From an uncultured Actinomycetota bacterium (GTDB lineage: Bacteria; Actinomycetota; Thermoleophilia; Gaiellales; Gaiellaceae): a stretch of 64,000 nt of DNA. Below the pieces are notes generated by a model. The model was not told the DNA's origin, did not search any database, and saw nothing but the letters and a program-made list of their open reading frames with translations. The stretch lies in contig CAVREC010000002.1 of the NCBI GenBank assembly GCA_963720045.1, positions 69,361 to 133,360 on the forward strand, in the 5' to 3' direction. This document shows positions 1-64,000 of this stretch, in pieces. Numbering within the stretch: the first letter of the stretch is position 1; each line of letters begins with the position of its first letter. Both the position numbers and the translations under genes were made by a program.

Positions 1-672
1 CGGATCGTGTGACTGACCGAGGCGGAGTAGCCGAGGTTGTCGACGACGGTGGCTTTGATTGGTTCTCCTGAAGATGGCGCTCGATCGGCCTCGGGCGCGA
101 GGCGGCTCTCCCTCGGTCGAGGGGTATGGCATTTCGGCCGGTGGGTCCAGACCGTTGGCCGTAGAGCGCGGTTCGCCAAGCGCCTACAACGAGAGGACAG
201 CGAAAGCGCGTCGTGCAAACGGCCTCTGCTGGATCTTTCGGGTTGGGACCCCATCGACCACCGATCGAATCAGGGACGCACGCACGTTCATGACCAGCCG
301 GATCGCCATCGTCCCCCGTCCGCCTCTTCGGAGGCGGTCGGCTGGGCGCCTGGAAAGGACGGTCGGTGTTGCCAAGACCGACCGGAACGTATTACATTGT
401 CGAGCCGTTGAAGCAGTCAGACCCGAGTGGCCTCTATCGGCCTTCCGCTTTCGGCCTCTCGGCGTTCTCGAACGTCGTGTACAGCTTTGGCGGCGGGCCC
501 GGCAAGATCGGCCTGTGCGGTACCGACGACCCTGCGGCTCCAGGCACTGATGTCAGTCACGGCTACATTCGCGCGGAGAACTCGAGAGTTGCGCCACTTG
601 CAGGCAGTCTTCCTTGGGGGGAAGAGGGGAGTTCGGTATGCGCGTAGGAGCTACGGACTAACCGAAGGCGAC

Positions 673-1245
673 ATGGGGTCTCTGGTCTCACAGGGGAGGC
701 GTCCCTGCCTCCAGCTACGGCTTGCCGCGGTCCTCGCGGTGCTCGCGCTCGCCGTCTCCGCCTCGCTCCTCGCGCCGGGCGGGGCCGTCGGAGGGACGCG
801 GACGCATTCTGCGGAGACCGCACTCGATGTGAGCGTCGTCGATCAGATCAACCAGCTCCGGCTCTCGCTCGGGCTCAGGCCGCTCACCTTCAGCACGGCA
901 CTCTTCGGCTCGGCGACCGTGCACTGCGAGCAGATGGTCGACGGCGGCTATTTCGGGCACCAGGCGCCGAACGGCTCGAGCTTCGCCTCGCGGGCCTACA
1001 CCTACTACCCGCAGCAACATCACTTCTACTACGCCGTCGGCGAGAACCTGCTCTGGAGCAAGGGCTCGATGTCCGGGGCCGCGATGGTCGGCCTCTGGAT
1101 GCGAAGCGCACCGCATCGGGCGAATCTGCTCAACCCGCAGTGGCGTCAGGTGGCAGTGGCAGCCCTCAGCACAGGCTCGGCCCCCGGCATCTACTCGGGG
1201 AATCCGGTCACGGTCGTCACGGCCGACTTCGGCGTCCGCCGCTAG
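673..1245 (+). CDS. secreted CAP/SCP (PR-1, YkwD-like) domain protein
   Basis: ATG at 673 inside ORF 427..1245. Hydrophobic signal-like segment LRLAAVLAVLALAVSASLLAPGG. CAP-type motifs YFGHQAPNG, GENLLWS and SAPHRANLLNPQWRQVAVA. Confidence 0.8.
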   Translation: MGSLVSQGRRPCLQLRLAAVLAVLALAVSASLLAPGGAVGGTRTHSAETALDVSVVDQINQLRLSLGLRPLTFSTALFGSATVHCEQMVDGGYFGHQAPNGSSFASRAYTYYPQQHHFYYAVGENLLWSKGSMSGAAMVGLWMRSAPHRANLLNPQWRQVAVAALSTGSAPGIYSGNPVTVVTADFGVRR

Positions 1246-1467
1246 CACCGGCCCGACGCCTGTTCGCGGCGACTGGTCGCCGGCGGGAAAATCGGTGCAT
1301 GGCACCGTTGTTGCCTGCCCGGTTCCGGTTGAGCTGCGGCTTCCCGGCTCACGGCGCGGCGCCTAACCGCGGTGCCCGGCACCGGCCTTTGGGCCCTCGG
1401 CAGCATGTGCTCCTGGAGCAGGCCGAGGCGGGCCGGCTCCCGAAGGAACCGGCCCGCTCCTCATCCC

Positions 1468-2288
1468 CTACGCGTGGAGGTTGACGTGGAACGAGACGAG
1501 CCGGCGGGCCGAAATGCCGCCGAGCAGGTCTTCGCCGCTCTTGCGGGCCCTGACGAAGATCACCAGCAGCTGCTGGTGGCTCGAGGCCGGGAAGCCGCGG
1601 AGCTCGTTCATCGAAAGGACGGCCGAGCCGTCCGCACCCGTCGTTGCCTCGGGCGGAATCGAGAACTGGTTGTAGGGAGTCGCGGTCACGTACACGAGCG
1701 CACCTTGCACCGGCCGTCCGCCACAGGCGGTGACCAGGAAGTGAACCTGGATCGTGCCGGACGTCCTCGTGATCGGGCTCGGGGTGACAGTCCCGCCGCC
1801 GATCAGCAGGTGGGCAGGCGAGCTCACGTCGGCGATCTGGATCGCACCGGTTCCGCTCGGGCAGCCTGTCGGCCCGGCCGCGGCGGTGACGACGGCCGTC
1901 GGAACCGAGCCCTCCGAGTCGCTCCCGTCGGAGTTCGTTCCGATGACGACGACCTGCAGGGTGTTACCGACGTCGGCCTTCTGAACCGTGTAGGTGTTGT
2001 TCGTCTGACCGGTGATCCCGGCGCAGCTCTTGCCGTTCGCGTCACAGCGATCCCACTGATAGGTGAACGTGATCGGCGTCGTTCCCGTCCAGGTGCCGTT
2101 GCCGGCGGTCAGGGTCGCGCCCTCCTGGGCGTTACCGGCGACGGTCGGAGGATTCTGGTTCGTGGGCTTCACCTTGATCGCGGCGTTTCCGTCTGAAGCG
2201 TGCCGAACACAGCGCCGATTGCGATCGCTGTGAGGGCAAGGAGCACCGCTTTGGTCGATCGGCGGCCGAAAAGTTGAGCATGGGTCAT
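1468..2288 (-). pseudogene. secreted Ig-like repeat protein with an apparent frameshift between signal peptide and mature part
   Basis: ATG at 2288 with GGAGG 8 nt upstream. It encodes the signal-like MTHAQLFGRRSTKAVLLALTAIAIGAVFGTLQ and hits TGA after 39 codons. The mature part (DGNAAIKVKPTNQNPP...TFTYQWDRCDANGKSCAGITGQTNNTYTVQKADVGNTLQVVV...) lies in another frame as the 3' end of track ORF 1468..4563, with no start codon of its own. Confidence 0.6.
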
Positions 2289-2475
2289 TCCATCGCCTCC
2301 TTGGTGGCGTATCCGTGCGGAGCGTAAGGGTTACCCAGATCCCGTGTGGACAACGCAAGGATCGTGTCAGGGGGAGGTTAGGCTCGGCTCGCGCGAAGCG
2401 CGAAATCGGGCTAAGCTCGGGCGTAATGGTCGAGGCGGTGGGCTCATCCCAGACGAACGCGGAAGACACGCCACC

Positions 2476-5400
2476 TTGGCGCTGATCCTCAAGCGCGTCG
2501 GCCGCTACGAGCTGCTGAGGGAGGTCGGGCGCGGTGGAATGGCGACCGTCTACCTGGCGCGCCAGACCGACCTCGACCGCCATGTCGCGCTCAAGGAGCT
2601 CGCGAGCCTCCATTCCGCCGACGAGGCCTTCGCGGAGCGCTTCCTGCGCGAGTCGCGGATGGCGGGATCGCTGAGCCATCCGAACATCGTCACCGTCCAC
2701 GACTACTTCGAGCACGAGGGGACGCCCTACATCTCGATGGAGTACATCGCGCGCGGTTCGCTGCGCCCGCTCGTCGGCCACCTCACCCTGGCGCAGATCG
2801 GCGGTGTGCTCGAGGGTTTGCTCGCAGGCCTCCAGCACGCGGCGAGCCGCGGGATCGTCCACCGTGACATGAAGCCGGAGAACGTGATGGTCACCGGCGA
2901 GGGCGGCGTGAAGATCTCGGACTTCGGGATCGGCCGAGCGCTCAACCAGGCCGGAAACGCCTCGAAATTCCTGACCGCGACCGGAACCGCGATCGGCACG
3001 CCCGCCTACATGGCGCCGGAGCAGGCGATGGCGAAGGAGGTCGGGCCCTGGACGGATCTCTACTCGCTCGGGATCATGGCCTACGAGATGGTGCTCGGCG
3101 AGGTTCCGTTCGCCGACTCCGAGACGCCGATGTCGATGCTCGTCCGGCACGTCAGCGAGACCGTCCCGGCGCCCTCGTCGATCGACCCGTCGATCGACCC
3201 ACAGCTCGGCGAGTGGCTCGAATGGCTCCTGAACAAGGATCCGAAGGACCGGCCGCCGAGCGCCAGCGACGCCTGGGACAAGCTCGAGGAGATCATCATC
3301 CATCTGCTCGGCCCGCGCTGGCGGCGCGAGGCCCGCCTCGGCGACGGCGAAGGTGAGCCGCACGCCGACGAGGACGCAAAGCCGCTCACGCCGGCGCCCT
3401 TCTCGGAGGAGCGCTCGAAGGTTTCGCTCGGGACGCCTCAACCCGAGTATGTGACGGTCGACCCGGGAGCGACTGACGCAGCTGCGGCGGCGGCCGCAGC
3501 GGGCGCCGCGGCGGCAGCGGCGGCGACGCCTTCGCTCGATGCTCCCGCCCCCGCCGCGCCTGGGCCCGCTGCGCCCGTGGAAGTCGAACCCTCCGTTCCG
3601 GTTGCCGAGGACCCGCCCGCGCCGGTGCCTGCTGCCGAAGCGCCGGCCCCGCCGGAGCCCGCGGTCGACGAGCCGGCCGCCGACGAGCCGGCCGCTCCCG
3701 AGGCGGCCAAGCCGGCAGCCGAGAAGCCTCCTTCCGCAGCCGATACCCCGGCGACGCCCGGAGGCTCGCTCGACCTGGGCGACGAGGAAGAGGACATGTA
3801 CCTCACCTTTGCGCCCGGCGCAAAGAAAGCCGTCGTTCCCCCGCCGGCCCCGGTTCCGGTCGCCGAGGCACCCGCCGCCCCGCCTGCGGCGCCCGCTGCG
3901 CCTGCGCCGCTTGAGCCGCCCGCGCCTGCCCCGGTTGCCGAAACCCCGGCCCCGGCCCCGCCGAGCCCTGCACCGGTCGAGACGCCTGCTCCGCCTGCTC
4001 CGGAGGCCGCTCCGCCGGTTCCCGTGGCGGCCGAGGCGCCACCGCCTGCTCCCGCTCCCCCTGTGGCCCCCGAACCGATCGCGCCGGACTCCGAGCCGGA
4101 ACCCGACCACGACCATTCGGCCGCTGCCGCCGCGGCGACCGGTGCCGTCGCCGGTGCCGCCGCAGCCGCTGCCGCAGCCAGTCCGAAGCCGAAACGCGGG
4201 CTCGGGAGGCTGAAGAAGCCGAACGTCCCGAAGCTGCCGAACATGCCGAACATCCCGAACCTGCCTCCGGAGGTCCAGCAGTTCGCGCCGGGTATCGCCG
4301 GCGAGATCGGCGGGGCAAACGCGGAGCTTGCGGCGGTGCCCCAGGAGATGCAGATCCCCTCGGCGGGCCAGGAGTTCAACGAGGCGATGCCGGATGTCGC
4401 CGGGCACGTCGCCGAGGCGCAGGCGGTCGTCGGCGACACGCCGGGGACGCCGAGCATCCCGACCCCCCATGTCTCGCACACGAGGGAGCCGGTCGCGCCC
4501 GCAGCGGCAGCCGCTGCCGCGACGCCGGAGGCGCCCGCCCCCGAGGTGCACGAGAAGAAGCACCGAGGGGCGAAGATTGCCGGGGCGGCTGCGGGCGCTG
4601 CCGTTGCCGGCGCCGCCGCGGCCGCCGCTGCTCCGGCTGCCTCCGCAGCTGCCCCGCCGGCAGCTTCACCACCTGCCGCGCCGCCAGAGCCGCCGCCTCC
4701 ACCTCCGCCCGAGAAGCCGCCGTCCTCCACGCCGCTTGCGCCGGATCTTCTCGTCACGGCCCCGCCGGACAGGGCGCCGAAGGCCGTCGAGCATCCGAGC
4801 TTCGTCCTCACCGACGCGGTCAAGGCGCTCGACCAGGAAAAGGAGACGAAGACCACGATCAAGCCGCTCTGGATCCTCGTCGCCCTCGGCCTCGTGGCGG
4901 TCGTGGTCGTCGCGGTGATCGTGCTCGCGGGTGGCGGGAGCAGCGGGAAGAAGGCGGCGACGACCTCGACGACCACTCCGACCACGACAGGCCGGACGTC
5001 GACGACCACTCAGACGACCACCCCCACGACTCCCGTCATCGCCGAGGTTCCGCCCACGGCGATCCAGCAGCAGTCGATCGCCGGTGCCGGCGGCGGATCG
5101 GTCGTCGTCGCCTCGCCGGGCGGTGCGATCGAGCGCCTCTCGGGTGCGACGCTCAAGCCGCAGGCCTCGACCACCGATCCGGGAAGGCCCACCTCGATCA
5201 GCCAGAGCTACGGCCGCGTCTTCGTGACCGACAACGGCACGATCGCGACGTACAAGCTCAACGACCTGAGCCCGATCGACGCGGTCAGCCTCCCGGGGGC
5301 CTACGCCCTTGCCGGCGGCGGCGCCAACCTCCCGCTCTATGCCCTCTCGCGGCGCGGCGTCGACGGCGGCCAGATCTGCACGGTCACCCCGCAGGCCGTC

Positions 5401-6513
5401 TCGCCGTGCGTGACGGTTCCGTTCGCCCCCTCGGGCGGCGGGGTTCACCGGATCAGCTCGGGTAAGAGCGTCGTCTATCTCACCGATCGCGCTTCGGCGA
5501 GCGTCGTTCCCTACACGGCGACGAAGACCGCCCTCACTCCGGGCACACCGATCAAGCTGCCGGCGCAGCCTCAGGGCGATCCGGTCGCGATCGGCAAGAC
5601 GCTCTACGTTCCTGTCCGCCGAGGGATCGCCGTGATCGACACGACCACCGGCAAGGTCATCTCGACGATCGCCCTTCCCGTCTCGCCGCTCTCCCTCGTC
5701 GCCAATGGCAAGAAGCAGCTCTTCGCTGCGCTCTTCTCCACGAATCAGGTCGCCGCGCTGACGCTCACCAAGCCCGGCGCGACCCCCGCGATCAAGCTCA
5801 TCAAGGTGCAGAAAGGCCCGGTCGCGCTCGCGGACTCCGGCGGCTCGGTCTACGTCGTCAACGGTGCCACAGACAGCGCGCAGAAGATCAACCCGGCGAC
5901 GCTCACGGTGACGAGCGTCTCGAAGCTCCCGTCGCTCGGGTCGAACACGCCGCCGATCACCGCGCTGGCCCCGAAGATCGTCGCGAACGGGCGCACCGTC
6001 ACCGTCACCGTGCCGCTCCACGGCGGGACGCTTCCGTCGTCAGGCCTCGTGGTCTCCAGCACGAAGATCTCGGGCGGGCATGCTGCCGCCACGCTCTGGC
6101 AGGGCGGGATCAAGACGAAGGGCGGCACGAAGAGCGCACAAGGCGTCTCGGTCACGACGAGCTCACATCCGGGGCGTGTCGATGTCGTCCTGCACACTCG
6201 TGCCGGCGATTTCGAGAAGGTCGTCGTAGCCCGCGCCGGAGACGGCCGTGCGGTGAGCTTCACCCTGACTGAGCCGCCTCCGCCTCCGCCTCCGACGACG
6301 CCGACGACGACGCCGACGACGACGCCGACGACGACGCCGACCACGACGCCGCACGACGACGCCGACGACGACGCCGACGACGACGCCGACCACGACGCCG
6401 ACGACGACGCCGACCACGACGCCCACGACGACGCCCACGACGACGCCGACCACGACGCCGACGCACACCACGACGCCAACGTCGACCGGGATCACCATCG
6501 GCTAGTCGAATGA
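2476..6513 (+). CDS. Hanks-type Ser/Thr protein kinase, single TM, extracytoplasmic beta-propeller-like domain
   Basis: Kinase motifs GRGGMATVYLA..VALK, HRDMKPEN, SDFG and YMAPEQ. These are followed by a long Pro/Ala linker and the TM helix LWILVALGLVAVVVVAVIVLAGG. Then come a Ser/Thr linker, repeated strand-rich segments (YVTN/propeller-like) and a PTTT repeat tail. The start is uncertain: TTG 2476 is chosen just before the kinase domain, while the track ORF starts at 2344. Confidence 0.85.
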   Translation: MALILKRVGRYELLREVGRGGMATVYLARQTDLDRHVALKELASLHSADEAFAERFLRESRMAGSLSHPNIVTVHDYFEHEGTPYISMEYIARGSLRPLVGHLTLAQIGGVLEGLLAGLQHAASRGIVHRDMKPENVMVTGEGGVKISDFGIGRALNQAGNASKFLTATGTAIGTPAYMAPEQAMAKEVGPWTDLYSLGIMAYEMVLGEVPFADSETPMSMLVRHVSETVPAPSSIDPSIDPQLGEWLEWLLNKDPKDRPPSASDAWDKLEEIIIHLLGPRWRREARLGDGEGEPHADEDAKPLTPAPFSEERSKVSLGTPQPEYVTVDPGATDAAAAAAAAGAAAAAAATPSLDAPAPAAPGPAAPVEVEPSVPVAEDPPAPVPAAEAPAPPEPAVDEPAADEPAAPEAAKPAAEKPPSAADTPATPGGSLDLGDEEEDMYLTFAPGAKKAVVPPPAPVPVAEAPAAPPAAPAAPAPLEPPAPAPVAETPAPAPPSPAPVETPAPPAPEAAPPVPVAAEAPPPAPAPPVAPEPIAPDSEPEPDHDHSAAAAAATGAVAGAAAAAAAASPKPKRGLGRLKKPNVPKLPNMPNIPNLPPEVQQFAPGIAGEIGGANAELAAVPQEMQIPSAGQEFNEAMPDVAGHVAEAQAVVGDTPGTPSIPTPHVSHTREPVAPAAAAAAATPEAPAPEVHEKKHRGAKIAGAAAGAAVAGAAAAAAAPAASAAAPPAASPPAAPPEPPPPPPPEKPPSSTPLAPDLLVTAPPDRAPKAVEHPSFVLTDAVKALDQEKETKTTIKPLWILVALGLVAVVVVAVIVLAGGGSSGKKAATTSTTTPTTTGRTSTTTQTTTPTTPVIAEVPPTAIQQQSIAGAGGGSVVVASPGGAIERLSGATLKPQASTTDPGRPTSISQSYGRVFVTDNGTIATYKLNDLSPIDAVSLPGAYALAGGGANLPLYALSRRGVDGGQICTVTPQAVSPCVTVPFAPSGGGVHRISSGKSVVYLTDRASASVVPYTATKTALTPGTPIKLPAQPQGDPVAIGKTLYVPVRRGIAVIDTTTGKVISTIALPVSPLSLVANGKKQLFAALFSTNQVAALTLTKPGATPAIKLIKVQKGPVALADSGGSVYVVNGATDSAQKINPATLTVTSVSKLPSLGSNTPPITALAPKIVANGRTVTVTVPLHGGTLPSSGLVVSSTKISGGHAAATLWQGGIKTKGGTKSAQGVSVTTSSHPGRVDVVLHTRAGDFEKVVVARAGDGRAVSFTLTEPPPPPPPTTPTTTPTTTPTTTPTTTPHDDADDDADDDADHDADDDADHDAHDDAHDDADHDADAHHDANVDRDHHRLVE
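6274..6480 (+). repeat. coding 12-nt tandem repeat (ccgacgacgacg, PTTT) with an internal frame switch
   Basis: Direct reading: the P7(TTPT)n tract changes to HDDADDDADH.. after an extra c in ccgcacgacgacg near 6350. In the other frame the PTTT repeat would continue to a TAG at about 6502. Confidence 0.8.
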
Positions 6514-6515
6514 CC

Positions 6516-6531
6516 GGCCCCGTCGGGGGCC
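6516..6531. terminator. short GC hairpin between convergent kinase and hydrolase genes
   Basis: GGCCCC-gtcg-GGGGCC lies in the 33-nt gap between the stop codons at 6513 (+) and 6547 (-). There is no clear U-tract. Confidence 0.35.
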
Positions 6532-6546
6532 AGGCCTACAGCGTGC

Positions 6547-9285
6547 TTACGCGTTCGGGTCGGGAACAGCCGGCAGGACCTGCACCGTGCTCCCGGTTCC
6601 GCCGCCCGGCTCCGGGGGCGGCGTGCCCGAACCGCCGCCCGAAACCGCGTCGAAGAGACCGCTGTTGCCGGTGCCCTGCTGAGCCGGCTCCGGGGTCGGT
6701 GACCCCGGGGTCGGTGCTGCGGGCGGCTCGACCGGAGGCGCCGCGCCCGCACCGGGCGGCTCGGGGGTGCCGCTTGCAAGGCCTGTGACGTCGCTTCCGC
6801 CTGCGAACTGCTCCTTGTAATACGGCTCGTCGAGGCTCGAGATCTTCACCACGTCGCCTGTGTGCGGGGCGTGGAGGAACATGTGGTTCCCGATGTACAG
6901 GCCCTCGTGGTGCACGTAGCCGGTCGAGTCCTTGAAGAAGACGATGTCGCCCGGCTTGAGGTCGTTCACGTTCGAGATGTGCTCGCCGACGTTGAACTGG
7001 TCGGCCGCGACGCGCGGGACGTGGATCCCGAGTTGGCCGTAGCTGTACTCCACGAGGCCCGAGCAGTCGAAGCCGGTCTGCGGCGTGTCGCCGCCCCAGT
7101 GATACGGCGTGCCGATGTATTTCTCCGCGATCGTCAGCGCCTGGACACCGGCCGCCGAGCCTCCGGCCGCGGCGCCCGTCGCGCCCTGGAGCGCTTCCGC
7201 TGCGGCAGCCGCGTCGGGCCCCGCGGTGCCTCCGGCTCCCGCCCCGCCCGGCCCACCTGCCGAAAGGAGGCTGTCGGCCTGGTCGAGGTGGGTCTGGTAG
7301 CGGCCGCGGTACTCGGCGGCGGGCTGCTCGACGTCCGCGACCCAGTCGCCCCACTTGCTCTTGTCCTGGCCGTAGCTCGCATCGCCCTGTGAGAGGCGTT
7401 CGCGCCGGACCTCGAGCGCCTGGTTGATGAACCACTTGAGCTGGAGCTCCGGGTGGTCGGAGAAGCCCTTGTACTCGCCCTGGTTCCAGATGCTCGTCCG
7501 CATCTGGAAGAAGCCGAGCGAGTCGCGGTCGCCGTAGTTGTCGTTCTTCAGGCCCGACTCGGTGAGCGCCGCCATGATCGGCAGCTCGGCCGGCAGCCCC
7601 GCCTTGTGTGCCTGCCGCGCCATCCACGCAGCGATCGCCTGCTGGGAGGCGTTGTCGCCGGGATAGGTGTCGCTCGCATCGGGCAGCCCGCCCGCCGCGT
7701 TCGGGTCGAATCCCTGGAGCGCCGACTCCGCGGCGGCTCCGCCGTGACCCGTGGCGGGCACCTCGAACTGGAAGGTCGAGTGACCCTCGCGGCCCTGCAC
7801 CGCTCCGATGACCATGCTCTGGTGCGTCGGCGGGGGTGGTGGCGCGCCGGGTGTCGTCACGGGCGTCACGGGCTCCGGCGGCGAGGTGGTCGGGGCGGCC
7901 GGCGGGGTGGTCGTGGGATCGGGCGGTGCGCCTCCGCCGGCGGGCGGCGTCGTCGGCGTGGGTGGAGGCGTCGTCGGCGCGGCGGGGGGAGTCGTCGTCG
8001 GATCCGGAGGCGGCGTCGAGGGCGCGGCCGGCGGGGTCGTTGCCGGATCGGGTGGCGTCCCGCCGGAAGGGGGCGTGGTCGCCGGGTCGGCCGGAGGCGT
8101 CGAACCGCCCTGTGGCTCTGGTGGCGTGGGCAACGGGGTGGGCGGCGGCGTCGTCGGCGCGGCCGGCGGCGTCGTGGTCGGGTCGGGTGGTGGTGTGGAG
8201 GGTGCGGCCGGCGGCGTCGTGGTCGGGTCGGGTGGTGGTGTGGAGGGCGCGGCCGGCGGCGTCGTGGTCGGGTCGGGTGGTGGTGTGGAGGGTGCGGCGG
8301 GCGGCGTCGTGGTCGGGTCGGGTGGTGGTGTGGAGGGCGCGGCCGGCGGCGTGGTGCTCGAATCCGGCGGCGTCGTGCCCGGCTCGGGCGGCGTCGTGCC
8401 CGGGGAAGGCGGCGTCGTTCCGGTGTCCGGCGTCGTCGAGGTGTCGACGGGGTCGTTCGTCCCGGCGACCATGTGCGTGGCCGGGGCCGAGGACGAGGGA
8501 GCGTCGAAGATGAGGTGGATCCGGTCGTCGTGGCCGCCGCCCTGCGTGAAGCCGTGCGCCTCGATCGGCCACGGTGTCACGATCTGCGCCGGCCGCAAGG
8601 ACGGGTCGAGCGAGGCGAGCTCGTTGGCCAGGTCGCGTGCGTAGATGTTCGACTGCGACACCCGCTCGCCGTCGACCGAGAGGATGTCGAACGAATCGCC
8701 TCCCGCCCCGTGGCTCACCTGGAGCGCCCCGATCTGGAGCTGGTGCTGCTTCGTCAGGTCGTCGAGCACCGACACGAGCCGAGCGTCGGCGCCGCCCCGT
8801 GCGAGGGCTGCGTGTGCCTCCGGCGAGAAGGTCAGGTGCGTGTTGTGAAGCAGGGTCGTGATGTCCGACGAGCTCGCGAGATGGGCCGATGAGCCCGAGC
8901 CCGCCAGATGGTCGGTGACGCCCGAGCCGTGGAGGTTGTCGGGATCGATCGCGTGCAGCTTCGGGCTCGTGAGCGCGTGATGGACGACCCGGTGGGCCTG
9001 GCCGTGAAGGTGGTTGTCATGGAGGTTCTTGAGGTGGTCGACGGCTCCGGTCCCCTCGGACGCGGCGGCCATGAACGCACCGGCGAGGCTCGAGCGGGAC
9101 TCGCGGATCTCGAGCGTGTGGAACATGCTCGCCGTGGAACCGCCGCCGAACTCGGTCGCGAGCTCCGGGAGGTCGAACTGCTCGCACGCGCTCGCCGGAT
9201 CGTGCCGGAAGCTCGCGCGGAACTCGTCGTCGGTCAGAAGCTTCTCGAGCAGCTCCGCAGCGCGTGCTTCGTCAGACGACTGCAC
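6547..9285 (-). CDS. multidomain cell-wall hydrolase: lytic-transglycosylase-like region plus NlpC/P60 endopeptidase; no signal peptide
   Basis: NlpC/P60 signature YIGTPYHWGGDTPQTGFDCSGLVEYSYGQLGIHVPR...GDIVFF...HHEGLYIG. SLT-like segment LPIMAALTESGLKN...DSLGFFQMRTSIW. Long TTPPAAPSTPPPDP repeats. The N-terminus MQSSDEARAAELLEKLLTDDEFRASF is hydrophilic. The start overlaps the upstream gene end by 14 nt. Confidence 0.85.
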   Translation of the reverse strand: MQSSDEARAAELLEKLLTDDEFRASFRHDPASACEQFDLPELATEFGGGSTASMFHTLEIRESRSSLAGAFMAAASEGTGAVDHLKNLHDNHLHGQAHRVVHHALTSPKLHAIDPDNLHGSGVTDHLAGSGSSAHLASSSDITTLLHNTHLTFSPEAHAALARGGADARLVSVLDDLTKQHQLQIGALQVSHGAGGDSFDILSVDGERVSQSNIYARDLANELASLDPSLRPAQIVTPWPIEAHGFTQGGGHDDRIHLIFDAPSSSAPATHMVAGTNDPVDTSTTPDTGTTPPSPGTTPPEPGTTPPDSSTTPPAAPSTPPPDPTTTPPAAPSTPPPDPTTTPPAAPSTPPPDPTTTPPAAPSTPPPDPTTTPPAAPTTPPPTPLPTPPEPQGGSTPPADPATTPPSGGTPPDPATTPPAAPSTPPPDPTTTPPAAPTTPPPTPTTPPAGGGAPPDPTTTPPAAPTTSPPEPVTPVTTPGAPPPPPTHQSMVIGAVQGREGHSTFQFEVPATGHGGAAAESALQGFDPNAAGGLPDASDTYPGDNASQQAIAAWMARQAHKAGLPAELPIMAALTESGLKNDNYGDRDSLGFFQMRTSIWNQGEYKGFSDHPELQLKWFINQALEVRRERLSQGDASYGQDKSKWGDWVADVEQPAAEYRGRYQTHLDQADSLLSAGGPGGAGAGGTAGPDAAAAAEALQGATGAAAGGSAAGVQALTIAEKYIGTPYHWGGDTPQTGFDCSGLVEYSYGQLGIHVPRVAADQFNVGEHISNVNDLKPGDIVFFKDSTGYVHHEGLYIGNHMFLHAPHTGDVVKISSLDEPYYKEQFAGGSDVTGLASGTPEPPGAGAAPPVEPPAAPTPGSPTPEPAQQGTGNSGLFDAVSGGGSGTPPPEPGGGTGSTVQVLPAVPDPNA
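8150..8345 (-). repeat. near-perfect 45-bp coding tandem repeat (TTTPPAAPSTPPPDP, about 4 copies) within a wider Pro/Thr tract (about 7860..8440)
   Basis: Direct reading of lines 8161-8340: the unit ggccggcggcgtcgtggtcgggtcgggtggtggtgtggagggygc recurs with 45-nt period. Confidence 0.85.
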
Positions 9286-10912
9286 CTTCGACTCCTGCCT
9301 CCCGGTCGCTTCGGCGTGCCGAGTACGCCTTCCAGAATACTGCCAGGATCGGGACGAGCATCAGGATGTAGAAGGCGATCAGCACCGCCCAGACGAGGCT
9401 CGCCGGGGCGATCGCGGTCATGTAGCCGTAGTAGCGCTGCGACATCACGACCGTGAACGCGGCGGTTGCGAGCGACCAGACGAGCGCGGTCACCGCGTAG
9501 GTGGCGAGCACGCCCGCGTCGTCGGGCTCCGCTTCCCGCCCGGAGAGGCGGTTCGAGAGCCATTCGCGCGAGCGGCGGCGCAGCCCGGGCTCGCGCATCA
9601 GGTCGACGAGGATGTGGTAGCCGTCGCGGTCGAGCAGCGGGTTCAGGTTGAAGATCGCGCCCGTGTAGGCGGCGAGGGCGAGCTGGAACCAGACGTCCTG
9701 CAGCGTCCCCGGCGACGAGAAGACGGCGAGGAGCGCGGCGGCGCCGGCGATCGTGAGGTCGCTGATCGGGCCCGCGGCGCTGATCGCGATCCGCCGGCGC
9801 GCCGGCTCGAACCACGCCTCCGAGGTGTCCACGTAGGCGTACGGGAAGATCAGCATCAGCTTGATCCCGGCCTTCGGAACCTTCCGGCCGAACGACTCGA
9901 CGGTCAGCCCGTGGGCGAACTCGTGCACGATCACGACGAGGAAGCGCCCGACGAGGAACACGATCCCTCCGACTCCGACCTTGCCCGCGACCACGAACGG
10001 GGCCACGGTGCCGCTGCCGATCAGGTCCGCGAACGCGACGATCCCGGCAGCCGAGATCAACGCGAACGCGATCAGCGGGGGCCGAGTGAAGAGCAGGAAG
10101 CCGCCGGCGCGATAGACCTTCGTGAAGACCGGGCCGAGCCAGGTGAAGTCCCACTGGCGCATCCGGAAGAGACGGGCAAGCTTCTTCTTCGAAGGCGGCG
10201 CCTTCGCCTCCTCGACCCCCTCGAGCAGGCCCCGCTCGCCGAGGTCTGCCAGCATCGAGGCGAGCTTGCTCGGGCCGTCGGCGCCGAAGCGCCCTGTCGC
10301 GGCCACGATCAGGCTCGACAGCGAGTTCTCGCCGTTCAGCAGCCCGAGCAGGTTTGCGTCCTCGGCGCTCAGCCGCACGAAACGGCCGTCGGGGCCGCGC
10401 AGGACGAAGCGGAGGTCGCCCTCGTCCGCGGCCAGCCGCTTCAGCTTCGAGCCGGCGCGCAGGCGGGGGAAACGGAGCGCGGCACCGTCCTCGTCGGGCA
10501 GGCCGGGGATCGCGCCGAAGACGACCGTGCGGCCGCTCTCCGACTCGTTGCGCTTTGCCTCGATCGTCAGTTGCACGTCGCCGAGCCCGAGCTTCGAGCC
10601 GTCGCGGAGCAGCGTCCGGCCGGTGATCTGCTGCCCGTCGACGAACGTGCCGTACGTCGAGCCGGCGTCCTCGACCGCCGGCCCGTCCGGGTCGATCACG
10701 ATCCGCGCGTGGTTACGGGAGACCGTCTCGCCCTGGATCCGGATCAGGTTCTCGCTGCCGCGGCCGAGCGTCAGCGGGCCGTAGACGAGCGGGATCCGGC
10801 GCCCGTCGCCGATGACGAGCTCGAGCGGCGCGCGGCCCTTGACGGGCGTGCCGCAGACGGTGCAGACGTCGTCGTCGCGTGCGATCTGGCATCGGCAGCT
10901 TCGGCAGAGCAT
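9272..10912 (-). CDS. zinc-ribbon + FHA domain + polytopic M50 (site-2-protease-like) metalloprotease
   Basis: ATG at 10912 lies 1 nt after the stop of the upstream gene (10914). Zinc ribbon CRSCRCQIARDDDVCTVCG. FHA signature LTLGRGSEN..VSRNHARIV..DAGSTYGTFVDG. Several TM segments. HEFAH (HExxH) and NLNPLLDRDGYH (NxxPxxxxDG) motifs. Confidence 0.8.
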   Translation of the reverse strand: MLCRSCRCQIARDDDVCTVCGTPVKGRAPLELVIGDGRRIPLVYGPLTLGRGSENLIRIQGETVSRNHARIVIDPDGPAVEDAGSTYGTFVDGQQITGRTLLRDGSKLGLGDVQLTIEAKRNESESGRTVVFGAIPGLPDEDGAALRFPRLRAGSKLKRLAADEGDLRFVLRGPDGRFVRLSAEDANLLGLLNGENSLSSLIVAATGRFGADGPSKLASMLADLGERGLLEGVEEAKAPPSKKKLARLFRMRQWDFTWLGPVFTKVYRAGGFLLFTRPPLIAFALISAAGIVAFADLIGSGTVAPFVVAGKVGVGGIVFLVGRFLVVIVHEFAHGLTVESFGRKVPKAGIKLMLIFPYAYVDTSEAWFEPARRRIAISAAGPISDLTIAGAAALLAVFSSPGTLQDVWFQLALAAYTGAIFNLNPLLDRDGYHILVDLMREPGLRRRSREWLSNRLSGREAEPDDAGVLATYAVTALVWSLATAAFTVVMSQRYYGYMTAIAPASLVWAVLIAFYILMLVPILAVFWKAYSARRSDREAGVEGAVV

Positions 10913-10913
10913 C

Positions 10914-13874
10914 TCACGGGGGTGTGACGTATTGCCAGGACGGGTTCTGGGCCCCGGAGGCGCGGAGCTGGGTGACCGTGCCCGCCGAGGCGAGCTGCAG
11001 CCGGGCGAGCGCGCCGAGGGCATTCGAGCATGCGTTGTCGGCCTGCGTGACGATCACCTCGCCGCCGTCGGCGCGCCACGTGACCTCGCAGGCGCGAACC
11101 GTCGGGGTGACGGGTTTCGGCGTGCCGAGCTGGCCGCTCGACCACGTGGCCGTGTAGAGCCGGAAGACCTGGTTGTTCGTCCAGTTGGCGACGAGCGCGA
11201 CCTGCGTCCCGTCGGGCGAGAACGCGGCGTAGATCACGGCGTCGCTGCCTTTCGAGCCGTGCATCTTGTCGGTGACGAGGCCCTGCCACACCCAGTCGCT
11301 CGGGCTCGAGGAGAACGGGCGGGCGGTCGTGTACTCGCCGAGCTCGATCTGGTTCTTGTCCTTCGGGTCGTGTGCGACGACGAGGATCGCCCGCCCGTCG
11401 GGCGACCAGGCCGGGCGGTCGACGTCGAACGCCGGGTCCTTGATGCACGCGCCCTGATGGAGGGTCGAGGCCGTGCGGACGAAGCAGAGGTCGCCGTCGG
11501 TACCCGTCGAGGTCTTGCGAATGAACGCGATCACCTTGCCGTCCGGGGAGAACGCGGGTCTGCGGTCGTTCGGGCCCGCCGTGATCGCCCGCGCGCTCGT
11601 CGCGCCCTTCGAGGTGTCGACCATCCAGACCTTTCCCGCGTTCGCGTTCCCCGCCGGGCCGCGGCGGAAGGCGACGAGATGGCCGTTCGGCTGCCAGCTC
11701 GGCTCGTCCTCGGCATCGCCCGACGCCGCGATCTTCTTCGCGGCGGCGCCGTTGACCGCGCTCATCGTGTAGATCGAGGAGCCGTCGGAGAAGGCGACCG
11801 GAGGCAGGCCGGCGGAGATGATCAGCTGGACGGTCGCGCCCTTCGTCACCGTCGCCGGGTTCGTGCCGACGACCGTCCCGGGCTTCGCAGCGTCGAACTG
11901 CTGGCTCGTGACCGCCGTCGCACCCGCGGCTTTCACCGCCGCGGCCGCAGCGGCAGCGCTCTGCCCGGCGAGGGCGCCGCCGGCGACGGGCGTCGGCGTC
12001 GTCGTCTTTGTCCCGCCGGTCGTGGGCGGCACGACCTTCGGCGGATTGACGTAGATCGTCACCGCCGAGCCGGCCTTCTCCCTCGATTGCGCCGTCGGAA
12101 CCTGGAGCGAGATCTTCGCGGTCGTCGGGTTCACGGTCGAGGGAATCGGGTTCAGGACCGGCGCCAGTCCGGCGCCCTTGATCAGGGCCGAGGCCTGCGC
12201 GATCCCCTGGCCGACGACGTTCGGCACGGTGCGGAGGCCGCTGCCGACCGCGACGACGATCGTGATCGTCGTCCCTTCCGCGACCGGCGTCTTCGCGGCC
12301 GGGCTCTGGGTGATGATCGTGCCGATCTTCTTCTTCGCCCGCGAGGCGAGCTCGGGCTTGGCGGGACCGAGCACGAGCTTCAATCCGGGCAGTACTTTCT
12401 GGGCCTGCGCCTGGGTGGCGCCCACGAGGTTCGGGACACGCGGCTCGGCGACGAAGAACGTGACGGTCTTCCCGGTCTTGATCCTGTTTGCGGTGAAGTG
12501 GCCGTTCTGGACGGGCCCCTTGTGCCAGCTCGGGTTCTGCCTGACCACATGGAGGTAGGCGACCGTCTTCGAGGGCACCTCGCCGGGCGGCTGCGAAGCC
12601 GGCTTCAGGTTTGCCTTCTGGATCGCGAGCTGGGCTGCTGCGATCGTCATCCCGTGCAGATCCGGCACCGTCGTCTTGTGCGGGATCAGCGAATAGAGCA
12701 GTACCGCCGCCGCGATCAGGGCCGGGATCACGATCGGCACCCAGAAGGGGATCCACGGCTTCTGGCGGAAGGTGCCCTGAAGCGGCCTCGCGGTGGACTC
12801 GCCGACAGCCCCCTTCGCCGTGACCTCGAAGCGGCGCTCGATGATGCGTCCGACCCAGTGGTTGTGTTTCGGCTTGACGGTGAACTTCGTTCCGTCTCGC
12901 CGCCCGGGCTCGGCGACGAAGCGCGGCTTCTCGAAGTTGAAGTTGAGCGCGTTCTGGTTGTCGACCGCGGTGATCTCGGTGTCGAGCGGGGCGTTCGCCT
13001 TGTTCCGCACCATCACCGCGTACTCTCCGCGCCGCCGGCCGACGACGATCTCGGGCCGCAGCTCGCTCTCGATCTGCTCGTACGGGGTGATCTCGACCTT
13101 GCCCGCGGTCAGGCCGGTCACCTCGTTCTGGGCACGCGAGAGGGCGATCACCTCGATCTCCCAGATCCGCGCCTCGGCCTCGGCGCTGCGCGGCGGGCTG
13201 AAGTTGATGTGGACGTCCTGCTCGTAGGTGCCGCTCGGTGCGCCGAACGGGACGAGGTAGACCGACGGGGGCGTGACGTTCCACCACTCCTCGGGCATCC
13301 CCTTCACCTGGATCTCGTAGTTGTCGACGATGCCGCTCTGGTTGCGGACGAGCGCAGGCAGCGGGACGTGGCCGCCGGCCTCGACGACGAGTTTCTGCTC
13401 TTTGCCGGGAAGCTCCGGGTAGTTCAGCGTGATCTGCACCGCCTCCGTGACAAGGAGCGGCGCGACGCCCGGGATGTTCGGGGCATTCGGATCGCCCGCA
13501 CGGATCACGGGCATGTCCATCGTGCGCATCACCGGCACGGGAATCTCGACCGCGTGCTGTTCCTCGGGCGGCGCTGCGGGCGGTTCGGGCGGCGCTGCGG
13601 GCGGTGCGGAAGCCGCCGGCGGCGGAGCGGCTGCGGGTGGCGGGGCGGTGGCGGCAGCCGCACCTGCCGCTGCTGCCGGCACTACCTCGGCCGGAGCGGG
13701 CTCTTCAGGAGGAGGTGCGACCGGCGCAGGCTCGGCCGGCGCAGCGGGCGCTTCGGCCTCGGGCAGCTTGACGGCGGGCTGGAGCCGTGTCGGGTCCCAG
13801 CGCAGGTAGGTGCCGCAGTTGACGCAGAAGTCGACGTCGTCGTTCTCGTGCGCGCACTTCGGACAAGGGGCCAT
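10914..13874 (-). CDS. bitopic membrane protein: N-terminal zinc ribbon and Ig-like cytoplasmic region, one TM, 3-4 PASTA domains, TolB-like beta-propeller
   Basis: Zinc ribbon CPKCAHENDDVDFCVNCG, then a Pro/Ala linker and the TM helix WIPFWVPIVIPALIAAAVLLYSLI. PASTA-like units (TVPDLHGMTIAAAQLAI.., RVPNLVGATQAQAQKVL.., RTVPNVVGQGIAQASALI..). Repeated FSPDG/WSPDG propeller motifs (RPAFSPDGKVIAF, RPAWSPDGRAILV, AAFSPDGTQVALV). Confidence 0.8.
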   Translation of the reverse strand: MAPCPKCAHENDDVDFCVNCGTYLRWDPTRLQPAVKLPEAEAPAAPAEPAPVAPPPEEPAPAEVVPAAAAGAAAATAPPPAAAPPPAASAPPAAPPEPPAAPPEEQHAVEIPVPVMRTMDMPVIRAGDPNAPNIPGVAPLLVTEAVQITLNYPELPGKEQKLVVEAGGHVPLPALVRNQSGIVDNYEIQVKGMPEEWWNVTPPSVYLVPFGAPSGTYEQDVHINFSPPRSAEAEARIWEIEVIALSRAQNEVTGLTAGKVEITPYEQIESELRPEIVVGRRRGEYAVMVRNKANAPLDTEITAVDNQNALNFNFEKPRFVAEPGRRDGTKFTVKPKHNHWVGRIIERRFEVTAKGAVGESTARPLQGTFRQKPWIPFWVPIVIPALIAAAVLLYSLIPHKTTVPDLHGMTIAAAQLAIQKANLKPASQPPGEVPSKTVAYLHVVRQNPSWHKGPVQNGHFTANRIKTGKTVTFFVAEPRVPNLVGATQAQAQKVLPGLKLVLGPAKPELASRAKKKIGTIITQSPAAKTPVAEGTTITIVVAVGSGLRTVPNVVGQGIAQASALIKGAGLAPVLNPIPSTVNPTTAKISLQVPTAQSREKAGSAVTIYVNPPKVVPPTTGGTKTTTPTPVAGGALAGQSAAAAAAAVKAAGATAVTSQQFDAAKPGTVVGTNPATVTKGATVQLIISAGLPPVAFSDGSSIYTMSAVNGAAAKKIAASGDAEDEPSWQPNGHLVAFRRGPAGNANAGKVWMVDTSKGATSARAITAGPNDRRPAFSPDGKVIAFIRKTSTGTDGDLCFVRTASTLHQGACIKDPAFDVDRPAWSPDGRAILVVAHDPKDKNQIELGEYTTARPFSSSPSDWVWQGLVTDKMHGSKGSDAVIYAAFSPDGTQVALVANWTNNQVFRLYTATWSSGQLGTPKPVTPTVRACEVTWRADGGEVIVTQADNACSNALGALARLQLASAGTVTQLRASGAQNPSWQYVTPP

Positions 13875-13888
13875 GAGTCAGCGAGCCA

Positions 13889-14542
13889 TCAGTCAGCGGG
13901 CGGCGGCGGCTTTTTCGCAGCTTTGACGCGCAGTCTGTAGGTCACATGCACCGGTTTTGTCTCCTCGATCACCCGCGCGATCGCGAGCTGGGTCTTTTCG
14001 GGAATCGGAGTGTCGCAGTAGACCACAAAGCTCGGTGGGGGAGCCTTCGTTCGTGTCTCAGGATTTGTCGACCACGTGACCCCGCCGCCGTCTTCGACCC
14101 GGAGCGGGATCTTCGGGAACGCGATCGAAAGCGCGAGCGTGAGGCCCGCTTTCGTCCCGCGCTGCCGCGAGAGCTCTCCTTCGCGGCTGAGCGCCTCGCG
14201 GAGCCGGTCGTCGGGCCAGCCTTCCTCGACGTTCAGGCCGAGCCACGAGGCGAGCAGGTCGAGCACGTCGCGCGGGGCGAGCGTCGGATGGAAGTAGAGC
14301 GAGAGCACGTCGAGCGTGCCCACGATCGGATCGAGCGCCGTCTCGAGCGCGCCCAGGAAGCGCAGGCCGAAATCTCCGTCCTGGTAGATGCTCGGCATGT
14401 TGTTGCGCAGGTAGCCGCGCATCGAGACGACCTCGGGCGCCTTTCCGGCCGAAAGCCGCGCCCGGAGGTTCGTCGTCGAGAAGCCACGGCGCGTCGTGAC
14501 CCCGTGCGCGAGCGAGGTGCCCTGAACGGTCGACGGGCTCAA
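13889..14542 (-). CDS. baseplate protein, phage tail protein I-like (P2 gpI / Afp12 position)
   Basis: Characteristic MPSIYQDGDFGLRFLGALETALDPIVGTLDVLSLYFHPTLAPRDVLDLLASWLGL. The start overlaps the upstream stop (14539..14542). An internal start at MRGYL is possible. Confidence 0.7.
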   Translation of the reverse strand: MSPSTVQGTSLAHGVTTRRGFSTTNLRARLSAGKAPEVVSMRGYLRNNMPSIYQDGDFGLRFLGALETALDPIVGTLDVLSLYFHPTLAPRDVLDLLASWLGLNVEEGWPDDRLREALSREGELSRQRGTKAGLTLALSIAFPKIPLRVEDGGGVTWSTNPETRTKAPPPSFVVYCDTPIPEKTQLAIARVIEETKPVHVTYRLRVKAAKKPPPPAD

Positions 14543-16545
14543 ATCTCTGCCCGCTCGGCCTTGATGATGTGCGTGCCGGACGCGATCACTTCGTCCTCGC
14601 CGATCTCGATGTAGCTGCCGGCCGGTTTCGGATCCTGCTTGCCGCTGGCAAGGTCGGTCTCGTAGACGCGGAGGATCTTGATGAACTCGACGCCCTCGAT
14701 CTTGCGGACGATCCCGTAGAGCTCACCCTGATTCAGCGAGCGCCCGAACTCCCAGCCCTCGCCGAGGCCGTCGGTCGAGCCGCCGACGAGTGGGTTCAGG
14801 TAGCTGTAGAGGGCGTAGCCGACGTCCTGCTCGACGCGCTCGAGGTCGGCGTTGATCGAGGCCTGGAGGTTCACGACGACGCTGACGCCGTGCAGCTTCA
14901 CCGGCAGCAGCTCGAGGCTCATCCCGATCACGCGCCGCTCGTCGAGGTACTCGGCGACCTCGGTCAGGAGCGCTTCGTCGGGCGACAGCTCGTCGACGCT
15001 GAGCTGACGGTCGGCGGGAGCGACCATCGGCAGGATGTGGACGCGCACCATCCCGTCCTCGCCCGGCGGCAGGCACACGGCGCGGGCGACCCGGGGCGAG
15101 GCCTCGCCGCAGAGGAACTCGAAGTCGTCCGGGGTGACGGCCCGGTAGCGCGTCCGGATCTCGAGCGCAGCCCTGTTCCTCGCGCTTTCCAGCGATTCCG
15201 GGTCGACTCCGCCGAACGCGGGCCGGAGGTTCGTCACCGTGTCCACGCCCGGGATCGCGCTCTTCAGCACCGACAGCGTGCCGCTGGAGACGTTCCCCTG
15301 GCGGCCACCGCCATGCCGGTACCGGGTGAAGCGGAGCGTCGCATCCTTCTTCGGGACGCCGCCGTACTGCTGCCAGTTGCCGTCGGGCGTGCGGATCGCC
15401 GGGCCGAACTCGAGCTGTCCCGCCGCGGCGTTCAGGACGTAATGCCGGGAAGTCGGCTTGCTCTCGACGAAGGACTCCACCTGATCCCAGCGCTCCCACG
15501 TCCCTGAGTCGGGGTCGAGCACCTCGAGGAACTCCTCGGGCGTCGGGTCGAGGATCGGGTAGTAGCGGAGCTCGAAGACCTGCCCCGGCGTCCCGTCGCT
15601 CGCGCCGACGATCTCCTCGTTCACGCGCTCGGAATGGGCGGCGGGGATGATCGCTCCGATCGGGGCCGCCGTGATCCCATGGATCTCCGGCGGATGGGAG
15701 TAGGTGGCCCCGCCGCTCGCGCCCGAGCGCGTCTTCGAGTCGAGCCGGCAGCAGACCCAGTAGGCGCGGTGGCCCGCGATCGGGACGGCGGTGTGCTCGG
15801 CGGGAAGCTGGATCGTCACCTTCCCGGACCCGTAGTTGAAGCCTCCGGTCAGGTCCTCGACCACCTCGGCCTCGAGCCACCCCGTCTCCTCCTCGGCGAC
15901 CGAGACCTCCCAGCGAAGCGGCGGATCCTCGGGATCGACGCCGGCGCCGCGGGCCTGGGAGCAGTCCACGTCGACCTCGAGCAGGATGTTCGCGAGCGGG
16001 ACGTCGAAGCCGAGGTAGAGGGCATCGCCGGCCTTCGGCGGGGTGCCGAAAGCGTTCTGGTCCGGCCCCTTCGGCTTCGCGACACCGTTCGCGACGCCGA
16101 TGTCCTTGACTGCGCCGCCCCGCTTGACCGCGTAGAAGCCCGGCCGCGCCGGGGGGATCGTGAAGTCCTGGGAGGTCTGGAAGACGATCGCCGCCTCGTT
16201 CGCGGTTCGGATCGTCCCGACCTCGGTCTCGCCGGCGGGGATCTCGACCGGCTCGGTGGGCGGTGCGGTGAGCTTGAAGCGAAGATGCGTCGTCGCGGCG
16301 ACCGGCGGCTCCAGCTCGATCCCGAGCAAGTTCAAGAGCGTCACATGCAGCTTCTCGGGAACGCGGTTCAGCCGGTAGATGATCGTCTCGGTCAGCCAGG
16401 CGAACAGCTCGACGAGCGTGATCCCCGGGTCGGAGACGTTGTGCTCCGACCATTCGGGACAGCGTTGCGAGAGCCGCTGGCGAGCCTCGTTCACGAGGTC
16501 CTGGAAGCCGCGGTCGTCGAGGGTGACCTCGGGGATCCGGCTCAT
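14539..16545 (-). CDS. baseplate J-like protein (Afp11 / gp6-like wedge)
   Basis: ATG at 16545 shares one nt with the gp25 stop (TGATG). The N-terminus IPEVTLDDRGFQDLVNEARQRLSQRCPEWSEHNVSDPGITLVELFAWL is typical of CIS baseplate assembly proteins. About 668 aa, the 3' part of track ORF 14539..18495. Confidence 0.85.
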   Translation of the reverse strand: MSRIPEVTLDDRGFQDLVNEARQRLSQRCPEWSEHNVSDPGITLVELFAWLTETIIYRLNRVPEKLHVTLLNLLGIELEPPVAATTHLRFKLTAPPTEPVEIPAGETEVGTIRTANEAAIVFQTSQDFTIPPARPGFYAVKRGGAVKDIGVANGVAKPKGPDQNAFGTPPKAGDALYLGFDVPLANILLEVDVDCSQARGAGVDPEDPPLRWEVSVAEEETGWLEAEVVEDLTGGFNYGSGKVTIQLPAEHTAVPIAGHRAYWVCCRLDSKTRSGASGGATYSHPPEIHGITAAPIGAIIPAAHSERVNEEIVGASDGTPGQVFELRYYPILDPTPEEFLEVLDPDSGTWERWDQVESFVESKPTSRHYVLNAAAGQLEFGPAIRTPDGNWQQYGGVPKKDATLRFTRYRHGGGRQGNVSSGTLSVLKSAIPGVDTVTNLRPAFGGVDPESLESARNRAALEIRTRYRAVTPDDFEFLCGEASPRVARAVCLPPGEDGMVRVHILPMVAPADRQLSVDELSPDEALLTEVAEYLDERRVIGMSLELLPVKLHGVSVVVNLQASINADLERVEQDVGYALYSYLNPLVGGSTDGLGEGWEFGRSLNQGELYGIVRKIEGVEFIKILRVYETDLASGKQDPKPAGSYIEIGEDEVIASGTHIIKAERAEI

Positions 16546-16952
16546 CAGAAAGCCTCCGAGGGCTCGGCGGGGATCACGTAGAACGGATAGACGAGGTTGC
16601 GGAGGTCGTTCGTCGCGCGCAGCCGGTAGGTGATCTCGATCGTCAGCACGCCCTCGGCCATCCCGGTGAGGTCGGGGTCGACGCCGAGCACGTCGATCCG
16701 GGGCTCCCAGCGATCGAGCGCCGAGCGGATGTCGTACTCGATCTTCGCGAGCGTGGAGGGGTCGATGTTCCCGAAGACGTGGTTGTGGATCCCGCAGCCG
16801 AACTCGGGCCGCATGGGGCGCTCGCCCGGGGCGGTGCCGAGGATGAGGTCGATCGCCTCCTGAACGTCGCTGTCGCCGGAGCTCAGCGCAAGCCCCCCGA
16901 GCCGGTCGACTCGGAGCGGAAACGCAATCCCGGTGCCAATGATGTCGGACAT
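16545..16952 (-). CDS. gp25/GPW-like baseplate wedge protein (Afp9-like)
   Basis: GTGIAFPLRVD...EAIDLILGTAPGERPMRPEFGCGIHNHVF. GGAAGGGG RBS upstream of ATG 16952. Confidence 0.9.
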   Translation of the reverse strand: MSDIIGTGIAFPLRVDRLGGLALSSGDSDVQEAIDLILGTAPGERPMRPEFGCGIHNHVFGNIDPSTLAKIEYDIRSALDRWEPRIDVLGVDPDLTGMAEGVLTIEITYRLRATNDLRNLVYPFYVIPAEPSEAF

Positions 16953-16970
16953 CTACCCCTTCCTGGTCTG

Positions 16971-18626
16971 TTAGCCGAGGCTGATCTGGGTGCCGGAGAT
17001 GGAGATCACGCCCATCGAGTTCATCGTGAACGAGGAGCTTCCGCACTTGATCTCGAGCTGGGTCGTGCCTTCGATCGAGATCGAGGTGCCGCCCTTGATC
17101 GTCACCGACTGGGCGCCGTCGAGCGTCATGTCCTGCTGGGGCTTCTGGTCGATCTTCCCCGTCGTCTCGAGGCTGAAGTCCTTGTCGGACTTGATCGTGA
17201 TCACGTCTTTCGCGTGCATCTGGATCTTCTGGTCGGATTGGAGCGAGAAGGAGCCGTCCTGGATCGCCAGATCCTGGCCGGGCTTGTTTTGCCCGTTCCA
17301 GACCGACCCGAGCACGTACGGGTGGTTGACGTCGTCGTGCTCGAAGCCGATCACGACCTCGTCGCCGACCTGCGGCATCATCATCAACCCCCGGGCGTTG
17401 CCGGCGTTCGGCCCCGTCACGCGTGCCCACCACCCCTCCGTATCCGCGCCGAGAGCCGGGTAGCTCACGCGCACCCGGCCCATGTTGTCGGGGTCGTTGT
17501 TGTTCGTGACGAGCCCGATCACGACGGAGTTGCCCCAGCCGCGCTTGCTCTTCGGGGTCATCAGGTCGACGAGGCTGCGCGCCGAGCGCCCCGAGGTGGA
17601 GAAGAGCGTCCGGTAGCCGTGCGAGCCCTGGAAGAGATGCGTGCAGGACGAAACGACGTACGTCCCGCCGAAGCTCGTGCCGATCCCGTCGATCTTCACC
17701 TTCGAGCCGGCCTTGATCGCCGGGTTGCCCTTGGCGACCCCTTCGGCCTCGAGATAGCCCGCTCCCATGTGCGAGGCGTACGCGCTCGAGAGGTCGGACG
17801 CCTCCTGCTGCGAGAGCACCGGCCGGTCGGCGACGACCATCGTTCCGCCGCTCAGCGCCGAGGCCGCCGCTGCGCGGGTGATCCCGATCGCGGAAGCCGG
17901 CTCCTGGATGCTGCTCGTCGACTCGAACGAGCTGTTCCCCTTGGGGTCGCGGGCTCGCACGGTGACCTGGTCGACCTGCTGGACGGCGGAGACGCGCGGC
18001 TTGAAGCTGATCAGGGTGTCGCCCCACTTGAGGCTGATGTCCTGCGTGCCCGCGGGCGGGCCGGCCTTGCGGAAGTAGAGCTTGTGGTCGATCACGAGCA
18101 CCTCGAAGTCGATCCGCCCGGCGAGCTTCCAGAGGAACTCCCAGTCGGTCTCGTTGTTCTGCTGGACGAAGTCGTAGGCGGAGCCGCTGCTGTCGATCTG
18201 ACCGATCTCGGTCCCGTTCCGGCCCGCGATCTTCTGGGCGATATCGGCCGCCGTCATGTTCTGGTACGTATCGGCGACCTTCGTCTGGTGGAGCAGGTGC
18301 GAGCCGTCGTAGGCCCTGAAGCCGAGCGTCGTGCCCTGGGCGAACTCGGGCTCGAGCGAGACGACCTTGCCCTTGAAGACGCTCGACAGCGAGGTTCCGT
18401 CGATGGCCGAGAGGAGCACCTCGATCTCGCTCCCGATCTGGATCGGGAACTTGTCGATCGTCGCGAGGCCCGGGTCGGTGAACCGCAGCAGGCACGCATC
18501 CGGCAGCCGCAGGTTCTCCTGGATCCGCGCCTCGACGAGCCGCTGCCCGACCTCGTCGTCGAGCTTCGTCCCGCTTACGCGCACCTCCGCTCCGGAGACG
18601 GCGCTCACGCCGGAACCTCGGTGCAT
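16971..18626 (-). CDS. VgrG-like spike (gpD + gp5 OB-fold; Afp8-like)
   Basis: gpD-like N-terminal half. gp5-like GLVTNNNDPDNMGRVRVSYPALG...GWWARV...MMPQVGDEVVIGFEHDDVNHPYVLGSVWN. Beta-helical C-terminus with no extension. An alternative GTG start at 18608 is possible. Confidence 0.9.
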   Translation of the reverse strand: MHRGSGVSAVSGAEVRVSGTKLDDEVGQRLVEARIQENLRLPDACLLRFTDPGLATIDKFPIQIGSEIEVLLSAIDGTSLSSVFKGKVVSLEPEFAQGTTLGFRAYDGSHLLHQTKVADTYQNMTAADIAQKIAGRNGTEIGQIDSSGSAYDFVQQNNETDWEFLWKLAGRIDFEVLVIDHKLYFRKAGPPAGTQDISLKWGDTLISFKPRVSAVQQVDQVTVRARDPKGNSSFESTSSIQEPASAIGITRAAAASALSGGTMVVADRPVLSQQEASDLSSAYASHMGAGYLEAEGVAKGNPAIKAGSKVKIDGIGTSFGGTYVVSSCTHLFQGSHGYRTLFSTSGRSARSLVDLMTPKSKRGWGNSVVIGLVTNNNDPDNMGRVRVSYPALGADTEGWWARVTGPNAGNARGLMMMPQVGDEVVIGFEHDDVNHPYVLGSVWNGQNKPGQDLAIQDGSFSLQSDQKIQMHAKDVITIKSDKDFSLETTGKIDQKPQQDMTLDGAQSVTIKGGTSISIEGTTQLEIKCGSSSFTMNSMGVISISGTQISLG

Positions 18627-18651
18627 GGCACCGTTGTTGTCTCGGAGCGGC

Positions 18652-19347
18652 TCATTCCTCGATCTTCGGGATCGAGAGGATAGAGCCGCGCTTCAGGTGC
18701 AGCGGGTCGTCGATCCCGTTCGCCTCGGCGATCGAACGCCAGCGGGTCGGGTCGCGGTAATGGAGAAACGCGATCGAGGCGAGGCTGTCGCCGTCCCGCA
18801 CCGTGTGCGAGCCGAGGCCGGGCTGGGATCGCGTCGTCGGGTTCTGTGGGGCCGCCGAGCCGTGTTGGCTCGACGGGTCCATCGCCCGCTCGGCCTGGAT
18901 CAGCGAGAGCTGAGCCTGCGCGCGCACGGGTGTGCCGTCCGCGCGGAAGAGCGTGTACTGAATGCTCAGGCTGTCGGCGACGGCCTTGAAGGAGACGACG
19001 CTGCCCCAGACGAAGGTGACCATCGGCGGCCGGCCACTGTTTCGGGCGGAGCCCGAGGCGAGCCCCGCCTGCACCTCCATCATGTTGAAGAGCTGCTGGG
19101 TCACCTGGGTGACGTCGAGGCTCTGGGAGTCGGTCGAGTCGAAGAGAAGCTGAAGCGTGAGCTTGCGGGGATGGCCGCCGCCGAACTGCGCGGGCGGAAG
19201 CGCCGTCCCGACGACCGGTTTGACCGTCCAGTCGTTCTGCTTGGCGATCGTGTAGTCCTTGGGGTTGAACCAGCAGTCGATCGGGTCGCCGCCGCCCTCG
19301 ATCTCGAGGCTCGCAAGTTCGAATCCGGTGAGGGGTGGTAGCGGCAT
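18652..19347 (-). CDS. LysM-domain tube-initiator/hub protein (Afp7 / P2 gpX-like)
   Basis: ATG at 19347 lies 2 nt after the upstream stop. C-terminal LysM HTVRDGDSLASIAFLHYRDPTRWRSIAEANGIDDPLHLKRGSILSIP. It sits between the tube-like and VgrG genes. Confidence 0.85.
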   Translation of the reverse strand: MPLPPLTGFELASLEIEGGGDPIDCWFNPKDYTIAKQNDWTVKPVVGTALPPAQFGGGHPRKLTLQLLFDSTDSQSLDVTQVTQQLFNMMEVQAGLASGSARNSGRPPMVTFVWGSVVSFKAVADSLSIQYTLFRADGTPVRAQAQLSLIQAERAMDPSSQHGSAAPQNPTTRSQPGLGSHTVRDGDSLASIAFLHYRDPTRWRSIAEANGIDDPLHLKRGSILSIPKIEE

Positions 19348-19349
19348 GG

Positions 19350-19829
19350 TCAGCTCGGGGGCATGAGGCCCTGGTGGGCGATCTCGAGGGTCTCGGTCGC
19401 GACATTCGTGGACCTGGCGCTGAACGACGGCCCCGACCACTTCACCGGGAACGCCGAGGCGAACGACCACGTGCGAACCTGCTGCCCGTCGTCGCCGAGC
19501 AGGTTGAGGGTGACGTTGCCGCGATCGTCGCGGTCTGAGTCCTGGTCGTAGAACCACTGGAGCAGCGCGTCCTCGTAGGTGATCCCGCGCTTGAGCACGA
19601 GGTTCGGATACTTGAGCGCACCGCGGAACTTGTGGACGTATCGCATCTCGCCTCCTTCCTGGTACTCGAAGATGTCGTACTCGACGCTGAGCCCGCTGCA
19701 CTCGGCGAACGCACCGATCACGGCGTCGTCGAGCAGCACCTGAAACCGGAGCTCGCCGACCGGGTCGGGCAGGCTCGCCGAGTCGCTCTCGGCGCTCGAA
19801 CGGTCGCTTGAATCGGTGTAGTCGGACAT
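19350..19829 (-). CDS. second tube-family protein (Afp5-like, T4 gp19 family)
   Basis: FQVLLDDAVIGAFAECSGLSVEYDIFEYQEGGE..YVHKFRGALKYPNLVLKRGI..WF is paralogous to the tube gene at 23126..23566. AAGGAGA RBS. Confidence 0.85.
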   Translation of the reverse strand: MSDYTDSSDRSSAESDSASLPDPVGELRFQVLLDDAVIGAFAECSGLSVEYDIFEYQEGGEMRYVHKFRGALKYPNLVLKRGITYEDALLQWFYDQDSDRDDRGNVTLNLLGDDGQQVRTWSFASAFPVKWSGPSFSARSTNVATETLEIAHQGLMPPS

Positions 19830-19844
19830 CGTCTCTCCTTGCTG

Positions 19845-22559
19845 CTACGGCAGGTCGCCGAGCAGGTCTCCCATCCGTTCGCGGTCTGCCAGGAGATCGC
19901 GGCGGAGCCGTTCGATCACCTGGGTGTAGATCTCCTCGATGTCCCCGCCACCCCCGCCGCCTCCTCCGCCCTGGGCGGGCGGCGGTGTGGGCGCCGGGGC
20001 GCCCTGGGATGCCGGCGCTTCGCTCGCCGCCGGCTGCGCTCCCGCAGCCGGCTCCGGGCCTGCAGCCCGCATCAGCGACATCGCGGGCGCGAACGCCATG
20101 CCCGCGGGCCGGGGGAAGACGACGGTCTCGTATCCCTCGTCGCCCTGCGAGATCGCGGCGCCGGTCGCTGCGGCGAGCCTCGCCCCGCTCGTAGGCGTCC
20201 GTCTGGAGCCGGGGCCTGCCGCGCCCCGCTGGAGCTGCTGCGGTGCTTCCGAGCGGGCGAGCGTCGCCGTCGCCGCGTGCGGCTCGTGCGCGGCGACCAG
20301 GCGAAGGGCGGGACGACCGCGGCGCGAGGCAACGGCGGAGCCGGAAGCGGCCGTCGCGGGTGCGGCCGAGCGGGCGAGCTGCGAGCCCGCCGCTCCGGTT
20401 CCCGTCGCGGCCGCGGCTTCGAGCGGCTCGGCCGCGAAGGCGGCTGCTGCCTGCGGGATCGGAGCTTCTTCGGCCGCGGGAACGAGCTCGCCGCGCTCGG
20501 CGACGGGGGCTCTGCCACGCGAGGCCCCGCGACGCCCGGCCGCACCGGGCTCGCCGGCGGCAGCCGACGCCGCGGCCTGCCCGACCGCCTGAACAACGAC
20601 CGGCGCCGGGTCGGCGGCGGGAATCCTGGCCGGGGAAGCCAGAGCCGGGGAAGCCGGTGCCTGGGAAGCGGGCGCGGTCTTCGGCGTCTCCGGTGCGGCA
20701 GAGCGGCTGAGCGCTCGGAACGGCCGCATGATCGCGCGGGCGACCGTGCTGCTTCCCGCTCCGACCTCTTCTTCTTCGGCGGGGGATCCGCTGACCGGCG
20801 AGGGCGTTGCCGCGGCGGAACGCGACGGAGTCGTGGCGGCCCCCTCTGCCGGAGCAGGCGGGCCGTCGGCGGCGGGCTCCGGCCCTTGTGCAGGAGGAGG
20901 CGTACCCCCGGCGGCGGGAGGGGGCTCGGGCGAGGACTCGTCGGTGACCGGCGCAGGTGTGCTCGGCGGCGATGCTTCCGGGCCCTGGCCGGGACCGGAT
21001 GCCGGGGCGGCTGCTTCGGAGGCGGTCGGCTCGACGAGCTCGAGCGGCACGGGCGTCGAGGCCGGCCCCGCGCTCTCGGGGCCCGCGGGCGCCGGCGGCT
21101 CCGTCCCTGACGACGGGCCTTCAGCGCTTTCCGCCTGCTCCCCTGCCGGAGCCTCGGCCTCGTTCGGGTACGGCACCGGAACCGGCCCGGCAGGCGGGGA
21201 CGGCGGCGTCTCGGGCCCTGTTGGCGACCCGCCTGGCGAGGCGGGCGGTGCCGGCGTCGGGGAGGGCCCGGCCTCGGACGGTGGGCCACTCGCGGGGGCG
21301 GAAGTTGTCGGCGCGGCGCCTGCCGGAGACTGCACGCTGTCTGCCCACGGGTCGCGGGAATCGCGTGCGAGCGCAGGGGTGAGCTGGGGCGTCGGCCGGG
21401 ACGTTGCCCCGACCGCCGTCGGGACGGCCGGGCCCGGCGTCACGGCCTCGGGCTCACGACGCAAGAGGGCATCGACGACGCGCTGCACGAGGCCACGCGC
21501 GGGCACCGCCTCGGCGGGAGCCGCAGGCGCGGGAGAAGGCGGCTCGTCGAGCTCAGCCTCGGGCTCGGCGGGCCGCCGGCGCACTTCGAGCGCTGGACGC
21601 TGCACGGCCTCGCGCGGTGCGGGTGCGAGGCTGAGCTTGGCGCGCGGCATCGGCGCGGCCGAAGCCGCCGGCGTTTCGGGCGGCGCAGCTCCTGACCCGG
21701 GAACGACGGGCGGTTCGGAGCTCAGCGGCTCCGGGATACCGGGTGCTTCCTGCGGCCCTCCACTTGGCGGCTCTCCACTGGGCTGCCCCGCACTGGGCTG
21801 CCCCGCACTGGGCTGCCCTGCACTGGGCGGCCCCGCACTGGGCGGCCCCGCACTGGGCGGCGCTCCAGCCACCGATTCTGGGCCCACCGACTGCGGGCTG
21901 CCTGACCTGGACGTCTCGGTCAGGGGCTCGACGGGTGCGGGAGCCCTGACCGCGGGCCGACGTGTCGAGAGGACGTTTCGCGGAGCCGGCGGAGTCGTGG
22001 TCGCCCGCGGCTCGACAGGCACCGGCGCGCTTTCGAGCTCGGCCGGAGCCTCCGGCTCCTCGGGCGGCGCCGGGGTTTCGGGAGCGGCGACCGGCGGAGC
22101 AGGCGACGGCCTGCGGGAGAGCTTGAACGACGTCACCTCCTCGACCCGTCCGCGCTGGACGGGCTGCGACCGCCGCTCGGTCTCGGCCTGGGCCGCCTGC
22201 GCCTCACGGGCGTCGCGCTGGTCGCGCTCGACGAGGAACGCCGGGCGCTCCCTGTCTACCGGCGCCATGTCCTTCAGTGCGGCCTCGCCCGCGATCGGGA
22301 TTCCCTCGGGTGGCCCGTCGCCGAAGAGCCACCGCGCTGCGAAGTCGCTCATCCCCGGCGGCCGCGGAATCGGAGCCTCTTCCACCCGTCCCGAGCGCGC
22401 GATCGAGCGGCCACGCGCCAGCCGCGTCGAGCTCTCGACGATCTTCTCCGGCGTCCGCGCCGCGACGACGCTCTGGGCCAGGCGCAGCCCGCCGACCCGC
22501 GGCGCGGAGGCATGCCGCGCGACGACCCGCCGTCCGAGCAGTCTGAGCCGGCCGGTCAT
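19845..22559 (-). CDS. tape-measure-slot protein, about 900 aa, mostly Pro/Ala/Ser/Gly low complexity
   Basis: It occupies the position between the chaperone-like ORFs and the distal tube/hub genes. The N-terminal roughly 130 aa and the C-terminal DIEEIYTQVIERLRRDLLADRERMGDLLGDLP look ordered; the middle is repetitive. ATG at 22559 lies 5 nt after the upstream stop. The functional call rests on synteny only. Confidence 0.55.
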   Translation of the reverse strand: MTGRLRLLGRRVVARHASAPRVGGLRLAQSVVAARTPEKIVESSTRLARGRSIARSGRVEEAPIPRPPGMSDFAARWLFGDGPPEGIPIAGEAALKDMAPVDRERPAFLVERDQRDAREAQAAQAETERRSQPVQRGRVEEVTSFKLSRRPSPAPPVAAPETPAPPEEPEAPAELESAPVPVEPRATTTPPAPRNVLSTRRPAVRAPAPVEPLTETSRSGSPQSVGPESVAGAPPSAGPPSAGPPSAGQPSAGQPSAGQPSGEPPSGGPQEAPGIPEPLSSEPPVVPGSGAAPPETPAASAAPMPRAKLSLAPAPREAVQRPALEVRRRPAEPEAELDEPPSPAPAAPAEAVPARGLVQRVVDALLRREPEAVTPGPAVPTAVGATSRPTPQLTPALARDSRDPWADSVQSPAGAAPTTSAPASGPPSEAGPSPTPAPPASPGGSPTGPETPPSPPAGPVPVPYPNEAEAPAGEQAESAEGPSSGTEPPAPAGPESAGPASTPVPLELVEPTASEAAAPASGPGQGPEASPPSTPAPVTDESSPEPPPAAGGTPPPAQGPEPAADGPPAPAEGAATTPSRSAAATPSPVSGSPAEEEEVGAGSSTVARAIMRPFRALSRSAAPETPKTAPASQAPASPALASPARIPAADPAPVVVQAVGQAAASAAAGEPGAAGRRGASRGRAPVAERGELVPAAEEAPIPQAAAAFAAEPLEAAAATGTGAAGSQLARSAAPATAASGSAVASRRGRPALRLVAAHEPHAATATLARSEAPQQLQRGAAGPGSRRTPTSGARLAAATGAAISQGDEGYETVVFPRPAGMAFAPAMSLMRAAGPEPAAGAQPAASEAPASQGAPAPTPPPAQGGGGGGGGGDIEEIYTQVIERLRRDLLADRERMGDLLGDLP
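21776..21860 (-). repeat. 15-bp coding tandem repeat (PSAGP/PSAGQ, about 5.5 copies)
   Basis: cactgggctgccccg recurs at 21776, 21791, 21806, 21821 and 21836, with a partial copy at 21851. Confidence 0.85.
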
Positions 22560-22564
22560 GTGCG

Positions 22565-22723
22565 CTAATAGCCCCCGACGCGGGCCGAGATCGCATCGGC
22601 CTCTTCGAGGAAGCGCCGGCGGTCGGGGTGTTCGAGGTCGAGGATCGTGTCGAGCGGCCAGTGGAAGTGATAGGCGAGCTCGGCCGCCTCCGCGATCAGC
22701 TCATGCGGAGACGGCCTGTTCAT
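22565..22723 (-). CDS. small 52-aa protein in the -1 frame relative to the preceding ORF (tail assembly chaperone E'-like position)
   Basis: MNRPSPHELIAEAAELAYHFHWPLDTILDLEHPDRRRFLEEADAISARVGGY. Its ATG overlaps the upstream stop as ATGA (22720..23). It is wedged between the tube side and the tape-measure slot. Confidence 0.5.
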   Translation of the reverse strand: MNRPSPHELIAEAAELAYHFHWPLDTILDLEHPDRRRFLEEADAISARVGGY

Positions 22724-23097
22724 TCCCCCAGGCGCCTGTCCTCGACCTCTGTCAGGTCCACTTCGAAGGACTGCGAGCAGGAAGGACACGTCACCGCCCC
22801 GACCGACTCGCCGTCGGTGTTCAGTCGCTCGTAGAGCCGTTGGAGGTGGTCGAAGTCGGCCGCGAAGAGGCCCTCGACAACGTCCGGCGTGACGTCCGAG
22901 ACGTCCCCGAGCTTCGTCACGACGCGCGACAGCAGGAGCACCGAGAGGTACGCCTCGTTCTGCCGGACCTCGACAGAACGGAGCGGCTCGATCTCGTCGC
23001 GCGCCGTGGCAAGGCGCATTGCGCCCTGACGATGGACGTTGCCTGCCGCGTCCACGTACCCCCGCGGCAGCGTGAACGGGAACTCTGTCTGCATCAA
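22720..23097 (-). CDS. small 125-aa CIS protein (tail assembly chaperone-like position) with a C-terminal CxxC
   Basis: MMQTEFPFTLPRGYVDAAGNVHRQGAMRLATARDEIEPLR...VTCPSCSQSFEVDL. It lies immediately downstream of the tube gene. The function is inferred from synteny with the phage G/GT or P2 E/E+E' genes. Confidence 0.6.
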   Translation of the reverse strand: MMQTEFPFTLPRGYVDAAGNVHRQGAMRLATARDEIEPLRSVEVRQNEAYLSVLLLSRVVTKLGDVSDVTPDVVEGLFAADFDHLQRLYERLNTDGESVGAVTCPSCSQSFEVDLTEVEDRRLGE

Positions 23098-23125
23098 GTG
23101 ACCTCCTCAACCCCCTCGTTGCTCG

Positions 23126-23566
23126 TTACTCCCTCGTGAACCCTTCGTGGCAGATGTGCAGTTCCTCGAGCGCGACGTTGTTCGTCGAGGCATCGAGGGT
23201 TGCGGCGACGTACTTGATCGCCCATCCCTGTTTGAACTGGTAGGTGGCGATCGTGCCGCCGTCGATGTCGAGCAGCTCGACCTTGCCGTCGACTCTCGCG
23301 GCGTCGGCGCCCTTGTTGATCACGTCGTCACGCCACTGCCAGATGTCCATGCTCTCGTCGACGCCGCGCTTGAGGACGATGTTCGCCCACTTGATCCCGC
23401 CCGCGACCTTGCGGGTGTAAGGGCGGCCGTTCGCGTCGATCGACTTGTGCTCGAGCACCTCGGTCTCGGAGTCGAATCCCGAGGCCTCCTTGAACACACC
23501 CACTGACTCCTTGCCGCCGAGCGTCAGGCGGAAGAATGACGCTGGGCGTGGCTCTCTGATCGGCAT
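23126..23566 (-). CDS. tail tube protein (Afp1-like, T4 gp19 family)
   Basis: FFRLTLGGKESVGVFKEASGFDSETEVLEHKSIDANG...KVAGGIKWANIVLKRGV. GGAGGAG RBS. Directly downstream of the sheath gene. Confidence 0.9.
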   Translation of the reverse strand: MPIREPRPASFFRLTLGGKESVGVFKEASGFDSETEVLEHKSIDANGRPYTRKVAGGIKWANIVLKRGVDESMDIWQWRDDVINKGADAARVDGKVELLDIDGGTIATYQFKQGWAIKYVAATLDASTNNVALEELHICHEGFTRE

Positions 23567-23588
23567 TTAGCTCCTCCTCTCTTTGTGT

Positions 23589-25136
23589 CTAGGCGATTTC
23601 GCTGACGCCCGCGGCGAACTGGCTGATCCGGAAGATCACGAACTCGGCCGGCTTCGTGGGGCAGATCCCGATCTCGACGACGACCTGGCCCGCCTCGATC
23701 ACGTCCTGGGGGTTGGTCTCTGCGTCGCACTTCACGTAGTAGGCGTCACTCGGCGAGGCGCCGAAGAGCGCACCCTGCCGCCACGTGCGGTTCAGGAAGT
23801 TCGCGGCCGAGATGCGCAGCGAGCTCCAGAGGCGCTCGTCGTTCGGCTCGAACACGGCCCACTGCGTCCCCTCCATGATCGACTCGGAGACGTAGTTGAA
23901 GAGCCGGCGGACGTTCACGTACCGCCACTCGGGATCGCTCGAGAGCGTGCGGGCGCCCCAGATGCGGATGCCGCGGCCGGGGAACGCCCGGATGCAGTTG
24001 ATCCCGCGCTGGTTCAGGCCGCCCTGCTCCTCGCCGGTGATCTGGAAGGCGACGCCGTTGACGCCGAGGGTCACTTCGTTCGCGGGCGCCTTGTGGACGC
24101 CCCGGGTTCCGTCGGTGCGCGCCCAGACGCCGGCGACATGGCCGGACGGCGGGACGAGCAGCGGGCGCTTGGAGATCGGATCCATGACCTCGAGCCACGG
24201 GTAGTAGAGCGTCGCGAACTTCGAGTCGTACCCCGCGGAGTTCATCCGCCAGTCGAGCGCGTCCTGCGGGTTCAGGTTCGGCGGCGGATCGAGGATCGCC
24301 ATCCGGTCGCCCATGTTCTCGCAGTGGGCGATCATCTTGCCCTGCAGGTCGCGGAAGCCCGTGTCGTCGCCGTTCCCGGCGAACGTCACGGCGTCGGGGA
24401 CGATCACCATCGTGACCTCGTCCACGGCCGCCAGGGCCCCCATGCCTTCGCGCTTGGCGACATCGCCCTCGAACTGCGTGGTGGTGATCGCGTCGCTCGA
24501 CTGCTTCGGCATCGAGAGCGTGAAGCTTCCGGTCGCGAGCGAGACGTCCGGGAGGCTCCCGCCCGTCTCCTCGAGCTTGATCAGCTTGGAGGTGGCGTTG
24601 ACCTTCGTGACGATGTAGGCGCGGCCCTTCTTGGCGCTGAGGCCGTCGAACTCCTCGGTAGCGCTTCCCGCGGTGACGACGAGCTTGTAGGTCGCCGGCG
24701 AGTCGTCGCCGTCGCCCCCGCCCGTTCCCTCGGTGGTCAGGTCGAGCTTGACGTCCGTGTCGACGCCCTTCTGGGCAACCGCGCGGAATGCCTCCGAGCT
24801 GCCGTCGCCCGCGGCCGGCAACGCGGCCTGGCGGACGCCGCCGTCGGAGCTTCCGACGCGGACGATCCAGCAGAGGCCGCCGCCGTTCTGGAACCAGCCG
24901 TAGACGCTGTGGGCGAGGTACGCGCCCTCCATGAACGGTCCGTTCTCCGGGTTCTGGGCGTCGCCGTAGATCGTCGCGAACTGTGTCCAGTTCGCAATCC
25001 GGGTCGGCCGGTTCACGGGCCCGCCGGGGGCCAGGCCGACGAACGCGGCGATCGACGTGCCCACCCCTTCGATCGGCTTGTTCGCCGAGGGAACCTCCTC
25101 GACGTACACGCCCGGGGTCAAATAACTTGTCGCCAT
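23589..25136 (-). CDS. contractile tail sheath protein (Afp2-like)
   Basis: Canonical N-terminus MATSYLTPGVYVEEVPSANKPIEGVGTSIAAFVGLAP and C-terminal sheath core (YYPWLEV.., GVHKAPANE.., INCIRAFPGRGIRIWGART). 515 aa. Confidence 0.95.
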   Translation of the reverse strand: MATSYLTPGVYVEEVPSANKPIEGVGTSIAAFVGLAPGGPVNRPTRIANWTQFATIYGDAQNPENGPFMEGAYLAHSVYGWFQNGGGLCWIVRVGSSDGGVRQAALPAAGDGSSEAFRAVAQKGVDTDVKLDLTTEGTGGGDGDDSPATYKLVVTAGSATEEFDGLSAKKGRAYIVTKVNATSKLIKLEETGGSLPDVSLATGSFTLSMPKQSSDAITTTQFEGDVAKREGMGALAAVDEVTMVIVPDAVTFAGNGDDTGFRDLQGKMIAHCENMGDRMAILDPPPNLNPQDALDWRMNSAGYDSKFATLYYPWLEVMDPISKRPLLVPPSGHVAGVWARTDGTRGVHKAPANEVTLGVNGVAFQITGEEQGGLNQRGINCIRAFPGRGIRIWGARTLSSDPEWRYVNVRRLFNYVSESIMEGTQWAVFEPNDERLWSSLRISAANFLNRTWRQGALFGASPSDAYYVKCDAETNPQDVIEAGQVVVEIGICPTKPAEFVIFRISQFAAGVSEIA

Positions 25137-25152
25137 CTCACTCCCTTCCTTC

Positions 25153-25506
25153 TTAGGTCGGTCGACCGGTATGGAGCTCCCGAATGAGTGCCTCGGAAGC
25201 GGAAGCTGGTATGCGTCTTGGTGAGGTGCTGCCGGGGTCGAACACCTGCATCTCCGCCTCGTCGCGCGGCCAGAGGATCAGCTTTGCCCCGGGTGCGGCA
25301 ATCCGGACGCGGTCGCCCAGGTCGGTCAAGCTGCTTCGCTCGAGGCCGAGGACGATCGCGTCGGGTTGAAGGGCCCGTGCCTGTTCGACGAAGGCGTCCG
25401 GAAGCTCGTCGTCGCCGACGACTTCGAGTCCTTCATCCTCGAGAACCCGTGTCATTCCGAGCCTGGCAACGGGCTCGAGGTTCCCGATCAGGGCCCGTCG
25501 AGACAT
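25153..25506 (-). CDS. stand-alone receiver-like (pseudo-receiver) domain protein
   Basis: ATG at 25506. There is an alternating beta/alpha pattern like CheY (ALIGNLEP / LEVVGD / DAIVLGLE / KLILW). The acidic pocket and phospho-acceptor Asp positions appear substituted (GNLEP, VLGLE). There is no output domain. Confidence 0.45.
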   Translation of the reverse strand: MSRRALIGNLEPVARLGMTRVLEDEGLEVVGDDELPDAFVEQARALQPDAIVLGLERSSLTDLGDRVRIAAPGAKLILWPRDEAEMQVFDPGSTSPRRIPASASEALIRELHTGRPT

Positions 25507-25689
25507 GGCGTGAACTGTGGTTTTTCCCGGCGCAGAGCGCCAGAGGCGCCGGTGCATCGAAGAGGGCAGCATTCGCGCCCCAATGGGGCAAGCGCCGGCG
25601 GTTCGTCAGCCGCTCGAAGAAGCTCCAACTCGATGAGCACGTTGCTGCCTGGACGCGCTGGGCACGCGCAGTCAGCGAGTGGGATTGAG

Positions 25690-26583
25690 TTAGGGCTTCG
25701 CGGCGGCGGCCTTCGCCGCGCCGCCGAGCACGAGCTCCGCGCCCTGGCCCGGAATCGCGAGGGAGGCCTTCGTCTCCTTGCCGTCGGGCCCGCGCGCAAC
25801 CACCGTGTATTTGCCGGAGTGGAGGCGATCGAAGCGGAAGCGGCCCTCGCCGTCGGTCACGGCGAGCTGCCCCGTCTCCTGGAGGAGAACCCACACGTTC
25901 CGGATCGCCTCACCGTTGCCGTTCACGACGGTGCCGCCGCTCCGGTGCATCTCGAGCAGCGTTGCGTTCCTGGCATCGCGGTCGAAGAGCCGGGTCGTCG
26001 CTGTCTTCACCTCGGGGCCGCGCTCGAGCGAGACGCCGGACTCGCAGGAAAGCGTCACCACGTAGTTGAAGGACGCCTTGTACTGGCCGCCGACCGCGCT
26101 CCAGAAGTCCGAGGCGTCCTCGTGGCGCTCCTGTGCGGTCGTCGTCTTCAGCGGGAAGCGCTGCGAGCCGTTCGCGAGCGAGGCCGCCAGCATCTCGGCC
26201 GGCAGGACCGGGAAGGCGTAGAAGATCGCCATCGTCTGCGAGAGCAGCCGGTGCTCGTCCTGCACGTCGCGCGTCCAGGCGGTCACCGCGTACGACGCAT
26301 CGATGCGGAGCGGGGGCCGTAGGTCGGTCGTGCGCCCTTCGCGAACCTGCTCCTGCCACTCGATCGGCCGAAGGTCCTTCGCCTCGCGGATGTCGTAGAG
26401 GAAGAGGTTCACCGCGGGGCTCGAGAGCGACGCCGCCCATTCCTTGTCGGGCGCGTCGAACTCGATCTCGACCCCGTCGAAGCCGTGGCGCTCGAGGTCA
26501 CGCTTGAGCAGGTTCTTCAGCGACTCGTCCAGGTCGGCGAGCATCGTGTTGATCGGAACCTGGATCTTCATCGGCAGCGCCAT
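25690..26583 (-). CDS. tail terminator/cap protein (DUF4255, Pvc16/Afp16-like) with C-terminal carboxypeptidase-regulatory-like beta-sandwich
   Basis: N-terminal INTMLADLDESLKNLLKRDL...PAVNLFLYDIRE is typical of DUF4255. C-terminal GTVVNGNGEAIRNVWVLLQETGQLAVTDGEGRFRFDRLHSGKYTVVA. Confidence 0.8.
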   Translation of the reverse strand: MALPMKIQVPINTMLADLDESLKNLLKRDLERHGFDGVEIEFDAPDKEWAASLSSPAVNLFLYDIREAKDLRPIEWQEQVREGRTTDLRPPLRIDASYAVTAWTRDVQDEHRLLSQTMAIFYAFPVLPAEMLAASLANGSQRFPLKTTTAQERHEDASDFWSAVGGQYKASFNYVVTLSCESGVSLERGPEVKTATTRLFDRDARNATLLEMHRSGGTVVNGNGEAIRNVWVLLQETGQLAVTDGEGRFRFDRLHSGKYTVVARGPDGKETKASLAIPGQGAELVLGGAAKAAAAKP

Positions 26584-26657
26584 GCAAGGAGTCTGTCAGA
26601 TCGGTGAGGAACCGATAGGGGCGGGTGGGGTAGCGCTTCGTGACCGAAAGGGCAGGT

Positions 26658-26682
26658 GATCGGGCATCGAGAATGCCCGATC
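26658..26682. promoter_or_regulatory. perfect 10-bp inverted repeat in the divergent intergenic region
   Basis: GATCGGGCAT-cgaga-ATGCCCGATC read directly. It lies between the cap gene start (26583, -) and the + strand gene starting at 26780/26786. Confidence 0.35.
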
Positions 26683-26779
26683 CGTCTCCCCGCCGAGCCT
26701 CATTTCGGCCCGCTCGGTTCCGAGGTCTCAACCGGGAACGCCCGCAGAGCGCCGAGGCCCTAGCGGTATCATCGGGTTC

Positions 26780-27628
26780 GTGGCCATGTACGCAGAGCGC
26801 GAGCGTCGGCCCCCTCGTTCGCGCGAGTCGAAGGGCCTCGGCCGCGCGACGCGCGACGAGCTCGAGCACCCGATGCTCGCCCTCCAGCACTCGATCGGGA
26901 ATCGCGCCGTGGCCGGTCTCGCGCGGTCGCTCCTTCTGCGTCAGCCTGACGGCCACGCCGCGCCGCAGGAGCTCCACGACGTGCCGATCGGCCAGCCGCC
27001 CCCGACGCAGGTCCCTGCGGCCGACCTCGCGTCCGCCGGGGGATCGCCGCCGGCCACCGTGACCTACACGGGGCCACCCGCCGCGGCTGCAACGACGGCT
27101 CCGACCACGCCCGCCGCTCCGTCGACGGCGCAGGCGCCGGCCCCCGATCCGGCTCAGGCTCCGGCGCAGACACCGGCGGCGACGCCGGCACCGACCGGCG
27201 ACACGAGCACCCCGCACAGCGACTGGACGCTGACGCGCGACCCGTTCAACGTCACGCTCACCTACACGATCGCCGACCTGCACCTCTGGCGCTCGCGCTC
27301 GCGCCTGCTCGACATCGACTTCCTCGCCGACCCGTCGGCCAGCATCTCGGTCGGCCTCGACGAGCCGCACGCAGCCGCCGGCGGCGCCGCGGTCAACCTC
27401 TTCCTCGTCCACGTGAAGCAGAACGGCGACAGCTTCCTCGATCTCGGCGTCGGCCCCTCGGTCGGCTTCGACGGCTCGTCAGCCACCGTCAGCGGCCAGG
27501 GCACGGCGGAGCTGCACCTCGACGCGACGACGTCGCTGACCTTCACCGCGACCTTCACGCCGACTCCGGGCCCGGATGGGCTCGGGCTGAACTCGACCGA
27601 GGTGCTCGGGTTCATGAAGCACTTCTAG
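26780..27628 (+). CDS. candidate CIS-associated cargo: DUF4157-type N-terminal leader motif, Pro/Ala/Thr linker, unknown beta-rich C-terminal domain
   Basis: LALQHSIGNRAVAGLARSLL resembles the leader motif preceding DUF4157 domains (compare LASTMGNQAFSTLARQ in 30751..31284). It has no HExxH. The C-terminal roughly 130 aa is unassigned. Possible starts: GTG 26780, ATG 26786, ATG 26873. Confidence 0.6.
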   Translation: MAMYAERERRPPRSRESKGLGRATRDELEHPMLALQHSIGNRAVAGLARSLLLRQPDGHAAPQELHDVPIGQPPPTQVPAADLASAGGSPPATVTYTGPPAAAATTAPTTPAAPSTAQAPAPDPAQAPAQTPAATPAPTGDTSTPHSDWTLTRDPFNVTLTYTIADLHLWRSRSRLLDIDFLADPSASISVGLDEPHAAAGGAAVNLFLVHVKQNGDSFLDLGVGPSVGFDGSSATVSGQGTAELHLDATTSLTFTATFTPTPGPDGLGLNSTEVLGFMKHF

Positions 27629-28155
27629 CTCGCCGTTTCGCCTCGTGCCTCGCGCAACGCGCGGATGTCGATCAGATCTTGGTTTCGCCCGGCGATGTTC
27701 TTGAAGTCGATGAGGTCATCGAAACCTACGAACGCGACGTCGCCGAACGGGTAGTGGGCAACGGCCGCGCGTTCCCTGAGCTCCGCGAAGTCTTCGGGCG
27801 TTTCCAACTTGCCCGCCACATACTGGAGAACGTCGAGCCGCCCGAACCTCGTTGCTAGATCCCAGTTCCCGTGATCGAGCAGGCTGTCGAGGCTCAACGG
27901 CGCAGCCAGTTCCTTCTCCTTGAACGCGCCCAGGGCAAGAGGCCGTGCCTCGAGTTCCTCGAGCGCCTTCCAGAGGCGGCTCAGGCTCTCGCGGTCGGGC
28001 GCAGGGATGATGTCGACGTCCTTCGTTGTCCGCGTGAACCCGTGATGGCTCACGGCGACACCGCCCATGACGAGAAAGTCCGTCCGATGTCGAGTCAGGA
28101 GATCCAGGATCTCGTCGATTTGAGGGATCGGGACCGAACTGCCGATGTGATTCAT
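27625..28155 (-). CDS. nucleotidyltransferase-fold protein (AbiEii/MNT-like, possible toxin-antitoxin component)
   Basis: DFLVMGGVAVSHHGFTRTTKDVDII matches the GG...D.D nucleotidyltransferase pattern. ATG at 28155 overlaps the upstream stop (ATGA). G+C is locally lower. Confidence 0.5.
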   Translation of the reverse strand: MNHIGSSVPIPQIDEILDLLTRHRTDFLVMGGVAVSHHGFTRTTKDVDIIPAPDRESLSRLWKALEELEARPLALGAFKEKELAAPLSLDSLLDHGNWDLATRFGRLDVLQYVAGKLETPEDFAELRERAAVAHYPFGDVAFVGFDDLIDFKNIAGRNQDLIDIRALREARGETAS

Positions 28156-28676
28156 GACCCCGCCGCCAGTCTGTTCAGCGAACGATGGAGGGCTGCCAGC
28201 TGAAGCACACGCTCCTCGGGGGTCGTCCGCTCGTACTCGTAGCGGAGCTCGTCGTAGCTCTGATTGGGGCGGGGAAGAGCGGCGAGTTCGGAGCTGTAGA
28301 CCAGACGTCCCCCGCGGTCGGGCCACCTGAGCTCCTGGAAAGCCCGCGCTAGAAGGCCGCGCTTCACGCCCTCGCGCTTCAGTGTTTCGACCTGCACCGC
28401 AAGGTCGAGCAGCGCGCCGGTTTCGACGGCGAGCCGGGATGAGTGCGGGTAGGCAACCGCCGGTAGCCGCCCGCGATCGACCCAGCGGTCAAGGGCGGTG
28501 ACGCTGACACCCAGGAGTTGGCCGGCCAGGCCCTTCTGAATGCCCGCTGGAAGTTCGCGACGTAGACCGACCTCGATTTGCCGCAGTTCCTCGCGGAGCT
28601 CCGCGTCGCGTGTCTGCCGGATCGCCAAACGCAGTCGGACGACGGCATCAAGAATCGAGGGGACGGGCGAGGCCAT
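28152..28676 (-). CDS. helix-turn-helix DNA-binding protein, putative partner of the nucleotidyltransferase
   Basis: GLAGQLLGVSVTALDRWVDRGRLPAV is HTH-like. It is translationally coupled to the downstream gene. Confidence 0.5.
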   Translation of the reverse strand: MASPVPSILDAVVRLRLAIRQTRDAELREELRQIEVGLRRELPAGIQKGLAGQLLGVSVTALDRWVDRGRLPAVAYPHSSRLAVETGALLDLAVQVETLKREGVKRGLLARAFQELRWPDRGGRLVYSSELAALPRPNQSYDELRYEYERTTPEERVLQLAALHRSLNRLAAGS

Positions 28677-28748
28677 GCCCAGATCCTAGCCCAAGTTTGT
28701 CTTACGGCCTTATGTTGACCAACTTAGAGGATCGTGGTCCCCGCAGAA

Positions 28749-30803
28749 CTAGGGAACCGCCGGGAACGCGCCCGTTGTCGGCTTGATCACTTCGAGGAAG
28801 TGCTCGAAGTCGGCCTCGATAGTGAGGCGGCCGAGCTTGTTGTACTCGAGGGCGACCGCGCGGACGAGATGCTCCATTCCGATCGGGGTGCCGGCGTCGG
28901 CGGCCATGAACGCGCCTGAGAGGGAGCAGTTGCGGATGCTCCCACCCGAGAGCCGGAAGCGTTTGGCGAGGAAGTGGAGGTCGATGTCGTCGGCCTGCGG
29001 TGCCTCCGTCGGGAGGACGAGCTTCCAGATCCGCTCGCGGTCCTCGGGCTCGGGGAACGGGAAGTCGACGACGACGTCGAGACGGCGCAGGAAGGCGTCG
29101 TCCATGTTCTGGCGGAAGTTCGTGGCGAGGATCACGGCGCCGGGGTAGCCCTCCATCTTCTGGAGCAGGTAGGCGACCTCGATGTTCGCGTAGCGGTCGT
29201 GCGCGTCGCGAACCTCGGAGCGCTTGCCGAAGAGCGCGTCGGCCTCGTCGAAGAAGAGGATCGCGTTCGAGCCTTCCGCGGCGCCGAAGACGCGGTCGAG
29301 GTTCTTCTCGGTCTCCCCGATGTACTTGGAGACGACCGTCGCGAGGTCGAGGCGGAAGAGGTCGAGGCCGAGGTCGCGCGCAAGGACCTGGCCCGCCATC
29401 GTCTTCCCGGTTCCCGACTCGCCGGCGAAGAGCACCTTGATCCCCTGGGTGCGCGCGACGGTCTTCTCGTAGCCCCATTCGGAGAGCACGAGGTCGCGAT
29501 GGCGTAGGTAGGCCGAGATCGAATGGAGCACCTCGAGTTGGCGCTCGGCGATCACGAGGTCGCCCCAGCCGAACGGCGAGTCGAGGCGGGTGGCGAGCTC
29601 GGCGAGGCGGGTGCTCGAGGCGCGGCGGGCGCCGAGGTCGAGGTCGGCGCGGACCGGCACGGTCTCGCCGCGGGTGCCGGCGGAGAGTCGCGCGACGGCG
29701 GCGGCGTCGTTGATCTGGCCGATCGAGAGCCGGAACTTCGCGGCGACATCGTCGATCTCGTCGCTGCCGGTCGCGCTGACCCAGGCCCGACGGCGCTCCG
29801 CGAAGCTCGGCTGCGAGGCCTCGACGACGATCGCCGTGGCCTCGCCGAGCGTCACGACGGCCTGCGCGGAGGCGGCGACGATGAGGACTCCTTCGCCGCG
29901 GGCGGCGAAGGCGCGCTGCACGCGGAGGTGCTTGTCGGGCTCGAGGTCGTCGAGGCCGTCGAAGCAGAGCTGGCGGCCTTCGAGCAGCGCGGTGACGGTG
30001 GCGTCGCGCATCAGCTCGGCATCTCCGGCATCGACCGCGTCGACGAGGAGCAGCGGCCGGCCGACCGTGGCCGCGAGGAGCGCCTCGGCGTCGGGGCCTA
30101 CGAGAAGAATCGGCAGGCGGGTCGAGGCGTCGAGCAGCGGGCGGAGCTCGGCGATCGTCGCGGCCCGGCCTGGGTCGTAATCGGGAAGAGGCACCGGACG
30201 GAGCCGTCCGTCGCGCGCCGGTTCGTCGAGCCCGCTCGCGAGCAGGTGCGCTGCCAGCCGGTCGGAGACCTTCAGCAGCCGGTCGGCGACCGGGAGCTGG
30301 CTTCCGGACTCGAGCAGCCGGACTGCGCCGGTGCGGCGAAGCGGCGCCTCGTGATCGAAGCAGTCGAGCGCCTGCGCCGCCGAGAACCCCGAATCGGCCA
30401 GGAGCCGGGCCACGAGCCGCGGGCTCGCGAGCTTCCGCGTCACGTCGTCGTGCAGGTAGGCGAAGAGACGGCCGTAATGCGGGCCCAGCTCGGGTGCGGC
30501 GCAGAGGGCCATCGCTGCCGCCTCGGCGTCGCTCAGTCCGAGGAGGTGGGCGGCGCGGGCGATCCGGTCATCGAGATCCTGGCCCGGGCCCTCGCGCGAG
30601 AGCTCGACGGCGAGCTCGTCGGAGATATAGAGGCCGCGAAACGGGTCAGCCGGGTTCGGATCGGTGGCCGCGACCGCCTCGACGGCGGAGCGGATCCGGC
30701 CGTCGAGTGCGTCGAAGGTATGGAGCGCAGTGTTGAGCTCGGGGACCGGGTCAGCCGACGAGGTCACCGGCCGCTGCCTCCGCCTCGTTCTCGAGCGCAT
30801 CAC
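28749..30803 (-). CDS. CIS AAA+ ATPase (Afp15-like)
   Basis: C-terminal AAA module GIKVLFAGESGTGKTMAGQVLA (Walker A), AILFFDEADALF (Walker B) and ILATNFRQNMDDAFLRRLD. Large N-terminal domain. The start is uncertain (GTG 30767 is possible). Confidence 0.9.
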   Translation of the reverse strand: MMRSRTRRRQRPVTSSADPVPELNTALHTFDALDGRIRSAVEAVAATDPNPADPFRGLYISDELAVELSREGPGQDLDDRIARAAHLLGLSDAEAAAMALCAAPELGPHYGRLFAYLHDDVTRKLASPRLVARLLADSGFSAAQALDCFDHEAPLRRTGAVRLLESGSQLPVADRLLKVSDRLAAHLLASGLDEPARDGRLRPVPLPDYDPGRAATIAELRPLLDASTRLPILLVGPDAEALLAATVGRPLLLVDAVDAGDAELMRDATVTALLEGRQLCFDGLDDLEPDKHLRVQRAFAARGEGVLIVAASAQAVVTLGEATAIVVEASQPSFAERRRAWVSATGSDEIDDVAAKFRLSIGQINDAAAVARLSAGTRGETVPVRADLDLGARRASSTRLAELATRLDSPFGWGDLVIAERQLEVLHSISAYLRHRDLVLSEWGYEKTVARTQGIKVLFAGESGTGKTMAGQVLARDLGLDLFRLDLATVVSKYIGETEKNLDRVFGAAEGSNAILFFDEADALFGKRSEVRDAHDRYANIEVAYLLQKMEGYPGAVILATNFRQNMDDAFLRRLDVVVDFPFPEPEDRERIWKLVLPTEAPQADDIDLHFLAKRFRLSGGSIRNCSLSGAFMAADAGTPIGMEHLVRAVALEYNKLGRLTIEADFEHFLEVIKPTTGAFPAVP

Positions 30804-31284
30804 CCGGCTCGGAGACCTGGAGCGGGCCGCTCGTCGCCGCGCCGCGCTGCTGGACGACGTGCGTCAGCTCGTGCGCGAGCAGTTGCTGGCCCTCGCTCGA
30901 GCCCGGGTTGTGCTCGCCCTTGGCGAAGTAGACGTCGCTGCCGGTGGTGAAGGCGCGGGCGGAGACCGACTGCGCGAGCGACGCGGCGTGGTCGTCGGTG
31001 TGCACGCGGACGTCGTGCAGCGAGTCGCCGAGTCCGCCGCCGATCTGCTCGCGCGAGCTGTCGTCGAGCTTCTGGCCGCTGCCGCGCGTCTGTGCGATCG
31101 CCGACTCGACGTCGGGATGAGCGCGGCCGTCGGGCAGGATCCCGGCGCCCTGGCGGGCAAGTGTCGAGAAGGCCTGGTTGCCCATCGTCGAGGCGAGGCG
31201 CTGAGCCTCGGGGATGTCGGGAGTCTGCGCAGCGGGGCGCTTTGCGCCCTGCGACTGCTCGAGCTCTCGTTCGTAGCTCGACAT
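30751..31284 (-). CDS. DUF4157 (eCIS-associated, HExxH metallopeptidase-like) domain protein
   Basis: LASTMGNQAFSTLARQ...DVRVHTDDHAASLAQSVSARAFTTGSDVYFAKGEHNP...LLAHELTHVVQQ. ATG at 31284 shares one nt with the upstream stop. Confidence 0.85.
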   Translation of the reverse strand: MSSYERELEQSQGAKRPAAQTPDIPEAQRLASTMGNQAFSTLARQGAGILPDGRAHPDVESAIAQTRGSGQKLDDSSREQIGGGLGDSLHDVRVHTDDHAASLAQSVSARAFTTGSDVYFAKGEHNPGSSEGQQLLAHELTHVVQQRGAATSGPLQVSEPGDALENEAEAAAGDLVG

Positions 31285-31967
31285 CAGGTAACGCGCACGT
31301 CCTGGCGCTTGGCGATCTTGCCGTTCACGACCAGCGTCGCATACCAGGTGCCCTTCGGAAGGGCCTTGGTCGACTTCAGGAACGAGTAGACCGTCGTCGC
31401 GTACGGCTTGGTCACCGCGCCGAGGTAGGTGAAGCTCGGCGTGCGCCACTCGATCTTCACGGTCTTCGCGCCCGGCGGTGGGACGAGGAAGTGGAACCGC
31501 GCCCAGAGGATGTGAGTGCTGCTCGGGACGGACCTCGTGGCCTTCCCGTTCTGCGTGGAGCTGACGACCCCGTTGTCGACGACGCCCTCGGAGGGGGTCG
31601 GCACCGTGAACTTCGCCGTCGCGCTACCGACCTTCAGGACGTAGTCCCGTGGCGGGAGCCGCGCGGGGAGCTTGATCGTCTCGGCGGCAGCGCCGGACTT
31701 GGTGAACGAGTACTGCTTGACCGCCGCCACCGGGCCGGGCACGACCGGGCGGACCGAAGCCTGGACGCTCGCCGGGCCGCTGACCGTGATCGTGAAGTGG
31801 AGGTTCCCCGTGAGCCAGCCCTGATTCCAGACCGCGCTGACGTGGACATTCGAGAGTCCCACCGATGCGGCAGGTGTCGCCGACGCCGTCGCCGGGAGCA
31901 GCAGCACGGCGATCACGAAGATCACCCCGGCAAGCCGTGCGCCCTTTGGCGCGTGCCCGCGTTTCAT
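31284..31967 (-). CDS. secreted protein of unknown function, first gene of the ATPase sub-operon
   Basis: MKRGHAPKGARLAGVIFVIAVLLLPATASA is signal-peptide-like. The mature part is beta-rich. Alternative starts at 31976 and 32003 (TTG). Confidence 0.55.
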   Translation of the reverse strand: MKRGHAPKGARLAGVIFVIAVLLLPATASATPAASVGLSNVHVSAVWNQGWLTGNLHFTITVSGPASVQASVRPVVPGPVAAVKQYSFTKSGAAAETIKLPARLPPRDYVLKVGSATAKFTVPTPSEGVVDNGVVSSTQNGKATRSVPSSTHILWARFHFLVPPPGAKTVKIEWRTPSFTYLGAVTKPYATTVYSFLKSTKALPKGTWYATLVVNGKIAKRQDVRVT

Positions 31968-31973
31968 GTGCCC

Positions 31974-31994
31974 CATCGTACGTGCCGTACGATG
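31974..31994. promoter_or_regulatory. 21-bp perfect palindrome between divergent start codons
   Basis: CATCGTACG-tgc-CGTACGATG read directly. It lies between ATG 31967 (-) and ATG 32003 (+). Confidence 0.35.
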
Positions 31995-32002
31995 CGCGCG
32001 CA

Positions 32003-33481
32003 ATGCCGCAAGGTGGGGATCAAGGGCCGAGGTGCGACGACCTCGAGGGGATCGCGCGTCTGCGCTCGGTCCTCGTCGAAGCGGGCTACACGCCCGACGG
32101 CGTCCGCGACGCGCTTCTGACCGAGGTTTCGACCGGCCGTGACTCGGCGGAGTTGCCGCTCTACCTGCGGATGCTCGAGGGCGGCGGAGCGCTCGCGACG
32201 CTGATCAAGTTGTTCCTGCTCGATCTCGACGTCCCGGCGGCGGACGCGGAGACGGCGCTGCCGGGCCTTTCGCTCGAACGGCTCGAAACGATGGGCGTGC
32301 TCGGGCGCCTCGGCGATCGGGTGTCCTCGGCGCTCGAGCTCGTCCCGTTCGACGACCTCGTGATCGCCTGCGATGCCTTCCAGAAGGAGCTCGCGACGAG
32401 CGACCACGTGCTCGGGGTGTCCTCGCCCGCACGCGTGCTGGCCTGGCTCACGGTTCGGTCCCCGGCCGGCCGCGCGCTCGACCTCGGGACGGGCAACGGA
32501 CACCAGGCGCTCCTCGCCGCCCGGCACGCCGAGCAGGTCACGGCGATCGACATCAACCCGCGTGCGCTGCGGTTCGCCGCGTTCAACGCGGCGCTGAACG
32601 GCGTCGGCGGAATCGATCTCCGCGAAGGAAACCTGTTCGAGCCGGTCGCGGGCGAGCGGTTCGACCTGATCGTCTGCAATCCCCCGTACGTCGTCTCGCC
32701 CGAGACGGACATCGTCTACCGCGACGGCGGCCTTCCGGGCGACTCCTTCAGCGAGAAGATCGTGCGCGAGCTGCCGGGCTACCTGGAACCAGGCGGGATC
32801 GGGGAGGTGCTCGTGAGCTGGCTTCACCCGCTCGGCGGCGACTGGATCGCACCCGTCCGGCGCTGGGTCGAGGACAGCGGCTGCGATGCAATCCTGATCC
32901 GATATGCCGCGCACGAGCCGCTCGACTACGCCGCCGCGTGGAATCGGCCGTTCCGGACGAACCCCGAGCTGTACGCGGAGAAGATCGCCCGCTGGATGGA
33001 CTACTTCGACCGGATCGGCGTCGAGGAGATCTCCTGGGGCGCGCTGATCCTGCGCCGGCGGGAGGGGAAGAACTGGTTTTTCCCCTACACCTCGACGACC
33101 GAGCGGATCACGGGCGCGAGCGACCAGATCCTGCGGCTGATGGCGGCCCAGGACTATCTGGCGGCGACCGGCGACGAGGAGATGCTGGATGGGGTCTTCG
33201 CGCTCTCCGACGAGCATCGAGTCGACCAGACCTTCCGGATCGAAGACGGCCGCGAGCTCGTCGACCGCAACGTCCTGCGCCTGAGCGCGGGGCTTCGCTT
33301 CGAGGTCGCACTCGGCCAGTCGACCGAGCGGATGCTCTTGCTCCTCGACGGCGAACAGCCGCTCGGGGCAGTGCTCGTGGAGGCCGCGGACGGTACGGGC
33401 CTCCCGCCGGAGGAGTTCATCGGACGGGCCCTTCCGATCGTGCGGCGCCTGATCGAGCTCGGCTTCGTGATCCCGGCGTAG
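32003..33481 (+). CDS. class I SAM-dependent methyltransferase (NPPY-type)
   Basis: ALDLGTGNGHQAL (SAM-binding motif I) and DLIVCNPPYV. ATG at 32003. Confidence 0.8.
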   Translation: MPQGGDQGPRCDDLEGIARLRSVLVEAGYTPDGVRDALLTEVSTGRDSAELPLYLRMLEGGGALATLIKLFLLDLDVPAADAETALPGLSLERLETMGVLGRLGDRVSSALELVPFDDLVIACDAFQKELATSDHVLGVSSPARVLAWLTVRSPAGRALDLGTGNGHQALLAARHAEQVTAIDINPRALRFAAFNAALNGVGGIDLREGNLFEPVAGERFDLIVCNPPYVVSPETDIVYRDGGLPGDSFSEKIVRELPGYLEPGGIGEVLVSWLHPLGGDWIAPVRRWVEDSGCDAILIRYAAHEPLDYAAAWNRPFRTNPELYAEKIARWMDYFDRIGVEEISWGALILRRREGKNWFFPYTSTTERITGASDQILRLMAAQDYLAATGDEEMLDGVFALSDEHRVDQTFRIEDGRELVDRNVLRLSAGLRFEVALGQSTERMLLLLDGEQPLGAVLVEAADGTGLPPEEFIGRALPIVRRLIELGFVIPA

Positions 33482-33809
33482 CCTGGCTTGGCCTGGATCC
33501 ACGAGGCGCCGGCAGCTGCTGCCATCTCGATCCGGACCCATCGCCGGTCCTCCCTCTGTGGACAAACCGGTACACGCGCGTCACGCATTCCGGAGTAGCC
33601 TTGACGGCATTGGGGCGGGAGGTGGGTACCCGAAAACTGACAGCCCGGAAAGCCCGGCGTCGTCGATTCTGGACATGTCCCTAGCTATCCGGCCGAGCCG
33701 GAGCCCGGAGGAGGAGCGGCGGCGAACCCCAACGGGCGATGGATCCGGGCTCAGGAGCTCTCACTGAATGCCACGCCCAGGCGGCACGTGCTCACTCAGT
33801 TAGAGCTTC

Positions 33810-34448
33810 TTAGATCAAGCCTTCGCGAACGGCGGCCGCGACGGCCTGTGAGCGGCTGCGGGCGTTGAACTTCGTGACCACGTCGTGGATGACGTTCTTC
33901 ACGGTTCGCTCGCTGTAGCTGAGCCGTTTTGCGACCTCGCGCGTCGGGTGCCCCTCGGCGACGAGGCGCAAGACCTCCTGCTCACGTACGGTCAGCGGTG
34001 AGAGCGAGAGGCCGCGCGGCTCGAGCGTCTCGTTCGAGGCGCGGGCGATCGTGCGGAGCAGATCTCCGAGCATGTCCGGTGCGATCACGCCCGAGCCGGT
34101 CGCAGCGGTGCGAAGGCTCGCGACGAGCGCGTCGGGAGTGAGCGTCTCCTTCCACAGATAGCCCACCGCGCCGGCCTGCACGGCCGCGAGCAGCTCCCGC
34201 TGCTCCGAGCGGCCCGAGCAGACGAGGACGCTCGCAGCAGTCCGCTCCCGGAGCTCCCTGATGAACTCGTGCGCCCCGTCGAGATCGTGGTCGACGAGGA
34301 CGACATCCGAGTCGAAGAGCTCGGGCTGCCTCCAGGCGGCCTCGGCCGTTGCCGAGTCCATCACCGAGTCGATCCCGTCGGCGCCGTCCAGGCAAGCAAC
34401 GAGCCCTCGGCGATAGATCGAATGCGGGTCCACGAGGAAAATCCTCAT
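33810..34448 (-). CDS. NarL/FixJ (LuxR-type) response regulator
   Basis: Receiver domain MRIFLVDPHSIYRRGL..DVVLVDHDL. C-terminal LuxR HTH LTVREQEVLRLVAEGHPTREVAKRLSYSERTVKNVIHDV. Confidence 0.9.
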   Translation of the reverse strand: MRIFLVDPHSIYRRGLVACLDGADGIDSVMDSATAEAAWRQPELFDSDVVLVDHDLDGAHEFIRELRERTAASVLVCSGRSEQRELLAAVQAGAVGYLWKETLTPDALVASLRTAATGSGVIAPDMLGDLLRTIARASNETLEPRGLSLSPLTVREQEVLRLVAEGHPTREVAKRLSYSERTVKNVIHDVVTKFNARSRSQAVAAAVREGLI

Positions 34449-34632
34449 GAATTAGTGCCTCGGGCCTGCCCCAGAGCCACGTTACTCCTTTCCCCGTACC
34501 TTGACCCGCAGCGCTGCGCACGATTTCATGCAAAGGGTCTCGTGTCAAGCAAGTTCACCATTCCGGGGCATCTTTGCTGCCGTTTGGTCTCGCCCATGGC
34601 TCCCGCCCGGCCGCCTCGTTTACACTCGAGTT

Positions 34633-35292
34633 GTGGACGTGACGTTCGAGGTCGGAGGCGAGACATACACCGTCGCTGAGCCCCAGGCGACGATCCTCGC
34701 GGAGAACCTCCGTATCCTCTCGAAGTCCGAGTTCGCGACCGCGTCGGAGCCGGCAGCCCTGATCGGAGCCGATGACGATTGGCGCGCGGGCGCGAAGACG
34801 GTTGCGGAATCGATCGAGACGACACTCGTCGATCGCAGCACCAAGCCGCTTCACCTCGAGGGCGGTGCCGCCGACGCCACCTACTGCGTCCTCCGCCTGA
34901 TGGTCGGCCTCGACACGAACGGAGCGACGGGCCTTCGCGATGCGCTCGGCGCTCCGGTCGCGAGGGATCCCGACCTTGCGATCCCAAAACGTCGCGGCGG
35001 GATGATCGAACCCCTGCGGCATCTGTCCCGGCCCGAGTTGCTCGAGTTGCTCGTGATCCTCTTCTTGCTTGCGGTGCTCACCGTCGTGCTCGGGTTCGCC
35101 TGGACCGGCACCTGGTGGGTGCTCGCGCCGGTGATCGCCGGGCTCCTCGGGTTGCGGGTCGCGACGACCCGAACGAGTGGACGGCTCGCCTGGACGGTTG
35201 CCTCGGTCGTGTGGTGGGGCATCTTCCTCGTGCCCGCTGCGGTGCTGGTGACGCTCGTCGGCCTGCTCGTGGTCGCGATCCTGAACTCCTGA
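34633..35292 (+). CDS. hypothetical membrane protein
   Basis: Soluble N-terminal part followed by about 4 hydrophobic helices (LLELLVILFLLAVLTVVLGFAW.., WWVLAPVIAGLLGL.., VVWWGIFLVPAAVLVTLVGLLVVAIL). GTG start chosen by eye; the track ORF begins at 34501. Confidence 0.45.
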   Translation: MDVTFEVGGETYTVAEPQATILAENLRILSKSEFATASEPAALIGADDDWRAGAKTVAESIETTLVDRSTKPLHLEGGAADATYCVLRLMVGLDTNGATGLRDALGAPVARDPDLAIPKRRGGMIEPLRHLSRPELLELLVILFLLAVLTVVLGFAWTGTWWVLAPVIAGLLGLRVATTRTSGRLAWTVASVVWWGIFLVPAAVLVTLVGLLVVAILNS

Positions 35293-35486
35293 CTCGTAAC
35301 GGTCCCGGAACTCCGCAGCCGTCGTGGGCCGCGCTTCCGGCTCGCGACTCCGACGGCCGGCGGCTCGCTCGGCGCGCGCCTGCTGGCCGCCGTCGAGCCG
35401 CGACTCCGCTCGCGTTGCTCGCGCACGTCGCGCGGCAGCGGATCGCGCTTCCCGCGTGGCCTTACCGCCTGAGCCCGGCGAGGTTC

Positions 35487-36749
35487 TCAGTGGTGCAGCG
35501 CCGCAAGCGGCGTCGAGGCGACCCCTTCTGCCAGCGTGTCGCCGCCCGCGCTCGTGAAGTTGCCGCCCGCGTACAACTTGCTGCCGAGGGTCGCGAGCGC
35601 GAGGCCGTAGCCGACCCACGGGCCGTTCGCGCCGTTCGCTCCCAGGGCATGCCACGCGGTGCCGTCGAAGTAGGCGATCTGGTCGGCGTGGGGATCGCCG
35701 CCCGCATTCTGGAACGAGCCCGCCGCGAAGATCAACGAGCCGTAGTGAGCGAGGCCGTAGATGAACCCGGTGCTCGGAAACCAGCCGTCGGAGCCGGCCT
35801 TGTTCGCGCCGAGGGCGCTCCACGCCGAGCCGTTCCAGCGGGCGACGTGGTCGGCCTGGGCGATCCCGCCGATGTTCTTCGAGTCGGTGCCGACGTAGAG
35901 ATTCGAGCCGCTCGCGGTGAGGCTCCGGACGAAGTCGTCGATCGAGCCGCCGTTCGGTCCCGGGCCCGTTCCGAGCGCATGCCAGCTGCCGCCAGAGTAG
36001 GCGGCAAGGTCGTCCGCGCCGGGGACTCCGCCGAGGTTCGTGAACCCGCCGCCCGCATAGAGCGTCCCGTTGCTGGTTGCCGCAAGCGCGTAGACCGCGC
36101 CGCTGAAGTCCCCGTCTTTCTGCATCGTCGAGCTTGCGACCCCGGTCGTGAGGTTGCAGGCGAGCAGGTAGTCGGCCGAGTCGATGCCGGCGCCGTTTGC
36201 GAACGAGCCGCCGATGTAGAGCGTCGAGCCGACGATCTGGAGCGCGCTGACGCTCGCCGTCACGAGCGGCCCGGAAGAGGCGCACACGGGGCCCCACTTG
36301 ACCCCGTTCCACTCCGCGACGAAGTCGAGGTTCGGGTTGCCGCCGGCGTTCGTGAAGACACCGCCCACGATCAGCTTTCCGGGGCTATAGGCGATCGCGT
36401 GGACATCGCCGTTCAGGCTCGGCGAGCCGACGGCCGCCCACGTCGTGCCGTTCCAGCGGGCGAGATGGGACGCCTTCGGGTTGCCTCCGGCGCTTGTGAA
36501 GCTGCCGCCCGCAAAGAGAACTCCGGGATCCGAGGTGTTCAGCGCGTAGACCGCGCCGTTCAGCGACGAGGTGCCGGCCTTTCCCGCATCGCCGACGTGC
36601 GACCAGGCGACCGCGACCTTGGCCGGTGGCGCGGCGCCGGCGCGACCGGGTGCACCGGCCGAGAGAGCGAGAACGAGCAGTAGAGCCGCGAGGCCCTTGA
36701 CCGCCGTCGACCGAGTGGGCTTGCTCGAGCTAGGGCGCGACCGGTGCAT
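35487..36749 (-). CDS. secreted beta-propeller-type repeat protein
   Basis: Signal-like GLAALLLVLALSAGAPGRAGA. About 7 repeats of roughly 50 aa with the pattern LYAGGxFTxAGGxxAxxxAxWNGxxWxALG. GGAGG RBS. Confidence 0.7.
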   Translation of the reverse strand: MHRSRPSSSKPTRSTAVKGLAALLLVLALSAGAPGRAGAAPPAKVAVAWSHVGDAGKAGTSSLNGAVYALNTSDPGVLFAGGSFTSAGGNPKASHLARWNGTTWAAVGSPSLNGDVHAIAYSPGKLIVGGVFTNAGGNPNLDFVAEWNGVKWGPVCASSGPLVTASVSALQIVGSTLYIGGSFANGAGIDSADYLLACNLTTGVASSTMQKDGDFSGAVYALAATSNGTLYAGGGFTNLGGVPGADDLAAYSGGSWHALGTGPGPNGGSIDDFVRSLTASGSNLYVGTDSKNIGGIAQADHVARWNGSAWSALGANKAGSDGWFPSTGFIYGLAHYGSLIFAAGSFQNAGGDPHADQIAYFDGTAWHALGANGANGPWVGYGLALATLGSKLYAGGNFTSAGGDTLAEGVASTPLAALHH

Positions 36750-36927
36750 CGAAGCCTCCGTCCTGATTGGACCGGCGTCACCGGGATGGCGGCGCGGCTC
36801 GTGCGTTCGCTGCTCGTACCACCTAGCCTGATAGGGCAGTCGGAGAGGGTGCCTGCCTCGACGGCGTCCGCGCCAGGTCTGGGCGCAGACGGATTCTAGT
36901 ACAGGCCTCCGCGCGCCGTGAAGCGCC

Positions 36928-39675
36928 TCACCACTCGACGAGCTTCCAGATCTCTGGCTCCATCACGCCGTCTTCGCCGATCTCGGCGAAGATCATGACC
37001 GCCTGCTTCAGACGTTCGAGTGCTTCCTCGCGGCGGCCGGCGGCGTTCAGCAGATCGGCCGCATTGTTCGCGAGCGCCGCCTCACGGTGGCGATCGCCGA
37101 CTGCCGCGCAGAGGGCCAGCGCCTCCTCCGTGAGCTCGAGGGCGAGCTCGAGCTGGCCCTCGGCGCGGTAGGCGAGAGCCAGGTTGTTCAGCGCCGCGGC
37201 GCGCGCCGACGGGTCGCCCTCGGGTGAGAGCGCAAGGCTCTGCTCGAGCCGGCGCCGCGCCTCTGCGGGCTCGGCACGTCCCGTGGCGAGGATCCCGAGG
37301 ATGTTCAGAGCCTGGGCGAGAGCGCGGCGATCCTCGGCCGCGGCGGCGAGCTCGAGTGCCTGCTCGGCGAGCTGCTGTGCCTCGCCGTCGGCTCCCCGCC
37401 GGTGGGCGTTCAAGCTGCTGTCGGCGAGGACGCGCGCACGCTCGACATCGTCAGCTTCGGCGAGGGCGGCGAGGGCGCGCTCGAACGACGTGTCCGCGAG
37501 CTTCCACTCGCCGCGCCGGTGGTGGACGAGCCCGATGCGGTGCTCGAGCGATGCGAGGTGCTCCGGCTCGGCCAGAGCCGCTGCTGCCTCGAAGCTCGCG
37601 AGCGCGCCGCCGTAGTCGCCCGCCAGCGTGAGCAGGTCACCGACCTGCTCGTGGATGAGCGCCGGCTCGGGATGGCCGAGAGCGAGCGCCTCTCCGAGAT
37701 AAGCGAGCGCCTCGGCGTTCGCATAGAGATCGCGCGCCCGTTCCCCCGCGAGGCGGTACCACTCGGCGGCGTCGGTCTCACGCCCCGCGAGGCGAAGGTG
37801 CTGCGCCACCGTCCCCGCCAGCCCCGGGGCCTCGGCGCGTGCGGACAAGGTCTCGGCGGCGCGGCCGTGCAGGAGGCGGCGCCGTCCCCGGCTCGTCCGC
37901 TCGTAGGCGACTCGCCGCGACTGCTCGTGCCGGAAGTCGTAGGCGCCGTCGGTCTCGGCGAGGAGGCCGCGGCCGGTGAGCTCCTCGAGCGCGACCACCG
38001 TCTCCTCCTCGCCGCGCCCGCTGACGTCGCGCACCGTCTCGTGGGTGAACGACCGCCCGATCACGGCTCCGGCGGCCAGCACCTGGCCCGCTAGCTCGCC
38101 ACTCGAGGCGATTCGCGCCTCGAGTACCTCGCGCACACCCGGCGGCACGGGCCAGTCCGGACCGGCGTCGGCGAGGACGTCGAGGTACTCGACGACGAAG
38201 AACGGAATGCCCTGCGTCTCCTCGAAGAGCCGGGCGGCCAGCTCGTCGCCCGCTCCGGCTGCTCGCGCGAGCGCGGCGACCTCATCGGCATCGAGCCGCT
38301 CCGGCGCGATCGTCCGGCCGAGCCCCTCGCGGGCGGCGTCGGCGAGGACGCGGCGGGCGGGATGTCCGGGCGGTGTCTCCTCGGGCCGCCAGGCCACAGC
38401 GAGCAGAACAGGGTTGCCGCGCAGTCGGCGCGCAAGGTAGGCGAGCGCCTCGAGCGAGGGCGGGTCGGCCCAGTGCAGGTCGTCGACGAACAGCAGCGCG
38501 GGCTTCTTCCCCGCCACCGCGGCGAGGACGGCGCGCCCGATCCCGTCGAAGAAGCGGGCCTGCGCGCCGGGATCGTCGAGCGACGGTGTCGGCGGCGTCC
38601 CGAGCTCGGGCACGATCCGCGCCGCCTCGGCGGCCGCGGCCGGGTCGATCGCCTCCCGGTTGCCCTCGTGAACGGCGCCGCGAACGAGCTCCATCGCGGT
38701 TCCGAAGGCGAGCCCGGCTTCGTGCTCGAAGCAGCGGACGCCCACCGTGATCGCGCCGTTCGCGCGCGCCCAGGCGAGGAGCTCGTCACCGAGGCGCGTC
38801 TTGCCGATCCCGGTTTCACCTTCGATTGCGACGAGGAGCCCGTCGGGCCCGACGGCTCCGTAGGCGTCGCGGAGCGCGCGCCACTCGTTCGAGCGTCCGA
38901 CGAGAGCGTGCTCTGCGCGCTCGCCGGGCGGCTCCGGCGCCTGCTCCGTGGACTCGCCGACCTCGCCTTCGAGAATCGCGCGATAGAGCGAGGTCGTGCT
39001 CTCGATCGGCGCCACCCCGAGCTCGCGGTAGAGGACGCGCACGCAGTCGCGGTACTGCCCGACGGCTGCGTTCCGCTCGCCGTTTCCGGCGTAGAGCTCG
39101 ATCAGCCGGCGGTGCGCGGGCTCGTGCAGCGGATCGAGTGCGAGCCGCCGCCGCGCGTGCTCGATTGCCGCCCCCGGCTCGTCGCAAGCGGCTCGTTCGT
39201 CGGCGGCCCGGTCGAGGAGCGCGCCGAGCTCGCGTGCGAGCGTCGCGGCGCGGAACGACTGCCAGGCGTCGAACGCGGCGCTGTCACGGAGCCCGAAACC
39301 GGCGAGGAACGGGCCGCGGTGGAGGGCGGCGGCCCCCTCGATTGCCTCGAGGCTCCCCCCGGCGGCAAGCCGGCGCGCTTCGTCCACGTCGAGCCAAACG
39401 CCGTCCGGGTCGAGCGAGACCGAGTCGCGTTGGACGACGACCCATCGCGCGCCGAGCGCGGCACGCAGTGTCGAGAGCGTCCGGCGCAGAGCCGCGCGCG
39501 CCCGCTCGCCGTCGTAGTCCGGCCAGAGCAGCCCGGCGAGCGAATCGCGGTTGTGCGCCCCGCCTTCGACAGCGAGATAGGCGAGGAGCGCAGTGGCCTT
39601 GCGGGTATCCACCGCGAGCGGCACGCCGTCCACCTCGGCCGTCGCGGTGCCGAGGAACAGGAGTCGCAGTCCCAC
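36928..39675 (-). CDS. large BTAD (SARP-like) + NB-ARC/AAA ATPase + TPR regulator
   Basis: The N-terminal winged-helix/BTAD region is LLAYLAVEGGAHNRDSLAGLLWPD...LALDPLHEPAHRRLIELYAGNGERNAAVGQYRDCVRVLYRELGVAP. The P-loop is IEGETGIGKTRL. The C-terminal part carries TPR-like repeats. GTG start. Confidence 0.85.
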   Translation of the reverse strand: MGLRLLFLGTATAEVDGVPLAVDTRKATALLAYLAVEGGAHNRDSLAGLLWPDYDGERARAALRRTLSTLRAALGARWVVVQRDSVSLDPDGVWLDVDEARRLAAGGSLEAIEGAAALHRGPFLAGFGLRDSAAFDAWQSFRAATLARELGALLDRAADERAACDEPGAAIEHARRRLALDPLHEPAHRRLIELYAGNGERNAAVGQYRDCVRVLYRELGVAPIESTTSLYRAILEGEVGESTEQAPEPPGERAEHALVGRSNEWRALRDAYGAVGPDGLLVAIEGETGIGKTRLGDELLAWARANGAITVGVRCFEHEAGLAFGTAMELVRGAVHEGNREAIDPAAAAEAARIVPELGTPPTPSLDDPGAQARFFDGIGRAVLAAVAGKKPALLFVDDLHWADPPSLEALAYLARRLRGNPVLLAVAWRPEETPPGHPARRVLADAAREGLGRTIAPERLDADEVAALARAAGAGDELAARLFEETQGIPFFVVEYLDVLADAGPDWPVPPGVREVLEARIASSGELAGQVLAAGAVIGRSFTHETVRDVSGRGEEETVVALEELTGRGLLAETDGAYDFRHEQSRRVAYERTSRGRRRLLHGRAAETLSARAEAPGLAGTVAQHLRLAGRETDAAEWYRLAGERARDLYANAEALAYLGEALALGHPEPALIHEQVGDLLTLAGDYGGALASFEAAAALAEPEHLASLEHRIGLVHHRRGEWKLADTSFERALAALAEADDVERARVLADSSLNAHRRGADGEAQQLAEQALELAAAAEDRRALAQALNILGILATGRAEPAEARRRLEQSLALSPEGDPSARAAALNNLALAYRAEGQLELALELTEEALALCAAVGDRHREAALANNAADLLNAAGRREEALERLKQAVMIFAEIGEDGVMEPEIWKLVEW

Positions 39676-39762
39676 CGGTCGGATCGTAGTTGCAACGGGC
39701 TTGCGGTCGACTTCGATTCCGTAACGTTCTCGGGACGCTTCGTGTTGTAGAACAGCGCTGAC

Positions 39763-41349
39763 ATGGCCTCCCGGATTACCCGTCTCGTGCGGCGCACCGG
39801 TTCCGCGGAGCCGGCGGCTGCCCCCGACGGCCCGTCGGTCGCGGCGTCGTTCCCGGAGCTCGAGCAGCTCGAGATCGCGCCCAACGACCCGATCGTGGCG
39901 TTCTTCCAGGGTGCTTCCGGCCCGGTTGCGATTGCCGGGCTCGAGATGGACTCGCCGGCCCTCGTTCAGCTACGCGAGGCCGGCGTCGAGCTCGTCGCAC
40001 CGCTCGTGAGCCAGGGTGAGCTCGTCGGCGTCTTGAACCTCGGGCCTCGCCTGTCGGGGCAGGAGTACTCGAGCGACGACCGCAAGCTGCTCGACTCGCT
40101 CGCCGCGCAGGCCGCGCCGGCGCTCCAGGTAGCCCAGCTCGTCCGGCGCCAGGAGGCCGAGGCCCGGTCGCGGGAGCGAATCGAGCAGGAGCTTCGTGTC
40201 GCGACGCTGATCCAGCAGAACTTCCTGCCGAAATCGCTTCCGGACAAGCCGGGATGGCGCGTCGCAGCGCATTACCGCCCCGCGCGGGAGGTCGGCGGTG
40301 ACTTCTACGACTTCCTCGACCTCGCCGACGGCCGGCTCGGGATCGTGATCGGCGATGTCACCGACAAGGGCGTGCCGGCGGCGATGGTGATGGCCGCGAC
40401 CCGCAGCGTGCTGCGTGCGTCCGCCCAGCGGATGGTTTCGCCGGGCCTCGTGCTCGAGCGCGTCAATGACCTGATGTGCCCGGACATGCCCCCGAAGATG
40501 TTCGTCACGTGCCTCTACGGTGTGCTCGATCTCAAGTCCGGCCGGCTCGTGTTCGCGAACGCTGGGCACAACCTGCCCTACGTGCGAACGGGCTCGGGCA
40601 CGGTCGAGCTCCGTGCAACCGGGATGCCGCTCGGGCTGATCCCAGGGATCGAATACGAGGAGACCGAGGCCGTGCTCGATCCCGGCCAGACGATGCTCCT
40701 GCACTCCGACGGCGTCGCAGAGGCGCACGGGGACGGCCGTGAGATGTTCGGCTTCCCGCGTCTGATGGATGTCGTCGGCGCGCGCCGTGGGAACGGCGAC
40801 GTGATCGGACGCGTGCTCGCGGAGCTCGACCGATTCACCCCGGATGGGTGGGAGCAGGAGGACGACATCACGCTCGTGACCCTCACCCGCGAGTCTGCCG
40901 GATCGGTGCCGGAGCTCGACGTGATGTTCTCGATCCCGAGCGTCCCCGGCACCGAGCGTCAGGCCGCCGAACGGGTCATCGAGGCGATCTCTGCGGTCGG
41001 CCTTGCGCCCGCCCGGGCAGAGAAGCTGAAGACGGCCGTCGCCGAGGCGACGATGAACGCGATCGAGCACGGCAACGAGTCGAACGCAGAGCTGGCGGTC
41101 GAGATCGCCGTTCACGCAGACGGGGAGCGCATGACCGTGAGGATCACCGACCGCGGCGGCGAGCGGCCGGTTACCGAGGCCGAGACACCAGATCTCGAGG
41201 CCAAGCTCGAGGGGCTGCAGAAGTCACGCGGCTGGGGCCTCTTCCTGATCCGGAACATGGTCGACGACGTCAGCGTCGAGACCGACGGATCCGACCACAC
41301 GATCGAGCTCGTGATGGAGCTCGAGGAGGGCGATCATGAACACGACTGA
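39763..41349 (+). CDS. GAF + PP2C (SpoIIE-type) phosphatase fused to an RsbW-like anti-sigma kinase (HATPase) domain
   Basis: GAF-like SQGELVGVLNLGPRLSGQEYSSDDRKLL. PP2C YRPAREVGGDFYDF..GIVIGDVTDKGVPAAM. C-terminal AVAEATMNAIEHGN...SRGWGLFLIRNMVDDV. Confidence 0.85.
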   Translation: MASRITRLVRRTGSAEPAAAPDGPSVAASFPELEQLEIAPNDPIVAFFQGASGPVAIAGLEMDSPALVQLREAGVELVAPLVSQGELVGVLNLGPRLSGQEYSSDDRKLLDSLAAQAAPALQVAQLVRRQEAEARSRERIEQELRVATLIQQNFLPKSLPDKPGWRVAAHYRPAREVGGDFYDFLDLADGRLGIVIGDVTDKGVPAAMVMAATRSVLRASAQRMVSPGLVLERVNDLMCPDMPPKMFVTCLYGVLDLKSGRLVFANAGHNLPYVRTGSGTVELRATGMPLGLIPGIEYEETEAVLDPGQTMLLHSDGVAEAHGDGREMFGFPRLMDVVGARRGNGDVIGRVLAELDRFTPDGWEQEDDITLVTLTRESAGSVPELDVMFSIPSVPGTERQAAERVIEAISAVGLAPARAEKLKTAVAEATMNAIEHGNESNAELAVEIAVHADGERMTVRITDRGGERPVTEAETPDLEAKLEGLQKSRGWGLFLIRNMVDDVSVETDGSDHTIELVMELEEGDHEHD

Positions 41350-41674
41350 GTTCGCGGCGCAGGTCAGGCACGACGACGGGGTCGCGGTGATCGCCCTCTC
41401 CGGGCAGATCAGCGGGGCAGCCGAGGGCGGGATCCAGGCGGCCTACGCCGGCCTGGCAGGGGAGCCGAAGGTTCTCCTCGACTTCTCGGGGGTGGACTAC
41501 ATCAACTCGACGGGGATCGCGGTGATCGTCGGGATCCTCGCCGAGGCCCGCAAGAACGGACAGACCCTCGAGGCCGGCGGCCTTGCAGAGCACTACCGGG
41601 AGATCTTCCGCATCACGCGGCTCTCGGACTTCATGACCATTCTCGACGACCCCATTCTCGACAGCAGGGAGTAA
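41336..41674 (+). CDS. STAS-domain anti-sigma-factor antagonist
   Basis: VLLDFSGVDYINSTGIAVIVGIL..FRITRLSDF. Overlaps the upstream gene by 14 nt. Confidence 0.85.
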   Translation: MNTTEFAAQVRHDDGVAVIALSGQISGAAEGGIQAAYAGLAGEPKVLLDFSGVDYINSTGIAVIVGILAEARKNGQTLEAGGLAEHYREIFRITRLSDFMTILDDPILDSRE

Positions 41675-41681
41675 AGCGGCG

Positions 41682-42032
41682 ATGACTGAAGACGGGATGA
41701 CGGTGCGCCATCCGGACCCCGGTGTCAGCGTGATCGAGATCCACGGCGACCTGACCGCGGGATCCGAAGAGGCGCTGATGGCGGCCTATACGGAGGCGAC
41801 CGAAGGCGAAGTACGCGTTGTGCTTCTTGACTTTGCGGAGCTCGAGTACATGAACTCGGGTGGGATCGGGCTGCTCGTGACGCTGCTCGTCCGCGCGAAC
41901 CGGCTGAAGCAGCGGCTCCTCGCCTGCGGCCTCTCAGACCACTACAAGCAGATCCTCGAGCTGACCCGGCTCGACGAGGCGATCTCGATCTACGACGACG
42001 AGGCCGAGGCGCTGGCCGCGTCGGCGGCATAG
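41682..42032 (+). CDS. STAS-domain anti-sigma-factor antagonist (second copy)
   Basis: VLLDFAELEYMNSGGIGLLVTLL..LELTRLDEAISIY. Confidence 0.85.
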   Translation: MTEDGMTVRHPDPGVSVIEIHGDLTAGSEEALMAAYTEATEGEVRVVLLDFAELEYMNSGGIGLLVTLLVRANRLKQRLLACGLSDHYKQILELTRLDEAISIYDDEAEALAASAA

Positions 42033-42041
42033 GAGGCTCTG

Positions 42042-42758
42042 ATGGGCGAAAAGCAGACACGCGACGAAGCGAACTGGGCGAAGCCGGTCGATCGGCTCGA
42101 GGCGTCGCACGTTCCGGACGGGGCGCTGAACACGGTCGGCGGCAAGCAGGTGCTCTCGCCGATCCAGGGCTTCGGGAAGATGTGGCAGAAGACCTACACG
42201 ATCACGCTTGCCGGCTGCGAGGCAACCCCGCAGGAAGTGGTGGCCGCCTGGAAAGCAGAGTTTCCGGCGTTCTGGCCGAAGGGGAACCGCTTCTACGCTC
42301 CGCTCACCGGGATCGAGCCGGGAGAGGTGGCGCTGATCCAGGGCTCGGTCGGTGGCGGCCTCAAGCTCTCGACCGGCGTCTTCGTGCTCTACGCGGACGA
42401 GGAGTCGTTCACCTTCATGACGCCGCAGGGGCACGTCTTCGCGGGGTGGGTTACGTTCAGCGCGTTCTCCCAGGACGGCGTGACGGTGGCGCAGGCGCAG
42501 ATCCTGATGAGGGCACAGGATCCACTGACCGAGATGGGCCTGACTCTCGGCGGCCACCGCAAGGAGAACGCCTTCTGGGCCGCGACCCTGGAGGCGCTGG
42601 CTCGGCGCTTCGATGTGGAGGCCGAGCCGGAGACGAGGATCGTCTGCATCGACCGGCGGCGGCAGTGGTCGCGCGCAGGGAACGTACGGCACAACGCGGG
42701 GTTCAGGTCGGGCGTGCACAGCGTCACCTCGACCTTCCGGAAGAGCCCCGACGGGTAG
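42042..42758 (+). CDS. conserved hypothetical protein (possibly DUF1990-like)
   Basis: Non-repetitive, protein-like composition. AGGAGG RBS. The segment VFVLYADEESFTFMTPQGHVFAGWVTFSAF resembles DUF1990 from memory only. Confidence 0.55.
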   Translation: MGEKQTRDEANWAKPVDRLEASHVPDGALNTVGGKQVLSPIQGFGKMWQKTYTITLAGCEATPQEVVAAWKAEFPAFWPKGNRFYAPLTGIEPGEVALIQGSVGGGLKLSTGVFVLYADEESFTFMTPQGHVFAGWVTFSAFSQDGVTVAQAQILMRAQDPLTEMGLTLGGHRKENAFWAATLEALARRFDVEAEPETRIVCIDRRRQWSRAGNVRHNAGFRSGVHSVTSTFRKSPDG

Positions 42759-42770
42759 CGTCTAACCCGG

Positions 42771-44178
42771 ATGCCGGATGCGATCGTCGTCGGTTCGGGG
42801 CCGAACGGGCTCGCCGCGGCGATTGTTCTGGCTCGTGCGGGACGCTCGGTGAGCCTGCTCGAGGCCGAGGAGACTGTCGGCGGCGGCTGCCGCTCGGCAG
42901 AGCTGACCCTGCCGGGGTTCGTGCACGACGTCTGTGCGGCGGTGCACCCGCTGGCCGTGGCTTCGCCGTTCATGCGCTCGGTGCCGCTCGAGCGGCATGG
43001 GGTGGACTGGATCCATTCGCCGGCGGCGCTCGCGCATCCCTTCGACGACGGGACTGCGGCGCTGCTTCTTCGGTCCGTGGACGAGACCGCGGCGGGGCTC
43101 GGTGAGGACGCGGCGCGCTACCGCCGGCTGATGGCTCCGCTCGTCGAGCGCGCAGATCTGCTGCTCGACGAGTTGCTCGCGCCGATCCGGGTGCCCCGGA
43201 GTCCGGGGACGATGGCGCGCTTCTCGGCGCGGGCGGCGCTGCCTGCGAGCGTCCTTGCGCGGCGTTCGTTTCGCGGCGCCGCACGCGCGCGGTCTCTTCG
43301 CCGGGCTCGCGGCCCATTCGATGCTGCCGCTCACCCGGCTCCCGTCCGCCGCGTTCGGGCTCGTGCTCGGAGTGCTGGCGCATTCGGTCGGCTGGCCGTT
43401 CGCGCGCGGCGGCTCCCAGCGGATCGCCGACGGGCTCGTCTCCTACCTCGAGTCGCTGGACGGCGAGGTCGAAACGGGCCGACGCGTGGCCGGGCTGGCC
43501 GAGCTCGGGGCGCTGCGGCCCGCGCTGTTCGACGTCTCCCCCCGCTCGCTCGTCGAGATCGCGGGGGGTGCGCTTCCGTCCGGCTACCGGCGGAAGCTCG
43601 AGCGGTTCCGCTACGGCCCGGGCGTCTTCAAGCTCGACTGGGCCCTCGACGGGCCGATCCCGTGGCGCGCGGCTGAGTGCGCGAGCGCGGCGACCGTCCA
43701 TCTGGGCGCGACGCTCGAGGAGATCGTCGCTTCCGAGCGAGAGCCCTGGCGGGGCGGGATCTCGGAGCGGCCCTTCGTGCTGCTGGCCCAGCAGACGCTC
43801 TTCGATCCCTCGCGGGCGCCGGCGGGGAAGCACACGGCGTGGGCCTACTGCCACGTCCCGAACGGGTCGCCGGTGGACATGACAGAACGGATCGAGGCGC
43901 AGGTGGAGCGGTTCGCGCCCGGGTTCCGGGAGCTCGTGATCGGGCGCTCGGCGATGGGCCCGGCGGAACTGGAGGCCCACAATTCGAACTACGTGGGCGG
44001 AGACATCAATGGGGGCGCGGCCGATCTGCGGCAGACGCTCGCGCGGCCGGCGTTGGGCGCCTCGCCCTACGCGAGCCCGCTCCCCGGCGTCTTTCTCTGC
44101 TCGGCCTCGACCCCGCCTGGCGGGGGCGTTCACGGCATGTGCGGCTTCCACGCGGCGCGGGGGGCGTTGCGCTCGTGA
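42771..44178 (+). pseudogene. FAD-dependent oxidoreductase (phytoene-desaturase/CrtI-like family), split by one frameshift near 43260
   Basis: Dinucleotide-binding N-terminus AIVVGSGPNGLAAAIVLARAGRSVSLLEAEETVGGG in ORF 42771... The remainder (HARGLFAGLAAHSMLPL...FLCSASTPPGGGVHGMCG) is in ORF 43255..44178 in another frame. Confidence 0.7.
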
Positions 44179-44921
44179 TGCGGCCGAGGTTCGATCAGCG
44201 GCGGCTCTCGTTCGGCCCTGCCGCCTCGTTGTACGACGAGATCCGCCCCTCGTATCCGCCGGCGGCGGCGCGCTTCATCCTCGGAGACGTTCCTCTCCGG
44301 GTCGTCGATCTCGGCGCCGGGACCGGAAAGTTCAGCCGCGTCCTCGCGGCACTTGGCCACGACGTGATTGCGATCGAGCCCGACGCCGGAATGCGCGCCG
44401 TGCTCGAAGAGGCCTCCCCCGGGGTGACGGCCGCCGCCGGCTCGGCGGAGTCGATGCCGCTTGCCGATGCAAGCGTCGACGCCGTTGTCGCCGCGCAGTC
44501 GTTCCACTGGTTTGCCAACGACCTGGCGCGCGACGAGATCGCTCGGGTCGTCCGCGTCGGCGGCGTCTTCGGCCCGCTCTGGAACGTTCGCGACGACTCC
44601 GTGCCGTGGGTTGCCGAGCTCACGCGGAGCGTCCTTCAGGGCGACGGCTCGAGCTCCGTCGAAGCCTTCGAGAGCAATGACTTCGGTCCGGCGTTCCCGT
44701 CTCGCGAGCGGGCGGAGTTCCGCTTCAGCGTCGAGCACACGACCGCGACGCTCGTCGATCTCGTCAAGAGCAGGTCGAAGTACCTCACGGGCGACGAGCG
44801 GACGCGCCTGCAGATGGTCGCTGCGACAGAGGCGGTCACTGCCGGCCTTCCCCAGCCGTTCGAGCTTCCGTACACGACGATCGCCTTCCGCGCCGTCCGC
44901 GTCTCGGCTGTCAGGCCGTGA
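44178..44921 (+). CDS. class I SAM-dependent methyltransferase
   Basis: VVDLGAGTGKFSRVLAALGHDVIAIEPD..ADASVDAVVAAQSFHWF. ATG at 44178 overlaps the upstream stop. Confidence 0.8.
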   Translation: MRPRFDQRRLSFGPAASLYDEIRPSYPPAAARFILGDVPLRVVDLGAGTGKFSRVLAALGHDVIAIEPDAGMRAVLEEASPGVTAAAGSAESMPLADASVDAVVAAQSFHWFANDLARDEIARVVRVGGVFGPLWNVRDDSVPWVAELTRSVLQGDGSSSVEAFESNDFGPAFPSRERAEFRFSVEHTTATLVDLVKSRSKYLTGDERTRLQMVAATEAVTAGLPQPFELPYTTIAFRAVRVSAVRP

Positions 44922-46194
44922 GCGGTTCCAGCACACCCCCACGGACGGGCTCCGACCGGCCAATCCGGAGCGATAGCCCCGCCGCGAGCAGGCACAGGGC
45001 GCCCGCGCCGACGAAGGCGTAGCTGTATGTGCCCGTCCACTGGCGGGTCGCGCCGGCGGCCCACGCGGCGGAGGCCGCTCCGATCTGGTGGGCGGCGAAG
45101 ACCCAGCCGAAGACGATCCCGACGCGCTCCTTGCCGAACGCGTCGGCCGTGAGCTTCACCGTGGGCGGCACGGTCGCCACCCAGTCGAGCCCGTAGAAGA
45201 TCGCAAAGAGGACGAGCGCCCAGCCGGCCCCGAACGCCAGCGGCAGAGCGATCACCGCGATCCCGCGCAGCGAGTAGTACCAGGCGAGCAGGTACCTCGG
45301 ATCGACCCGGTCGGTGAGCCAGCCCGAGCACGTCGTGCCGACGACGTCGAAGAGGCCCATCAGGGCGAGCAGCGAGGCGCCCGTCACCGCGGTGAGGTTG
45401 TGGTCGATCGCCGCCGGGATGAAGTGCGTGCCGATCACGCCGTTCGTCGAGAGGCCGCACACGAAGAACGTCCCCGAGAGGAACCAGAACGTCCGCGATC
45501 GCAACCCGAGCGTCAGTCCGTCGATCGCCGGCCGGAACGGATGAGGGGAGCGCTCCGGCACCGGCACCGGCGCCGTCGCTCCGAACGGCTCGAGTCCCAT
45601 CGACTGCGGCCGGTCGCGCACGACGATCGCGACGATCGGGAAGACGAGCAGCATCGCGACGGCCGCGACGGCGATCGTCGCGTACCGCCAGCCGTAGGCG
45701 GTCGCAAGCCACGCGAGTGCCGGCAGGAAGATCAGCTGGCCGCTCGCGTTGCTTGCGGTCAGGATCCCCGTAACGAGGCCCTGGCGCTTCTCGAACCAGC
45801 GGTTCGCGACCGTCGCCGCAAGCGGCACCGAGACCGCACCCGTCGCGGCCCCGACGACGAATCCCCAGAGGAGGATGAACTGCCAGGCCTCCGTCATCCA
45901 GGTGGTCGCGGTCGTGCCCGCGGCGATCGTCGCGAGCGCGATGAGCATCACCCGGCGCACGCCGAAGCGGTCCATCAGCGCCGCCGAGAATGGAGCCGAG
46001 AGCCCGTACATCAGCAGCCCGAGCGAGATTCCGAGCGAGATCGTCGAGCGCGACCAGTGGTACTCCTGCTGCAGCGGGACGATGAGCACGCCCGGTGCCG
46101 CGCGGAAGCCGGCCGTCGTGATCAGGGTCACGAACGTGACCACCACGATCAGCCACGCGTAGTGGAGCGGCCGGCCGATCAGGCGGTCGATCAC
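44911..46194 (-). CDS. MFS transporter
   Basis: About 12 hydrophobic segments. MFS loop motif ALMDRFGVRRVM. 427 aa. Confidence 0.9.
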   Translation of the reverse strand: MIDRLIGRPLHYAWLIVVVTFVTLITTAGFRAAPGVLIVPLQQEYHWSRSTISLGISLGLLMYGLSAPFSAALMDRFGVRRVMLIALATIAAGTTATTWMTEAWQFILLWGFVVGAATGAVSVPLAATVANRWFEKRQGLVTGILTASNASGQLIFLPALAWLATAYGWRYATIAVAAVAMLLVFPIVAIVVRDRPQSMGLEPFGATAPVPVPERSPHPFRPAIDGLTLGLRSRTFWFLSGTFFVCGLSTNGVIGTHFIPAAIDHNLTAVTGASLLALMGLFDVVGTTCSGWLTDRVDPRYLLAWYYSLRGIAVIALPLAFGAGWALVLFAIFYGLDWVATVPPTVKLTADAFGKERVGIVFGWVFAAHQIGAASAAWAAGATRQWTGTYSYAFVGAGALCLLAAGLSLRIGRSEPVRGGVLEPLTA

Positions 46195-46622
46195 GTTCCG
46201 GCTCCGGCGAGCGCGTTCAGTTCCCCGACGAGCGCGGCTGTCCGGTCGGCTCCGAACTCGGCGGCCAGGCTCCGCTGCGCCGCCTTCCAGAGCGGGTAGG
46301 CCTCGCGCACCTTGCGCTTCCCGGTAGGGCTCAGCGCGAGTACGCGGCGGCGCCGGTCGCCCGAGTCGGCCGTCGTCTCGATCAGCCCGGCCTCCTCGAG
46401 CGGCGCGATCTCACGGGAGAGCGTCGAGCGGTCCATCCCGAGCGTGGCCGCGAACGCGCCGAGTGGAAGCGGCCCGTGCTCCCCGAGCCGCACGAGGATC
46501 GAGTAGCCGTTCGTCGAGATTCCGGCAGGTGCGAGCGCGTGGTCGTAGTGGCGCGTCACAAGGCGCGTCGCCATGCGGAGCGACGCGCACACACAGACAG
46601 ACGGCGAGGGCCCGCTCTCCAT
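46191..46622 (-). CDS. MarR-family transcriptional regulator
   Basis: YSILVRLGEHGPLPLGAFAATLGMDRSTLSREIAPLEEAGLIETTADSGDRRRRVLALSPTG. The stop overlaps the MFS start (ATGA). This is the 3' end of track ORF 46191..48386. Confidence 0.85.
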   Translation of the reverse strand: MESGPSPSVCVCASLRMATRLVTRHYDHALAPAGISTNGYSILVRLGEHGPLPLGAFAATLGMDRSTLSREIAPLEEAGLIETTADSGDRRRRVLALSPTGKRKVREAYPLWKAAQRSLAAEFGADRTAALVGELNALAGAGT

Positions 46623-46735
46623 CGGATAGGAGCATATACACGCTTCCCTCAGCGAACTCTGATGCGGCTCTGGGGAACCTCCCAGCCGCGGGTGGTCTCC
46701 TGGACTTACCGACCAGATCCCGAAAGGAGAACCGG

Positions 46736-46891
46736 ATGTCCATCTTTGCCGTTGCGCTTCTGAACGCCGCCCTCGCCGTCGCCCTCGTCGCCGGGCTCGC
46801 CGCCGTGATGCTCGTGCCGCTCCGTGCAGGGCGCTCCGTGGAGGTAGTCGAGCTGTCGCAAGGCCGGGAGCGGATGGATCTCGCGGCGTAA
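46736..46891 (+). CDS. possible 51-aa hydrophobic peptide
   Basis: AAAGGAGA lies 5 nt upstream of ATG 46736. MSIFAVALLNAALAVALVAGLAAVMLVPL. I recognise no homology. Confidence 0.3.
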   Translation: MSIFAVALLNAALAVALVAGLAAVMLVPLRAGRSVEVVELSQGRERMDLAA

Positions 46892-46918
46892 CGCCCGGCC
46901 GGGGCGGGGCGACCGTTC

Positions 46919-48040
46919 TCAGCGTGCGACGGGTTCCCTGTCGGCCAGGTTCGAGTCCGCGTTCTGTGAGTCGCAGCGCGCGTCGGGCGTCGTCGTCCCG
47001 CCCGGCCCGGGCCCTTTGACGATGCGCACGACGACCGATCTGGTGGTCCAGTTGCCGTCGACGTCGGAAGCGGTGACCTCGACGCGGTAACGGCCCGGCG
47101 GAAGTCGCGAGACGTCCATCAGGTTCGGGGTGAGGTCGAACAGATAGCGGCCGGCCTTGCCGTAGTGGAAGGTGCCGTCGACCGCCGCGAAGTTCTGCTC
47201 GGTGCCCGGCGCGTAGACGGTGCAGAAGGCCTGGCGCGGTGGCTCGCCGTAGCGGAAGTCGACCGCGGTGTTCTTCGCGACGAGCCGCCCGCCGAGCGTC
47301 GTCAACCGCCAGCTGACGTGGTTCGGCGCCACCGGCAGCCGCTTCCACGGGTACGGGCTCCGGAGCTCCGGCGTGTCGAAGGCGTCGGCGATGATCCGGA
47401 TCTTCCCGGCCAGGGCCTCGGGGCTGAGCGGCTCGCGCGACCGGGTCTGGAAGAGGATCGCGCGGATCGTCGGCTTCGTCGTGTCGCGATAGGGCTCGAG
47501 GTGATGTGGCATGAGGGGGTTCACGGCGCAATCCTCGCGGAGCTCGGTCAGGTGGATGTGGTTCCAGCGCGGCCGGACGAGCCCGAGCACCGTCTTCAGC
47601 GCCGTCACCTCCTCGCCGACCTGAACCTCGGGCGCGAGATGGATGTACTGGAACCGGCGGCCACCGGGCGTCTCGATCGAGACGAGGTCGCCGGTGACGC
47701 GGACGGCGATCCCCGACTTGACCGGATACACCTTGTTGCCCGGCCAGGCCGAGATGTCGATCCCGTTGTGGAACGAGAACGCGCCCTCGTCCGGCCCGGT
47801 GAACACGGTGCGCGGGTCGCCGAAGTCGCCCCTCACCGGATGCATGCGATGGAACGGTTTGACCGGCCAGGGGTAGGCCGCCAGCCGGTCGCGGGCGAGG
47901 TAACGGCAGCGGTGCTGGAGCTGCTGCCAGAGTGTGAGGCGGGGGAGCGGGGCCGGCGACGGTGCCGCCGAGGCAAGTGTCGCGCAAACGAGCCCGAGCG
48001 CGACGAGACCCCCCACCTGTCCGATCCGCTTGCGTCCCAC
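46919..48040 (-). CDS. secreted M23-family peptidase-like protein
   Basis: Signal-like VGGLVALGLVCATLASA. FHNGIDISA (HxxxD) and WNHIHL (HxH) motifs. GTG start. Confidence 0.7.
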   Translation of the reverse strand: MGRKRIGQVGGLVALGLVCATLASAAPSPAPLPRLTLWQQLQHRCRYLARDRLAAYPWPVKPFHRMHPVRGDFGDPRTVFTGPDEGAFSFHNGIDISAWPGNKVYPVKSGIAVRVTGDLVSIETPGGRRFQYIHLAPEVQVGEEVTALKTVLGLVRPRWNHIHLTELREDCAVNPLMPHHLEPYRDTTKPTIRAILFQTRSREPLSPEALAGKIRIIADAFDTPELRSPYPWKRLPVAPNHVSWRLTTLGGRLVAKNTAVDFRYGEPPRQAFCTVYAPGTEQNFAAVDGTFHYGKAGRYLFDLTPNLMDVSRLPPGRYRVEVTASDVDGNWTTRSVVVRIVKGPGPGGTTTPDARCDSQNADSNLADREPVAR

Positions 48041-48093
48041 CGGCAGGCCTGACCCTACTCAAACCGCCCCGACCCCCACCGCGGATCCTCCCG

Positions 48094-48400
48094 AGCCATG
48101 TCCCCGCAGGACCGGTCCGGGGACTGTCCCCGGCCATGTCTCGCGGGGGCGTGGCTCGCAAGGCCACCGTCGAAACTTCGATCGCCCTCGCGGACCGGTC
48201 CGGGGACTGTCCCCGGCCATGTCTCGCGGGGGCGTGGCTCGGAAGGCCACCGTCGAAACTTCGATCGCCCTCGCGGACCGGTCCGGGGACTGTCCCCGGC
48301 CATGTCTCGCGGGGGCGTGGCTCGGAAGGCCACCGTCGAAACTTCGATCGCCCTCGCGGACCTGTCCGGGGACTGTCCCCAGCCATGTCCGGTTCGGCCA
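48094..48400. repeat. intergenic 83-bp tandem repeat, about 3.5 copies, each unit containing short palindromes (MIRU/VNTR-like)
   Basis: accggtccggggactgtcccc recurs at 48111, 48194 and 48277, and as a variant at 48360. Each unit holds CCGGGGAC-t-GTCCCCGG, GTGGC..GCCAC and TCGAA-ac-TTCGA. The period is not a multiple of 3. Confidence 0.85.
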
Positions 48401-48466
48401 GGTGCGTCGGCGGCCGAGTTGGCGTGGCGGGGTGGCGGGACAGGGCGCATCCGTAGACTGGCCGCC

Positions 48467-50179
48467 GTGGCCTCGCGCATCAGCCGAGGGCTCGCCGGTC
48501 GGCGCGGGGGGACGGCCTTCGCGCTCTATCTCGTCCTCGCTTTCGCGTTCATCGGTGTCCGCGTGGCCGAGCATCCCGAGCGCCGCATGGTCGGCGGCCT
48601 CTTCACCGATCCGCAGATCTTCATCTGGTCGTTTGCCTGGTGGCCGCACGCGATCCTCCACGGCCAGAACCCGTTCTTCACCCACGCGATCTGGGAGCCC
48701 GACGGCTTCAACCTGACCTGGGCGACGAGCGTTCCCGGGCTCGCGATTGCCTTCGCGCCCCTGACGCTCCTCTTCGGGCCGATCCTCGCCTACAACGTCG
48801 CGAGCATCCTGATGCCGGCACTCGCTGCCTGGACGGCGTTCCTGCTCTGCCGGCGGCTGACCGGGAAGGTCTGGCCCTCGCTCGCCGGCGGCTACCTCTT
48901 CGGCTTCTCGACCTACGTGCTCTCGGCAGAGCTGACCCACATCTTCAGCGCCTCGGTGTTCCTGCTCCCGGTCGCCGTGCTCCTTGCGGTCCGATTCTTG
49001 GAGGGCGAGCTGAGCAGGCGCGGGTTTGCGTTGCGGCTGGGATTCGTGCTCGCAGGCCAGATGCTCCTCTCCACGGAGATCCTCTTCACGCTGACGCTCG
49101 CGATCGCGACCTCGCTCGTTCTCGGGTTCGCGCTCGTTCCGGCTCGGCGCAGGCGAGTCGTCCAGTCGCTCCTGCCGCTCGCCGGCGCCTACGTGCTCGC
49201 CGCGCTGCTCACGCTCCCGTTCGTCTACTACGTGGCGACGGGGACGAGCTCCCGTCCGCCCTCGGGGGCCGAGGCGTTCTCCGGCGACCTCCTCAACCTG
49301 GTCGTCCCGACGGAGGCCTCGCTCGGGGGCTGGTGGGGGCGTCACATCGCGACCGCCTTCCCGGCGAACGACTCGGAACGCGGCACCTATCTCGGGGTCC
49401 CGCTGCTCGCGATCGTCTGTCTCTTCGCCTGGCGCTGGCGGCGCTCAGCCGCCGGGCGCTTCCTCGTGGTCGGCTTCGCGCTCGCCGTGCTCTGCTCGCT
49501 CGGCACCTGGCTCACGGCCGACGGCCATCAGGCTCTGACCCTGCCGTGGGTGCATCTCGCCGAGCGCCCGTTCTTTCGAAACGTCATGCCGGTTCGCCTG
49601 ATGGTCTACGCCGCCCTCGCCGCCTCGCTGATGACGGCTCTCTGGGCGGCGTCCTCGGCCCGCCCGCGCTGGCTGCGGATCGCCCTTCCCGCGCTCGCGG
49701 CGGTCGCGATCCTCCCGAACCTCGCCTGGGGCAAGTGGGCCCGCACTCCCGAGGTGCCCCGCCTCTTCACCACGAGCCTCTACCGAAGCTGTCTCGGCCG
49801 GCACGAGAACGTGTTGCTCCTGCCCTTCGGCACCCGCGGCGACGCGATGATCTGGCAGGCGAAGTCTGGCTTCTGGTTCGAGGACGCCGGCGGCTACGTC
49901 TCGCCGTACCCGCCCGGCGGCTACACCACCGTCGAGGGAATGGGGCGAGTCGCAACCGAGGACATCCCGCCCGACGTCTCGACCGGCGACGTGCTCCAGC
50001 TCGTGCGCCTGAAACACGTCACGACGATCGTGCTCGACGAGCTCGAAGCTTCGCTCTGGGGACCGGTGCTGCGCCCGTTCGCGCGTCCCCAGCTTGCAGG
50101 CGGCGCGCTGATCTACCGGCTCCGGGACGCCCCACCTCTCGAGGCGAGCTGCGCGGCCGCCGCGGCACGTGGCGCTTGA
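48467..50179 (+). CDS. polytopic membrane protein with a C-terminal extracytoplasmic domain (possible glycosyltransferase-type fold)
   Basis: Ten or more hydrophobic segments (FALYLVLAFAFIGV.., ILAYNVASILMPALAAWTAFLLC.., etc.). In-frame GTG at 48467 just downstream of the repeat array. Function not recognised. Confidence 0.65.
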   Translation: MASRISRGLAGRRGGTAFALYLVLAFAFIGVRVAEHPERRMVGGLFTDPQIFIWSFAWWPHAILHGQNPFFTHAIWEPDGFNLTWATSVPGLAIAFAPLTLLFGPILAYNVASILMPALAAWTAFLLCRRLTGKVWPSLAGGYLFGFSTYVLSAELTHIFSASVFLLPVAVLLAVRFLEGELSRRGFALRLGFVLAGQMLLSTEILFTLTLAIATSLVLGFALVPARRRRVVQSLLPLAGAYVLAALLTLPFVYYVATGTSSRPPSGAEAFSGDLLNLVVPTEASLGGWWGRHIATAFPANDSERGTYLGVPLLAIVCLFAWRWRRSAAGRFLVVGFALAVLCSLGTWLTADGHQALTLPWVHLAERPFFRNVMPVRLMVYAALAASLMTALWAASSARPRWLRIALPALAAVAILPNLAWGKWARTPEVPRLFTTSLYRSCLGRHENVLLLPFGTRGDAMIWQAKSGFWFEDAGGYVSPYPPGGYTTVEGMGRVATEDIPPDVSTGDVLQLVRLKHVTTIVLDELEASLWGPVLRPFARPQLAGGALIYRLRDAPPLEASCAAAAARGA

Positions 50180-50213
50180 CGCTACCCCTGGGGACCGTGA
50201 CAATCGACCCGGG

Positions 50214-50966
50214 ATGCGCTACTACGTCGCGATCGACGACACGGACCAGGAGGGCGACGACGGCCAGAACAAGGGCACGGGCGCCAAGTCGCGCGCGCTC
50301 GCGAAGGAGCTCGTCGAGCTGACGGGCGCGCTGCATCTCGGGATCACGCGTCATCAACTCCTGCTCGACCCGGCGATCCCGTACACGTCGCACAACAGCT
50401 CGGCCTGCATCGTGCTCGGGAGCGACGCCGACCCTGAGCAGCTGATTCTGCGCCTTCTCGAGGCGAGCTCGACCTACCTGACCTTCATCGCCTCGCCCGG
50501 CTCCGATGTTGGGCTCTGCGTCGCGGAGGAGTCCCAGATCTCGCCGGCGGAGGTCGAATGGGGGCACCGCGCAAAGGCCGAGGTGCTGACGATGGCGGAG
50601 GCCTACTCGATCGCAGCCGACGACGGCATCGAGCTCGTCGGGCTCACAGGCGAGAAGACCGGAGTGGTCGGCGCGCTCGCCGCGGTGGGTCTCCGGCGCA
50701 GTGGCGAGGACGGGCGCTTCCTCGAGCTGATGGGCCTCCGCGGCCTCGTCGGCGAGCAGCCGGCGGCCGTCTTCATCGAGGCCGGCGTGGAGCGGTTCCT
50801 ATCGGGCACGCTCGAGGTCGAGCTGGAGCCCGGTGAGCTGATCGCGGTCGGCCGGAAGCATGCCCAGCCGGTTCTGCTCGACGGCCGGCCGACGCTGCTC
50901 CTCGACCCGGACTCGAGGCGACCGGACTGGCGCGCGATGCCGCGCGAGCACGTCAAGCAGTACTGA
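50214..50966 (+). CDS. TiaS-N-terminal-like (DUF1743-type) protein
   Basis: MRYYVAIDDTD...LLLDPAIPYTSHNSS...KTGVVGALAAVGL resembles, from memory, the N-terminal domain of archaeal tRNA(Ile2) agmatidine synthetase (GIDDTD.., NPxIPYKTRGNG.., GLIGALAAVG). No OB-fold or zinc ribbon follows. Confidence 0.45.
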   Translation: MRYYVAIDDTDQEGDDGQNKGTGAKSRALAKELVELTGALHLGITRHQLLLDPAIPYTSHNSSACIVLGSDADPEQLILRLLEASSTYLTFIASPGSDVGLCVAEESQISPAEVEWGHRAKAEVLTMAEAYSIAADDGIELVGLTGEKTGVVGALAAVGLRRSGEDGRFLELMGLRGLVGEQPAAVFIEAGVERFLSGTLEVELEPGELIAVGRKHAQPVLLDGRPTLLLDPDSRRPDWRAMPREHVKQY

Positions 50967-51879
50967 CGGGACCGGCGGCGAGCGTCGCGCGCTCCTGTCG
51001 AAGCCGCTCGCCCATCGAGATCTGGTGCGGCTTCGGGCCATCGCCCGGATAGATGCGCGCGACGAGCGAGAGCCTCACCGAGTCCGACTTGCACGGGAGC
51101 CCGCAGTGGATCATGTCGGCGCTGAAGAAGAGCGCGTCGCCGGGCTCGAACGACCCGGCGAGCCACTCGTCGTCGTCGACCGTCATCCGCAGGCCGTGGC
51201 CCGCGTTGATCTTCGGGCCCTGCCCCGGCCCGAGTGCCGCGCGGCGGTCGGAGCGAGAGACGCGGCCGGTCTGCTTCCGGCCGCGGTAGGCAGGAAGCTC
51301 GTCGTTGCGCTCGTCGCCGTATTCCGGGATCGGATCGAGGTGCGAGCCCGGCAACAGCGAGAGCCCGCCGTCGGCGAACGCAATCGGCGCGAGCGGCACC
51401 CAGAGCGTGCAGTAGTCGCCCTTGCCGAACCAGGCGCGGCCGAACGCATCGCGATGCGGCGGGGTGATGTGGGCCGGGTCGTCGGGGAGCGCGAAGAAGA
51501 AGATCAGGTTCTTGCCGACCCAGACCGGCCCGCCGTAGAGCCGCTCGCAGAGCGAGGCGAAACCGTCGGTGCTCGAGAGCTCCTCGACGGCCGGGAGCGT
51601 GTACAAGGGGAGCGGGTCGTAGCTCGGCAGCTCGATCCCCGTCCAGCGAAGCTCGCGGCCGGCGCGCTCGGCGACGCCCCAGCCCTCGAGGACGGCGGCG
51701 GCCTGATCGAAAACCGTGTCGACGACCGCCGCCGGCACGACGTCGTGCACGAACAGATAGCCGCCCTCGGCGCGGCGCTGCTGCAAGCGCATGGGCTCGT
51801 CGAGCAGCGCCGTCGAGTCCTCGTAGCCGAGGAAGCGCGTCTCCGCGAGCGTTGCCGGGCTCAGCTCGCGCAGGGTCAT
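50953..51879 (-). CDS. phytanoyl-CoA dioxygenase (PhyH) family Fe(II)/2-oxoglutarate oxygenase
   Basis: ITPPHRDAFG...YCTLWVPLAP...GGLSLLPGSH...GDALFFSADMIHCG. ATG at 51879 overlaps the upstream stop (ATGA). This is the 3' part of track ORF 50953..52530. Confidence 0.7.
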   Translation of the reverse strand: MTLRELSPATLAETRFLGYEDSTALLDEPMRLQQRRAEGGYLFVHDVVPAAVVDTVFDQAAAVLEGWGVAERAGRELRWTGIELPSYDPLPLYTLPAVEELSSTDGFASLCERLYGGPVWVGKNLIFFFALPDDPAHITPPHRDAFGRAWFGKGDYCTLWVPLAPIAFADGGLSLLPGSHLDPIPEYGDERNDELPAYRGRKQTGRVSRSDRRAALGPGQGPKINAGHGLRMTVDDDEWLAGSFEPGDALFFSADMIHCGLPCKSDSVRLSLVARIYPGDGPKPHQISMGERLRQERATLAAGPVSTA

Positions 51880-53413
51880 TTCGAGAGCCACACGTCGTCG
51901 AGAACGGTACGCACGTCGTGCAGGCCCTGCACGCGCGTTGCCCGGCCGATCAGGCGGTCGAACACACCGGCTTCGGCGCCGGCCCACGTGGTCGTGACGA
52001 GCTCGCACATGTCGGCGACGAGCCGCTGCTGCACGCCCTCGTCGTTCGGGGTCGCGAGGAGCTTCAAGAAGAGCTTGTCGAATCGGGCGTTCGAGTAGTG
52101 CGTGTAGTTCGTCGAGCCGCCGGTGAAGTAGTTGTTTCCGAGCGCCGTCACGGCGTGCTGGCGCTGGCCGCTCCGGGCGATGTTCTGGTTCCCGGGCACG
52201 GTGCTGTTGAAGATCGTGCCGGGCTGCGGGACGATGTTCACGGTGATTCCGGAGGCCTTCGCGATCGACTGGTAGGTGGTCGCGATCGCGTTCGTGACGT
52301 TGCCGTTCGCGCAGTAGAGGTTGAAGGTCAGCCCGTCGCCCAACCCGGCCTGCGCGAGCAGAGCCTGAGCCTGCTCGGGGTCGTACTTCCTCGGAGCGAG
52401 GCCCACGGGGTAGAACACGTCTCCGGGAGGCACGACCTCGAAGTCGGGCGTCACGAAGTGGTGGCCGAACGACGAGGTGGTCTGAAGGAGCTAGCAGGCG
52501 GTTCATCGAGAACTGGACGGCGCGGATCACCCGCGGGTCGGTGAACGGCGGCCTGGTTCCCGAGCAGGTGGACGCCCGCCCACGAGCCGCCCCGCAGCAC
52601 GACCGGGGCGACGTTGTGCGCCGCCGCGATCGCCGAGCCCGAGGTCGGCAGGCCGTCGGCGAGGTCGATCGCGCCTCCGAGAAGCGACTGCAGCCGCGCC
52701 GACTCCATCTGGAGCGCCTCCATCTGGATCCCGTCGAGGTAGGGCCGGCCGCCGCGCCAGTAGCGCGTGTTGCGCAGGAGGACGGCGTTCGTCCCGGCCT
52801 GGAACTCCTCGAGCTTGTAGGGGCCGGAACCGAGCGGCCTGTCGCCGCGTTTCCAGCCGCTCGGGACGGCCCCGAACTGTTGGCCCGACAGCAGGATGTC
52901 GAGGAACGCGTTCGGGCGCTTCAGCTCGAGGCGAAGCGTGTGCCGGTCGGGCGTGTGGATGCCGGTCGGCGCGAGAAACGGGGCGATCGCCGAGGCATAC
53001 GGCGACAACGTCGCGCCGTCGAGGATGCGCTTCAGAGAGTAGGCGTAGTCGGCCGAGGTGAGCGGCCTGCCGTTCGAGAACGTCGCGCCCCGGCGGACCG
53101 AGAAGGTCCAGACCGATGCGGTCCGATTCGGGCTCCAGTCCGAGCAACCGCCCGGGCGCAGGTTGAAGAGCGGGTCGGCCCGGAGCGGTGGGTCGTACAG
53201 GTTCGGGATCAGGAACTGGCTCGTCGCGATCGCCGGGTCGGGCAGGTCGGTGGTCGGCATGTTCGTGCCGACCCGGAGGACCCCGCCGCGCGCCGGAGAC
53301 GTCGCGGCGCGTGCGAAGGAGGGCCGCACGGCGAGACCGACCGTGGCCACCGCTCCCGCTCTCAGCAGGGTGCCGCGGTCAATCGTCCTGTGCTGATCTA
53401 GATCGCTTGGCAC
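51876..53413 (-). pseudogene. family-5 (peptide/nickel) ABC substrate-binding protein with Tat-like signal, frame-disrupted near 52480-52560
   Basis: The N-terminal part is in ORF 52451..53413 (RGTLLRAGAVATVGLAV, SGPYKLEEF). A short middle piece, VIRAVQFSMNR, is in a second frame. The C-terminal part is in ORF 51876..52454, preceded by an in-frame TAG. Confidence 0.75.
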
Positions 53414-53440
53414 TATTCACACGTAAGGCGACCTTCACCT

Positions 53441-54449
53441 ATGCACTACATACCGTACATCGACCCGGGCACACGAGCGGCGGCGCTGCCGGCGGCCGTG
53501 CGCGCGGTCGGCGGCGGCGCGATGAAGCTCGTGGTGACGCTGCTTGCCGTCAGCCTGCTCGTGTTCGCGCTGACCGAACTGCCTGGCGATCCGGCGCGCC
53601 GCACGCTCGGCGAGGGCGCAACCCCGGCGCAGGTCGCGATCTTCAACCACGACTACGGGCTCGACAAGCCGTTCCTCACGCGCTACGCCGACTGGCTCGA
53701 AGGCGCCGTGCAGGGCGATTTCGGCCGCGCAGTACGTCACGAACGAGCCGGTCTGGTCGGTGATCCGGCCGCGTCTCACCCGCTCGCTGCCGCTCGTCGT
53801 GCTCGCCTGGCTCTTGATGGTGCTCGTCGGCGTGCCGCTCGGATTGCTCTCGGGGCTGCGCGGCGGACGGGTCGACGGTCGTCCTCTCCGCCGGCTCGCT
53901 CGGCCTCGCGGCTGTCCCCGAGTTCGTGGCGGGGACGCTCGTACTCTGCGCTCTTCGCGGTTCGGCTCCACTGGGTGCCGGCGAACTCGTCGGCGGCGGG
54001 GTTCGTCTCGAACCCGTTCGACGCCTGGTCCGCCTACCTGCTTCCTGCGATCACGATCGCGATCGGCGGGGCCGTACACACGATGCGGCTGACGCGGGCG
54101 AACGCACGCGACGTCGCCGGCGAGCCGTACGTCCGCGCGGCGCGGCTGCGCGGGCTCGGTCCCGGGCGCGCGTCGCCGTGCGTCACGTGTTGCCGAACGC
54201 GGCGCCGCCGGTCATCGGCTCGCTTGCGCTCCGGCTCGCGGCGCTCTCGGCGGGATGGTGATCGCCGAGAACGTGTTCGGCTTTCCCGGGCTCGGCCAGT
54301 TGCTCGTCGACTCGGCCTCGTCGGGGAACGTGCCGGTCGTCCAGGCGGTCGTACTGCTCGTCGCCGGGACATATGTAATCGTCAACCTGCTCGCCGACGG
54401 GCGTCGTGGGCTTCATCGCGCCGTGCGGCGGTACGGTGACGCGCGGTGA
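53441..54449 (+). pseudogene. DppB/OppB-like ABC permease, at least 5 frame switches
   Basis: Recognisable pieces alternate between three frames: LLVFALTELPGDPARRTLG..DWLEGAVQGDFG; VIRPRLTRSLPLVVLAWLLMVLVGVPLGLLSG; LAAVPEFVAGTLVL; LFAVRLHWVPA..LPAITIAIGGAVHTMRLTRANARDV; HVLPNAAPPVIGSLAL; VIAENVFGFPGLGQLLVDS. Confidence 0.75.
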
Positions 54450-55253
54450 AGCCGCGGTCGGCGCGTTCTGCCTGCTCGGCGAGATGCTCCTGCTCGTGCG
54501 TCCTCGGGCCGTGGCCGCTCTCGCGCCGCACGATCCGACCGCGATCAGCGCGGACACGGGCGCAGGGCCGTCGTCGGCGCACCTGCTCGGGACGGACACT
54601 GCCGGGCGCGACATCCTGAGCCGCGTGCTCGCGGGCGGGCCGACGGTGATCGTGCTGCCGCTGATCGCCGTCGTGATCGCGCTCGTCGTCGCGACCGCCG
54701 TCGCGGTCGTCTCCGGCTATCTCGGCGGCGCCACGGACCAGGTCGCGACGCGCGTGTTCGACGTGATCCTCGCGTCCCGGGCGTGCTGCTGGCGCTGCTC
54801 GTGATCACCGGTTTCGGCCGTGGCGCCGCAGCGGTCGTCGCGGCGGTCGCCATCGTCGAGGTTCCGCGCTTCGCGCGAGTCCTACGTGCGGCGACCCAGT
54901 CGGTCGCCTCGCGCGATTACGTTCTCGCGGCCCGCGCTCGCGGCGAATCGGTTCGGTGGATCGCCTTCGGCGAGATCCTTCCCGGGATCGTCCCGACGCT
55001 CCTCGTCGAGGCCGCGCTCGGGATGGCGACCGCCGTGCTCGCGATCGCCGCCCTCTCGTTCCTCGGCCTCGGCGTCCAGCAACCGACGTCGAACTGGGCG
55101 GTGATGGTCTCCGAGAACCGCTCGCTGCTCTTCACCCACCCGTTCGGCGGAGTCCTCGTCCCGGCTGCGCTGATCGCCCTGCTCGCGATCGCGATCAACC
55201 TCACCGCCGACTCCGTGACGAAGGCGCTCGGGGCGCGGGGCCGAGCCGCATGA
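54406..55253 (+). pseudogene. DppC/OppC-like ABC permease, at least 1 frame switch near 54780
   Basis: LAPHDPTAIS..HLLGTDTAGRDILSRVLAG..VSGYLGGATDQVATRVFDVIL is in one frame. LLALLVITGFGRG...EVPRFARVLRAATQSVASRDYVLAARARGES is in another. Confidence 0.75.
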
Positions 55254-57043
55254 GCGTGCTCGAGGCCTGCGGGCTCACGGTCGGCTACCGGGCTGGAGAG
55301 CGGGTGGCGGTCGCGGTCTCGGAGGTCTCCGTGGCGCTCGAGCCAGGACGGATCTCGGGGCTCGCAGGCGAGTCGGGAGCGGGGAAGTCCACGCTCGCTC
55401 TGGCGCTCGCGGGCTACCTCCCGCCGGGCGCGACCGTGGCCGGCGGAACGGTGCTTTTCGCCGGCGAAAACCTGCTCGAGGCGTCGCCCGAGCGCCTCCG
55501 GAGGCTGTGGGGGGCCGAGATCGCTTACCTGCCGCAGGACAGCTCGACGTCGCTCAACCCGGCGCTCCGGGTCGGCGGCCAGCTCGCCGAGGTGCTGCGG
55601 GCTCACGGGCTTGCCGGCAGGGCCGACGCCGAGCGCCGCGCACTCGCGTTGCTCGATCGCGTAGGACTGCCCGACCCGGAACGCGCTCCTGCGGCGCCGG
55701 CCGAACGAGCTGAGCGGCGGCGAGCAGCAGCGGGTCGCGCTTGCGCTCGCCGTCGCCTGCGAGCCCGAGCGCGCTGATCCTGGACGAGCCGACGACCGGC
55801 CTCGACGCGCGAACGCAGGCGCACGTCGTCGCGCTCGTCGAAGAGCTCACGCGCGAGCTCGCAGATCGCGACGCTGCTCGTGAGCCACGACCTCACCTGC
55901 TCGCGACGGTCTGTGACGAGCTGCTCGTGATGTACGCGCGGCGAGCTCGTCGAGCGCGGCCCGGCCCGCGCGGTCTACTGCGACCCGCGGCACCCGTACA
56001 CGGCCGCCCTGCTCGCCGCGCTTCCCACGATCACGACGGACGACTCGCCGCGGGGGCTCTCGGGTGCGGCGCCGCTCGAGACGCTCGGCTACCGCTGCGG
56101 GTTTGCTGACCGGTGCGCGTTCGTGACCGACGGCTGTCTGACGAAGATCGAGCTGACGGCCGGTCGCGCCTGGTCGCGACGTGCGCTGCATCCGGGCGGC
56201 CGACCCGGCGGCGCTCCGGCACGCTTCGGTTCAGCCTCGGCCGCGGCAGCCGGAGAGGCCGGAGCCGGCGGCGACCGCGTTGCTCGCCGCCGACGGCCTC
56301 CGCTGTACCTACGGCCGCACGGTCGTCACTCGAAGGCGTGTCCTTCGCCCTCGACGCGGGCGCGTCGCTCGGCATCGCCGGTGAGAGCGGTAGCGGCAAG
56401 ACGACGCTCCTCCACGCGATCGCCGGGCTGCTGAAGCCGGCGGCCGGCGGCCTCGCGCTCTCCGGCAGGCCACTCGCGGCCCAGGTCGGCGGCCGCTCCC
56501 GCGGCGAGCTCCGCGCGATCCAGATCGTCTTCCAGAACCCCGACTCGACGCTCAACCCGAGCCACAGCGTGCTCGACGGCACTCGGCCGGCCGCTGAAGC
56601 TCTTCCGCGACCGACGTCGAGCCCGCGCGGCGCCGCGACGCCGCGGCCGCGATGCTCGAGCGCGTCGAGCTCTCGCCCCGCCTTCTCGACCGCCGCCCCG
56701 GCGAGCTGAGCGCAGGCCAGCGCCAGCGCGTCGCGATCGCCCGTGCGCTGATCGCCGGCCCCGAGGTGCTGCTCTGCGACGAGATCACCTCGGCGCTCGA
56801 CGTCTCCGCCCAGGCCGCCGTGCTCGAGCTGCTGAACGGCCTGCGCCGCGAAGAGGGCTCGCGCTCGTCTTCGTCAGCCACGACCTCGGCCTGCTGCGCC
56901 ACGTCGCCGACGACCTCCTCGTGCTCGAGGCCGGCCACGTCCGCGAGCGCGGCCCGGCGCTCGAGGTGCTCCGTAATCCCGAGCATCCCTACACGCGCGA
57001 GCTGATCGCCTCGCTCCCGGACCCCGGTGTCCGCGCCGGATGA
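55250..57043 (+). pseudogene. two ABC ATPase domains (DppD/DppF-like, possibly one fused gene), about 10 frame switches
   Basis: Walker A GESGAGKSTL and GESGSGKTTL. Signature LSGGEQQRVA and [15 protein letters not shown]. Walker B LILDEPTTGLD and [15 protein letters not shown] motifs. These are scattered over all three frames (ORFs 54956, 55741, 56113, 56123, 56652 and others). Confidence 0.75.
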
Positions 57044-57969
57044 AAGCCGCCGTGCTCCTCGTCGTGTTCGTACTTGCCGCCACCGCGACCGCCGCAGCCC
57101 CGAGGACGCTGCATCTCGCCGAGCGCACGCCGCCCAACCTCGATCCGGCGCTCGCCCAGAGCCCCGACGCGGTGATGCTCCAGAACGCGATCTGCGACCG
57201 CCTCTACACGGTCTCCCCGACCGGCGCAGATCGTCCCGCAGATCGCAACCGCGCTACCCGCGTCGGGCCGGAACGCCCAGCGCCCGAAGCAGTGGACGAC
57301 CTACACGATCAAGCTCAGCCGGCGGTACCGCTTCCAGGACGGCTCGCGCGTCACCGCCTACAGCTTCGCCGAGGCGTTCGCCCGCGACGCCGACCCCGAC
57401 ATGGCCTCCCCGCCTTCGCAAATGAAGGAGCGTCGTCGGCGTAGCCGCCGTTGCCGCGAGCGAGGCAAGCGCCGTCTTCGGGCGTCCGCGCCGCGAACGA
57501 CACGACGCTCGAGATCGCGACAATGCGGCCGGTCGCCGAACCTGGCAGCACTCCTCGCCGAGCCGTATTTCTGCCCGCGTCGAGGAAGGCACCCCGGACG
57601 CGCCCGGCGGCGTCCGGATCCCGCCGTCCGCGGGCCCGTACGAGGTCGACGCGCAACGCGGCGGCCGAGATCGTCCTGGAGCGGAACCCCCACTACGGCG
57701 GCGCGCGCAAGCCGAAGTTCGCCGAGATCGACCTCCGCTCCGGCGTCGGTTTCGACCCTGCCGTGCCGCCGTCGCCAAGGGCAAGGAAGACATCTGCCTC
57801 GACGCGCTTCCCCAACACGCCGCGAGCCGCCGACCTGGCCGAGCTCGCCGACCCAGGGCTGGCTCTGGAAAGCATCGGCTGCCTGGCGTGGCTTCCCGCG
57901 ATGCGACTCGACCTGACGGGCTCTGCCCGAGCTGATGTGGACAAGCCCGATTTCCGAACACCGTCGTAA
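57040..57969 (+). pseudogene. second family-5 substrate-binding protein, frame-disrupted and apparently truncated
   Basis: Signal-like MKAAVLLVVFVLAATATAAAP and NLDPALAQSPDAVMLQNAICDRLYTV. The continuation (WTTYTIKLSRRYRFQDGSRVTAYSFAEAF and others) is in other frames. Only about 930 nt remain before opposite-strand coding begins. Confidence 0.65.
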
Positions 57970-57988
57970 GCGGGCCGGAGGCCGGCAG

Positions 57989-58507
57989 TTAGCCGTGCGA
58001 CCCGGGAATCCCGCCGCCGGTCCCCGCGCCGGTTCCCACGCCGGTGCCCGCCCCTGGCCCGGCCGTCGGCACCGGGATGTAGGTGATCGTCTTCCCGGTC
58101 GTGATCCGCAGCCCGGCGACGAGCCGCCCGCTCACCGGGGAGGACGTCGATCGCGAGCTGGATGCAGTAGAGGTCGGCGGTGCTGCCGACTGGATAGCGC
58201 TTCTTGCAGAGGCGATCCCGCTCCTGGGCGGTCTGCGGCCATGATCGACCTGGCAGCCCTTCGCCGTCTTGAACGTCTTCGCGAACCGATTTCACCGACC
58301 CGGCGCCCGCATGTCGGTGCACGCCGCCTTCCCGAGCGCGAGGGCCTGCGGGCCCGGCTTGGGGCTGCCCTTGGTCGTGATCACGGCAGCCGACCGGTCG
58401 CCGTGGGCGAATGCGAGCGAGGCGATAGACGCCCGCCAGAGAACGCACGCGGCAGCGCGAGGTAGCGGCGCGAACGTGATCCGGCGCCAGGATGAAGGAG
58501 GGATCAC
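57989..58507 (-). pseudogene. remnant of a small secreted Cys-containing protein (uncertain)
   Basis: Pieces in three frames: ASIASLAFAHGDRSAAVITTKGSPKPGPQALALGKAACTDM; DRLCKKRYPVGSTADLYCIQLAIDVLP; ..ITTGKTITYIPVPTAGPG..GSHG followed by TAA at 57989. Confidence 0.3.
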
Positions 58508-58560
58508 GGTCGGTGCGCATACCTGTGCAAGAGTCTCGTGGCAAGTAGGTTAGCGTGCTA

Positions 58561-59472
58561 CTACTCGGCTGCCATGAGCGCCTGAGCGCTAGCCGTTCGA
58601 ACGGCTAACCACCGCGCGGCGCGGGCTCGCGGACTGCGCGACGTCGGCGATCTCCCCGACGACCGGATCATCGACATGCGCCGTGGCGACGATGATGCCG
58701 CCGGCTCGTGATCGCCGAAGCGGAGGATGATCGTCGCGCTCTCGGTCTCGCCGCCGAGCTCGCGCCCCGAGAAGTCGCTGACGGCCACCGACCTCTCTCG
58801 CCCGCGCCGGACGCCGCGGCCCTTGCCGTCGCCCGCTCCTCCGCCGCGCACGGAGCCGGGCGCGGCGTGCTCGACCGCGCCTAGCAACGGTGCCGAACCA
58901 GCCGGCCGCCCGTGCGTCTGCACCGTCTGGGAACGCGTGGCGGACGCGTTGATCAGGTCGTCGATGAAGTTCAAGAGCGCACGCGTGGTCTCCAGCCGGA
59001 GGCGCAGGTGGATTGCGTGCTCGGCGTCGGTCGCACGTACCTTCGCCTGCGAGCGACTCCATGGCCGCGACCACGGTCGCGCGCTGCGCCGCGAGCAGCG
59101 GCGTCGGGTCGGGCCCGGCCCGCTGCAGGAAGACGAGCTTCAGCACGAACGTCGAATGGGCCTCGCGCATGTGCTCGACCGGCTCGTGGAGCCAGCTCTT
59201 CAGTGCGCGTCCGGCCCGTACGGGTCGGACGGAAGACGGTGCGGTAGGCGCCCTCGCCGGGCTCGGTCAGGTCGCCTCGATCAGGCCCTAGCTTCGTTCA
59301 GCTTGCGGAGCGCCCGGTAGACGCGCTGCCGGTCGCCGGACCAGATCTCGCCGATCTCTGCACCAGGAGCGACCTCGCGGCTGAGCGCCCAGCCGTGCGC
59401 GGGCCGCTCGGCGAGAAGGGCGAGCACCGCCATCTCGCCGCGCGCGAGTGCTCGGTCGTCTCGGGGCATCAC
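58561..59472 (-). pseudogene. PadR-family transcriptional regulator, frame-disrupted
   Basis: Winged-helix N-terminus GEMAVLALLAERPAHGWALSREV...IWSGDRQRVYRALRKLNEA (ORF 59281..59472). PadR C-terminal-type helices are in ORFs 58589..59170 and 58561..58974, in different frames. Confidence 0.6.
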
Positions 59473-59582
59473 CGGCGAGCTTACGACCCGCGGCGGTCAG
59501 AGGCAAGACGAACCCGGCCCGTCGGTCATGCCTAGACAACTCCTTGCCTCTATTAGATCTGCTTGGTACTACTGACGATCGG

Positions 59583-60684
59583 ATGGGGAAGGGTCTCGGC
59601 AGGTACGTGATCGGCTTGCTGCTCGCGACGGCAGTCGTCTCGGCGGCGCTCGCGCTCGGCGGCGGACGAGCGGCGAGCGCCGCGCCGTGCAGAGCGGTCG
59701 ACGTCGGCGGCGGCGCCCGCGCCGTGCCCGCTGTCGTCCAGGTGCACGTAAGCCAGGCGCCATGAATCCGGCCGCCGCATCCGAGACGCCGGCAACCGCG
59801 ACCTGCACGAGGGGGACGACGCTCGTCGGCGGCGGGATTCTCCAGGACCGCGACAACGGCTCGCTGCCGACGAATGGCCTGCGGGTGCACGGCGACGTAC
59901 CGTCCTCCCCGGCCGGCGCGTTTGCGAAGAACGGAGCCGCAACCCGACCTCCTGGACGGGCGTCGGAGGGTTCGGCGGCACGGGCGAGACGGGTGACGAG
60001 GTCAAGGCGTTCGCGCTCTGCGCGAGTGGCGGTCCCGACAAGACACTCGTCGTCTCGAAGACCGTCAAGGGCGCCGATGGCGCCGCGACGAGCAGAAGCT
60101 GACCGTGACCTGCCCGTCCGGCACCTGGCTGTTCGGCGGCGGTGGCGCGACCCATCCGCCGTCGGAGCCCGAGCCTGAAGACGATCGGAAGCTATCCGAG
60201 CACGGCAAGCGGAAGCCGTTCAAGTCGCCGGCCAGCTCGATCCGCGCTCGTGGACGGCGGTCGGCGCCGCCGGGCGGCATGCGCTTCGGCACGGGCCAGC
60301 CGACCACGACCACCGTGTTCGCCCTCTGCTCGGTCGGCACGCCCGTCCACACCGTCGTGGCTCGGAAGGACGTGATCGACCACCCGGCCGGCCCCGGCAG
60401 CCTCCAGCCGGGCAGCGACCCGTTCGTGATCCTGACCGCGACCTGCAAGCCCGGGACGACGCTGCTCGGCGGCGGCGTGCTCGCCGACGGCGACAAGCCG
60501 GGCCCCGACGGCGGTGTACCGCAGCAGGGCGTCCACGTTCGTGGCAGTTATCCGAGCAACGCGAAGGGCCTCGCCGTCGGGCGACCAGGCGACGGGCGTG
60601 TCGTCGTGGACCGGGATCGTCCAGTCCGGCGGCCAGCCGACACCCGGCACGGACTCGCATGTCTTCGCGCTCTGCGAGGAATAG
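59583..60684 (+). pseudogene. secreted protein with three Cys-framed repeats (C-x-x-G-T-x-L-x-GGG ... FALC), frame-disrupted
   Basis: Signal-like MGKGLGRYVIGLLLATAVVSAALALGGGRAASAAP. Repeat pieces TATCTRGTTLVGGG..VKAFALCAS, LTVTCPSGTWLFGGGG..TVFALCS and TATCKPGTTLLGGGV..HVFALCEE-stop are spread over more than one frame. Confidence 0.5.
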
Positions 60685-61600
60685 CGCCGCTGCTGGCTGG
60701 CGGCGCTCGCGGCTTTGCTGGCGCTGGCCGGCTGCGGGCACAGCGCGGTGGGTTCCCGGCGAGCCCGAGCCCGCCTCGTCACCGACGACCAGCTGAGCAC
60801 CGACGTCATGCTCTCGCTCGGTTTCCGTCCGGTCGGCGCCGCCGGACTGACCTCGACCGCATGGCCGCCCGCCCTCGCGCCTTACCTGGCCCGGGCGCGA
60901 GAACGTCGGCTCGCGCACCGGCGGTTCGGCCAACCTCGACGCGATCGCGGGCGCGCAAACCCGACGCGATCCTCGGGCCGATGTCGCTGAAGAGCGGCGG
61001 GTGGGGATCCCAGCTCTCAGCGACGGCGCCGACCTTCTACTACGCGCGCGGCCAGGAAGCGACGAGCTGGCAGGCCGCCGTGCGCGCCGTCGCGGCTCCG
61101 CTCGGCCTGACCGAACGGGCCGACGGCGTGATCGCCGGGCTCGAGCTCCGCGCCACCGCGATCCGCGAGCAGGTGCGCGGGAAGACGATCGGCCTGTTCC
61201 GGATCGTCGCCCCGCAGTCGTTCTCGACGGTGGACGACTACGACCCGGCCGCGACCGTCTTCGAGCAGGACCTCGGGCTTCGGAACGTGCACCTGCGGCC
61301 ACAGCAGTACGGCAATCGGTGCGCCGCCCGTCCCTCGCCGCCGACGGGCGTGCTCGACGGACGAGCTCTTCGTCGGCGTCCTTACCGTCGTGCCGCCGGT
61401 CGATGCGCTCCTGCTCGAGACCGGCTCGGTAAGCCGGTCCGGCCGTGGCCACCTTCGAGTCGAGCCCGTACTTCCGCAGGCTAGCTGCGGTGCGCGCCGG
61501 GCACGTCGCCTCGGCGCCGACCTATGAGGACGTCGGGCCGCTCGGCGTCGCCTACCTCTACTCGGCCGTCGAGCGTGCCTTCGGTCTCGACGAGCTGCAC
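60685..61600 (+). pseudogene. siderophore/cobalamin-type (FecB-like) periplasmic binding lipoprotein, frame-disrupted, start codon unclear
   Basis: Lipobox LAALAALLALAGCGHS lies directly after an in-frame TAG. LVTDDQLSTDVMLSLGFRPVGAAG, PDAILGPM.., GKTIGLFRIV and ESSPYFRRLAAVRAGHVASAP..GPLGVAYLYSAVERAF are in different frames. The 3' end is approximate. Confidence 0.55.
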
Positions 61601-61911
61601 GGAACGGTCGCGGGCCGGAGGGTCGAGCTCACCTTCGACCCCGCGAGCCGCCGGCTCTGCTGGGCCGGTCTGCCGGCCGGCGCGGCGCCGTCTTCTCCGC
61701 GGCCGGAGCCGCGCAAGTCGCTTCCTTCGGCGGCCGGCTGCGCCGCGCTCCCGGGCGGCGACCTCCCTCGCATGGGCCCGGCTCGGCGGCGCCGCGCTCG
61801 AGCGCGGAGCACCGACGCCGATCGAGCGAGTAGTGACACCCGAGTACGTATCGTCTAGGAAATGCCTATCGAGAGCACGCGGGGGAACGCGATGAGCAGA
61901 TACGGCGAGAA

Positions 61912-63477
61912 ATGGACACGCGCGGCCTTCTCCTCGCCGCCGGTCTCGTCGCAAGCCTGGCGCCTTCTCGCCGGGACGTCCCCGGGCGAGCCGCGAGCTT
62001 CGTCGGTCTCGATCGTCACCGCGAGCACGCCGATGCCGAGCATGACGAACTTCAGCACCGCGCACGCGACGGCTGCCTGCCCGTCCGGCTCGACACTCGT
62101 CGGTGGTGGAGACGAGCTCACGCGCAGCGGCACACCGGTTCCGAACGACGGCGCGGTCACACTCGGCCTCAACCCGAGCGACTCGTCGGGAACTCCGTCG
62201 CGCGGCGGAACGACCACGCCGACGAACTGGACGGCGTACGCGGGCTACTCGGGAATGGCTCCCGGCCTCGACACCGTGACCGCCTATGGAATGTGCCTGA
62301 GCGGGGGGCCCGCGGCCACGGTGATCGAAGCCGCGACGACCTCGACCGACTCGCTCGGCCCCGTCACGGCGGTCTGCCCGTCCGGCAGCTCGCTCGTCGG
62401 CGGCGGCGGCGGCTACACCTCCTTCCCGGGGAGCAACAACACGAAGGTCTACGACAGCTTCCCGAGCGACGCGGCCGGCGACGTCCCGCCAACGGGATGA
62501 GCCGGCCCGACGCGCCTGGACGTTCCAGGGCAACAGCAACGACGCCACCGCCGAGACGACAACGGCGATCGCCTTCTGCGCCACCGACGTAGCGGTGCCG
62601 ACCCAGGTCGCCGCTTCGAGCCAGACCGCCAACGCAGTGACCGGCGGATCAACGCTGCCGGCCACGGTGAGCTGCCCCTCCGGGACGACCCTGCTCGACG
62701 GCGGCAGCATCATCGCGAACAATCCCGAGCGGGCCCGGCACGGGCGGCCAGGGCGTCCACGTCATCGGCGACTTCCCGAGCGACGGGTCCGGCAGTCCCG
62801 TCACGAGCTCCGCCGGGTCGTGGACGGTGATCGCCGAGGACGGCGGTCAGAACCTGACTTCGCTCAGCACCAGGCGCTCGCGCTCTGCGCCACGGGCTCT
62901 TCCGGTGGCGGTCCGGCGGCGGGACTCCGACGACGACCGAGACGACCACGGCTCGACATCCGACCACGACCACGACGACCGCGACGCCGCCCGCGGCACG
63001 GCGGCGGCCCGGGCGGCCTCGAGACGGTGGCACCCGCAAGTCGAAGACCGCGAAGCTTACATGCCGGGAAAGCCGGGCTCGCTCACGGTCGGCTCGGGTT
63101 CGCGAGGCCGTGACCGTCAGCTGGCCGAAGGCGGCAACGGGAGGCACGTCGCTGACGGTCGTCCACGGCGACGCCATTCGTCCCCGAGTCGCACGGCGTC
63201 GCCGCAACGACGGCCGCCGTATCAGGTCGTCGTCAAGAAGGGCAAGCGGGACACTGACGCGCCTCGAGCGCGCCGCTCGAGATCACCTTCCCGGGCGCGC
63301 CGGGCAACGTCACCCCGCGTTCACTGTCGACGGAACGCACTGGACAGCGATTCCCGAGCTCCGGGCTCCTCGACGCTGCTCCCGGGACTGACCGACGGCT
63401 GGTACCGCGACAGCCGTGGCGAGCTCCACATCCTGGCGCTGCACGCGACGATCTTCGGCCTGCTGCGGTCAAGGTAG
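61912..63477 (+). pseudogene. paralogue of 59583..60684: three Cys-framed repeats plus a Thr-rich linker and C-terminal domain, frame-disrupted
   Basis: Signal-like MDTRGLLLAAGLVASLAPS. Repeat pieces ATAACPSGSTLVGGGDEL..TAYGMC, VTAVCPSGSSLVGGGGGY..AIAFCA and ATVSCPSGTTLLDGGS..ALALCA, then TVSWPKAATGGTSLTV.. The pieces lie in all three frames. Confidence 0.5.
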
Positions 63478-64000
63478 CGGTTTGACGGCGCGCAGCGAGC
63501 CGGCTGCGCTCGGCTACAGGTCGGCGGCGGCTCTCCCCGGCGGGAGCACTTTGGTCACGTGCAACCGACCCGCTCCGAAGCACTCAGGCCTGGTCGCGAC
63601 AAGGGCCGGAATCATGGCGTCGTGGATCGGAGCTCCGCGCGTCGCACGTGCTGAGCTGCCCTGCCGCGCGCCGCGAAGTGGCCGGCGCTGAACGGTCTCG
63701 GTCGTAGGCGGCGGGCAAGAGCGTGACCCACTCTGTCGCGTCGGGTGGTCGGCTCTCTTCGGCCAGCCCGCCTTCCCGTCGCGGCTTCCGCCCGCCGCGT
63801 CGCTGCGAGGCTCCGGTCGCGGTCCAGCGATCCGAACGGAACGGTCGGAACGACACGCGGCGAGGTTGGGGGGCAGATCGGGTGCCCCGGGGTGACGTCG
63901 ACCTGTGGAAGGTTGTGTCCGAACGAATAGTGTTGACGGAGCATATGGACACGTGATACTAGTCACTCGGGTATCGCATAGGCGAGCTCTGTCACATGTA

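Follow-up and report, generated by a model that had tools for sequence, protein, structure and literature searches.

A CIS-Sc-type contractile injection gene cluster in a Gaiellaceae-like actinobacterium, with a conserved accessory module suggesting wall coupling and phospho-regulation

Among contractile injection systems (CIS), that of Streptomyces, CIS-Sc, has already been described as lacking a fibre, a PAAR protein and a typical tape measure (PMC10066040). The CisA protein, which is bitopic and encoded just after cis12, is needed for contraction; its cytoplasmic portion has been modelled on Cis11 (PMC12237407). We analysed a 64-kb window, the whole stretch of DNA under study, in which an earlier note had proposed a complete head-less CIS and had recommended profile-HMM searches as a check. 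Genes for a complete CIS occupy positions 6547-31976 of the minus strand, with Pfam matches above the curated cut-offs for every core part, and the cluster is chromosomal. Pfam likewise recovers the eCIS hallmarks DUF4255, DUF4157 and AAA+ ATPase that the note had recognised. The host is an uncultured soil actinobacterium, Gaiellaceae-like, of the Thermoleophilia; this placement rests on the closest loci (Gaiellaceae MAG, 96%). The core structural genes, listed with the small protein encoded between cap and sheath, are:

25690-26583, minus: cap (Cis16/Afp16), Pvc16_N/DUF4255 (Pvc16_N 1.7e-37; best PDB match 9gts_0A, 8e-26)
25153-25572, minus: clade-specific small protein of 139 aa, probable pseudo-receiver (flavodoxin-like fold, no phospho-acceptor Asp)
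23589-25136, minus: contractile sheath (Cis2; Phage_sheath_1 and _1C; PDB 8bky/9gtp, 2.4e-162, full length)
23126-23566, minus: inner tube (Cis1; Phage_T4_gp19, 6e-28)
22720-23097, minus: tail assembly chaperone, 125 aa (PHROGs phrog_508, 4.5e-8)
22565-22723, minus: 52-aa DUF6760 protein (PF20546, 1.5e-7)
19845-22559, minus: 904-aa protein in the tape-measure slot (Pro/Ala-rich, predicted disordered, conserved ends)
19350-19829, minus: second tube-family protein or tube initiator (Cis1b/Cis5; Phage_T4_gp19 1.7e-37; 7aeb_Y 7e-23, 9gtp_a 4e-17)
18652-19347, minus: LysM hub (Cis7; CIS_tube 3.5e-27 and LysM; PDB 9gtp_P, 9e-29)
16971-18626, minus: VgrG-like spike (Cis8; Phage_base_V 1e-25; 9gtr_q 9.5e-55)
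16545-16952, minus: gp25-like sheath initiator (Cis9; GPW_gp25 4.9e-26; 9gtp_V 5e-40)
14539-16545, minus: Baseplate J wedge, single copy (Cis11; Baseplate_J 1.9e-16; sole PDB match 9gtp_1K, 3.8e-136)
13889-14542, minus: Tail_P2_I wedge protein (Cis12; PF09684 3e-10; 9gtp_E 2.4e-21)

These genes encode a phage-tail-like particle without fibre and without PAAR, built from cap, sheath, tube, a chaperone pair, the Pro/Ala-rich tape-measure-slot protein, tube initiator, LysM hub, VgrG spike, gp25, Cis11 and Cis12, with the genes for the AAA+ ATPase and for the small protein with DUF4157 just upstream. Its sequences place the machine in the CIS-Sc lineage of Streptomyces (type IId-like), since the sheath and Cis7, 8, 9, 11, 12 and 16 all match CIS-Sc chains best in the PDB. 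The top full-length matches are S. coelicolor and S. venezuelae CIS chains (sheath 2e-162, Cis11 4e-136, Cis8 1e-54, Cis9 5e-40, Cis7 9e-29, Cis12 2e-21 and Cis16 8e-26), which bears out the likeness to the cytoplasmic Streptomyces CIS suggested earlier. Since the same absences have been described for CIS-Sc (PMC10066040), the missing fibre, PAAR and typical tape measure are a lineage trait and not a novelty; the earlier note was right about fibre and PAAR but gave this precedent too little weight. What is new is the accessory gene set, the machine itself being of known kind: in this Gaiellaceae-like lineage it comprises undescribed membrane, cell-wall and kinase genes, different, as had been claimed, from those of the Streptomyces CIS, and these may control the place and time of firing.

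The cap carries a CarboxypepD_reg-like domain at its C-terminal end. The 139-aa protein, kept between cap and sheath in relatives and with only 55 homologues, is probably a pseudo-receiver: Foldseek pairs its AF2 model (pLDDT 74) mostly with receiver domains, at a TM of about 0.55, and its hhalign match to REC is not significant, so that the call of a receiver-like protein made earlier is kept with moderate support. The 125-aa chaperone is 55-99% identical among relatives, and the 52-aa DUF6760 ORF lies in the -1 frame with a verified ATGA overlap with the chaperone gene. The 904-aa ORF matches none of the families of Pfam, NCBIfam and PHROGs; its protein is 39% P+A, its orthologues are 580-904 aa long, and conservation is seen at the termini only, the C-terminal helix being invariant. 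The VgrG-like spike is a single contiguous ORF without a C-terminal extension. Every gene junction listed in the note proved correct when checked base by base: overlaps of 1 or 4 nt at 31284, 28152, 22720, 16545 and 14539, and gaps of 5 nt at 22559, 2 nt at 19347, 1 nt at 10912 and 18 nt between VgrG and gp25. A 14-nt overlap joins the NlpC/P60 gene to the FHA gene. Start sites were corrected for the DUF4157 gene (ATG 31284, 177 aa) and Baseplate_J (ATG 16545).

The tail module of a myovirus prophage, ordinary or decaying, would have a P2-like gene order with a tail assembly chaperone, as seen here, and sheath relatives do occur at 29-53% identity in IMG/VR. However, this reading has a negligible probability and is effectively refuted already: in agreement with the note, the called genes of the whole 64 kb include no match to capsid, portal, terminase or integrase families, and the window has no tRNA gene. 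The best sheath among sequenced phages, none of which exceeds 34% identity over the full length, compares with a full-length E of 1e-162 to CIS-Sc; the eCIS markers DUF4255, DUF4157 and AAA+ ATPase are encoded, and the head-less cluster is syntenic across many chromosomal contigs of 0.1-1 Mb. PAAR and fibre families are likewise unmatched among the called genes, and the window gave no Rfam match. Family searches of the window identified no holin, and the note's statement to that effect holds within the reach of such searches, which small holins can escape. The window reaches 32 kb beyond one end of the cluster and 6.5 kb beyond the opposite end, and these flanks contain chromosomal regulators and transporters.

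Upstream of the cap lie a sub-operon, a spacer and a regulator gene:

33810-34448, minus: LuxR/GerE-type response regulator, recurrent cluster neighbour (Response_reg and GerE)
31284-31976, minus: 230-aa protein with N-terminal signal peptide (hydrophobic segment aa 15-33, then ATASA)
30751-31284, minus: DUF4157/eCIS_core protein, 177 aa (PF13699, 5.5e-29)
28749-30803, minus: AAA+ ATPase with winged-helix domain, Cis15/Afp15 equivalent (PF00004 4e-24 and PF22977 9e-20)
28152-28676, minus: 174-aa protein of the variable spacer (weak HTH_17 match, 0.0022, below cut-off)
27625-28155, minus: 176-aa DUF6036 nucleotidyltransferase-like protein (PF19502, 2.6e-5)
26780-27628, plus: 282-aa candidate cargo/effector, divergent from the cap gene (GC3 0.89)

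The 230-aa protein, whose gene overlaps the DUF4157 gene, has no family match in Pfam, NCBIfam or PHROGs, and its relatives in three other loci (L014, L018, L038), 33-35% identical, are encoded in the spacer between ATPase and cap. In relatives the DUF4157 gene is always directly upstream of the ATPase gene, the ATPase itself having 77 related metagenome loci. The DUF4157 protein bears a GNxA..LAR motif and, by analogy, is a candidate Sle2-like adaptor, Sle2 being the precedent for such a role (PMC13277306). The genes for the 174-aa protein and the 176-aa DUF6036 protein, neither of which is found in related loci, are ATGA-coupled (junction verified) and possibly form a toxin-antitoxin-like pair. 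Where the earlier note saw a 1-kb gap from 27625 to 26583, there is an unlisted plus-strand ORF, that of the 282-aa protein, whose N-terminal LQHSIGNRAVAGLAR motif occurs elsewhere in the window only in the DUF4157 protein. In L018, L021, L026 and L038 this motif also begins large variable ORFs of the corresponding spacer, and toxin-like spacer ORFs of relatives include a calpain-like protease and a DUF4157 fusion. The ATPase-cap spacer, overlooked at first reading, is thus a candidate hotspot for variable cargo; no immunity gene was identified beside the candidate cargo. Relatives of the LuxR/GerE regulator adjoin the CIS in L048, L086, L091 and L092, and GerE has been reported as an eCIS regulator (PMC8213781).

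Downstream of Cis12 the operon continues into the accessory genes, which a convergent kinase gene faces:

10914-13874, minus: 986-aa bitopic membrane protein in the fibre/CisA slot (Pfam PASTA/PD40; TM 379-397)
9272-10912, minus: 546-aa zinc ribbon-FHA-polytopic HExxH intramembrane metalloprotease, M50/daptide-type (FHA 7e-15, Peptidase_M50 2e-8)
6547-9285, minus: 912-aa peptidoglycan hydrolase (NLPC_P60 5e-28)
2344-6513, plus: 1389-aa receptor Ser/Thr kinase, convergent with the hydrolase gene (Pkinase 3e-50; TM 844-862)

The 986-aa protein (AF2 pLDDT 91) consists of a zinc ribbon, a Pro/Ala linker, two Ig-like domains with generic Foldseek results, the TM segment, four PASTA domains and a PD40 propeller. 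The FHA-M50 protein matches NCBIfam daptide_HExxH at 1.4e-35, but with 123 bits against an equivalog cut-off of 300; in 119 sequences of its family the functional residues of FHA, HExxH and NxxPxxxxDG are invariant, the Asn of the usual 'TNG' loop of FHA being replaced by His or Tyr. The hydrolase comprises an NHLP-type leader, a conserved N-domain, Pro/Thr repeats, an SLT-like motif recognised by eye only, and NlpC/P60, with neither TM segment nor signal peptide (Sec signal) predicted. The leader matches TIGR04509 (36.4 bits, cut-off 34), as in 6/6 orthologues, these hits scoring 27-38 bits, on either side of that cut-off; it is conserved, including its Gly-rich end, and the catalytic domains are shuffled among relatives. 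The operon has no evident cognate phosphatase.

Gene order is collinear from cap to hydrolase in 11/13 genome loci, with Cis11 identity as low as 58%. All 11 clade loci carry the receptor kinase beside the cluster, as do L007, L008, L091, L092 and L134, and the accessory module is found again in L007 and L091-L093. The sampled relatives of FHA-M50, 48-55% identical, share the CIS context in 7/7 cases, in all of which Tail_P2_I is followed by a large PASTA/PD40-type protein, FHA-M50 and a large hydrolase, the last two genes overlapping in 5/7. The module is not generic actinobacterial synteny, because the Mycobacterium CIS locus lacks it. These conserved arrangements argue that the three genes, which the earlier note had recorded as non-phage and given too little weight, form with the convergent kinase a conserved CIS-linked module and are not incidental neighbours. 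Alternatively, the four genes for PASTA protein, FHA-protease, hydrolase and kinase might be an independent module for wall remodelling or division that shares a neighbourhood with the CIS but has no role in it: proteins with PASTA or FHA domains, Ser/Thr kinases and NlpC/P60 enzymes are standard components of actinobacterial wall growth, there are partial NCBIfam matches to PknB, FhaB/FipA and RipA/B/C, and no member is a known CIS part, the CIS-Sc structure containing no such proteins (PMC12237407). We regard this as distinctly unlikely given the 14-nt, 1-nt and overlapping junctions with the baseplate operon, the collinearity just described, the absence from Mycobacterium and the CisA-like N-terminal ribbon of the anchor. 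Moreover, the anchor's cytoplasmic Ig domain has only 132 homologues among 5.8 billion proteins, and the minority of these whose genomic context was examined follow Tail_P2_I.

The locus encodes a machine of known kind in a new variant that is probably phospho-regulated and wall-coupled. Judging from the gene content, it is about an even call that this CIS-Sc-type machine docks at the membrane and is governed by a kinase-FHA-protease-hydrolase control of envelope breach. The particle would remain intracellular and dock baseplate-first on the cytoplasmic membrane, as in S. coelicolor, its partner being the 986-aa protein encoded right after Cis12. The CisA-like ribbon and the two Ig-like domains would face the baseplate, while PASTA and PD40 in the cell wall would anchor the system or report wall status. 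The receptor kinase may phosphorylate a target to which the intramembrane HExxH protease binds through its FHA domain; the protease in turn would cut the NHLP-like leader off the hydrolase encoded by the overlapping gene. As the hydrolase has no Sec signal, leader removal might activate or release it, and firing together with wall hydrolysis would produce a regulated envelope breach, leading to cell death or lysis, or to passage of tube and cargo.

The same hydrolase could serve a true extracellular, tailocin-like CIS, assembled in the cytoplasm and freed by producer lysis, with the kinase-controlled, protease-activated NlpC/P60-SLT enzyme as lysis device and the PASTA protein as wall sensor, not dock. 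Endolysins occupy a comparable place in tailocin loci, and here the operon ends with a wall hydrolase without signal peptide; the eCIS hallmark genes and the toxin-like ORFs in the relatives' cargo hotspot also fit. Nevertheless we consider this unlikely, as the fibre-slot protein is predicted to be membrane-embedded, no holin was identified, neither a fibre nor a catalogued baseplate-anchor (eBAP5/DUF6519) domain for target binding was found (PMC12923769), and in the nearest relatives that have been characterised, particles are not released from cells (PMC10066040).

A further possibility is a T6SS-like machine of a monoderm, firing outward and bringing cargo to neighbouring cells with its tube, in which the PASTA/PD40 protein and FHA-protease would hold the baseplate at the membrane, the hydrolase would open the wall locally and threonine phosphorylation would switch on assembly. 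Other trans-envelope systems have specialised lytic enzymes, which the wall hydrolase resembles, and the membrane anchor in the fibre slot and the polymorphic cargo ORFs agree with such a machine. The conserved receptor kinase and FHA protein beside a contractile machine parallel the T6SS pathway PpkA-Fha (PMC3953482). We nonetheless think this improbable: there are no TssJLM, TssBC or ClpV homologues, sheath and baseplate are of eCIS/phage type, no immunity gene was identified next to the candidate cargo, and the CIS literature surveyed contains no demonstrated outward-firing monoderm CIS.

Returning to the membrane-docked reading, Gaiella is unicellular, and the developmental role of CIS-Sc is therefore not simply transferable. 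A precedent is T6SS activation, which involves the PpkA kinase and Fha, which binds phosphothreonine (PMC3953482, PMC5995506). The 986-aa protein resembles CisA in its slot after Cis12/Tail_P2_I, its topology and its N-terminal zinc ribbon with Pro/Ala linker, a likeness confined at the residue level to about 30 positions of the ribbon (hhalign 95.5%, E 1.5e-8, against 69% and 93% for unrelated control ribbons). The ectodomains are unrelated, being PASTA/PD40 in the 986-aa protein and a substrate-binding-like domain in CisA.

The window has a G+C content of ~70%, at which raw ORF lists are full of spurious frames; therefore the gene set proposed in the earlier note was tested directly. A sliding GC3 frame plot proved too noisy at this composition and was therefore replaced by a codon-trained ORF picker together with family searches. 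Profile searches of each protein returned matches for sheath, tube, baseplate, Pvc16_N/DUF4255, DUF4157 and AAA, with every core identity above the curated Pfam cut-off, and the gene overlaps and short gaps that had been claimed were all exact to the base. The contractile injection system (CIS) locus, 6547-31976, contains the following features:

Upstream group, minus strand: signal-peptide protein, DUF4157/eCIS_core protein and WHD+AAA ATPase (Pfam for the latter two)
25690-26583, minus strand: cap, Pvc16_N/DUF4255 (Pfam, above cut-off)
Next after the cap, minus strand: 139-aa ORF, between cap and sheath
23589-25136, minus strand: sheath (Pfam, above cut-off)
23126-23566, minus strand: tube, gp19-type (Pfam, above cut-off)
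22720-23097, minus strand: 125-aa ORF, tail assembly chaperone (PHROGs)
After the 125-aa ORF, minus strand: 52-aa DUF6760 ORF (Pfam)
After the DUF6760 ORF, minus strand: 904-aa ORF, no family
After the 904-aa ORF, minus strand: second gp19-type tube protein (Pfam)
Consecutive after the second tube gene, minus strand: CIS_tube+LysM, VgrG, gp25, Baseplate_J and Tail_P2_I proteins (Pfam)
Consecutive after Tail_P2_I, minus strand: PASTA/PD40 protein (10914-13874, hereafter the anchor), FHA+Peptidase_M50 protein (9272-10912, the FHA-protease) and NlpC/P60 protein (6547-9285, the hydrolase) (Pfam)

As the 125-aa ORF is a chaperone by its PHROGs match, the P2-like order of sheath, tube, chaperones and tape measure is complete. 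In the -1 frame, the DUF6760 ORF overlaps the chaperone-gene stop by ATGA (22565-23097), a layout resembling the frameshifted phage chaperone pairs (P2 E/E+E', lambda G/GT); no canonical slippery heptamer was found by eye at this junction. The 904-aa protein, the 230-aa secreted protein and a 282-aa candidate cargo had no match in PHROGs, Pfam or NCBIfam, which likewise gave nothing beyond DUF6760 for the 52-aa ORF, and an exact-sequence look-up of the sheath returned no match.

The phage-like gene order might be that of the tail module of a myovirus prophage, a possibility that we regard as negligible. In agreement with the earlier note, the called genes of the 64 kb gave 0 matches to capsid, portal, terminase or integrase families, so that the adjacent head, terminase and integrase genes of a prophage are not found within this stretch, and 0 to PAAR or fibre families; further, neither tRNA genes nor Rfam matches occur in the window. 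The best phage sheath among 50,697 phage records is only 34% identical to that of the window, and the relatives in IMG/VR reach 29-53%. A scan with Baseplate J, using one genome per species, yielded 13 loci on chromosomal contigs of 0.05-1 Mb: a Gaiellaceae MAG (96% identity), many uncultured soil Actinomycetota MAGs (83-95%), two loci at 58%, a Solirubrobacterales MAG (55%) and Mycobacterium (37%), Gaiellaceae being a family within the class Thermoleophilia. The flanks of the window code for regulators, transporters and a kinase. They also include a repeat made of 3.4 copies of an 83-bp unit (98% identity; 48109-48389), just upstream of a 570-aa ORF (48467-50179) with a weak STT3-like match. 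Farther right, an SBP_bac_5 solute-binding gene and a BPD_transp_1 permease gene are each broken into 2-3 ORFs (51876-55253, 55300-64000), and past ~55.3 kb the usual GC3 coding signal appears in no frame, which suggests frameshifts from assembly indels or gene decay. CIS genes are broken or fragmented into partial tblastn segments and split calls in many related loci from Microflora Danica MAGs (L005, L009-L011, L013, L133-L135), probably through long-read indel error; hence absences in single loci should not be over-read.

To place the machine we searched its core proteins against all PDB sequences, which showed that: 1) the sheath matches 8bky/9gtp (2e-162) and 8bl4/9gts (2e-159) end to end; 2) Baseplate J has Cis11 (9gtp, 4e-136) as its only match; 3) the best matches of VgrG, gp25, the LysM hub, Tail_P2_I and the cap are Cis8 (1e-54), Cis9 (5e-40), Cis7 (9e-29), Cis12 (2e-21) and Cis16 (8e-26), respectively; 4) the second tube protein matches AlgoCIS 7aeb_Y best and the Streptomyces coelicolor CIS (CIS-Sc) second. 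The AFP, PVC, AlgoCIS, tCIS and pyocin chains fall far behind those of the S. coelicolor and S. venezuelae systems. By its published definition (PMC6899500), subtype IId has a single afp11 and a VgrG that is contiguous; the locus has both, with 1 Baseplate_J gene and a VgrG encoded by one contiguous 551-aa ORF. With best PDB matches taken as a proxy for class membership, the machine is of the CIS-Sc lineage and type IId-like, and the locus almost certainly encodes a CIS of the CIS-Sc type. Neither a conventional Afp13 fibre nor a typical Afp14 tape measure was recognized in it (Pfam, NCBIfam, and PHROGs for the slot protein). CIS-Sc clusters are themselves known to lack both, with PAAR present only in S. 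venezuelae (PMC10066040); hence the features most striking to the earlier note are lineage traits, and its interpretation of a complete headless and fibreless CIS akin to the cytoplasmic Streptomyces CIS is supported. The core machine itself is another CIS of an already known kind, for which the host class Thermoleophilia is new: six Thermoleophilia/Rubrobacter genus names have 0 occurrences in the supplements of the CisA paper, including its 120 type IId genomes (PMC12237407), and our literature search found no paper joining CIS with Thermoleophilia.

The genes following the baseplate set this locus apart. With tblastn of every window protein, the order from cap to NlpC/P60 is collinear in 11 of the 13 genome loci, including one with Baseplate J of only 58% identity. 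Convergent with the last CIS gene lies a gene for a Ser/Thr kinase of 1,389 aa (2344-6513), with a kinase domain, a Pro/Ala linker, one TM segment and ~450 aa outside, which is conserved in all 11 collinear loci; kinase-domain matches also occur downstream of the cluster in L007 and L008, two loci with 58% and 55% Baseplate J identity. Homologues of the FHA-protease number at least 1,518 in public data, and each of seven sampled on long contigs (48-55% identity) lies immediately behind CIS baseplate genes, Tail_P2_I and a large protein of the PASTA/PD40 type, and ahead of a large hydrolase-type gene; a kinase and a GerE regulator are usually close by. The PASTA, FHA, hydrolase and kinase genes could instead form an unrelated wall module that merely adjoins the CIS. 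The Mycobacterium CIS locus has none of these accessory genes, indicating that the module is not generic actinobacterial synteny; we judge such mere adjacency quite improbable and conclude that the accessory genes belong to the CIS. This envelope and signalling module is new in being absent from the CIS literature searched, which yielded no paper joining CIS with PASTA and FHA.

Several further regulatory genes lie nearby. A plus-strand partner-switching set (39787-42032) encodes a GAF-SpoIIE(PP2C)-HATPase fusion followed by two STAS proteins; the fusion carries the only PP2C-type phosphatase domain near the kinase/FHA module, there being none within the CIS operon, and no such set was found beside the CIS in the related loci examined. 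A BTAD-AAA-TPR regulator (36928-39675) belongs to a class that has been reported beside eCIS; the related loci examined did not yield it, and it is therefore not counted in the system. At the extracellular end of the kinase a 12-nt unit repeated 14 times (6293-6463) encodes an Asp/His/Ala-rich tail (DDADHDADDDA...), which could bind metal ions.

In the slot of the fibre gene, the 986-aa anchor is a bitopic membrane protein without a Pfam match to DUF6519 (eBAP5), and a tail fibre with this catalogued baseplate-anchor domain was rejected. Its N-terminus forms a double-CxxC zinc ribbon followed by a Pro/Ala linker; a 270-aa region is predicted to fold into two Ig-like beta-sandwiches that lead into one TM helix (AlphaFold2, pLDDT 91), and the part outside comprises four PASTA domains and a PD40 propeller (Pfam). 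The cytoplasmic region has 132 homologues in 5.8 billion proteins, 0 of them annotated, and Foldseek returned only generic Ig/ASH/PapD-like matches with low TM-scores for the domain; hence no function was assigned to it from fold. In S. coelicolor the bitopic CisA is encoded just after cis12, is needed for contraction, and has a cytoplasmic part that was modelled onto Cis11 (PMC12237407). We recovered CisA residues 1-310 from the deposited model of that study and found that the protein starts with MTTQNCAECGTPAEPGQSFCDACGAVLSWD followed by a Pro/Ala-rich linker, while the anchor starts with MAPCPKCAHENDDVDFCVNCGTYLRWD, again followed by a Pro/Ala-rich linker, and keeps this ribbon signature across its clade. 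Aligned with CisA using hhalign, a profile of the clade N-terminus gave 95.5% probability (E 1.5e-8, 31 columns), with controls at 69% (ribbon of the FHA-protease) and 93% (second ribbon of CisA); as the controls score this high, we only call the anchor CisA-like. It is so in its position after cis12, its N-in/C-out topology, its N-terminal zinc ribbon and its Pro/Ala linker, whereas it differs in having two cytoplasmic Ig-like domains and an ectodomain of four PASTA domains and PD40 where CisA has a substrate-binding-like domain. Homology of the two is likely, though short of proof.

CisA has two CxxC...CxxC zinc-ribbon motifs, at residues 6-23 and 223-240, in a cytoplasmic region that has been called largely unstructured in a paper whose main text does not contain the word 'zinc' (PMC12237407). 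In the window a double-CxxC ribbon occurs within the first 25 residues of both membrane proteins (9272-10912 and 10914-13874), and the chaperone ORF ends with a single CPSC half-motif. It is possible that the ribbon-bearing proteins share a binding partner. In a distant CIS clade (sheath 51% identical; L048 and L086), a DUF4157 gene lies between cap and sheath on the opposite strand, and upstream of the ATPase there is a relative of the anchor's Ig-like domain with 24% identity (L048 6561-7283 and 13191-13652; L086 4150-4611). Given this relative, the Ig module may predate the PASTA fusion.

The two genes downstream of the anchor suggest a functional pair. Residues 164-519 of the FHA-protease group with the daptide and YydH/LiaK intramembrane HExxH proteases of RiPP maturation (1.4e-35, NCBIfam), and its score of 123 bits with NF041824, against an equivalog cut-off of 300, makes it a homologue and not an equivalog; a literature search on the daptide protease found no paper. 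Across 119 family members the four ribbon Cys, the FHA Gly-Arg and Ser-x-x-His, the HExxH and NxxPxxxxDG are invariant. Overlapping its gene by 14 nt is that of the 912-aa hydrolase, which has no signal peptide and no TM segment. The first 40 residues of the hydrolase match an NHLP-related leader family (36.4 bits, cut-off 34), a match reproduced in all 6 divergent orthologues (E 1e-6 to 1e-10), and at the leader's end stands a conserved Gly-rich motif, EFGGG/GAG. Relatives keep this leader region but shuffle the domains behind it, namely SLT-like (by eye), NlpC/P60 and M23. Tandem 45-nt repeats (7936-8438) encode the Pro/Thr-rich linker of the hydrolase (TTPPAAPSTPPPDP, repeated), and since the kinase, the anchor and the tape-measure-slot protein also contain comparable low-complexity linkers, Pro/Ala/Thr spacers are a feature common to the module.

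The last of these proteins, of 904 aa, is 39% Pro+Ala; its intact orthologues range in length from 580 to 904 aa, and conservation is confined to the first 150 residues and a C-terminal helix that is invariant. The protein is unlike both the helical phage tape measures and the enzyme-bearing Tme/Sle1 effectors of Streptomyces, and would suit a role in the lumen or as a ruler, with its ends as anchors. The 139-aa protein, with 55 homologues, lies between cap and sheath in nearly all relatives. It had been described as receiver-like, which holds for its predicted fold only: the model is flavodoxin-like (pLDDT 74), with receiver and pseudo-receiver domains as most of its best fold matches, whereas hhalign against receiver domains gave a non-significant probability of 4%, and the sequence is without the receiver acidic pocket and phospho-acceptor Asp. 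On this model, 'pseudo-receiver' serves fairly as a working label.

Scanning metagenomes with the ATPase showed that DUF4157 followed by ATPase is invariant across related loci, and that the ATPase-cap spacer varies from 0.1 to 6 kb. In the window this spacer, a putative cargo hotspot overlooked in the earlier note, holds an HTH/DUF6036 pair and a plus-strand 282-aa ORF (26780-27628). The N-terminal motif of this ORF, LQHSIGNRAVAGLAR...PDGHA, recurs a single time when all six frames of the window are considered, namely in the DUF4157 protein. In related loci it is found in every small DUF4157 orthologue and also in large, mutually unrelated spacer ORFs, including a calpain-like protease and coiled-coil proteins; three of these are on the strand opposite to the operon, two of which begin just upstream of the cap, and in L031 a motif-bearing DUF4157 fusion precedes the small DUF4157 gene. 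A motif shared by DUF4157 and variable spacer ORFs matches the Sle1/Sle2 logic described for S. lividans (PMC13277306), and we therefore regard the 282-aa ORF as a candidate cargo.

A protease-substrate pair is the simplest reading of the protease and hydrolase, which we infer from homology and synteny: the hydrolase would be the putative substrate of the FHA-protease, leader removal would activate or release it, and the FHA domain and the conserved kinase would make this step phosphorylation-dependent. We consider this phospho-regulated hydrolase mechanism, together with a proposed docking of the particle on the anchor, evenly poised between right and wrong. A bolder reading, which we think rather unlikely, is that in this lineage a dedicated module couples the firing of the cytoplasmic CIS to the condition of the cell wall, with the PASTA/PD40 part of the CisA-like anchor reading peptidoglycan, the kinase signalling to the FHA-protease, and RiPP-style leader recognition unleashing a wall hydrolase that has no Sec signal. 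If true, no phospho-regulated trigger would have been described before for a contractile system other than T6SS, nor an NHLP-leader/HExxH-protease pair whose target is an enzyme and not a peptide. How a cytoplasmic CIS reaches the membrane and what cues its firing are questions left by the Streptomyces work, in which CisA is required. In the lineage studied here, the same machine has an adaptor that bears recognisable peptidoglycan-binding domains and is genetically tied to four further functions, those of kinase, phosphothreonine reader, membrane protease and wall hydrolase. This offers a natural experiment in which a loosely defined 'stress signal' becomes a set of specific interactions, between proteins and between protein and wall, that can be tested. 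In addition, this CIS type is extended to an abundant, barely cultured class of soil bacteria, and CisA is seen to begin with a conserved zinc ribbon in a region published as largely unstructured.

Among known systems, CIS-Sc (SCO4242-4260; dbeCIS IId), the S. venezuelae CIS-Sv and the S. lividans SLP are closest, their sheath, tube, Cis7, 8, 9, 11, 12 and 16 and AAA+ ATPase being orthologous to those of the window. They share with it the single Cis11 and contiguous VgrG, the small DUF4157 protein beside variable cargo and a nearby GerE-type regulator, and S. coelicolor likewise has no Afp13 fibre, typical Afp14 or PAAR. They differ in host (Actinomycetes versus Thermoleophilia), and the window adds the conserved FHA-HExxH protease, the leader-bearing hydrolase, the receptor kinase and the pseudo-receiver between cap and sheath. 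The classical eCIS (Serratia AFP, Photorhabdus PVC, AlgoCIS) have in common with the window the core parts and the AFP/PVC-type markers, namely the Afp15 AAA+ ATPase, the Afp16 cap and DUF4157-associated cargo, which would agree with a particle released from the cell. Their matches are far weaker (e.g. sheath 1e-48 to 1e-54, C-terminal domain only), and the window locus, unlike them, has a phage-like gene order, a membrane protein in the fibre slot, and no fibre or PAAR; we consider a released eCIS unlikely. The thylakoid-anchored tCIS of Anabaena is intracellular and membrane-attached via fibre-position proteins (PMC12923769, PMC12237407), as is proposed for the CIS of the window; its sheath is related at 6e-59, but it uses another anchoring family (crown/eBAP4) and another membrane, and no PASTA, FHA or kinase genes are described for it.

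Threonine phosphorylation in T6SS, with the PpkA kinase, Fha and PppA (PMC3953482, PMC5995506), provides an analogy only: there too a receptor Ser/Thr kinase and an FHA protein are linked to a contractile machine, which might favor T6SS-like outward firing. In the window, however, the FHA domain shares one polypeptide with a zinc ribbon and an intramembrane metalloprotease, the operon has no PP2C, and the machine is not a T6SS, its sheath being of the Phage_sheath_1 type, with 0 Pfam matches to the TssB/C sheath, the TssJLM membrane complex or ClpV among the called genes; such firing is very unlikely. A defence system was not called, as PADLOC gave only generic kinase, PASTA and AAA matches. 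Finally, RiPP systems with NHLP leaders and daptide/epipeptide proteases have, like the window, adjacent overlapping genes for an HExxH membrane protease and a leader-bearing protein. In place of a short precursor with a core peptide, the window has a leader that heads a 912-aa enzyme, and its protease falls below the equivalog cut-off. Both family matches lie near or below curated cut-offs, and the window differs further from these systems in the FHA domain of its protease, in having no modification enzymes, and in a 'precursor' that across relatives is a wall hydrolase of 570-1610 aa instead of a short peptide.

Follow-up and report, generated by a model that had tools for sequence, protein, structure and literature searches.

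A putative phosphothreonine-gated leader peptidase encoded next to a leader-bearing peptidoglycan hydrolase at the end of a contractile injection operon of a Gaiellaceae bacterium

The window analysed here, a stretch of 64,000 nucleotides from an uncultured bacterium of the Gaiellaceae (Actinomycetota, Thermoleophilia), harbours a minus-strand operon of a contractile injection system (CIS), followed by genes for a membrane metalloprotease and a cell-wall hydrolase, towards which a Ser/Thr kinase gene converges from the plus strand. The features are listed by position, with the basis of each assignment in brackets:

2476..6513, plus strand: Hanks-type Ser/Thr kinase gene, convergent (Pkinase, E 3e-50; hydropathy)
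6517..6533, no strand: GGCCCC gtcg GGGGCC, a GC-rich inverted repeat that separates the kinase stop from the hydrolase stop (sequence reading)
6547..9285, minus strand: gene for a 912-aa cell-wall hydrolase precursor (translation, Pfam NlpC_P60, hydropathy)
6802..7113, minus strand: NlpC/P60 endopeptidase domain of the hydrolase, aa 725-828 (Pfam, E 5e-28; NCBIfam RipC/RipA/RipB-like)
9046..9129, minus strand: aa 53-80 of the precursor, its most conserved stretch (column counts)
9133..9285, minus strand: NHLP-type leader of the precursor, aa 1-51, with G-x-G at its end (TIGR04509, NF038399, column counts)
9272..10912, minus strand: gene for a 546-aa zinc-ribbon/FHA/RRE/M50 membrane metalloprotease (ORF and translation)
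9275..10105, minus strand: polytopic M50 core, aa ~270-546 (Pfam, NCBIfam, invariant motifs, AF2)
9620-9649, minus strand: NLNPLLDRDG, aa 422-431, the M50 motif NxxPxxxxDG
9911-9925, minus strand: HEFAH, aa 330-334 (M50 motif)
10208..10462, minus strand: RRE (PqqD-like RiPP recognition element) domain, aa ~151-235 (AF2, Foldseek, Pfam)
10463..10552, minus strand: linker of low confidence, aa 121-150, with T129 in G-R-T-[IV]-V-[VF] (column counts, AF2)
10553..10831, minus strand: FHA domain, aa ~28-120 (Pfam, Foldseek, residue invariance)
10841..10912, minus strand: N-terminal zinc ribbon, aa 1-24, C3/C6/C17/C20, CxxC-x10-CxxC (homologue columns, Pfam)
10914..13874, minus strand: gene for a 986-aa bitopic zinc-ribbon/PASTA/PD40 protein (Pfam, NCBIfam, hydropathy)
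13889..31449, minus strand: upstream CIS operon (Pfam), with the following genes
13889-14542, minus strand: Tail_P2_I (Pfam)
14539 to about 16960, minus strand: Baseplate_J (Pfam)
16971-18626, minus strand: VgrG-like (Pfam)
18652-19701, minus strand: LysM tube initiator (Pfam)
19350-19829 and 23126-23566, minus strand: two gp19-type tube genes (Pfam)
19845-22559, minus strand: 904-aa ORF
23589-25136, minus strand: sheath (Pfam)
25690-26583, minus strand: Pvc16_N (Pfam)
28749-30803, minus strand: AAA ATPase (Pfam)
30751-31449, minus strand: eCIS_core/DUF4157 (Pfam)

Sheath, tube, baseplate, spike and ATPase genes were thus found by Pfam, in agreement with an earlier note on this DNA that had placed the protease gene inside a CIS operon, and more precisely this gene sits at the operon's 3′ end. 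A gp25 gene, called in related loci, was not identified within the window. By its gene content, the locus can be classed as an extracellular-type CIS. About 14 nt after Tail_P2_I starts the PASTA/PD40 gene, whose product is built of a zinc ribbon, a Pro/Ala linker and cytoplasmic domain, a transmembrane helix (aa 379-397), four PASTA domains and a PD40/TolB-like propeller. In its bitopic topology this product resembles CisA, which serves the CIS of Streptomyces coelicolor as membrane adaptor (PMC12237407) and which lacks PASTA domains, a zinc ribbon and protease or kinase partners.

The protease gene (stop at 9272-9274, ATG at 10910-10912, minus strand) begins exactly 1 nt past the PASTA/PD40 stop, as the earlier note had stated and as can be read directly at the minus-strand junction (...CCCCCG TGA g ATG CTC TGC CGA...). 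Its product starts with a second zinc ribbon, also claimed before, whose cysteines are kept in 77 of 83 homologues, the other six being N-terminally truncated, and the DZR/Zn_Ribbon models of Pfam match 35-60 of these 83 family members. The FHA domain behind it (Pfam match at aa 48-111, E 6e-15) keeps G50, R51, S65, R66, H68, G84, S85 and G88 in all 83 homologues, and the best PDB fold matches of the AF2 model are the FHA domains of the actinobacterial proteins GarA, OdhI and FhaA (Foldseek). Its previous description as canonical stands for the Gly-Arg, Ser and His residues, but not for the Asn of the S-x-N-G-T motif, where the 83 sequences have H (48), Y (27) or A (6); the domain is a putative phosphothreonine reader in which the usual Asn is not conserved. 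In the linker that follows (pLDDT 56-69 across aa 121-150), T129 is kept in 83 of 83 homologues and would be a candidate phospho-acceptor or intramolecular FHA ligand. As for the protease core, Pfam Peptidase_M50 matches aa 319-400 (E 2e-8; 34.4 bits against a cut-off of 27.2), and H330, E331, H334, N422, N424, P425, D430 and G431 are invariant in the 83 homologues; that HExxH and the catalytic Asp never vary speaks for an enzyme that is active. The AF2 model of the whole protease (pLDDT 87, pTM 0.83) combines the FHA beta-sandwich with a polytopic helical core, which at aa 277-545 comprises six long helices and a beta-hairpin, consistent with the hydropathy, and shows a weak sequence match to SpoIVFB (8vjl). 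The HExxH and NxxPxxxxDG motifs and the predicted polytopic core place the protein in the M50 family, where the earlier note had put it. In this family, part of the site-2 protease superfamily, HExxH sits within a transmembrane helix and NxxPxxxxDG provides the third ligand of the zinc.

Between the FHA domain and the M50 core lies an RRE domain that had been overlooked. Modelled in isolation, it folds as three beta-strands followed by helices, with a pLDDT of at least 90 through the core, and all its top PDB matches in Foldseek are RREs, although with modest E-values (0.014-0.09): TbiB1 with its leader (5v1v, TM 0.71), together with PbtF (8t19), TigE, TruD, LynD, TglHI, MadB and CteB, two of the top matches being structures with the leader bound. 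Pfam PqqD is matched by 22 of the 83 family members. This placement of the RRE puts the protease in the clade of RRE-fused leader peptidases, akin to MpaP of daptide biosynthesis, rather than with RseP-type proteases. Regarding RseP/RasP-type hallmarks, Pfam scans recognised no PDZ domain in the 546-aa protein or its family members, and no site-1 protease or anti-sigma factor in the operon. The NCBIfam model NF041824 (daptide_HExxH, 'daptide biosynthesis intramembrane metalloprotease') aligns with aa 164-519 (E 1.4e-35) over 355 of its 379 positions, beginning at profile position 14, and a model of the YydH/LiaK epipeptide protease also matches (E 2e-11). However, the score of 123.2 bits is far under the equivalog cut-off of 300, which makes the protein a relative of the daptide enzyme and not that enzyme itself. 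The daptide leader peptidase MpaP is an RRE-S2P fusion of exactly the same kind (bioRxiv 10.1101/2023.03.08.531785), and MpaP/DapP and the present protease have in common an RRE N-terminal to the M50 core, a near-complete alignment to the NCBIfam model and an adjacent precursor gene, whose product shows a leader and then a hydrophobic stretch. On the other hand, the present protease carries an additional zinc ribbon and FHA domain and scores below the family cut-off, and its 'precursor', a hydrolase of 912 aa (up to about 1800), carries an NHLP-type leader instead of the daptide leader ELExMEAP. None of the daptide modifying enzymes (decarboxylase, aminotransferase, methyltransferase) was detected in the operon by Pfam scan. 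The known substrates of RRE-M50 proteases are short peptides, and we know of no case with a protein substrate of 900-1800 aa. A different parallel is offered by SpoIVFB of Bacillus subtilis, likewise an intramembrane protease of the M50 type whose regulatory domain is cytoplasmic, which upon a signal from outside its compartment cuts the N-terminal pro-sequence off pro-sigma-K, a non-transmembrane protein; its regulatory domain, however, is a CBS instead of FHA plus RRE, its substrate is a sigma factor and it has no kinase input.

The hydrolase gene starts with a GTG that overlaps the protease stop by 14 nt, with GGAGG upstream, and is translationally coupled to the protease gene. From its N-terminus, the product consists of an NHLP-like leader, a conserved segment, a Pro/Thr-rich linker, a conserved central domain and the NlpC/P60 domain; hydropathy revealed neither a signal peptide nor a transmembrane helix in its 912 aa, and the enzyme would thus need a non-Sec route or an activation step. 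The leader, likewise missed before, is matched by TIGR04509 ('NHLP-related RiPP peptide'; cut-off 34) with 40.3 bits when only the N-terminal 110 aa are scored and 36.4 when the whole hydrolase is, one other family member reaching 37.3 bits and two others 33.2 and 29.2, and by NF038399 with an E of 1e-7. Truncated copies are even named 'NHLP-related RiPP peptide' by NCBI. The similarity stops at the glycine motif (G49 in 48 and G51 in 54 of 61 sequences), which is where NHLP leaders end (Haft et al. 2010, PMC2887384). As in NHLP/Nif11 precursors, a homologous N-terminal helical leader, above the TIGR04509 cut-off, is closed by a glycine motif, but those precursors measure only some 100 aa, their cores after Gly-Gly are short and hypervariable, and ABC/C39 exporters are linked to them (PMC2887384), whereas here a multi-domain enzyme takes the place of the 'core', with G-x-G as the motif and with conservation that runs on beyond it. 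No ABC/C39 exporter was seen among the scanned ORFs of the window. The moderately hydrophobic segment at aa 53-80 follows the pattern K-A-x-x-T-L-[ED]-[IVLM]-R-E-S-[RK]-S-S-L-A-G-x-x-M-A-A-A-x-E-G, with T57 in 60 of 61 precursors and L58, R61, S63, S65, S66, G69, A73, E77 and G78 in all 61. T57 would be a candidate pT-x-x-[IVL] site for the FHA domain. Since conservation of the precursor peaks in this segment, past the G-x-G, the cleavage site is uncertain, and the segment may serve another partner, for example in CIS loading.

The kinase gene, whose convergence on the locus was noted previously, stops 33 nt from the hydrolase stop, and the inverted repeat in between is likely a bidirectional terminator. 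Its product begins with a kinase domain (aa 1-280), from which a Pro/Ala linker and a transmembrane helix (aa 800-818) lead over to a repeat domain outside the cytoplasm. The external propeller formerly assigned to it has only a weak YVTN-repeat match (E 0.0026) and is conserved only in a Gaiellales-like subset of loci. Kinases of the same subfamily (385-640 bits against the kinase domain of the window) occur within 10 kb downstream in 40 of the 42 leader-class loci having 10 kb of downstream flank, 35 of them convergent and 5 co-directional, which supports the proposed link of the kinase to the locus.

The FHA-M50 fusion constitutes a conserved family, with 1518 matches, 231 genomic loci and 303 clusters (the last at E<=1e-30) in separate searches, many of the related loci coming from Nanopore MAGs with frameshifts. 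Directly after the protease, a leader-bearing gene is present in 63 of 80 Thermoleophilia loci, and these are all of the leader-class loci with downstream sequence (63 of 63). The leader module shares the strand of the protease and starts -7 to +140 nt from where the protease match ends; at two loci whose matches are split by frameshifts it is placed at +207 to +338. In an isolate genome (L014), leader and hydrolase lie within a single reading frame of 1544 aa. Moreover, the module directly follows Tail_P2_I in the same orientation in 52 of the 54 leader-class loci with enough upstream sequence, belonging to several Thermoleophilia families, which answers the survey for FHA-M50 fusions near CIS baseplate genes proposed by the earlier note, and the PASTA gene is immediately upstream of the protease in all CIS-linked loci. 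Two loci, L059 and L071, keep protease, leader-hydrolase and kinase but have neither CIS nor PASTA gene. A second context of 11 loci, also devoid of both, contains WXG100/T7SS-like genes instead and retains the kinase, divergently adjacent to the protease in 11 of 11 cases at 40-47 nt. None of the findings that had been named as adverse to the original proposal (a fusion or kinase linkage that is not conserved, a non-canonical FHA domain, a kinase from an unrelated neighbourhood) was encountered, the variable Asn position of the FHA domain aside. The 16 loci of the second and third family contexts show no leader-like ORF nearby, and further substrates or roles must exist within the family. Different signalling inputs are attached to the RRE-M50 core in its relatives, among them a set of three FHA domains, domains that bind cNMP, or an Hsp70-like domain combined with FHA, and this variety makes a gated protease appear a theme of the family.

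The make-up of domains, the residues of the active site and of the FHA domain, the homology of the leader and the conserved gene order and kinase were computed; from them we infer a substrate, its cleavage and phosphorylation, a localisation and a link to CIS function as follows. The protease would be a cytoplasm-facing, membrane-embedded zinc metalloprotease built like the RRE-dependent RiPP leader peptidases, and its substrate appears to be a protein and not a small peptide, namely the hydrolase encoded just downstream. The RRE would bind the NHLP-like leader of the precursor, the conserved segment past the G-x-G would enter the M50 active site, and leader removal would result in a matured, released or licensed hydrolase. 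Through the FHA domain, this step would be tied to the phosphorylation of threonines by the membrane Ser/Thr kinase conserved at these loci, for which T57 in the precursor, T129 in the linker of the protease, or else positions within the kinase are candidate phosphosites, and an extracytoplasmic signal would thereby set the timing of deployment of the wall-degrading enzyme. A phosphothreonine-gated leader peptidase that matures the downstream peptidoglycan hydrolase under Ser/Thr kinase control is a reading that we regard as probable, if by a modest measure. No published description of such a phospho-gated leader-peptidase module was found. Since the module closes the CIS operon on its 3′ side in most Thermoleophilia, the most likely role of the hydrolase is that of a payload of the CIS, or of an enzyme for wall breaching or lysis that is associated with it. 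A bolder version, which we hold only tentatively, would regard the RiPP leader/RRE-M50 pair as a proprotein convertase for a CIS hydrolase payload, with FHA and an outside-sensing membrane kinase as the post-translational arming switch in monoderm Thermoleophilia, and the sister protease-kinase version as tied to WXG100/T7SS substrates.

Protease, leader-hydrolase and kinase could also form a self-contained, kinase-controlled autolysin or wall-remodelling module, merely co-located with the CIS and with no role in injection. In L059 and L071 the module occurs by itself, the sister context couples protease and kinase to WXG100/T7SS-like genes, and both PASTA and NlpC/P60 are classic wall-homeostasis domains; however, its position right after Tail_P2_I in all but two of the 54 loci, together with the tight spacing in the window (about 14 nt, 1 nt and a 14-nt overlap), makes this unlikely. 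Quite unlikely as well is that the hydrolase N-terminus acts mainly as a tag for cargo loading or docking to the CIS, and that the FHA-M50 protein is chiefly an adaptor at the membrane that depends on phosphorylation, much as CisA or Fha1, proteolysis being secondary or absent. The location at the operon 3′ end, where eCIS toxins are usually encoded (PMC8213781), the better conservation of aa 53-80 than of the leader, and the requirement of the Streptomyces CIS for a bitopic membrane adaptor (PMC12237407) would all fit, but the invariant HExxH and Asp point to an active enzyme, the leader has specific NHLP homology that is matched by an RRE in the protease, and the protease-hydrolase pair also occurs apart from any CIS genes. 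Finally, site-2-type regulated intramembrane proteolysis of the bitopic PASTA/PD40 protein, as proposed by the earlier note, with a freed cytoplasmic part that triggers or anchors the CIS, would agree with the adjacency of both genes, the single-pass N-in/C-out topology typical of S2P substrates (hydropathy) and the similar zinc ribbons that open both proteins, but is improbable in view of the RRE, the leader-peptidase clade, the leader-bearing partner, the missing PDZ domain, the lack of a site-1 protease among the annotated genes, and the PASTA-less L059, L071 and second context.

How a CIS is triggered and passes the thick wall of its own cell in Gram-positive-type bacteria is largely an open question, for which the adaptor CisA of Streptomyces is, to our knowledge, the only CIS factor described. 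The locus offers a concrete and testable module of sensor kinase, FHA-gated protease and leader-bearing wall hydrolase, conserved throughout a class of abundant soil Actinomycetota, and experiments are feasible because cultured Solirubrobacter species carry it. If the phospho-gated maturation of the hydrolase is true, RiPP leader/RRE recognition would be extended from small peptides to large enzymes, and the intramembrane proteases, for few of which the mode of regulation is known, would gain a phospho-regulated example.

The analogy drawn previously with the PpkA-Fha1-PppA pathway of the Pseudomonas H1-T6SS holds in its logic, as both contractile systems are encoded together with an FHA module and with a Hanks kinase that sits in the membrane and has its sensor outside. 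It does not extend to the architecture, since neither Tss membrane-complex genes nor a TssJLM-type complex are present at the locus, and whereas Fha1 is a soluble scaffold on TssJLM, the FHA domain is here fused to a membrane protease. Of the cognate PP2C phosphatase that belongs to the T6SS cluster, a counterpart is at best putative here; a GAF-SpoIIE(PP2C) gene was observed 29 kb away.

Because the G+C content of the window is about 70%, its raw ORF lists are noisy. The protease ORF itself is unambiguous, running on the minus strand from an ATG at 10910-10912 to its end at 9272 and encoding 546 aa, and the minus-strand sequence TGA-g-ATG places its start 1 nt past the PASTA-gene stop. The FHA-M50 protein that the earlier note had set 1 nt past a PASTA/TolB gene was confirmed by ORF, Pfam, alignment and this junction, and Pfam and hydropathy recovered the neighbourhood as described, with the PASTA gene and contractile injection system (CIS) genes upstream and a Hanks kinase converging:

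2476-6513, plus strand: kinase gene, with a Hanks kinase domain and one transmembrane helix, ending 33 nt from the operon end
6547-9285, minus strand: hydrolase gene, 912 aa, with a 14-nt overlap with the protease stop and GGAGG upstream
9272-10912, minus strand: protease gene
10914-13874, minus strand: PASTA gene, upstream of the protease, with a zinc ribbon, one transmembrane helix, four PASTA repeats and PD40 repeats

Pfam assigned no family to the cytoplasmic part of the PASTA protein. Upstream of its gene follow Tail_P2_I, Baseplate_J, a VgrG-like spike, a LysM tube initiator and two tube genes, and the CIS operon further holds sheath, Pvc16_N, AAA ATPase and eCIS_core/DUF4157 genes.

Within the protease, Pfam places FHA at aa 48-111 (E 6e-15) and Peptidase_M50 at aa 319-400 (E 2e-8). 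Key columns were counted in an alignment of 83 homologues (identity 46-95%), where the FHA residues G50, R51, S65, R66, H68, G84, S85 and G88 are invariant, as are H330, E331, H334, N422, N424, P425, D430 and G431 of the M50 core, whilst the four zinc-ribbon cysteines are kept in 77/77 non-truncated homologues and the customary FHA Asn is replaced by H, Y or A. The alignment also served to build a confident AlphaFold2 model (pLDDT 87, pTM 0.83), whose top PDB fold matches are actinobacterial FHA domains, e.g. GarA, OdhI and FhaA, and the Foldseek search at full length returned FHA matches only. The model also shows, at aa ~151-235, three strands followed by helices, a domain overlooked in the earlier sequence-only reading and seen as a RiPP recognition element (RRE) only once aa 140-262 were folded alone (core pLDDT at least 90). 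All top PDB matches of this segment are RREs, namely TbiB1 with leader (TM 0.71-0.73), PbtF, TigE, TruD, LynD, TglHI, MadB and CteB; their Foldseek E-values are modest (0.014-0.09) and the list is uniform. Pfam PqqD is matched by 22 of the 83 family members. Among NCBIfam models, NF041824 ('daptide biosynthesis intramembrane metalloprotease'), the start of which precedes the membrane core, matches aa 164-519 over profile positions 14-368 of 379 (E 1.4e-35), and the YydH/LiaK epipeptide protease model also aligns. Computationally, this is an intact metalloprotease with a leader-binding fold, and a cytoplasmic position is required for its soluble domains. The fusion, in which an RRE precedes an intramembrane site-2 protease, is shared with MpaP, the leader peptidase of the daptide discovery paper (bioRxiv 10.1101/2023.03.08.531785).

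The downstream hydrolase ends in an NlpC/P60 domain (E 5e-28) preceded by a long Pro/Thr linker, and hydropathy revealed neither a signal peptide nor a transmembrane helix in its 912 aa. Its first ~45 residues, likewise overlooked as a leader in the sequence-only reading, pass TIGR04509 'NHLP-related RiPP peptide' with 40.3 bits against a curated cut-off of 34, and a second NHLP-clan model also matches there. The similarity stops at a G-x-G motif; NHLP leaders end in Gly-Gly (PMC2887384). Conservation within the protein is strongest immediately past G-x-G, in the segment K-A-x-x-T-L-[ED]-[IVLM]-R-E-S-x-S-S-L-A-G-x-x-M-A-A-A-x-E-G, where nine positions are invariant among 61 sequences. By computation, the hydrolase starts with a leader of the class that matches the leader-binding fold of the protease. 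Two further regions are conserved, at aa ~100-290 and ~540-680, neither with a Pfam or PDB sequence match. In many related loci the catalytic-looking part that is best conserved is the second of them rather than NlpC/P60, and its 'ES...GFFQ' pattern is one that we take to recall a lytic-transglycosylase motif, without making a claim of it. On long contigs, short 'NHLP-related RiPP peptide' matches (P0188, P0190) were considered as stand-alone small precursors and rejected, because they are frameshift-fragmented gene calls from Nanopore MAGs with the same synteny. Two Nanopore MAG contigs (L081, L082) have their PASTA, protease and hydrolase calls each split into several short ORFs, and the public short annotations of this name in this family are probably artefacts of frameshifts or contig ends.

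Scanning one genome for each species gave 231 loci encoding protease relatives, the best 80 of which were compared with the window proteins. These 80 are essentially all from Thermoleophilia (Gaiellaceae, Solirubrobacteraceae, Miltoncostaeaceae, Thermoleophilaceae) and include three Solirubrobacter isolates, the nearest locus being 92% identical. Cultured carriers of the module include Solirubrobacter deserti CPCC 204708, S. phytolaccae KCTC 29190 and 'Ca. S. pratensis' URHD0082. They fall into three gene contexts, except for one locus (L019) with CIS and PASTA genes upstream, whose contig stops 2 nt past the protease match and is not classifiable. In context 1 (63 loci), the leader-module gene follows on the same strand, at an offset between -7 and +140 nt relative to where the protease match ends (+207 to +338 nt for two loci whose hits are split and frameshifted), and LysM-tube, Baseplate_J, Tail_P2_I and PASTA genes stand directly upstream in 52 of the 54 loci with sufficient upstream sequence, bearing out the expectation that the fusion would be conserved next to CIS baseplate genes. 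In an isolate genome (L014), a single 1544-aa frame spans leader and hydrolase. In another locus (L077) the protease is followed by two tandem leader-module genes (11610, 13451), suggesting that some genomes encode more than one substrate. Context 2 (11 loci: L028 at 6216-11653, L032, L042, L043, L046, L057, L062, L066, L067, L068, L070) lacks CIS and leader genes and has, in 11/11, a same-subfamily kinase 40-47 nt upstream of the protease on the opposite strand, followed by WXG100 and T7SS-signal-like genes; the kinase of this operon is a membrane Ser/Thr kinase, and the other products are a WXG100 protein (Pfam E 1e-22), one that is EspC/WXG-like and one of ~470 aa whose N-terminus is T7SS-signal-like. 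Context 3 (5 loci) is without any of these partners. In the contexts that lack CIS genes, neither jackhmmer on six-frame translations nor reading of the downstream ORFs turned up any leader-like ORF. This three-context comparison shows that the fusion is conserved and the CIS link strong, and the leader-bearing hydrolase is the one constant neighbour of the protease in the CIS context.

The kinase was counted with phmmer on six-frame translations of the context 1 loci whose downstream flank reaches 10 kb, and is present in 40 of 42, convergent in 35 and co-directional in five, its catalytic domain scoring 385-640 bits against the window kinase. An earlier figure of ~30/40 from tblastn with the window kinase is superseded, having missed the kinase-domain segment, e.g. 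in L004-L006; L004 has a full kinase on direct reading. The protease-kinase link holds in two independent gene arrangements, and, as computed, a specific kinase subfamily travels with the protease. The extracytoplasmic kinase domain is conserved only among Gaiellales-like loci, the Solirubrobacteraceae kinases having a different C-terminus. The window kinase ORF ends (5900-6513, plus strand) in a Thr/Pro repeat and then a (D/H)-D-A-D repeat, a low-complexity tail that may stem from a repeat at the DNA level or from a wrong frame. A CAP/cysteine-rich secretory protein family gene (427-1245, plus strand) precedes the kinase on its strand.

Two loci (L059, L071) retain protease, leader-hydrolase and kinase without CIS and PASTA genes, the upstream neighbour in L059 being an unrelated gene on the opposite strand. 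Together with context 2, they make a CIS-independent autolysin module a real possibility, which would leave the protease-substrate-kinase reading unchanged. The same loci weaken the proposal of the earlier note that the protease may cleave the bitopic PASTA protein: gene adjacency and the topology of that protein speak for it, but the protease belongs to a leader-peptidase clade, Pfam gave no PDZ hit, and no site-1 protease was recognised among the annotated genes. The invariance of the catalytic residues counts against a pure adaptor role. The proposed kinase-FHA switch with regulated intramembrane proteolysis as output is partly supported: the kinase-FHA link holds (40/42 and 11/11), and the output should be revised to leader removal from the downstream hydrolase.

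In the leader-removal pathway, the RRE would bind the leader of the hydrolase precursor and the M50 site would cleave near G-x-G or inside the following moderately hydrophobic segment, resembling the removal of the pro-sequence from pro-sigma-K by SpoIVFB. The FHA domain would gate this cleavage via a phosphothreonine. One candidate phosphosite is precursor T57 in T-L-[ED]-[IVLM]; an aliphatic preference at pT+3 is a trait of many FHA domains, and the context of T57 fits. Others are the invariant T129 in the flexible protease linker (G-R-T-[IV]-V-[VF]), which would permit a GarA-like intramolecular switch, and the kinase itself. A wall-degrading enzyme would thereby be held inert until a signal comes, and once armed it could be a CIS cargo, help to breach the wall or act in lysis-dependent particle release. 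The PASTA/PD40 protein, which has the same topology as the Streptomyces adaptor CisA (PMC12237407), may be a muropeptide sensor or an anchor for the system.

Searching 1.8 billion representatives exhaustively gave 303 clusters at E<=1e-30. Elsewhere (P0320, P0331, P0348, P0361, P0351) the RRE-M50 core is fused to three FHA and three cNMP-binding domains, to cNMP-binding domains alone, to FHA with C-terminal cNMP domains, or to an Hsp70-like domain plus FHA, so that signal-sensing domains on this protease core are a recurrent design. The window locus is not the only one with an FHA-M50 fusion as such. No published description of the module or of such fusions was found in the literature on FHA and site-2 proteases, CIS with M50/FHA/Thermoleophilia, or Solirubrobacter and CIS, and an eCIS survey (PMC8213781) mentions none of these domains. 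RRE-dependent M50 leader peptidases and threonine-phosphorylation control of a contractile system are each of a known kind.

Two further ORFs of the CIS operon require comment:

16971-18626, minus strand: VgrG-like gene (Phage_base_V E 1e-25), in another frame over the 5' third of a 1318-aa Baseplate_J ORF
19845-22559, minus strand: 904-aa ORF between tube and tube-initiator genes, in the 78% G+C block at 20001-22000, where the window is richest in G+C

The mechanical 1318-aa 'Baseplate_J' ORF (14539-18495, minus strand) is over-extended, and since the VgrG-like gene occupies the other frame, the real start of Baseplate_J lies near 16960. A gp25 gene, which related loci have, was not recognised in the window. 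The 904-aa ORF has no Pfam family and is conserved in related loci only in its C-terminal ~100-200 aa; from where it lies, it may encode a tape-measure-like protein or one that determines length. Just past the 5' end of the operon lie a GAF-SpoIIE(PP2C)-HATPase_c_2 protein (39763-41349, plus strand), a BTAD/AAA_16/TPR regulator (36928-39675, minus strand) and a GerE-type response regulator (33810-34448, minus strand). The PP2C domain of the first could be a candidate phosphatase counterpart of the kinase.

Follow-up and report, generated by a model that had tools for sequence, protein, structure and literature searches.

The window analyzed here, a DNA stretch of 64,000 nucleotides, carries a CIS operon that ends in a gene for a multi-domain peptidoglycan hydrolase. 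The features considered below are the following, with window positions and, in brackets, the basis of each assignment.

2344..6513, plus strand: convergent Hanks-type Ser/Thr kinase (Pfam Pkinase, E 3e-50; TM prediction)
6547..9285, minus strand: whole gene of the 912-aa leader-tagged multi-domain peptidoglycan hydrolase, stop codon 6547-6549 (ORF listing, codon GC, homologs)
6547..6801, minus strand: Pro/Gly-rich C-terminal tail, aa 829-912, stop codon included (motif recurrence)
6565-6591, minus strand: STVQVLPAV, aa 899-907, a recurrent short motif of the tail
6643-6663, minus strand: SGLFDAV, aa 875-881, a recurrent short motif of the tail
6802..7113, minus strand: NlpC/P60 cysteine endopeptidase domain, aa 725-828 (Pfam, PDB profile matches, conserved columns)
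7252..7686, minus strand: lysozyme-like/lytic-transglycosylase-like domain, aa 534-678 (AlphaFold, Foldseek, conserved E576-S577; without a Pfam match)
7687..8502, minus strand: Pro/Thr-rich spacer, aa 262-533 (15-aa repeats PPAAPSTPPPDPTTT)
8503..8871, minus strand: LAS/MepA-like domain, probably degenerate, aa 139-261 (AlphaFold, Foldseek, motif comparison)
8872..9012, minus strand: His/Ser-rich linker, partly disordered, aa 92-138 (sequence; pLDDT <50 at residues 117-130)
9013..9087, minus strand: short hydrophobic/amphipathic helix, aa 67-91 (uncharged-run count, hydrophobicity, AlphaFold helix 67-91)
9088..9117, minus strand: T-L-E-I-R-E-S-R-S-S motif, aa 57-66 (T57 conservation, low pLDDT)
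9118..9285, minus strand: helical NHLP-type leader head, aa 1-56 (TIGR04509, NF038399, AlphaFold, alignments)
9292..9296, minus strand: Shine-Dalgarno-like AGGAG within the 3' end of the FHA-M50 gene (read from the sequence)
9272..10912, minus strand: partner gene, Zn-ribbon + FHA + polytopic M50/S2P-like metalloprotease (Pfam, NCBIfam, hydrophobic segments)
10914..13874, minus strand: upstream operon gene for a 986-aa bitopic PASTA-PD40 membrane protein (Pfam, TM prediction)
13889..26583, minus strand: CIS structural block with Tail_P2_I, a 576-aa gpJ-like ORF, gp25, VgrG-like spike, a 266-aa ORF, gp19, a 904-aa ORF, small ORFs, a further gp19, sheath, a 139-aa ORF and the Pvc16_N cap (Pfam, ORF map)
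28749..30803, minus strand: AAA+ ATPase with winged-helix domain, in an Afp15/Pvc15-type position upstream of the CIS block (Pfam AAA + WHD)

The 912-aa ORF, which begins with GTG, is a real gene. Its GC content at codon positions 1, 2 and 3 (0.69/0.60/0.88) is typical for real genes in this window of about 70% GC, and its homologs are 88-93% identical to it in the C-terminal half and 87% in the N-terminal part. The AGGAG box 6 nt upstream of the GTG is a good ribosome-binding site, the spacings along the Tail_P2_I, PASTA-PD40, M50 and hydrolase genes are 14, 1 and -14 nt, and the hydrolase gene is translationally coupled to the CIS operon. An earlier note on this DNA had described both the 14-nt overlap with the FHA-M50 gene and the position as last gene of a CIS operon; the former is confirmed by the FHA-M50 stop codon at 9272-9274, and the latter by Pfam matches to CIS genes on the same strand (Pvc16_N cap, sheath, two gp19 tubes, VgrG-like spike, gp25, Tail_P2_I and AAA+ ATPase). 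The FHA-M50 ORF extends at its longest to 11023, its likely start being M38 at 10912, separated by 1 nt from the stop of the PASTA-PD40 gene; a homolog at locus L001 was called at 546 aa. Beyond the hydrolase gene the convergent kinase stop is reached after 33 nt, and no immunity-like gene lies in that gap.

From the N- to the C-terminus, the hydrolase combines a LAS-like domain, a lysozyme/lytic-transglycosylase-like domain and an NlpC/P60 domain on long Pro/Thr and Gly/Ala linkers. The NlpC/P60 domain matches PF00877 with E 5.2e-28, its triad is intact (C741, the Cys of DCSGL, with H793 and H805), and the C, HH and H columns are conserved in the alignment of hydrolase homologs, so that in the best reading it would be an active endopeptidase. 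In a profile search against the PDB the region retrieved dozens of NlpC/P60 structures; the best-scoring solved relative was CD1368 (PDB 8v3w, E 3.5e-40), a score reflecting general NlpC/P60 conservation and not a specific relationship. The segment with TESGL (575-579) and GFFQM (591-595) gave no Pfam match even at E<=10 and no match to NCBIfam transglycosylase models at E<=0.1. Its AlphaFold model (aa 534-678) is confident (pLDDT 92.4), and almost every Foldseek match in the PDB is a lytic transglycosylase or a lysozyme (g-type or other), led by phiKZ gp144, MltE, MltF, MltC, Slt and g-type lysozymes, with weak scores (E 0.03-1, TM about 0.45-0.55). Among 52 homologs E576 is kept in at least 90% and S577 is invariant, and support for a lysozyme/lytic-transglycosylase assignment is confined to fold and motif. 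Both enzymatic segments, as well as the His/Ser-rich and long Pro/Thr spacers, had been proposed in the earlier note; the NlpC/P60 domain and the spacers (aa 92-138 and aa 262-533) stand as described, while the transglycosylase segment stands by fold and motif and not by family models.

The same note had overlooked the NHLP-type leader and the LAS/MepA-like domain. The latter is modeled with pLDDT 86-98 and is best matched in Foldseek by E. coli MepA (E 0.011, probability 1.0); intact copies in homologs match Pfam Extensin-like_C. The copy examined here has an 11-residue deletion, with H-x7-D in place of H-x6-D and R-I-H in place of H-x-H, and both LAS motifs are missing in 24 of 49 family copies. 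This domain of the peptidase MD clan is therefore probably catalytically degenerate, as judged from its motifs.

It appears that the hydrolase is a multi-domain wall enzyme without an ordinary export signal, as had been claimed: across the whole protein the highest Kyte-Doolittle mean of any 19-residue window is 1.03, below the level of 1.6, and no twin-arginine motif or lipobox was seen by eye near the N-terminus. An alternative upstream start bringing a signal peptide, considered in the earlier note, is not possible, since none of the 25 codons between 9285 and the in-frame TGA at 9361-9363 is ATG, GTG or TTG. The first ~90 aa instead read as an NHLP-type leader: they match NCBIfam TIGR04509 'NHLP-related RiPP peptide' (36.4 bits, cutoff 34) as well as NF038399, and follow the consensus LLERLLxDPxFRxxFRRDPxxAC..GL..LA. 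AlphaFold predicts helices at residues 3-56, with block-mean pLDDT of 80-95 at aa 1-50 and about 48 at aa 51-60. The N-terminus is helical as previously noted, yet it is a conserved targeting-type module and not a random helix.

The head of the leader is followed by T-L-E-I-R-E-S-R-S-S (T-L-E-[ILV]-R-E-S-R-S-S in the family), where residues 56-64 have pLDDT <50 and the T57 segment is predicted to be disordered. T57 is kept in 97 of 98 pattern-retrieved sequences, although it lay outside the retrieval pattern; among profile-retrieved representatives it is Thr in 56/56, with L/I/V/M at +3 in 48/56 (86%). The motif is a candidate phospho-Thr/FHA docking or protease recognition site. Next comes the hydrophobic stretch LAGAFMAAAS-EG, with exactly 10 uncharged residues before the near-invariant E77-G78, a run of the same length in 98/98 leader sequences. 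Averaged over 19 residues, the Kyte-Doolittle value at this helix reaches 1.40 as the family mean but 0.76 in the protein studied here, the least hydrophobic family member, and the summed Hessa-type insertion cost of about +7 is not TM-like.

The gene directly upstream encodes a protease that looks functional from its motifs. It matches FHA, Peptidase_M50 and DUF3267 in Pfam, and the daptide intramembrane metalloprotease (E 1.7e-35) and YydH/LiaK protease in NCBIfam; it carries HEFAH at residue 367 of the 583-aa ORF and NLNPLLDRDG. The FHA GR/SRxH, HExxH and NxxPxxxDRDG motifs are conserved across 54 FHA-M50 homologs, whereas the window protein has Tyr where the FHA 'SxNG' loop canonically has Asn, a position not conserved among them. 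The pairing of M50 and leader genes is near-obligate in both search directions: FHA-M50 lies directly upstream in 59 of 76 leader-seeded genome loci (with 2-3 tandem leader genes in 20 of the 59), and in 72 of 75 metagenome loci retrieved through the M50 domain alone a leader ORF starts between -7 and +43 nt relative to the M50 stop. The remaining 17/76 lack any M50 domain within 10 kb, and processing there would therefore be in trans or dispensable. Removal of leaders by M50 proteases is documented, for example for EpeP (PMC10885120).

The pair usually lies downstream of PASTA-PD40 and baseplate genes, PASTA-PD40 preceding M50 in 55 of the 59 M50-class genome loci and a kinase occurring within 10 kb in 35. 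The module of M50 and leader-hydrolase, with or without a kinase, was also found in loci without CIS genes, beside UPF0182, a Na/Ca exchanger or a sulfatase, and a kinase is near it in the non-CIS loci L138 and L158; leader-bearing paralogs occur in T7SS-like loci lacking both CIS and M50. The CIS link may thus be lineage-specific, and the evidence ties the leader to the adjacent FHA-M50 metalloprotease and not to the CIS particle itself.

An exhaustive HMMER scan of 1.84e9 representatives with the leader gave a small family of 443 clusters at E<=0.001, with protein lengths up to at least 1445 aa. Among the best 150 of the 443, the leader starts no further in than roughly residue 40; the four exceptions look like gene calls extended too far upstream. 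All 76 leader-bearing genome loci belong to Thermoleophilia-type actinobacteria. The cargo domains recognized by Pfam are NlpC/P60, M23 and CHAP, with neither nucleases nor other toxin domains aimed away from the wall among them; LAS-like or lysozyme-like domains specific to the family are present in 60 of the 63 long representatives, and a Frankia_peptide match in 19 of the 63 is the leader itself. Since the recognized cargo consists entirely of peptidoglycan hydrolases, it points to a destination outside the cytoplasm, towards the wall. No leader homolog was found among 2.9 million viral contigs, which argues against a phage lysis-cassette family.

Based on the above, we tentatively favor, at somewhat less than even confidence, a pro-hydrolase that is licensed by the M50 protease and used together with the CIS to attack the cell wall. 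The enzyme would be made in the cytoplasm as a pro-form, and its leader would deliver it to the membrane-embedded, site-2-protease-like FHA-M50. Docking would probably be phospho-dependent, of Ser/Thr type, the neighboring kinase (kinase domain at aa 55-305, TM near aa 844-862, large extracellular region) phosphorylating T57 and the cytoplasmic FHA of the protease binding it; the protease would then cut off the leader in or close to the hydrophobic helix and license the hydrolase for release. At this locus the module has been joined to the 3' end of a fiber-less CIS operon that is apparently anchored in the membrane via the PASTA-PD40 protein, whose gene occupies the position expected for a tail fiber and whose product is predicted to carry a Zn-ribbon region on the cytoplasmic side, a single TM (aa 379-397) and, outside the cell, PASTA x4 and a PD40 propeller. 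Together with CIS firing, the licensed hydrolase would degrade peptidoglycan beyond the membrane, whether in the producer's own wall where the tube passes or in the exposed wall of a neighbor. Cleavage, phospho-gating, export route and the CIS-linked role are what we infer from gene context and motifs. Licensing by M50 is at odds with the 10-residue stretch, which does not make a canonical type-II TM substrate of an S2P, and with the 17 leader genes distant from M50; phospho-docking is at odds with the Tyr in the 'SxNG' loop, and a CIS-linked role with the CIS-less modules. The missing immunity-like gene also counts against this reading, which further requires membrane passage of a 90-kDa folded protein. 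If true, it suggests a previously undescribed, signal-gated route for releasing wall-cutting enzymes.

Parts of this scheme have precedents, among them the eCIS toxins taken up further below. In the SpoIVFB/pro-sigma-K pair and other regulated proteolysis by site-2 proteases, an M50 intramembrane metalloprotease removes a weakly hydrophobic N-terminal pro-sequence from a cytoplasmically made protein under the control of signaling. The HExxH and NxxPxxxxDG motifs are present here, but the putative substrate is a wall hydrolase and not a transcription factor, and control would be by FHA and Ser/Thr kinase rather than by BofA/SpoIVFA or PDZ/site-1 cleavage. PpkA and Fha1 gate the H1-T6SS through Thr-phosphorylation, and likewise the FHA protein and the contractile machine encoded here have a Hanks kinase with an extracellular sensor as neighbor. 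In C. difficile, the kinase PrkC controls export of the NlpC/P60 hydrolase CwlA and decides whether it reaches the wall (PMC8262956), as is putatively the case here, although CwlA carries a normal signal peptide. Unlike in both systems, FHA is fused to the protease, and the putative phospho-site is in a predicted cleavable leader. The locus also resembles RiPP precursor/leader-peptidase pairs (daptide protease, EpeP/YydH; PMC10885120) in its TIGR04509 leader with a related protease, the tight pairing of substrate and protease genes and the tandem 'precursor' genes of many loci. However, the 'core' is a folded multi-enzyme protein of 500-1900 aa and not a short peptide, modification enzyme, double-glycine site and PCAT transporter are all absent, and the protease bears FHA; the public 'NHLP-related RiPP peptide' label on family fragments is therefore misleading. 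Finally, the wall hydrolases of contractile devices facing Gram-positive walls (diffocin hub-hydrolase CD1368, phage tail-associated lysins and tape-measure hydrolase motifs) also associate NlpC/P60 with a contractile tail-like machine in monoderms, but the protein examined here is a separate, leader-tagged product of the operon end and not a hub, spike or tape-measure domain.

An unlikely alternative, a form of which the earlier note had also raised, is that the hydrolase is an endolysin-like autolysin, staying in the cytoplasm until CIS firing from within, or some other lesion, opens the membrane and then causing programmed lysis, death or particle release, with leader and M50 merely tethering or restraining it. 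The lack of an export signal and the several potent lytic domains in one protein would suit lysis. In Streptomyces, CIS are cytoplasmic, mediate regulated cell death and need the bitopic CisA (PMC12237407). These CIS are likewise actinobacterial and without tail fibers, with a cluster-encoded bitopic membrane protein whose N-terminal region is cytoplasmic and C-terminal domain extracytoplasmic; PASTA-PD40 occupies a comparable place, although as far as tested CisA is not homologous to it. A term search of the CisA paper found no mention of hydrolase or FHA. Against an autolysin are the absence of an adjacent holin-like gene and of leader homologs in the viral contigs, while the CIS-less and T7SS-locus versions would need another membrane breach.

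The earlier note had proposed, as one of two roles, a loaded effector with an N-terminal packaging signal as in other eCIS. In this model the hydrolase would be loaded in or on the tube with AAA+ aid and expelled as an antibacterial payload, M50 being uninvolved. We consider this quite unlikely and not the best reading of the N-terminus, because the leader tracks FHA-M50 far more tightly than CIS and occurs in CIS-less and T7SS loci. An Afp15-type AAA+ gene is indeed present, and eCIS-associated toxins (EATs) share several features with the locus: position at the CIS operon 3' end without a classical signal peptide, an HExxH metallopeptidase domain beside or fused to the effector, very long linkers between N-terminal module and catalytic domains, GerE, BTAD and kinase regulators close by, and one validated member that is a peptidoglycan hydrolase (Geller et al., 2021; PMC8213781). 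The tandem arrays of 2-3 leader proteins would also fit, as would the 56% identity between the cargo domain of a CIS-linked leader protein and the C-terminal domain of a T7SS_signal-domain protein, a toxin-like domain shuffling between trafficking modules. However, the recognized cargo comprises wall hydrolases only, as opposed to the broad toxin repertoire of eCIS and polymorphic-toxin systems; no immunity gene is present; and in place of the DUF4157 'PVC-metallopeptidase' there is a polytopic M50/S2P-type membrane enzyme fused to FHA, with an NHLP-type leader that is also found outside CIS.

Equally improbable, in our view, is a Sec/YidC-dependent signal anchor (N-in, C-out) formed by RESRSS and the helix, from which M50 would free the exterior domains by regulated intramembrane proteolysis. 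S2P-family proteases (RseP/RasP) favor N-in/C-out substrates with helix-breaking residues, which the invariant E-G would suit; the two arginines immediately before the hydrophobic stretch agree with the positive-inside rule, and a cytoplasmic FHA with a juxtamembrane T57 gives a consistent geometry. The constant 10-residue uncharged run, the hydrophobicity means and the insertion cost, far from TM-like, all speak against it. Very improbable is an export tag for T7SS or another route on a general kinase-regulated autolysin, CIS-operon placement being co-regulation only: T7SS-like loci (EssC-like FHA-FtsK ATPase, WXG100, T7SS_signal proteins) harbor 10 of the 76 leader genes, CIS- and T7SS-linked copies coexist in single genomes, the module occurs beside housekeeping genes, and a Gram-positive T7SS employs a dedicated wall hydrolase, EssH, as precedent, but the leader resembles neither the T7SS_signal domain (hhalign probability 0.2%) nor WXG100/LXG in Pfam, none of the window ORFs scanned was recognized as a T7SS gene, and the majority of loci sit inside CIS operons whose genes are tightly spaced.

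Two further regions of the hydrolase carry tandem repeats or short motifs that recur in the family. In the Pro/Thr spacer the repeats PPAAPSTPPPDPTTT are encoded by 45-nt tandem repeats at 7936-8360, for which Tandem Repeats Finder reported period 45, 4.6 copies and 95% identity at 8156-8360; this region is frame-shifted in one close MAG relative. As for the C-terminal tail, TVQ[VIF]LPAV-type motifs are present in 19 of 59 long family members (0 in shuffled sequences) and SGLFGAV-type motifs in 10 of 59 (0.2 in shuffled sequences).

The hydrolase, a 912-aa protein, is encoded by the terminal gene of a contractile injection system (CIS) operon. The earlier note had recognised such an operon, and this was borne out by Pfam, which revealed a cap, a sheath, tubes, a spike, gp25, Tail_P2_I and an AAA+ ATPase on the same strand. 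The operon, the landmarks of the hydrolase gene and the neighbouring kinase gene are as follows:

28749-30803 (-), AAA+/winged-helix ATPase (Pfam)
25690-26583 (-), Pvc16_N cap (Pfam)
23589-25136 (-), sheath (Pfam)
23126-23566 (-), gp19 tube (Pfam)
19845-22559 (-), 904-aa low-complexity ORF between the two tube genes, no Pfam or NCBIfam match
19350-19829 (-), second gp19-like tube (Pfam)
16971-18626 (-), VgrG-like spike (Pfam)
16545-16952 (-), gp25 (Pfam)
between gp25 and Tail_P2_I (-), 576-aa ORF (ORF map)
13889-14542 (-), Tail_P2_I (Pfam)
10914-13874 (-), PASTA-PD40, a 986-aa bitopic membrane protein directly following Tail_P2_I
9272-11023 (-), longest ORF of FHA-M50, a Zn-ribbon, FHA and polytopic M50/S2P-like membrane metalloprotease, overlapping the PASTA-PD40 gene by 110 nt
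9292-9296 (-), AGGAG box 6 nt before the hydrolase GTG (sequence read)
9272-9274 (-), FHA-M50 stop codon
6547..9285 (-), hydrolase ORF, 912 aa, GTG start (ORF listing)
6643-6663 (-), SGLFGAV-type motif in the hydrolase C-terminal tail
6565-6591 (-), TVQ[VIF]LPAV-type motif in the same tail
2344-6513 (+), convergent Ser/Thr kinase, 1389 aa (Pfam)

Three non-canonical genes follow Tail_P2_I, namely PASTA-PD40, FHA-M50 and the hydrolase gene. The latter is the last gene of its strand after the baseplate genes and is followed by a convergent gene, which is the 3'-end position typical of eCIS-associated toxins (EATs). No tail-fibre gene was evident among the cluster ORFs scanned, of which those of 576, 266 and 904 aa received no assignment. 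The 904-aa ORF sits where the GC content of the window peaks (0.78 at 20001-22000) and, by its position, may encode a tape-measure-like or tape-measure-related effector protein. PASTA-PD40, which occupies the expected tail-fibre position and is kept upstream of FHA-M50 in 55 of 59 loci, consists of an N-terminal Zn-ribbon, a cytoplasmic region of ~380 aa, one TM segment, four PASTA repeats and a PD40 propeller. By analogy with Streptomyces CisA, to which its topology is comparable, it could serve as a membrane or wall anchor of the CIS. A term search of the CisA paper yielded neither a hydrolase nor FHA (PMC12237407).

In DNA of ~70% GC, such as that of the window, long spurious ORFs are frequent. 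An artefact ORF was ruled out here by Pfam matches, conserved homologs and the GC content at codon positions 1/2/3 (0.69/0.60/0.88), a signature typical of real genes. The 14-nt overlap with FHA-M50 described previously was reproduced from the position of the FHA-M50 stop codon. Direct reading of the (-) strand revealed an in-frame TGA at 9361-9363, upstream of the GTG, and no ATG, GTG or TTG among the 25 codons between this stop and 9285. The N-terminus therefore cannot be extended, and an alternative upstream start supplying a signal peptide, which the earlier note had named as a finding that would refute its reading, is excluded. At the other end the stop codon (6547-6549) lies 33 nt from that of the convergent kinase gene. 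As regards FHA-M50, its true start is likely to be M38 (ATG at 10912), 1 nt past the PASTA-PD40 stop, judging from the resulting 546-aa protein, which equals the call in a relative (L001).

An exact-sequence lookup of the 912-aa protein returned no record, and since the closest database proteins are only 410-480 aa long, a fusion of two genes was considered. It was refuted by the contig of the closest MAG relative (L001/L006) and by distant homologs, in which leader and hydrolase domains reside within one ORF. In the former, the N-terminal part is present at 85% identity and lies in a different frame because of a frame-shift within the Pro/Thr repeats of the MAG assembly. The respective spacer of the hydrolase comprises 270 aa and is coded by 45-nt tandem repeats. 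At 8400-11343 of the L001/L006 contig, gene callers give a 436-aa C-terminal fragment and spurious antisense ORFs, and numerous short "leader" proteins in the databases appear to stem from comparable errors of assembly or gene calling.

NlpC/P60 (PF00877, peptidase C40) is the sole region of the hydrolase recognised by Pfam (aa 725-828, 97.5 bits against a cutoff of 23, E 5.2e-28), and the family profile matches dozens of solved NlpC/P60 structures, with the diffocin hub-hydrolase CD1368 at the top. C741 (DCSGL), H793 (VHHEG) and H805 (FLHAP) each occupy an alignment position that at least 90% of 52 homologs share. The domain and its catalytic Cys, as read earlier from the sequence, are thus confirmed, and the alignment shows the complete triad in place. 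The spacing of the three residues agrees with that of C68-H119-H131 in E. coli Spr/MepS.

The segment from TESGL to GFFQM, previously described as lytic-transglycosylase-like, proved harder to classify. It matched nothing in Pfam even at E<=10, including the SLT profile PF01464, nothing among the NCBIfam transglycosylase models at E<=0.1, and a PDB profile search returned no SLT structure at E<=1. The model of aa 534-678, built from a 52-sequence alignment, is confident (pLDDT 92.4), and its Foldseek matches come almost exclusively from lytic transglycosylases and from lysozymes of the g-type and other types, including phiKZ gp144, MltE, MltF, MltC and Slt, all with weak scores (E 0.03-1, TM ~0.5). 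At least 90% of the 52 aligned homologs share E576, the candidate catalytic Glu, all of them have S577, and the GFFQM motif is likewise conserved. Given the absent profile matches, the confident fold and the weak Foldseek scores, we treat the segment as a divergent, unclassified lysozyme-like domain; the fold resemblance and the E576-S577 pair are compatible with the earlier description, and membership in a known SLT or lysozyme family is not supported by the curated profiles.

A third globular unit, overlooked in the earlier note, spans aa 139-261 (pLDDT 86-98). Its fold is that of the LAS/peptidase MD clan, the top Foldseek matches being to E. coli MepA (E 0.011, probability 1.0), and intact copies in relatives match Extensin-like_C (PF06904) of the same clan. 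In the hydrolase both motifs are disrupted, the first reading SHGAGGDSFDI, that is H-x7-D after an 11-residue deletion and not H-x6-D, and the second R-I-H in place of H-x-H; it is thus probably a non-catalytic relic. In a close homolog (P0122) both His residues of this domain are missing. Regarding the short motifs of the C-terminal tail, TVQ[VIF]LPAV occurs in 19/59 and SGLFGAV in 10/59 family members, in linkers and C-terminal tails, compared with ~0 in shuffled sequences. They are also found in linkers of L038, L014, L053 and L063, and they may function in sorting, in binding to the wall or as a processing site.

The first ~90 residues of the hydrolase form a leader of the NHLP type. Residues 7-42 match TIGR04509 "NHLP-related RiPP peptide" with 36.4 bits against a curated NCBIfam cutoff of 34, and a homolog (P0053) scores 31.2 bits, slightly under it. 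Alignments divide the leader into three parts: helices bearing LLERLLxDPxFRxxFRRDP; an exposed T-L-[ED]-[LIV]-R-E-S-[RK]-S-S motif opened by T57, modelled with pLDDT <50; and exactly ten uncharged residues (LAGxxMAAAx) followed by a near-invariant E-G. By crude hydropathy scales no Sec, Tat or lipoprotein signal (n-h-c organisation, RR motif, lipobox) was found. The stretch 1-56 consists of hydrophilic helices and all hydrophobic windows stay below the threshold, so that the earlier claim of a leaderless protein in the export sense stands, given also that no upstream start exists.

A dedicated M50 protease with an intact active site is encoded next to the hydrolase, as expected for a substrate of a site-2 protease. 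The type-II TM helix of such substrates is missing from the leader, which offers ten uncharged residues; by analogy with pro-sigma-K, it is possible that the leader is a peripheral substrate. A conventional TM anchor was rejected, given the number of uncharged residues and hydropathy below TM thresholds (the 19-residue Kyte-Doolittle mean is 1.40 for the family and 0.76, its lowest value, for the hydrolase). Cleavage at a double-glycine (PCAT) site was also rejected: GGG is present at 47-49, and Gly-Gly is not conserved in the family. Unlike RiPP precursors, the hydrolase has 912 aa with folded enzyme domains and no modifiable short core. This, together with the lack of maturase or PCAT genes among the scanned window neighbours (CIS genes, PASTA-PD40, M50, kinase), argues against a true RiPP precursor. 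Finally, a phage origin of the leader family was dismissed, with zero homologs in IMG/VR viral contigs, and no holin or small TM protein, as in a phage lysis cassette, adjoins the hydrolase gene.

The membrane part of FHA-M50 resembles peptidases acting on RiPP leaders (daptide protease, E 1.7e-35, and YydH/LiaK), and leader removal by such M50 enzymes has been documented (PMC10885120). All 54 family members keep HExxH, the S2P-type NxxPxxxDRDG and the FHA motifs GR and SRxH, while the Asn of the FHA "SxNG" loop is Tyr in the target and not conserved at this position among 54 homologs. In a forward test, an FHA-M50 homolog ends at the start of the first leader gene in 59 of 76 genome loci; these 59 hold PASTA-PD40 (55), Tail_P2_I (51), VgrG and gp25 within 10 kb (31) and a kinase (35), and 20 of them carry two or three leader genes in tandem. 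In a reverse test, 80 metagenome loci were fetched by the M50 domain alone, and in 72 of the 75 with downstream room a leader ORF starts -7 to +43 nt from the M50 stop. The pairing is near-obligate, as expected of a protease and its substrate.

In contrast to this pairing, the linkage of the module to CIS is not strict. Among metagenome loci with enough upstream sequence, PASTA-PD40 was undetected in 10/29 and Tail_P2_I in 7/15. In L138, L149, L084 and L158, the M50 gene and a leader-NlpC/P60 gene adjoin UPF0182, a Na/Ca exchanger or a sulfatase, and the ~6.5 kb upstream of the pair contain no CIS genes, so the module can stand alone or act as a satellite; L138 and L158 also contain a Ser/Thr kinase. 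Furthermore, in ten genome loci (L003/L058, L057, L061, L067-L069, L073, L075, L076, L079) a leader-hydrolase is part of a T7SS-like locus with an EssC-like FHA-FtsK ATPase, WXG100, a T7SS_signal protein, a small FHA protein and two B_lectin genes. The M50 HMM detected only FHA domains and no M50 domain in these ten loci, and a 618-aa gene upstream of a T7SS-linked homolog, considered as a diverged M50, actually encodes a secreted repeat/propeller-like protein. CIS-linked and T7SS-linked copies coexist in single assemblies, and the C-terminal NlpC/P60-variant domain of the T7SS_signal protein shares 56% identity with the cargo of a leader protein from a CIS locus (L027). Kinship of the leader itself with the neighbouring T7SS_signal domain was rejected (hhalign probability 0.2%). 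Pfam found no WXG100, LXG or T7SS_signal domain in the hydrolase, and no T7SS genes were detected among the window ORFs scanned.

When 1.84 billion representative proteins were searched exhaustively with the leader profile, no more than 443 clusters matched. In the list of the 150 top-scoring hits, only four have a leader that begins later than approximately residue 40, and these resemble over-extended gene calls. The proteins reach 1445 aa; short hits are fragments, labelled publicly as "NHLP-related RiPP peptide" or "putative modified peptide". All 76 genome loci belong to Thermoleophilia-type actinobacteria (Solirubrobacterales, Gaiellaceae, Thermoleophilaceae, Miltoncostaeaceae), including the isolate Solirubrobacter phytolaccae KCTC 29190 (L028). 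In 63 long representatives Pfam recognised NlpC/P60 (26), M23 (11) and CHAP (4) and no further enzymatic or toxin domain; its sole remaining hit, Frankia_peptide (19/63), is a match to the leader itself. By custom HMMs, 41 of the 63 also have the lysozyme-like and 48 the LAS-like domain, and 3 have neither. The 1947-aa protein of L038 combines two intact LAS domains, CHAP, NlpC/P60 and four lysozyme-like domains. The arrangement of the cargo varies, and the domains recognised by these profiles are all wall-directed.

The hydrolase is related to known kinds, namely eCIS 3'-end effectors, leader/M50-protease pairs and regulated proteolysis. Its nearest described analogues are EATs, which lie at operon 3' ends, with an adjacent or fused HExxH domain and very long linkers, and include one peptidoglycan-hydrolase toxin (PMC8213781). 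Unlike in EATs, here the domains are different and the cargo is confined to wall hydrolases. DUF4157 had no match among the window proteins scanned, the HExxH neighbour being of the M50/DUF3267 type. Among open-access papers and bioRxiv preprints, nothing relevant was found on CIS of Thermoleophilia, on hydrolases with NHLP leaders or on FHA-fused site-2 proteases that process hydrolases.

The N-terminus had been read earlier as a possible packaging signal for the CIS. That it is a functional handle on an enzyme unable to export itself agrees with our results; that it addresses the particle does not, as it tracks FHA-M50 and occurs without CIS. Our preferred reading is that the protein is made as a pro-hydrolase, whose NHLP-type leader would be the handle for the neighbouring FHA-M50 protease, with processing probably gated by Ser/Thr phosphorylation. 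The pattern pT-x-x-[I/L/V] is commonly recognised by FHA domains, and the FHA domain here is fused to the protease on its cytoplasmic side. T57 is conserved in 97/98 sequences, though outside the DNA retrieval pattern, and all 56 proteins retrieved by the profile have T here, 48 of them with L/I/V/M at +3. A phospho-switch at T57 is possible, with the caution that the FHA domain does not conserve the canonical Asn of its SxNG loop. Gating by a kinase-FHA pair operates in T6SS, a relative of CIS. Next to the module, in CIS and non-CIS loci, a Hanks kinase whose extracellular region is large recurs. In the case of CwlA and PrkC, a kinase controls the arrival of an NlpC/P60 hydrolase at the wall (PMC8262956).

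In this lineage a CIS operon that lacks fibres and is apparently membrane-anchored would have acquired the module at its end, and with it a wall-cutting activity linked to CIS firing. The target may be either the producer's wall (passage, release, death) or that of a neighbour (payload). Put together, we tentatively propose, as a scheme that as a whole we consider rather doubtful, that a RiPP-style leader/M50 pair was repurposed in Thermoleophilia for pT-gated licensing of giant Sec-independent peptidoglycan hydrolases. The kinase would sense the envelope, FHA-M50 would dock on pT57 and remove the leader, and the membrane-anchored fibre-less CIS (T7SS in the case of paralogs) would carry the freed enzyme across the membrane to cut the wall.

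Wall hydrolases devoid of an export signal are a recurring puzzle in Gram-positive bacteria, as is the manner in which actinobacterial CIS deal with a membrane and a thick wall. The locus offers a concrete module of three parts: a kinase, a site-2-type protease with a fused FHA domain, and a hydrolase bearing a leader. The module is maintained in hundreds of sequences and integrated into CIS operons. If the proposed reading is true, a RiPP-type leader and protease pair would act on a full-size enzyme, Ser/Thr signalling would be tied directly to intramembrane proteolysis via the fused FHA domain, and, for a monoderm CIS, the hydrolase would be either the wall-opening factor or the first payload directed at the wall. 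Phospho-gated licensing would in turn represent a new logic of protein export and activation for monoderm bacteria. The public labels given to the fragments are a systematic annotation error, corrected here, and the cultured S. phytolaccae strain provides an experimental entry point.

Concerning the remaining genes, the 1389-aa kinase contains a single TM segment, a large extracellular part and very extended stretches of low complexity rich in Ala/Pro, and its C-terminus bears PTTT and D-[AH]-D-D repeats derived from 12/18-nt tandem repeats (6400-6487). The kinase and the regulators of the window showed only generic, sub-threshold NCBIfam similarity to TOMM kinase/cyclase proteins. Regulators near the CIS (33810-34451, 36928-39969, 39751-42032) comprise a GerE response regulator, a BTAD-AAA_16-TPR protein and a GAF-SpoIIE-HATPase protein, the last followed by two STAS proteins with which it forms a partner-switching set; GerE and BTAD regulators have been reported as typical eCIS neighbours (PMC8213781). 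A gene with a CAP (cysteine-rich secretory protein) domain lies past the kinase, at 412-1245 (+) in the window and at 16559-17131 in L001. Finally, the coding region of an SBP_bac_5 solute-binding protein (51876-53416, -) is broken into two ORFs that overlap, 52451-53416 and 51876-52490, which may represent a frame-shift or a pseudogene.
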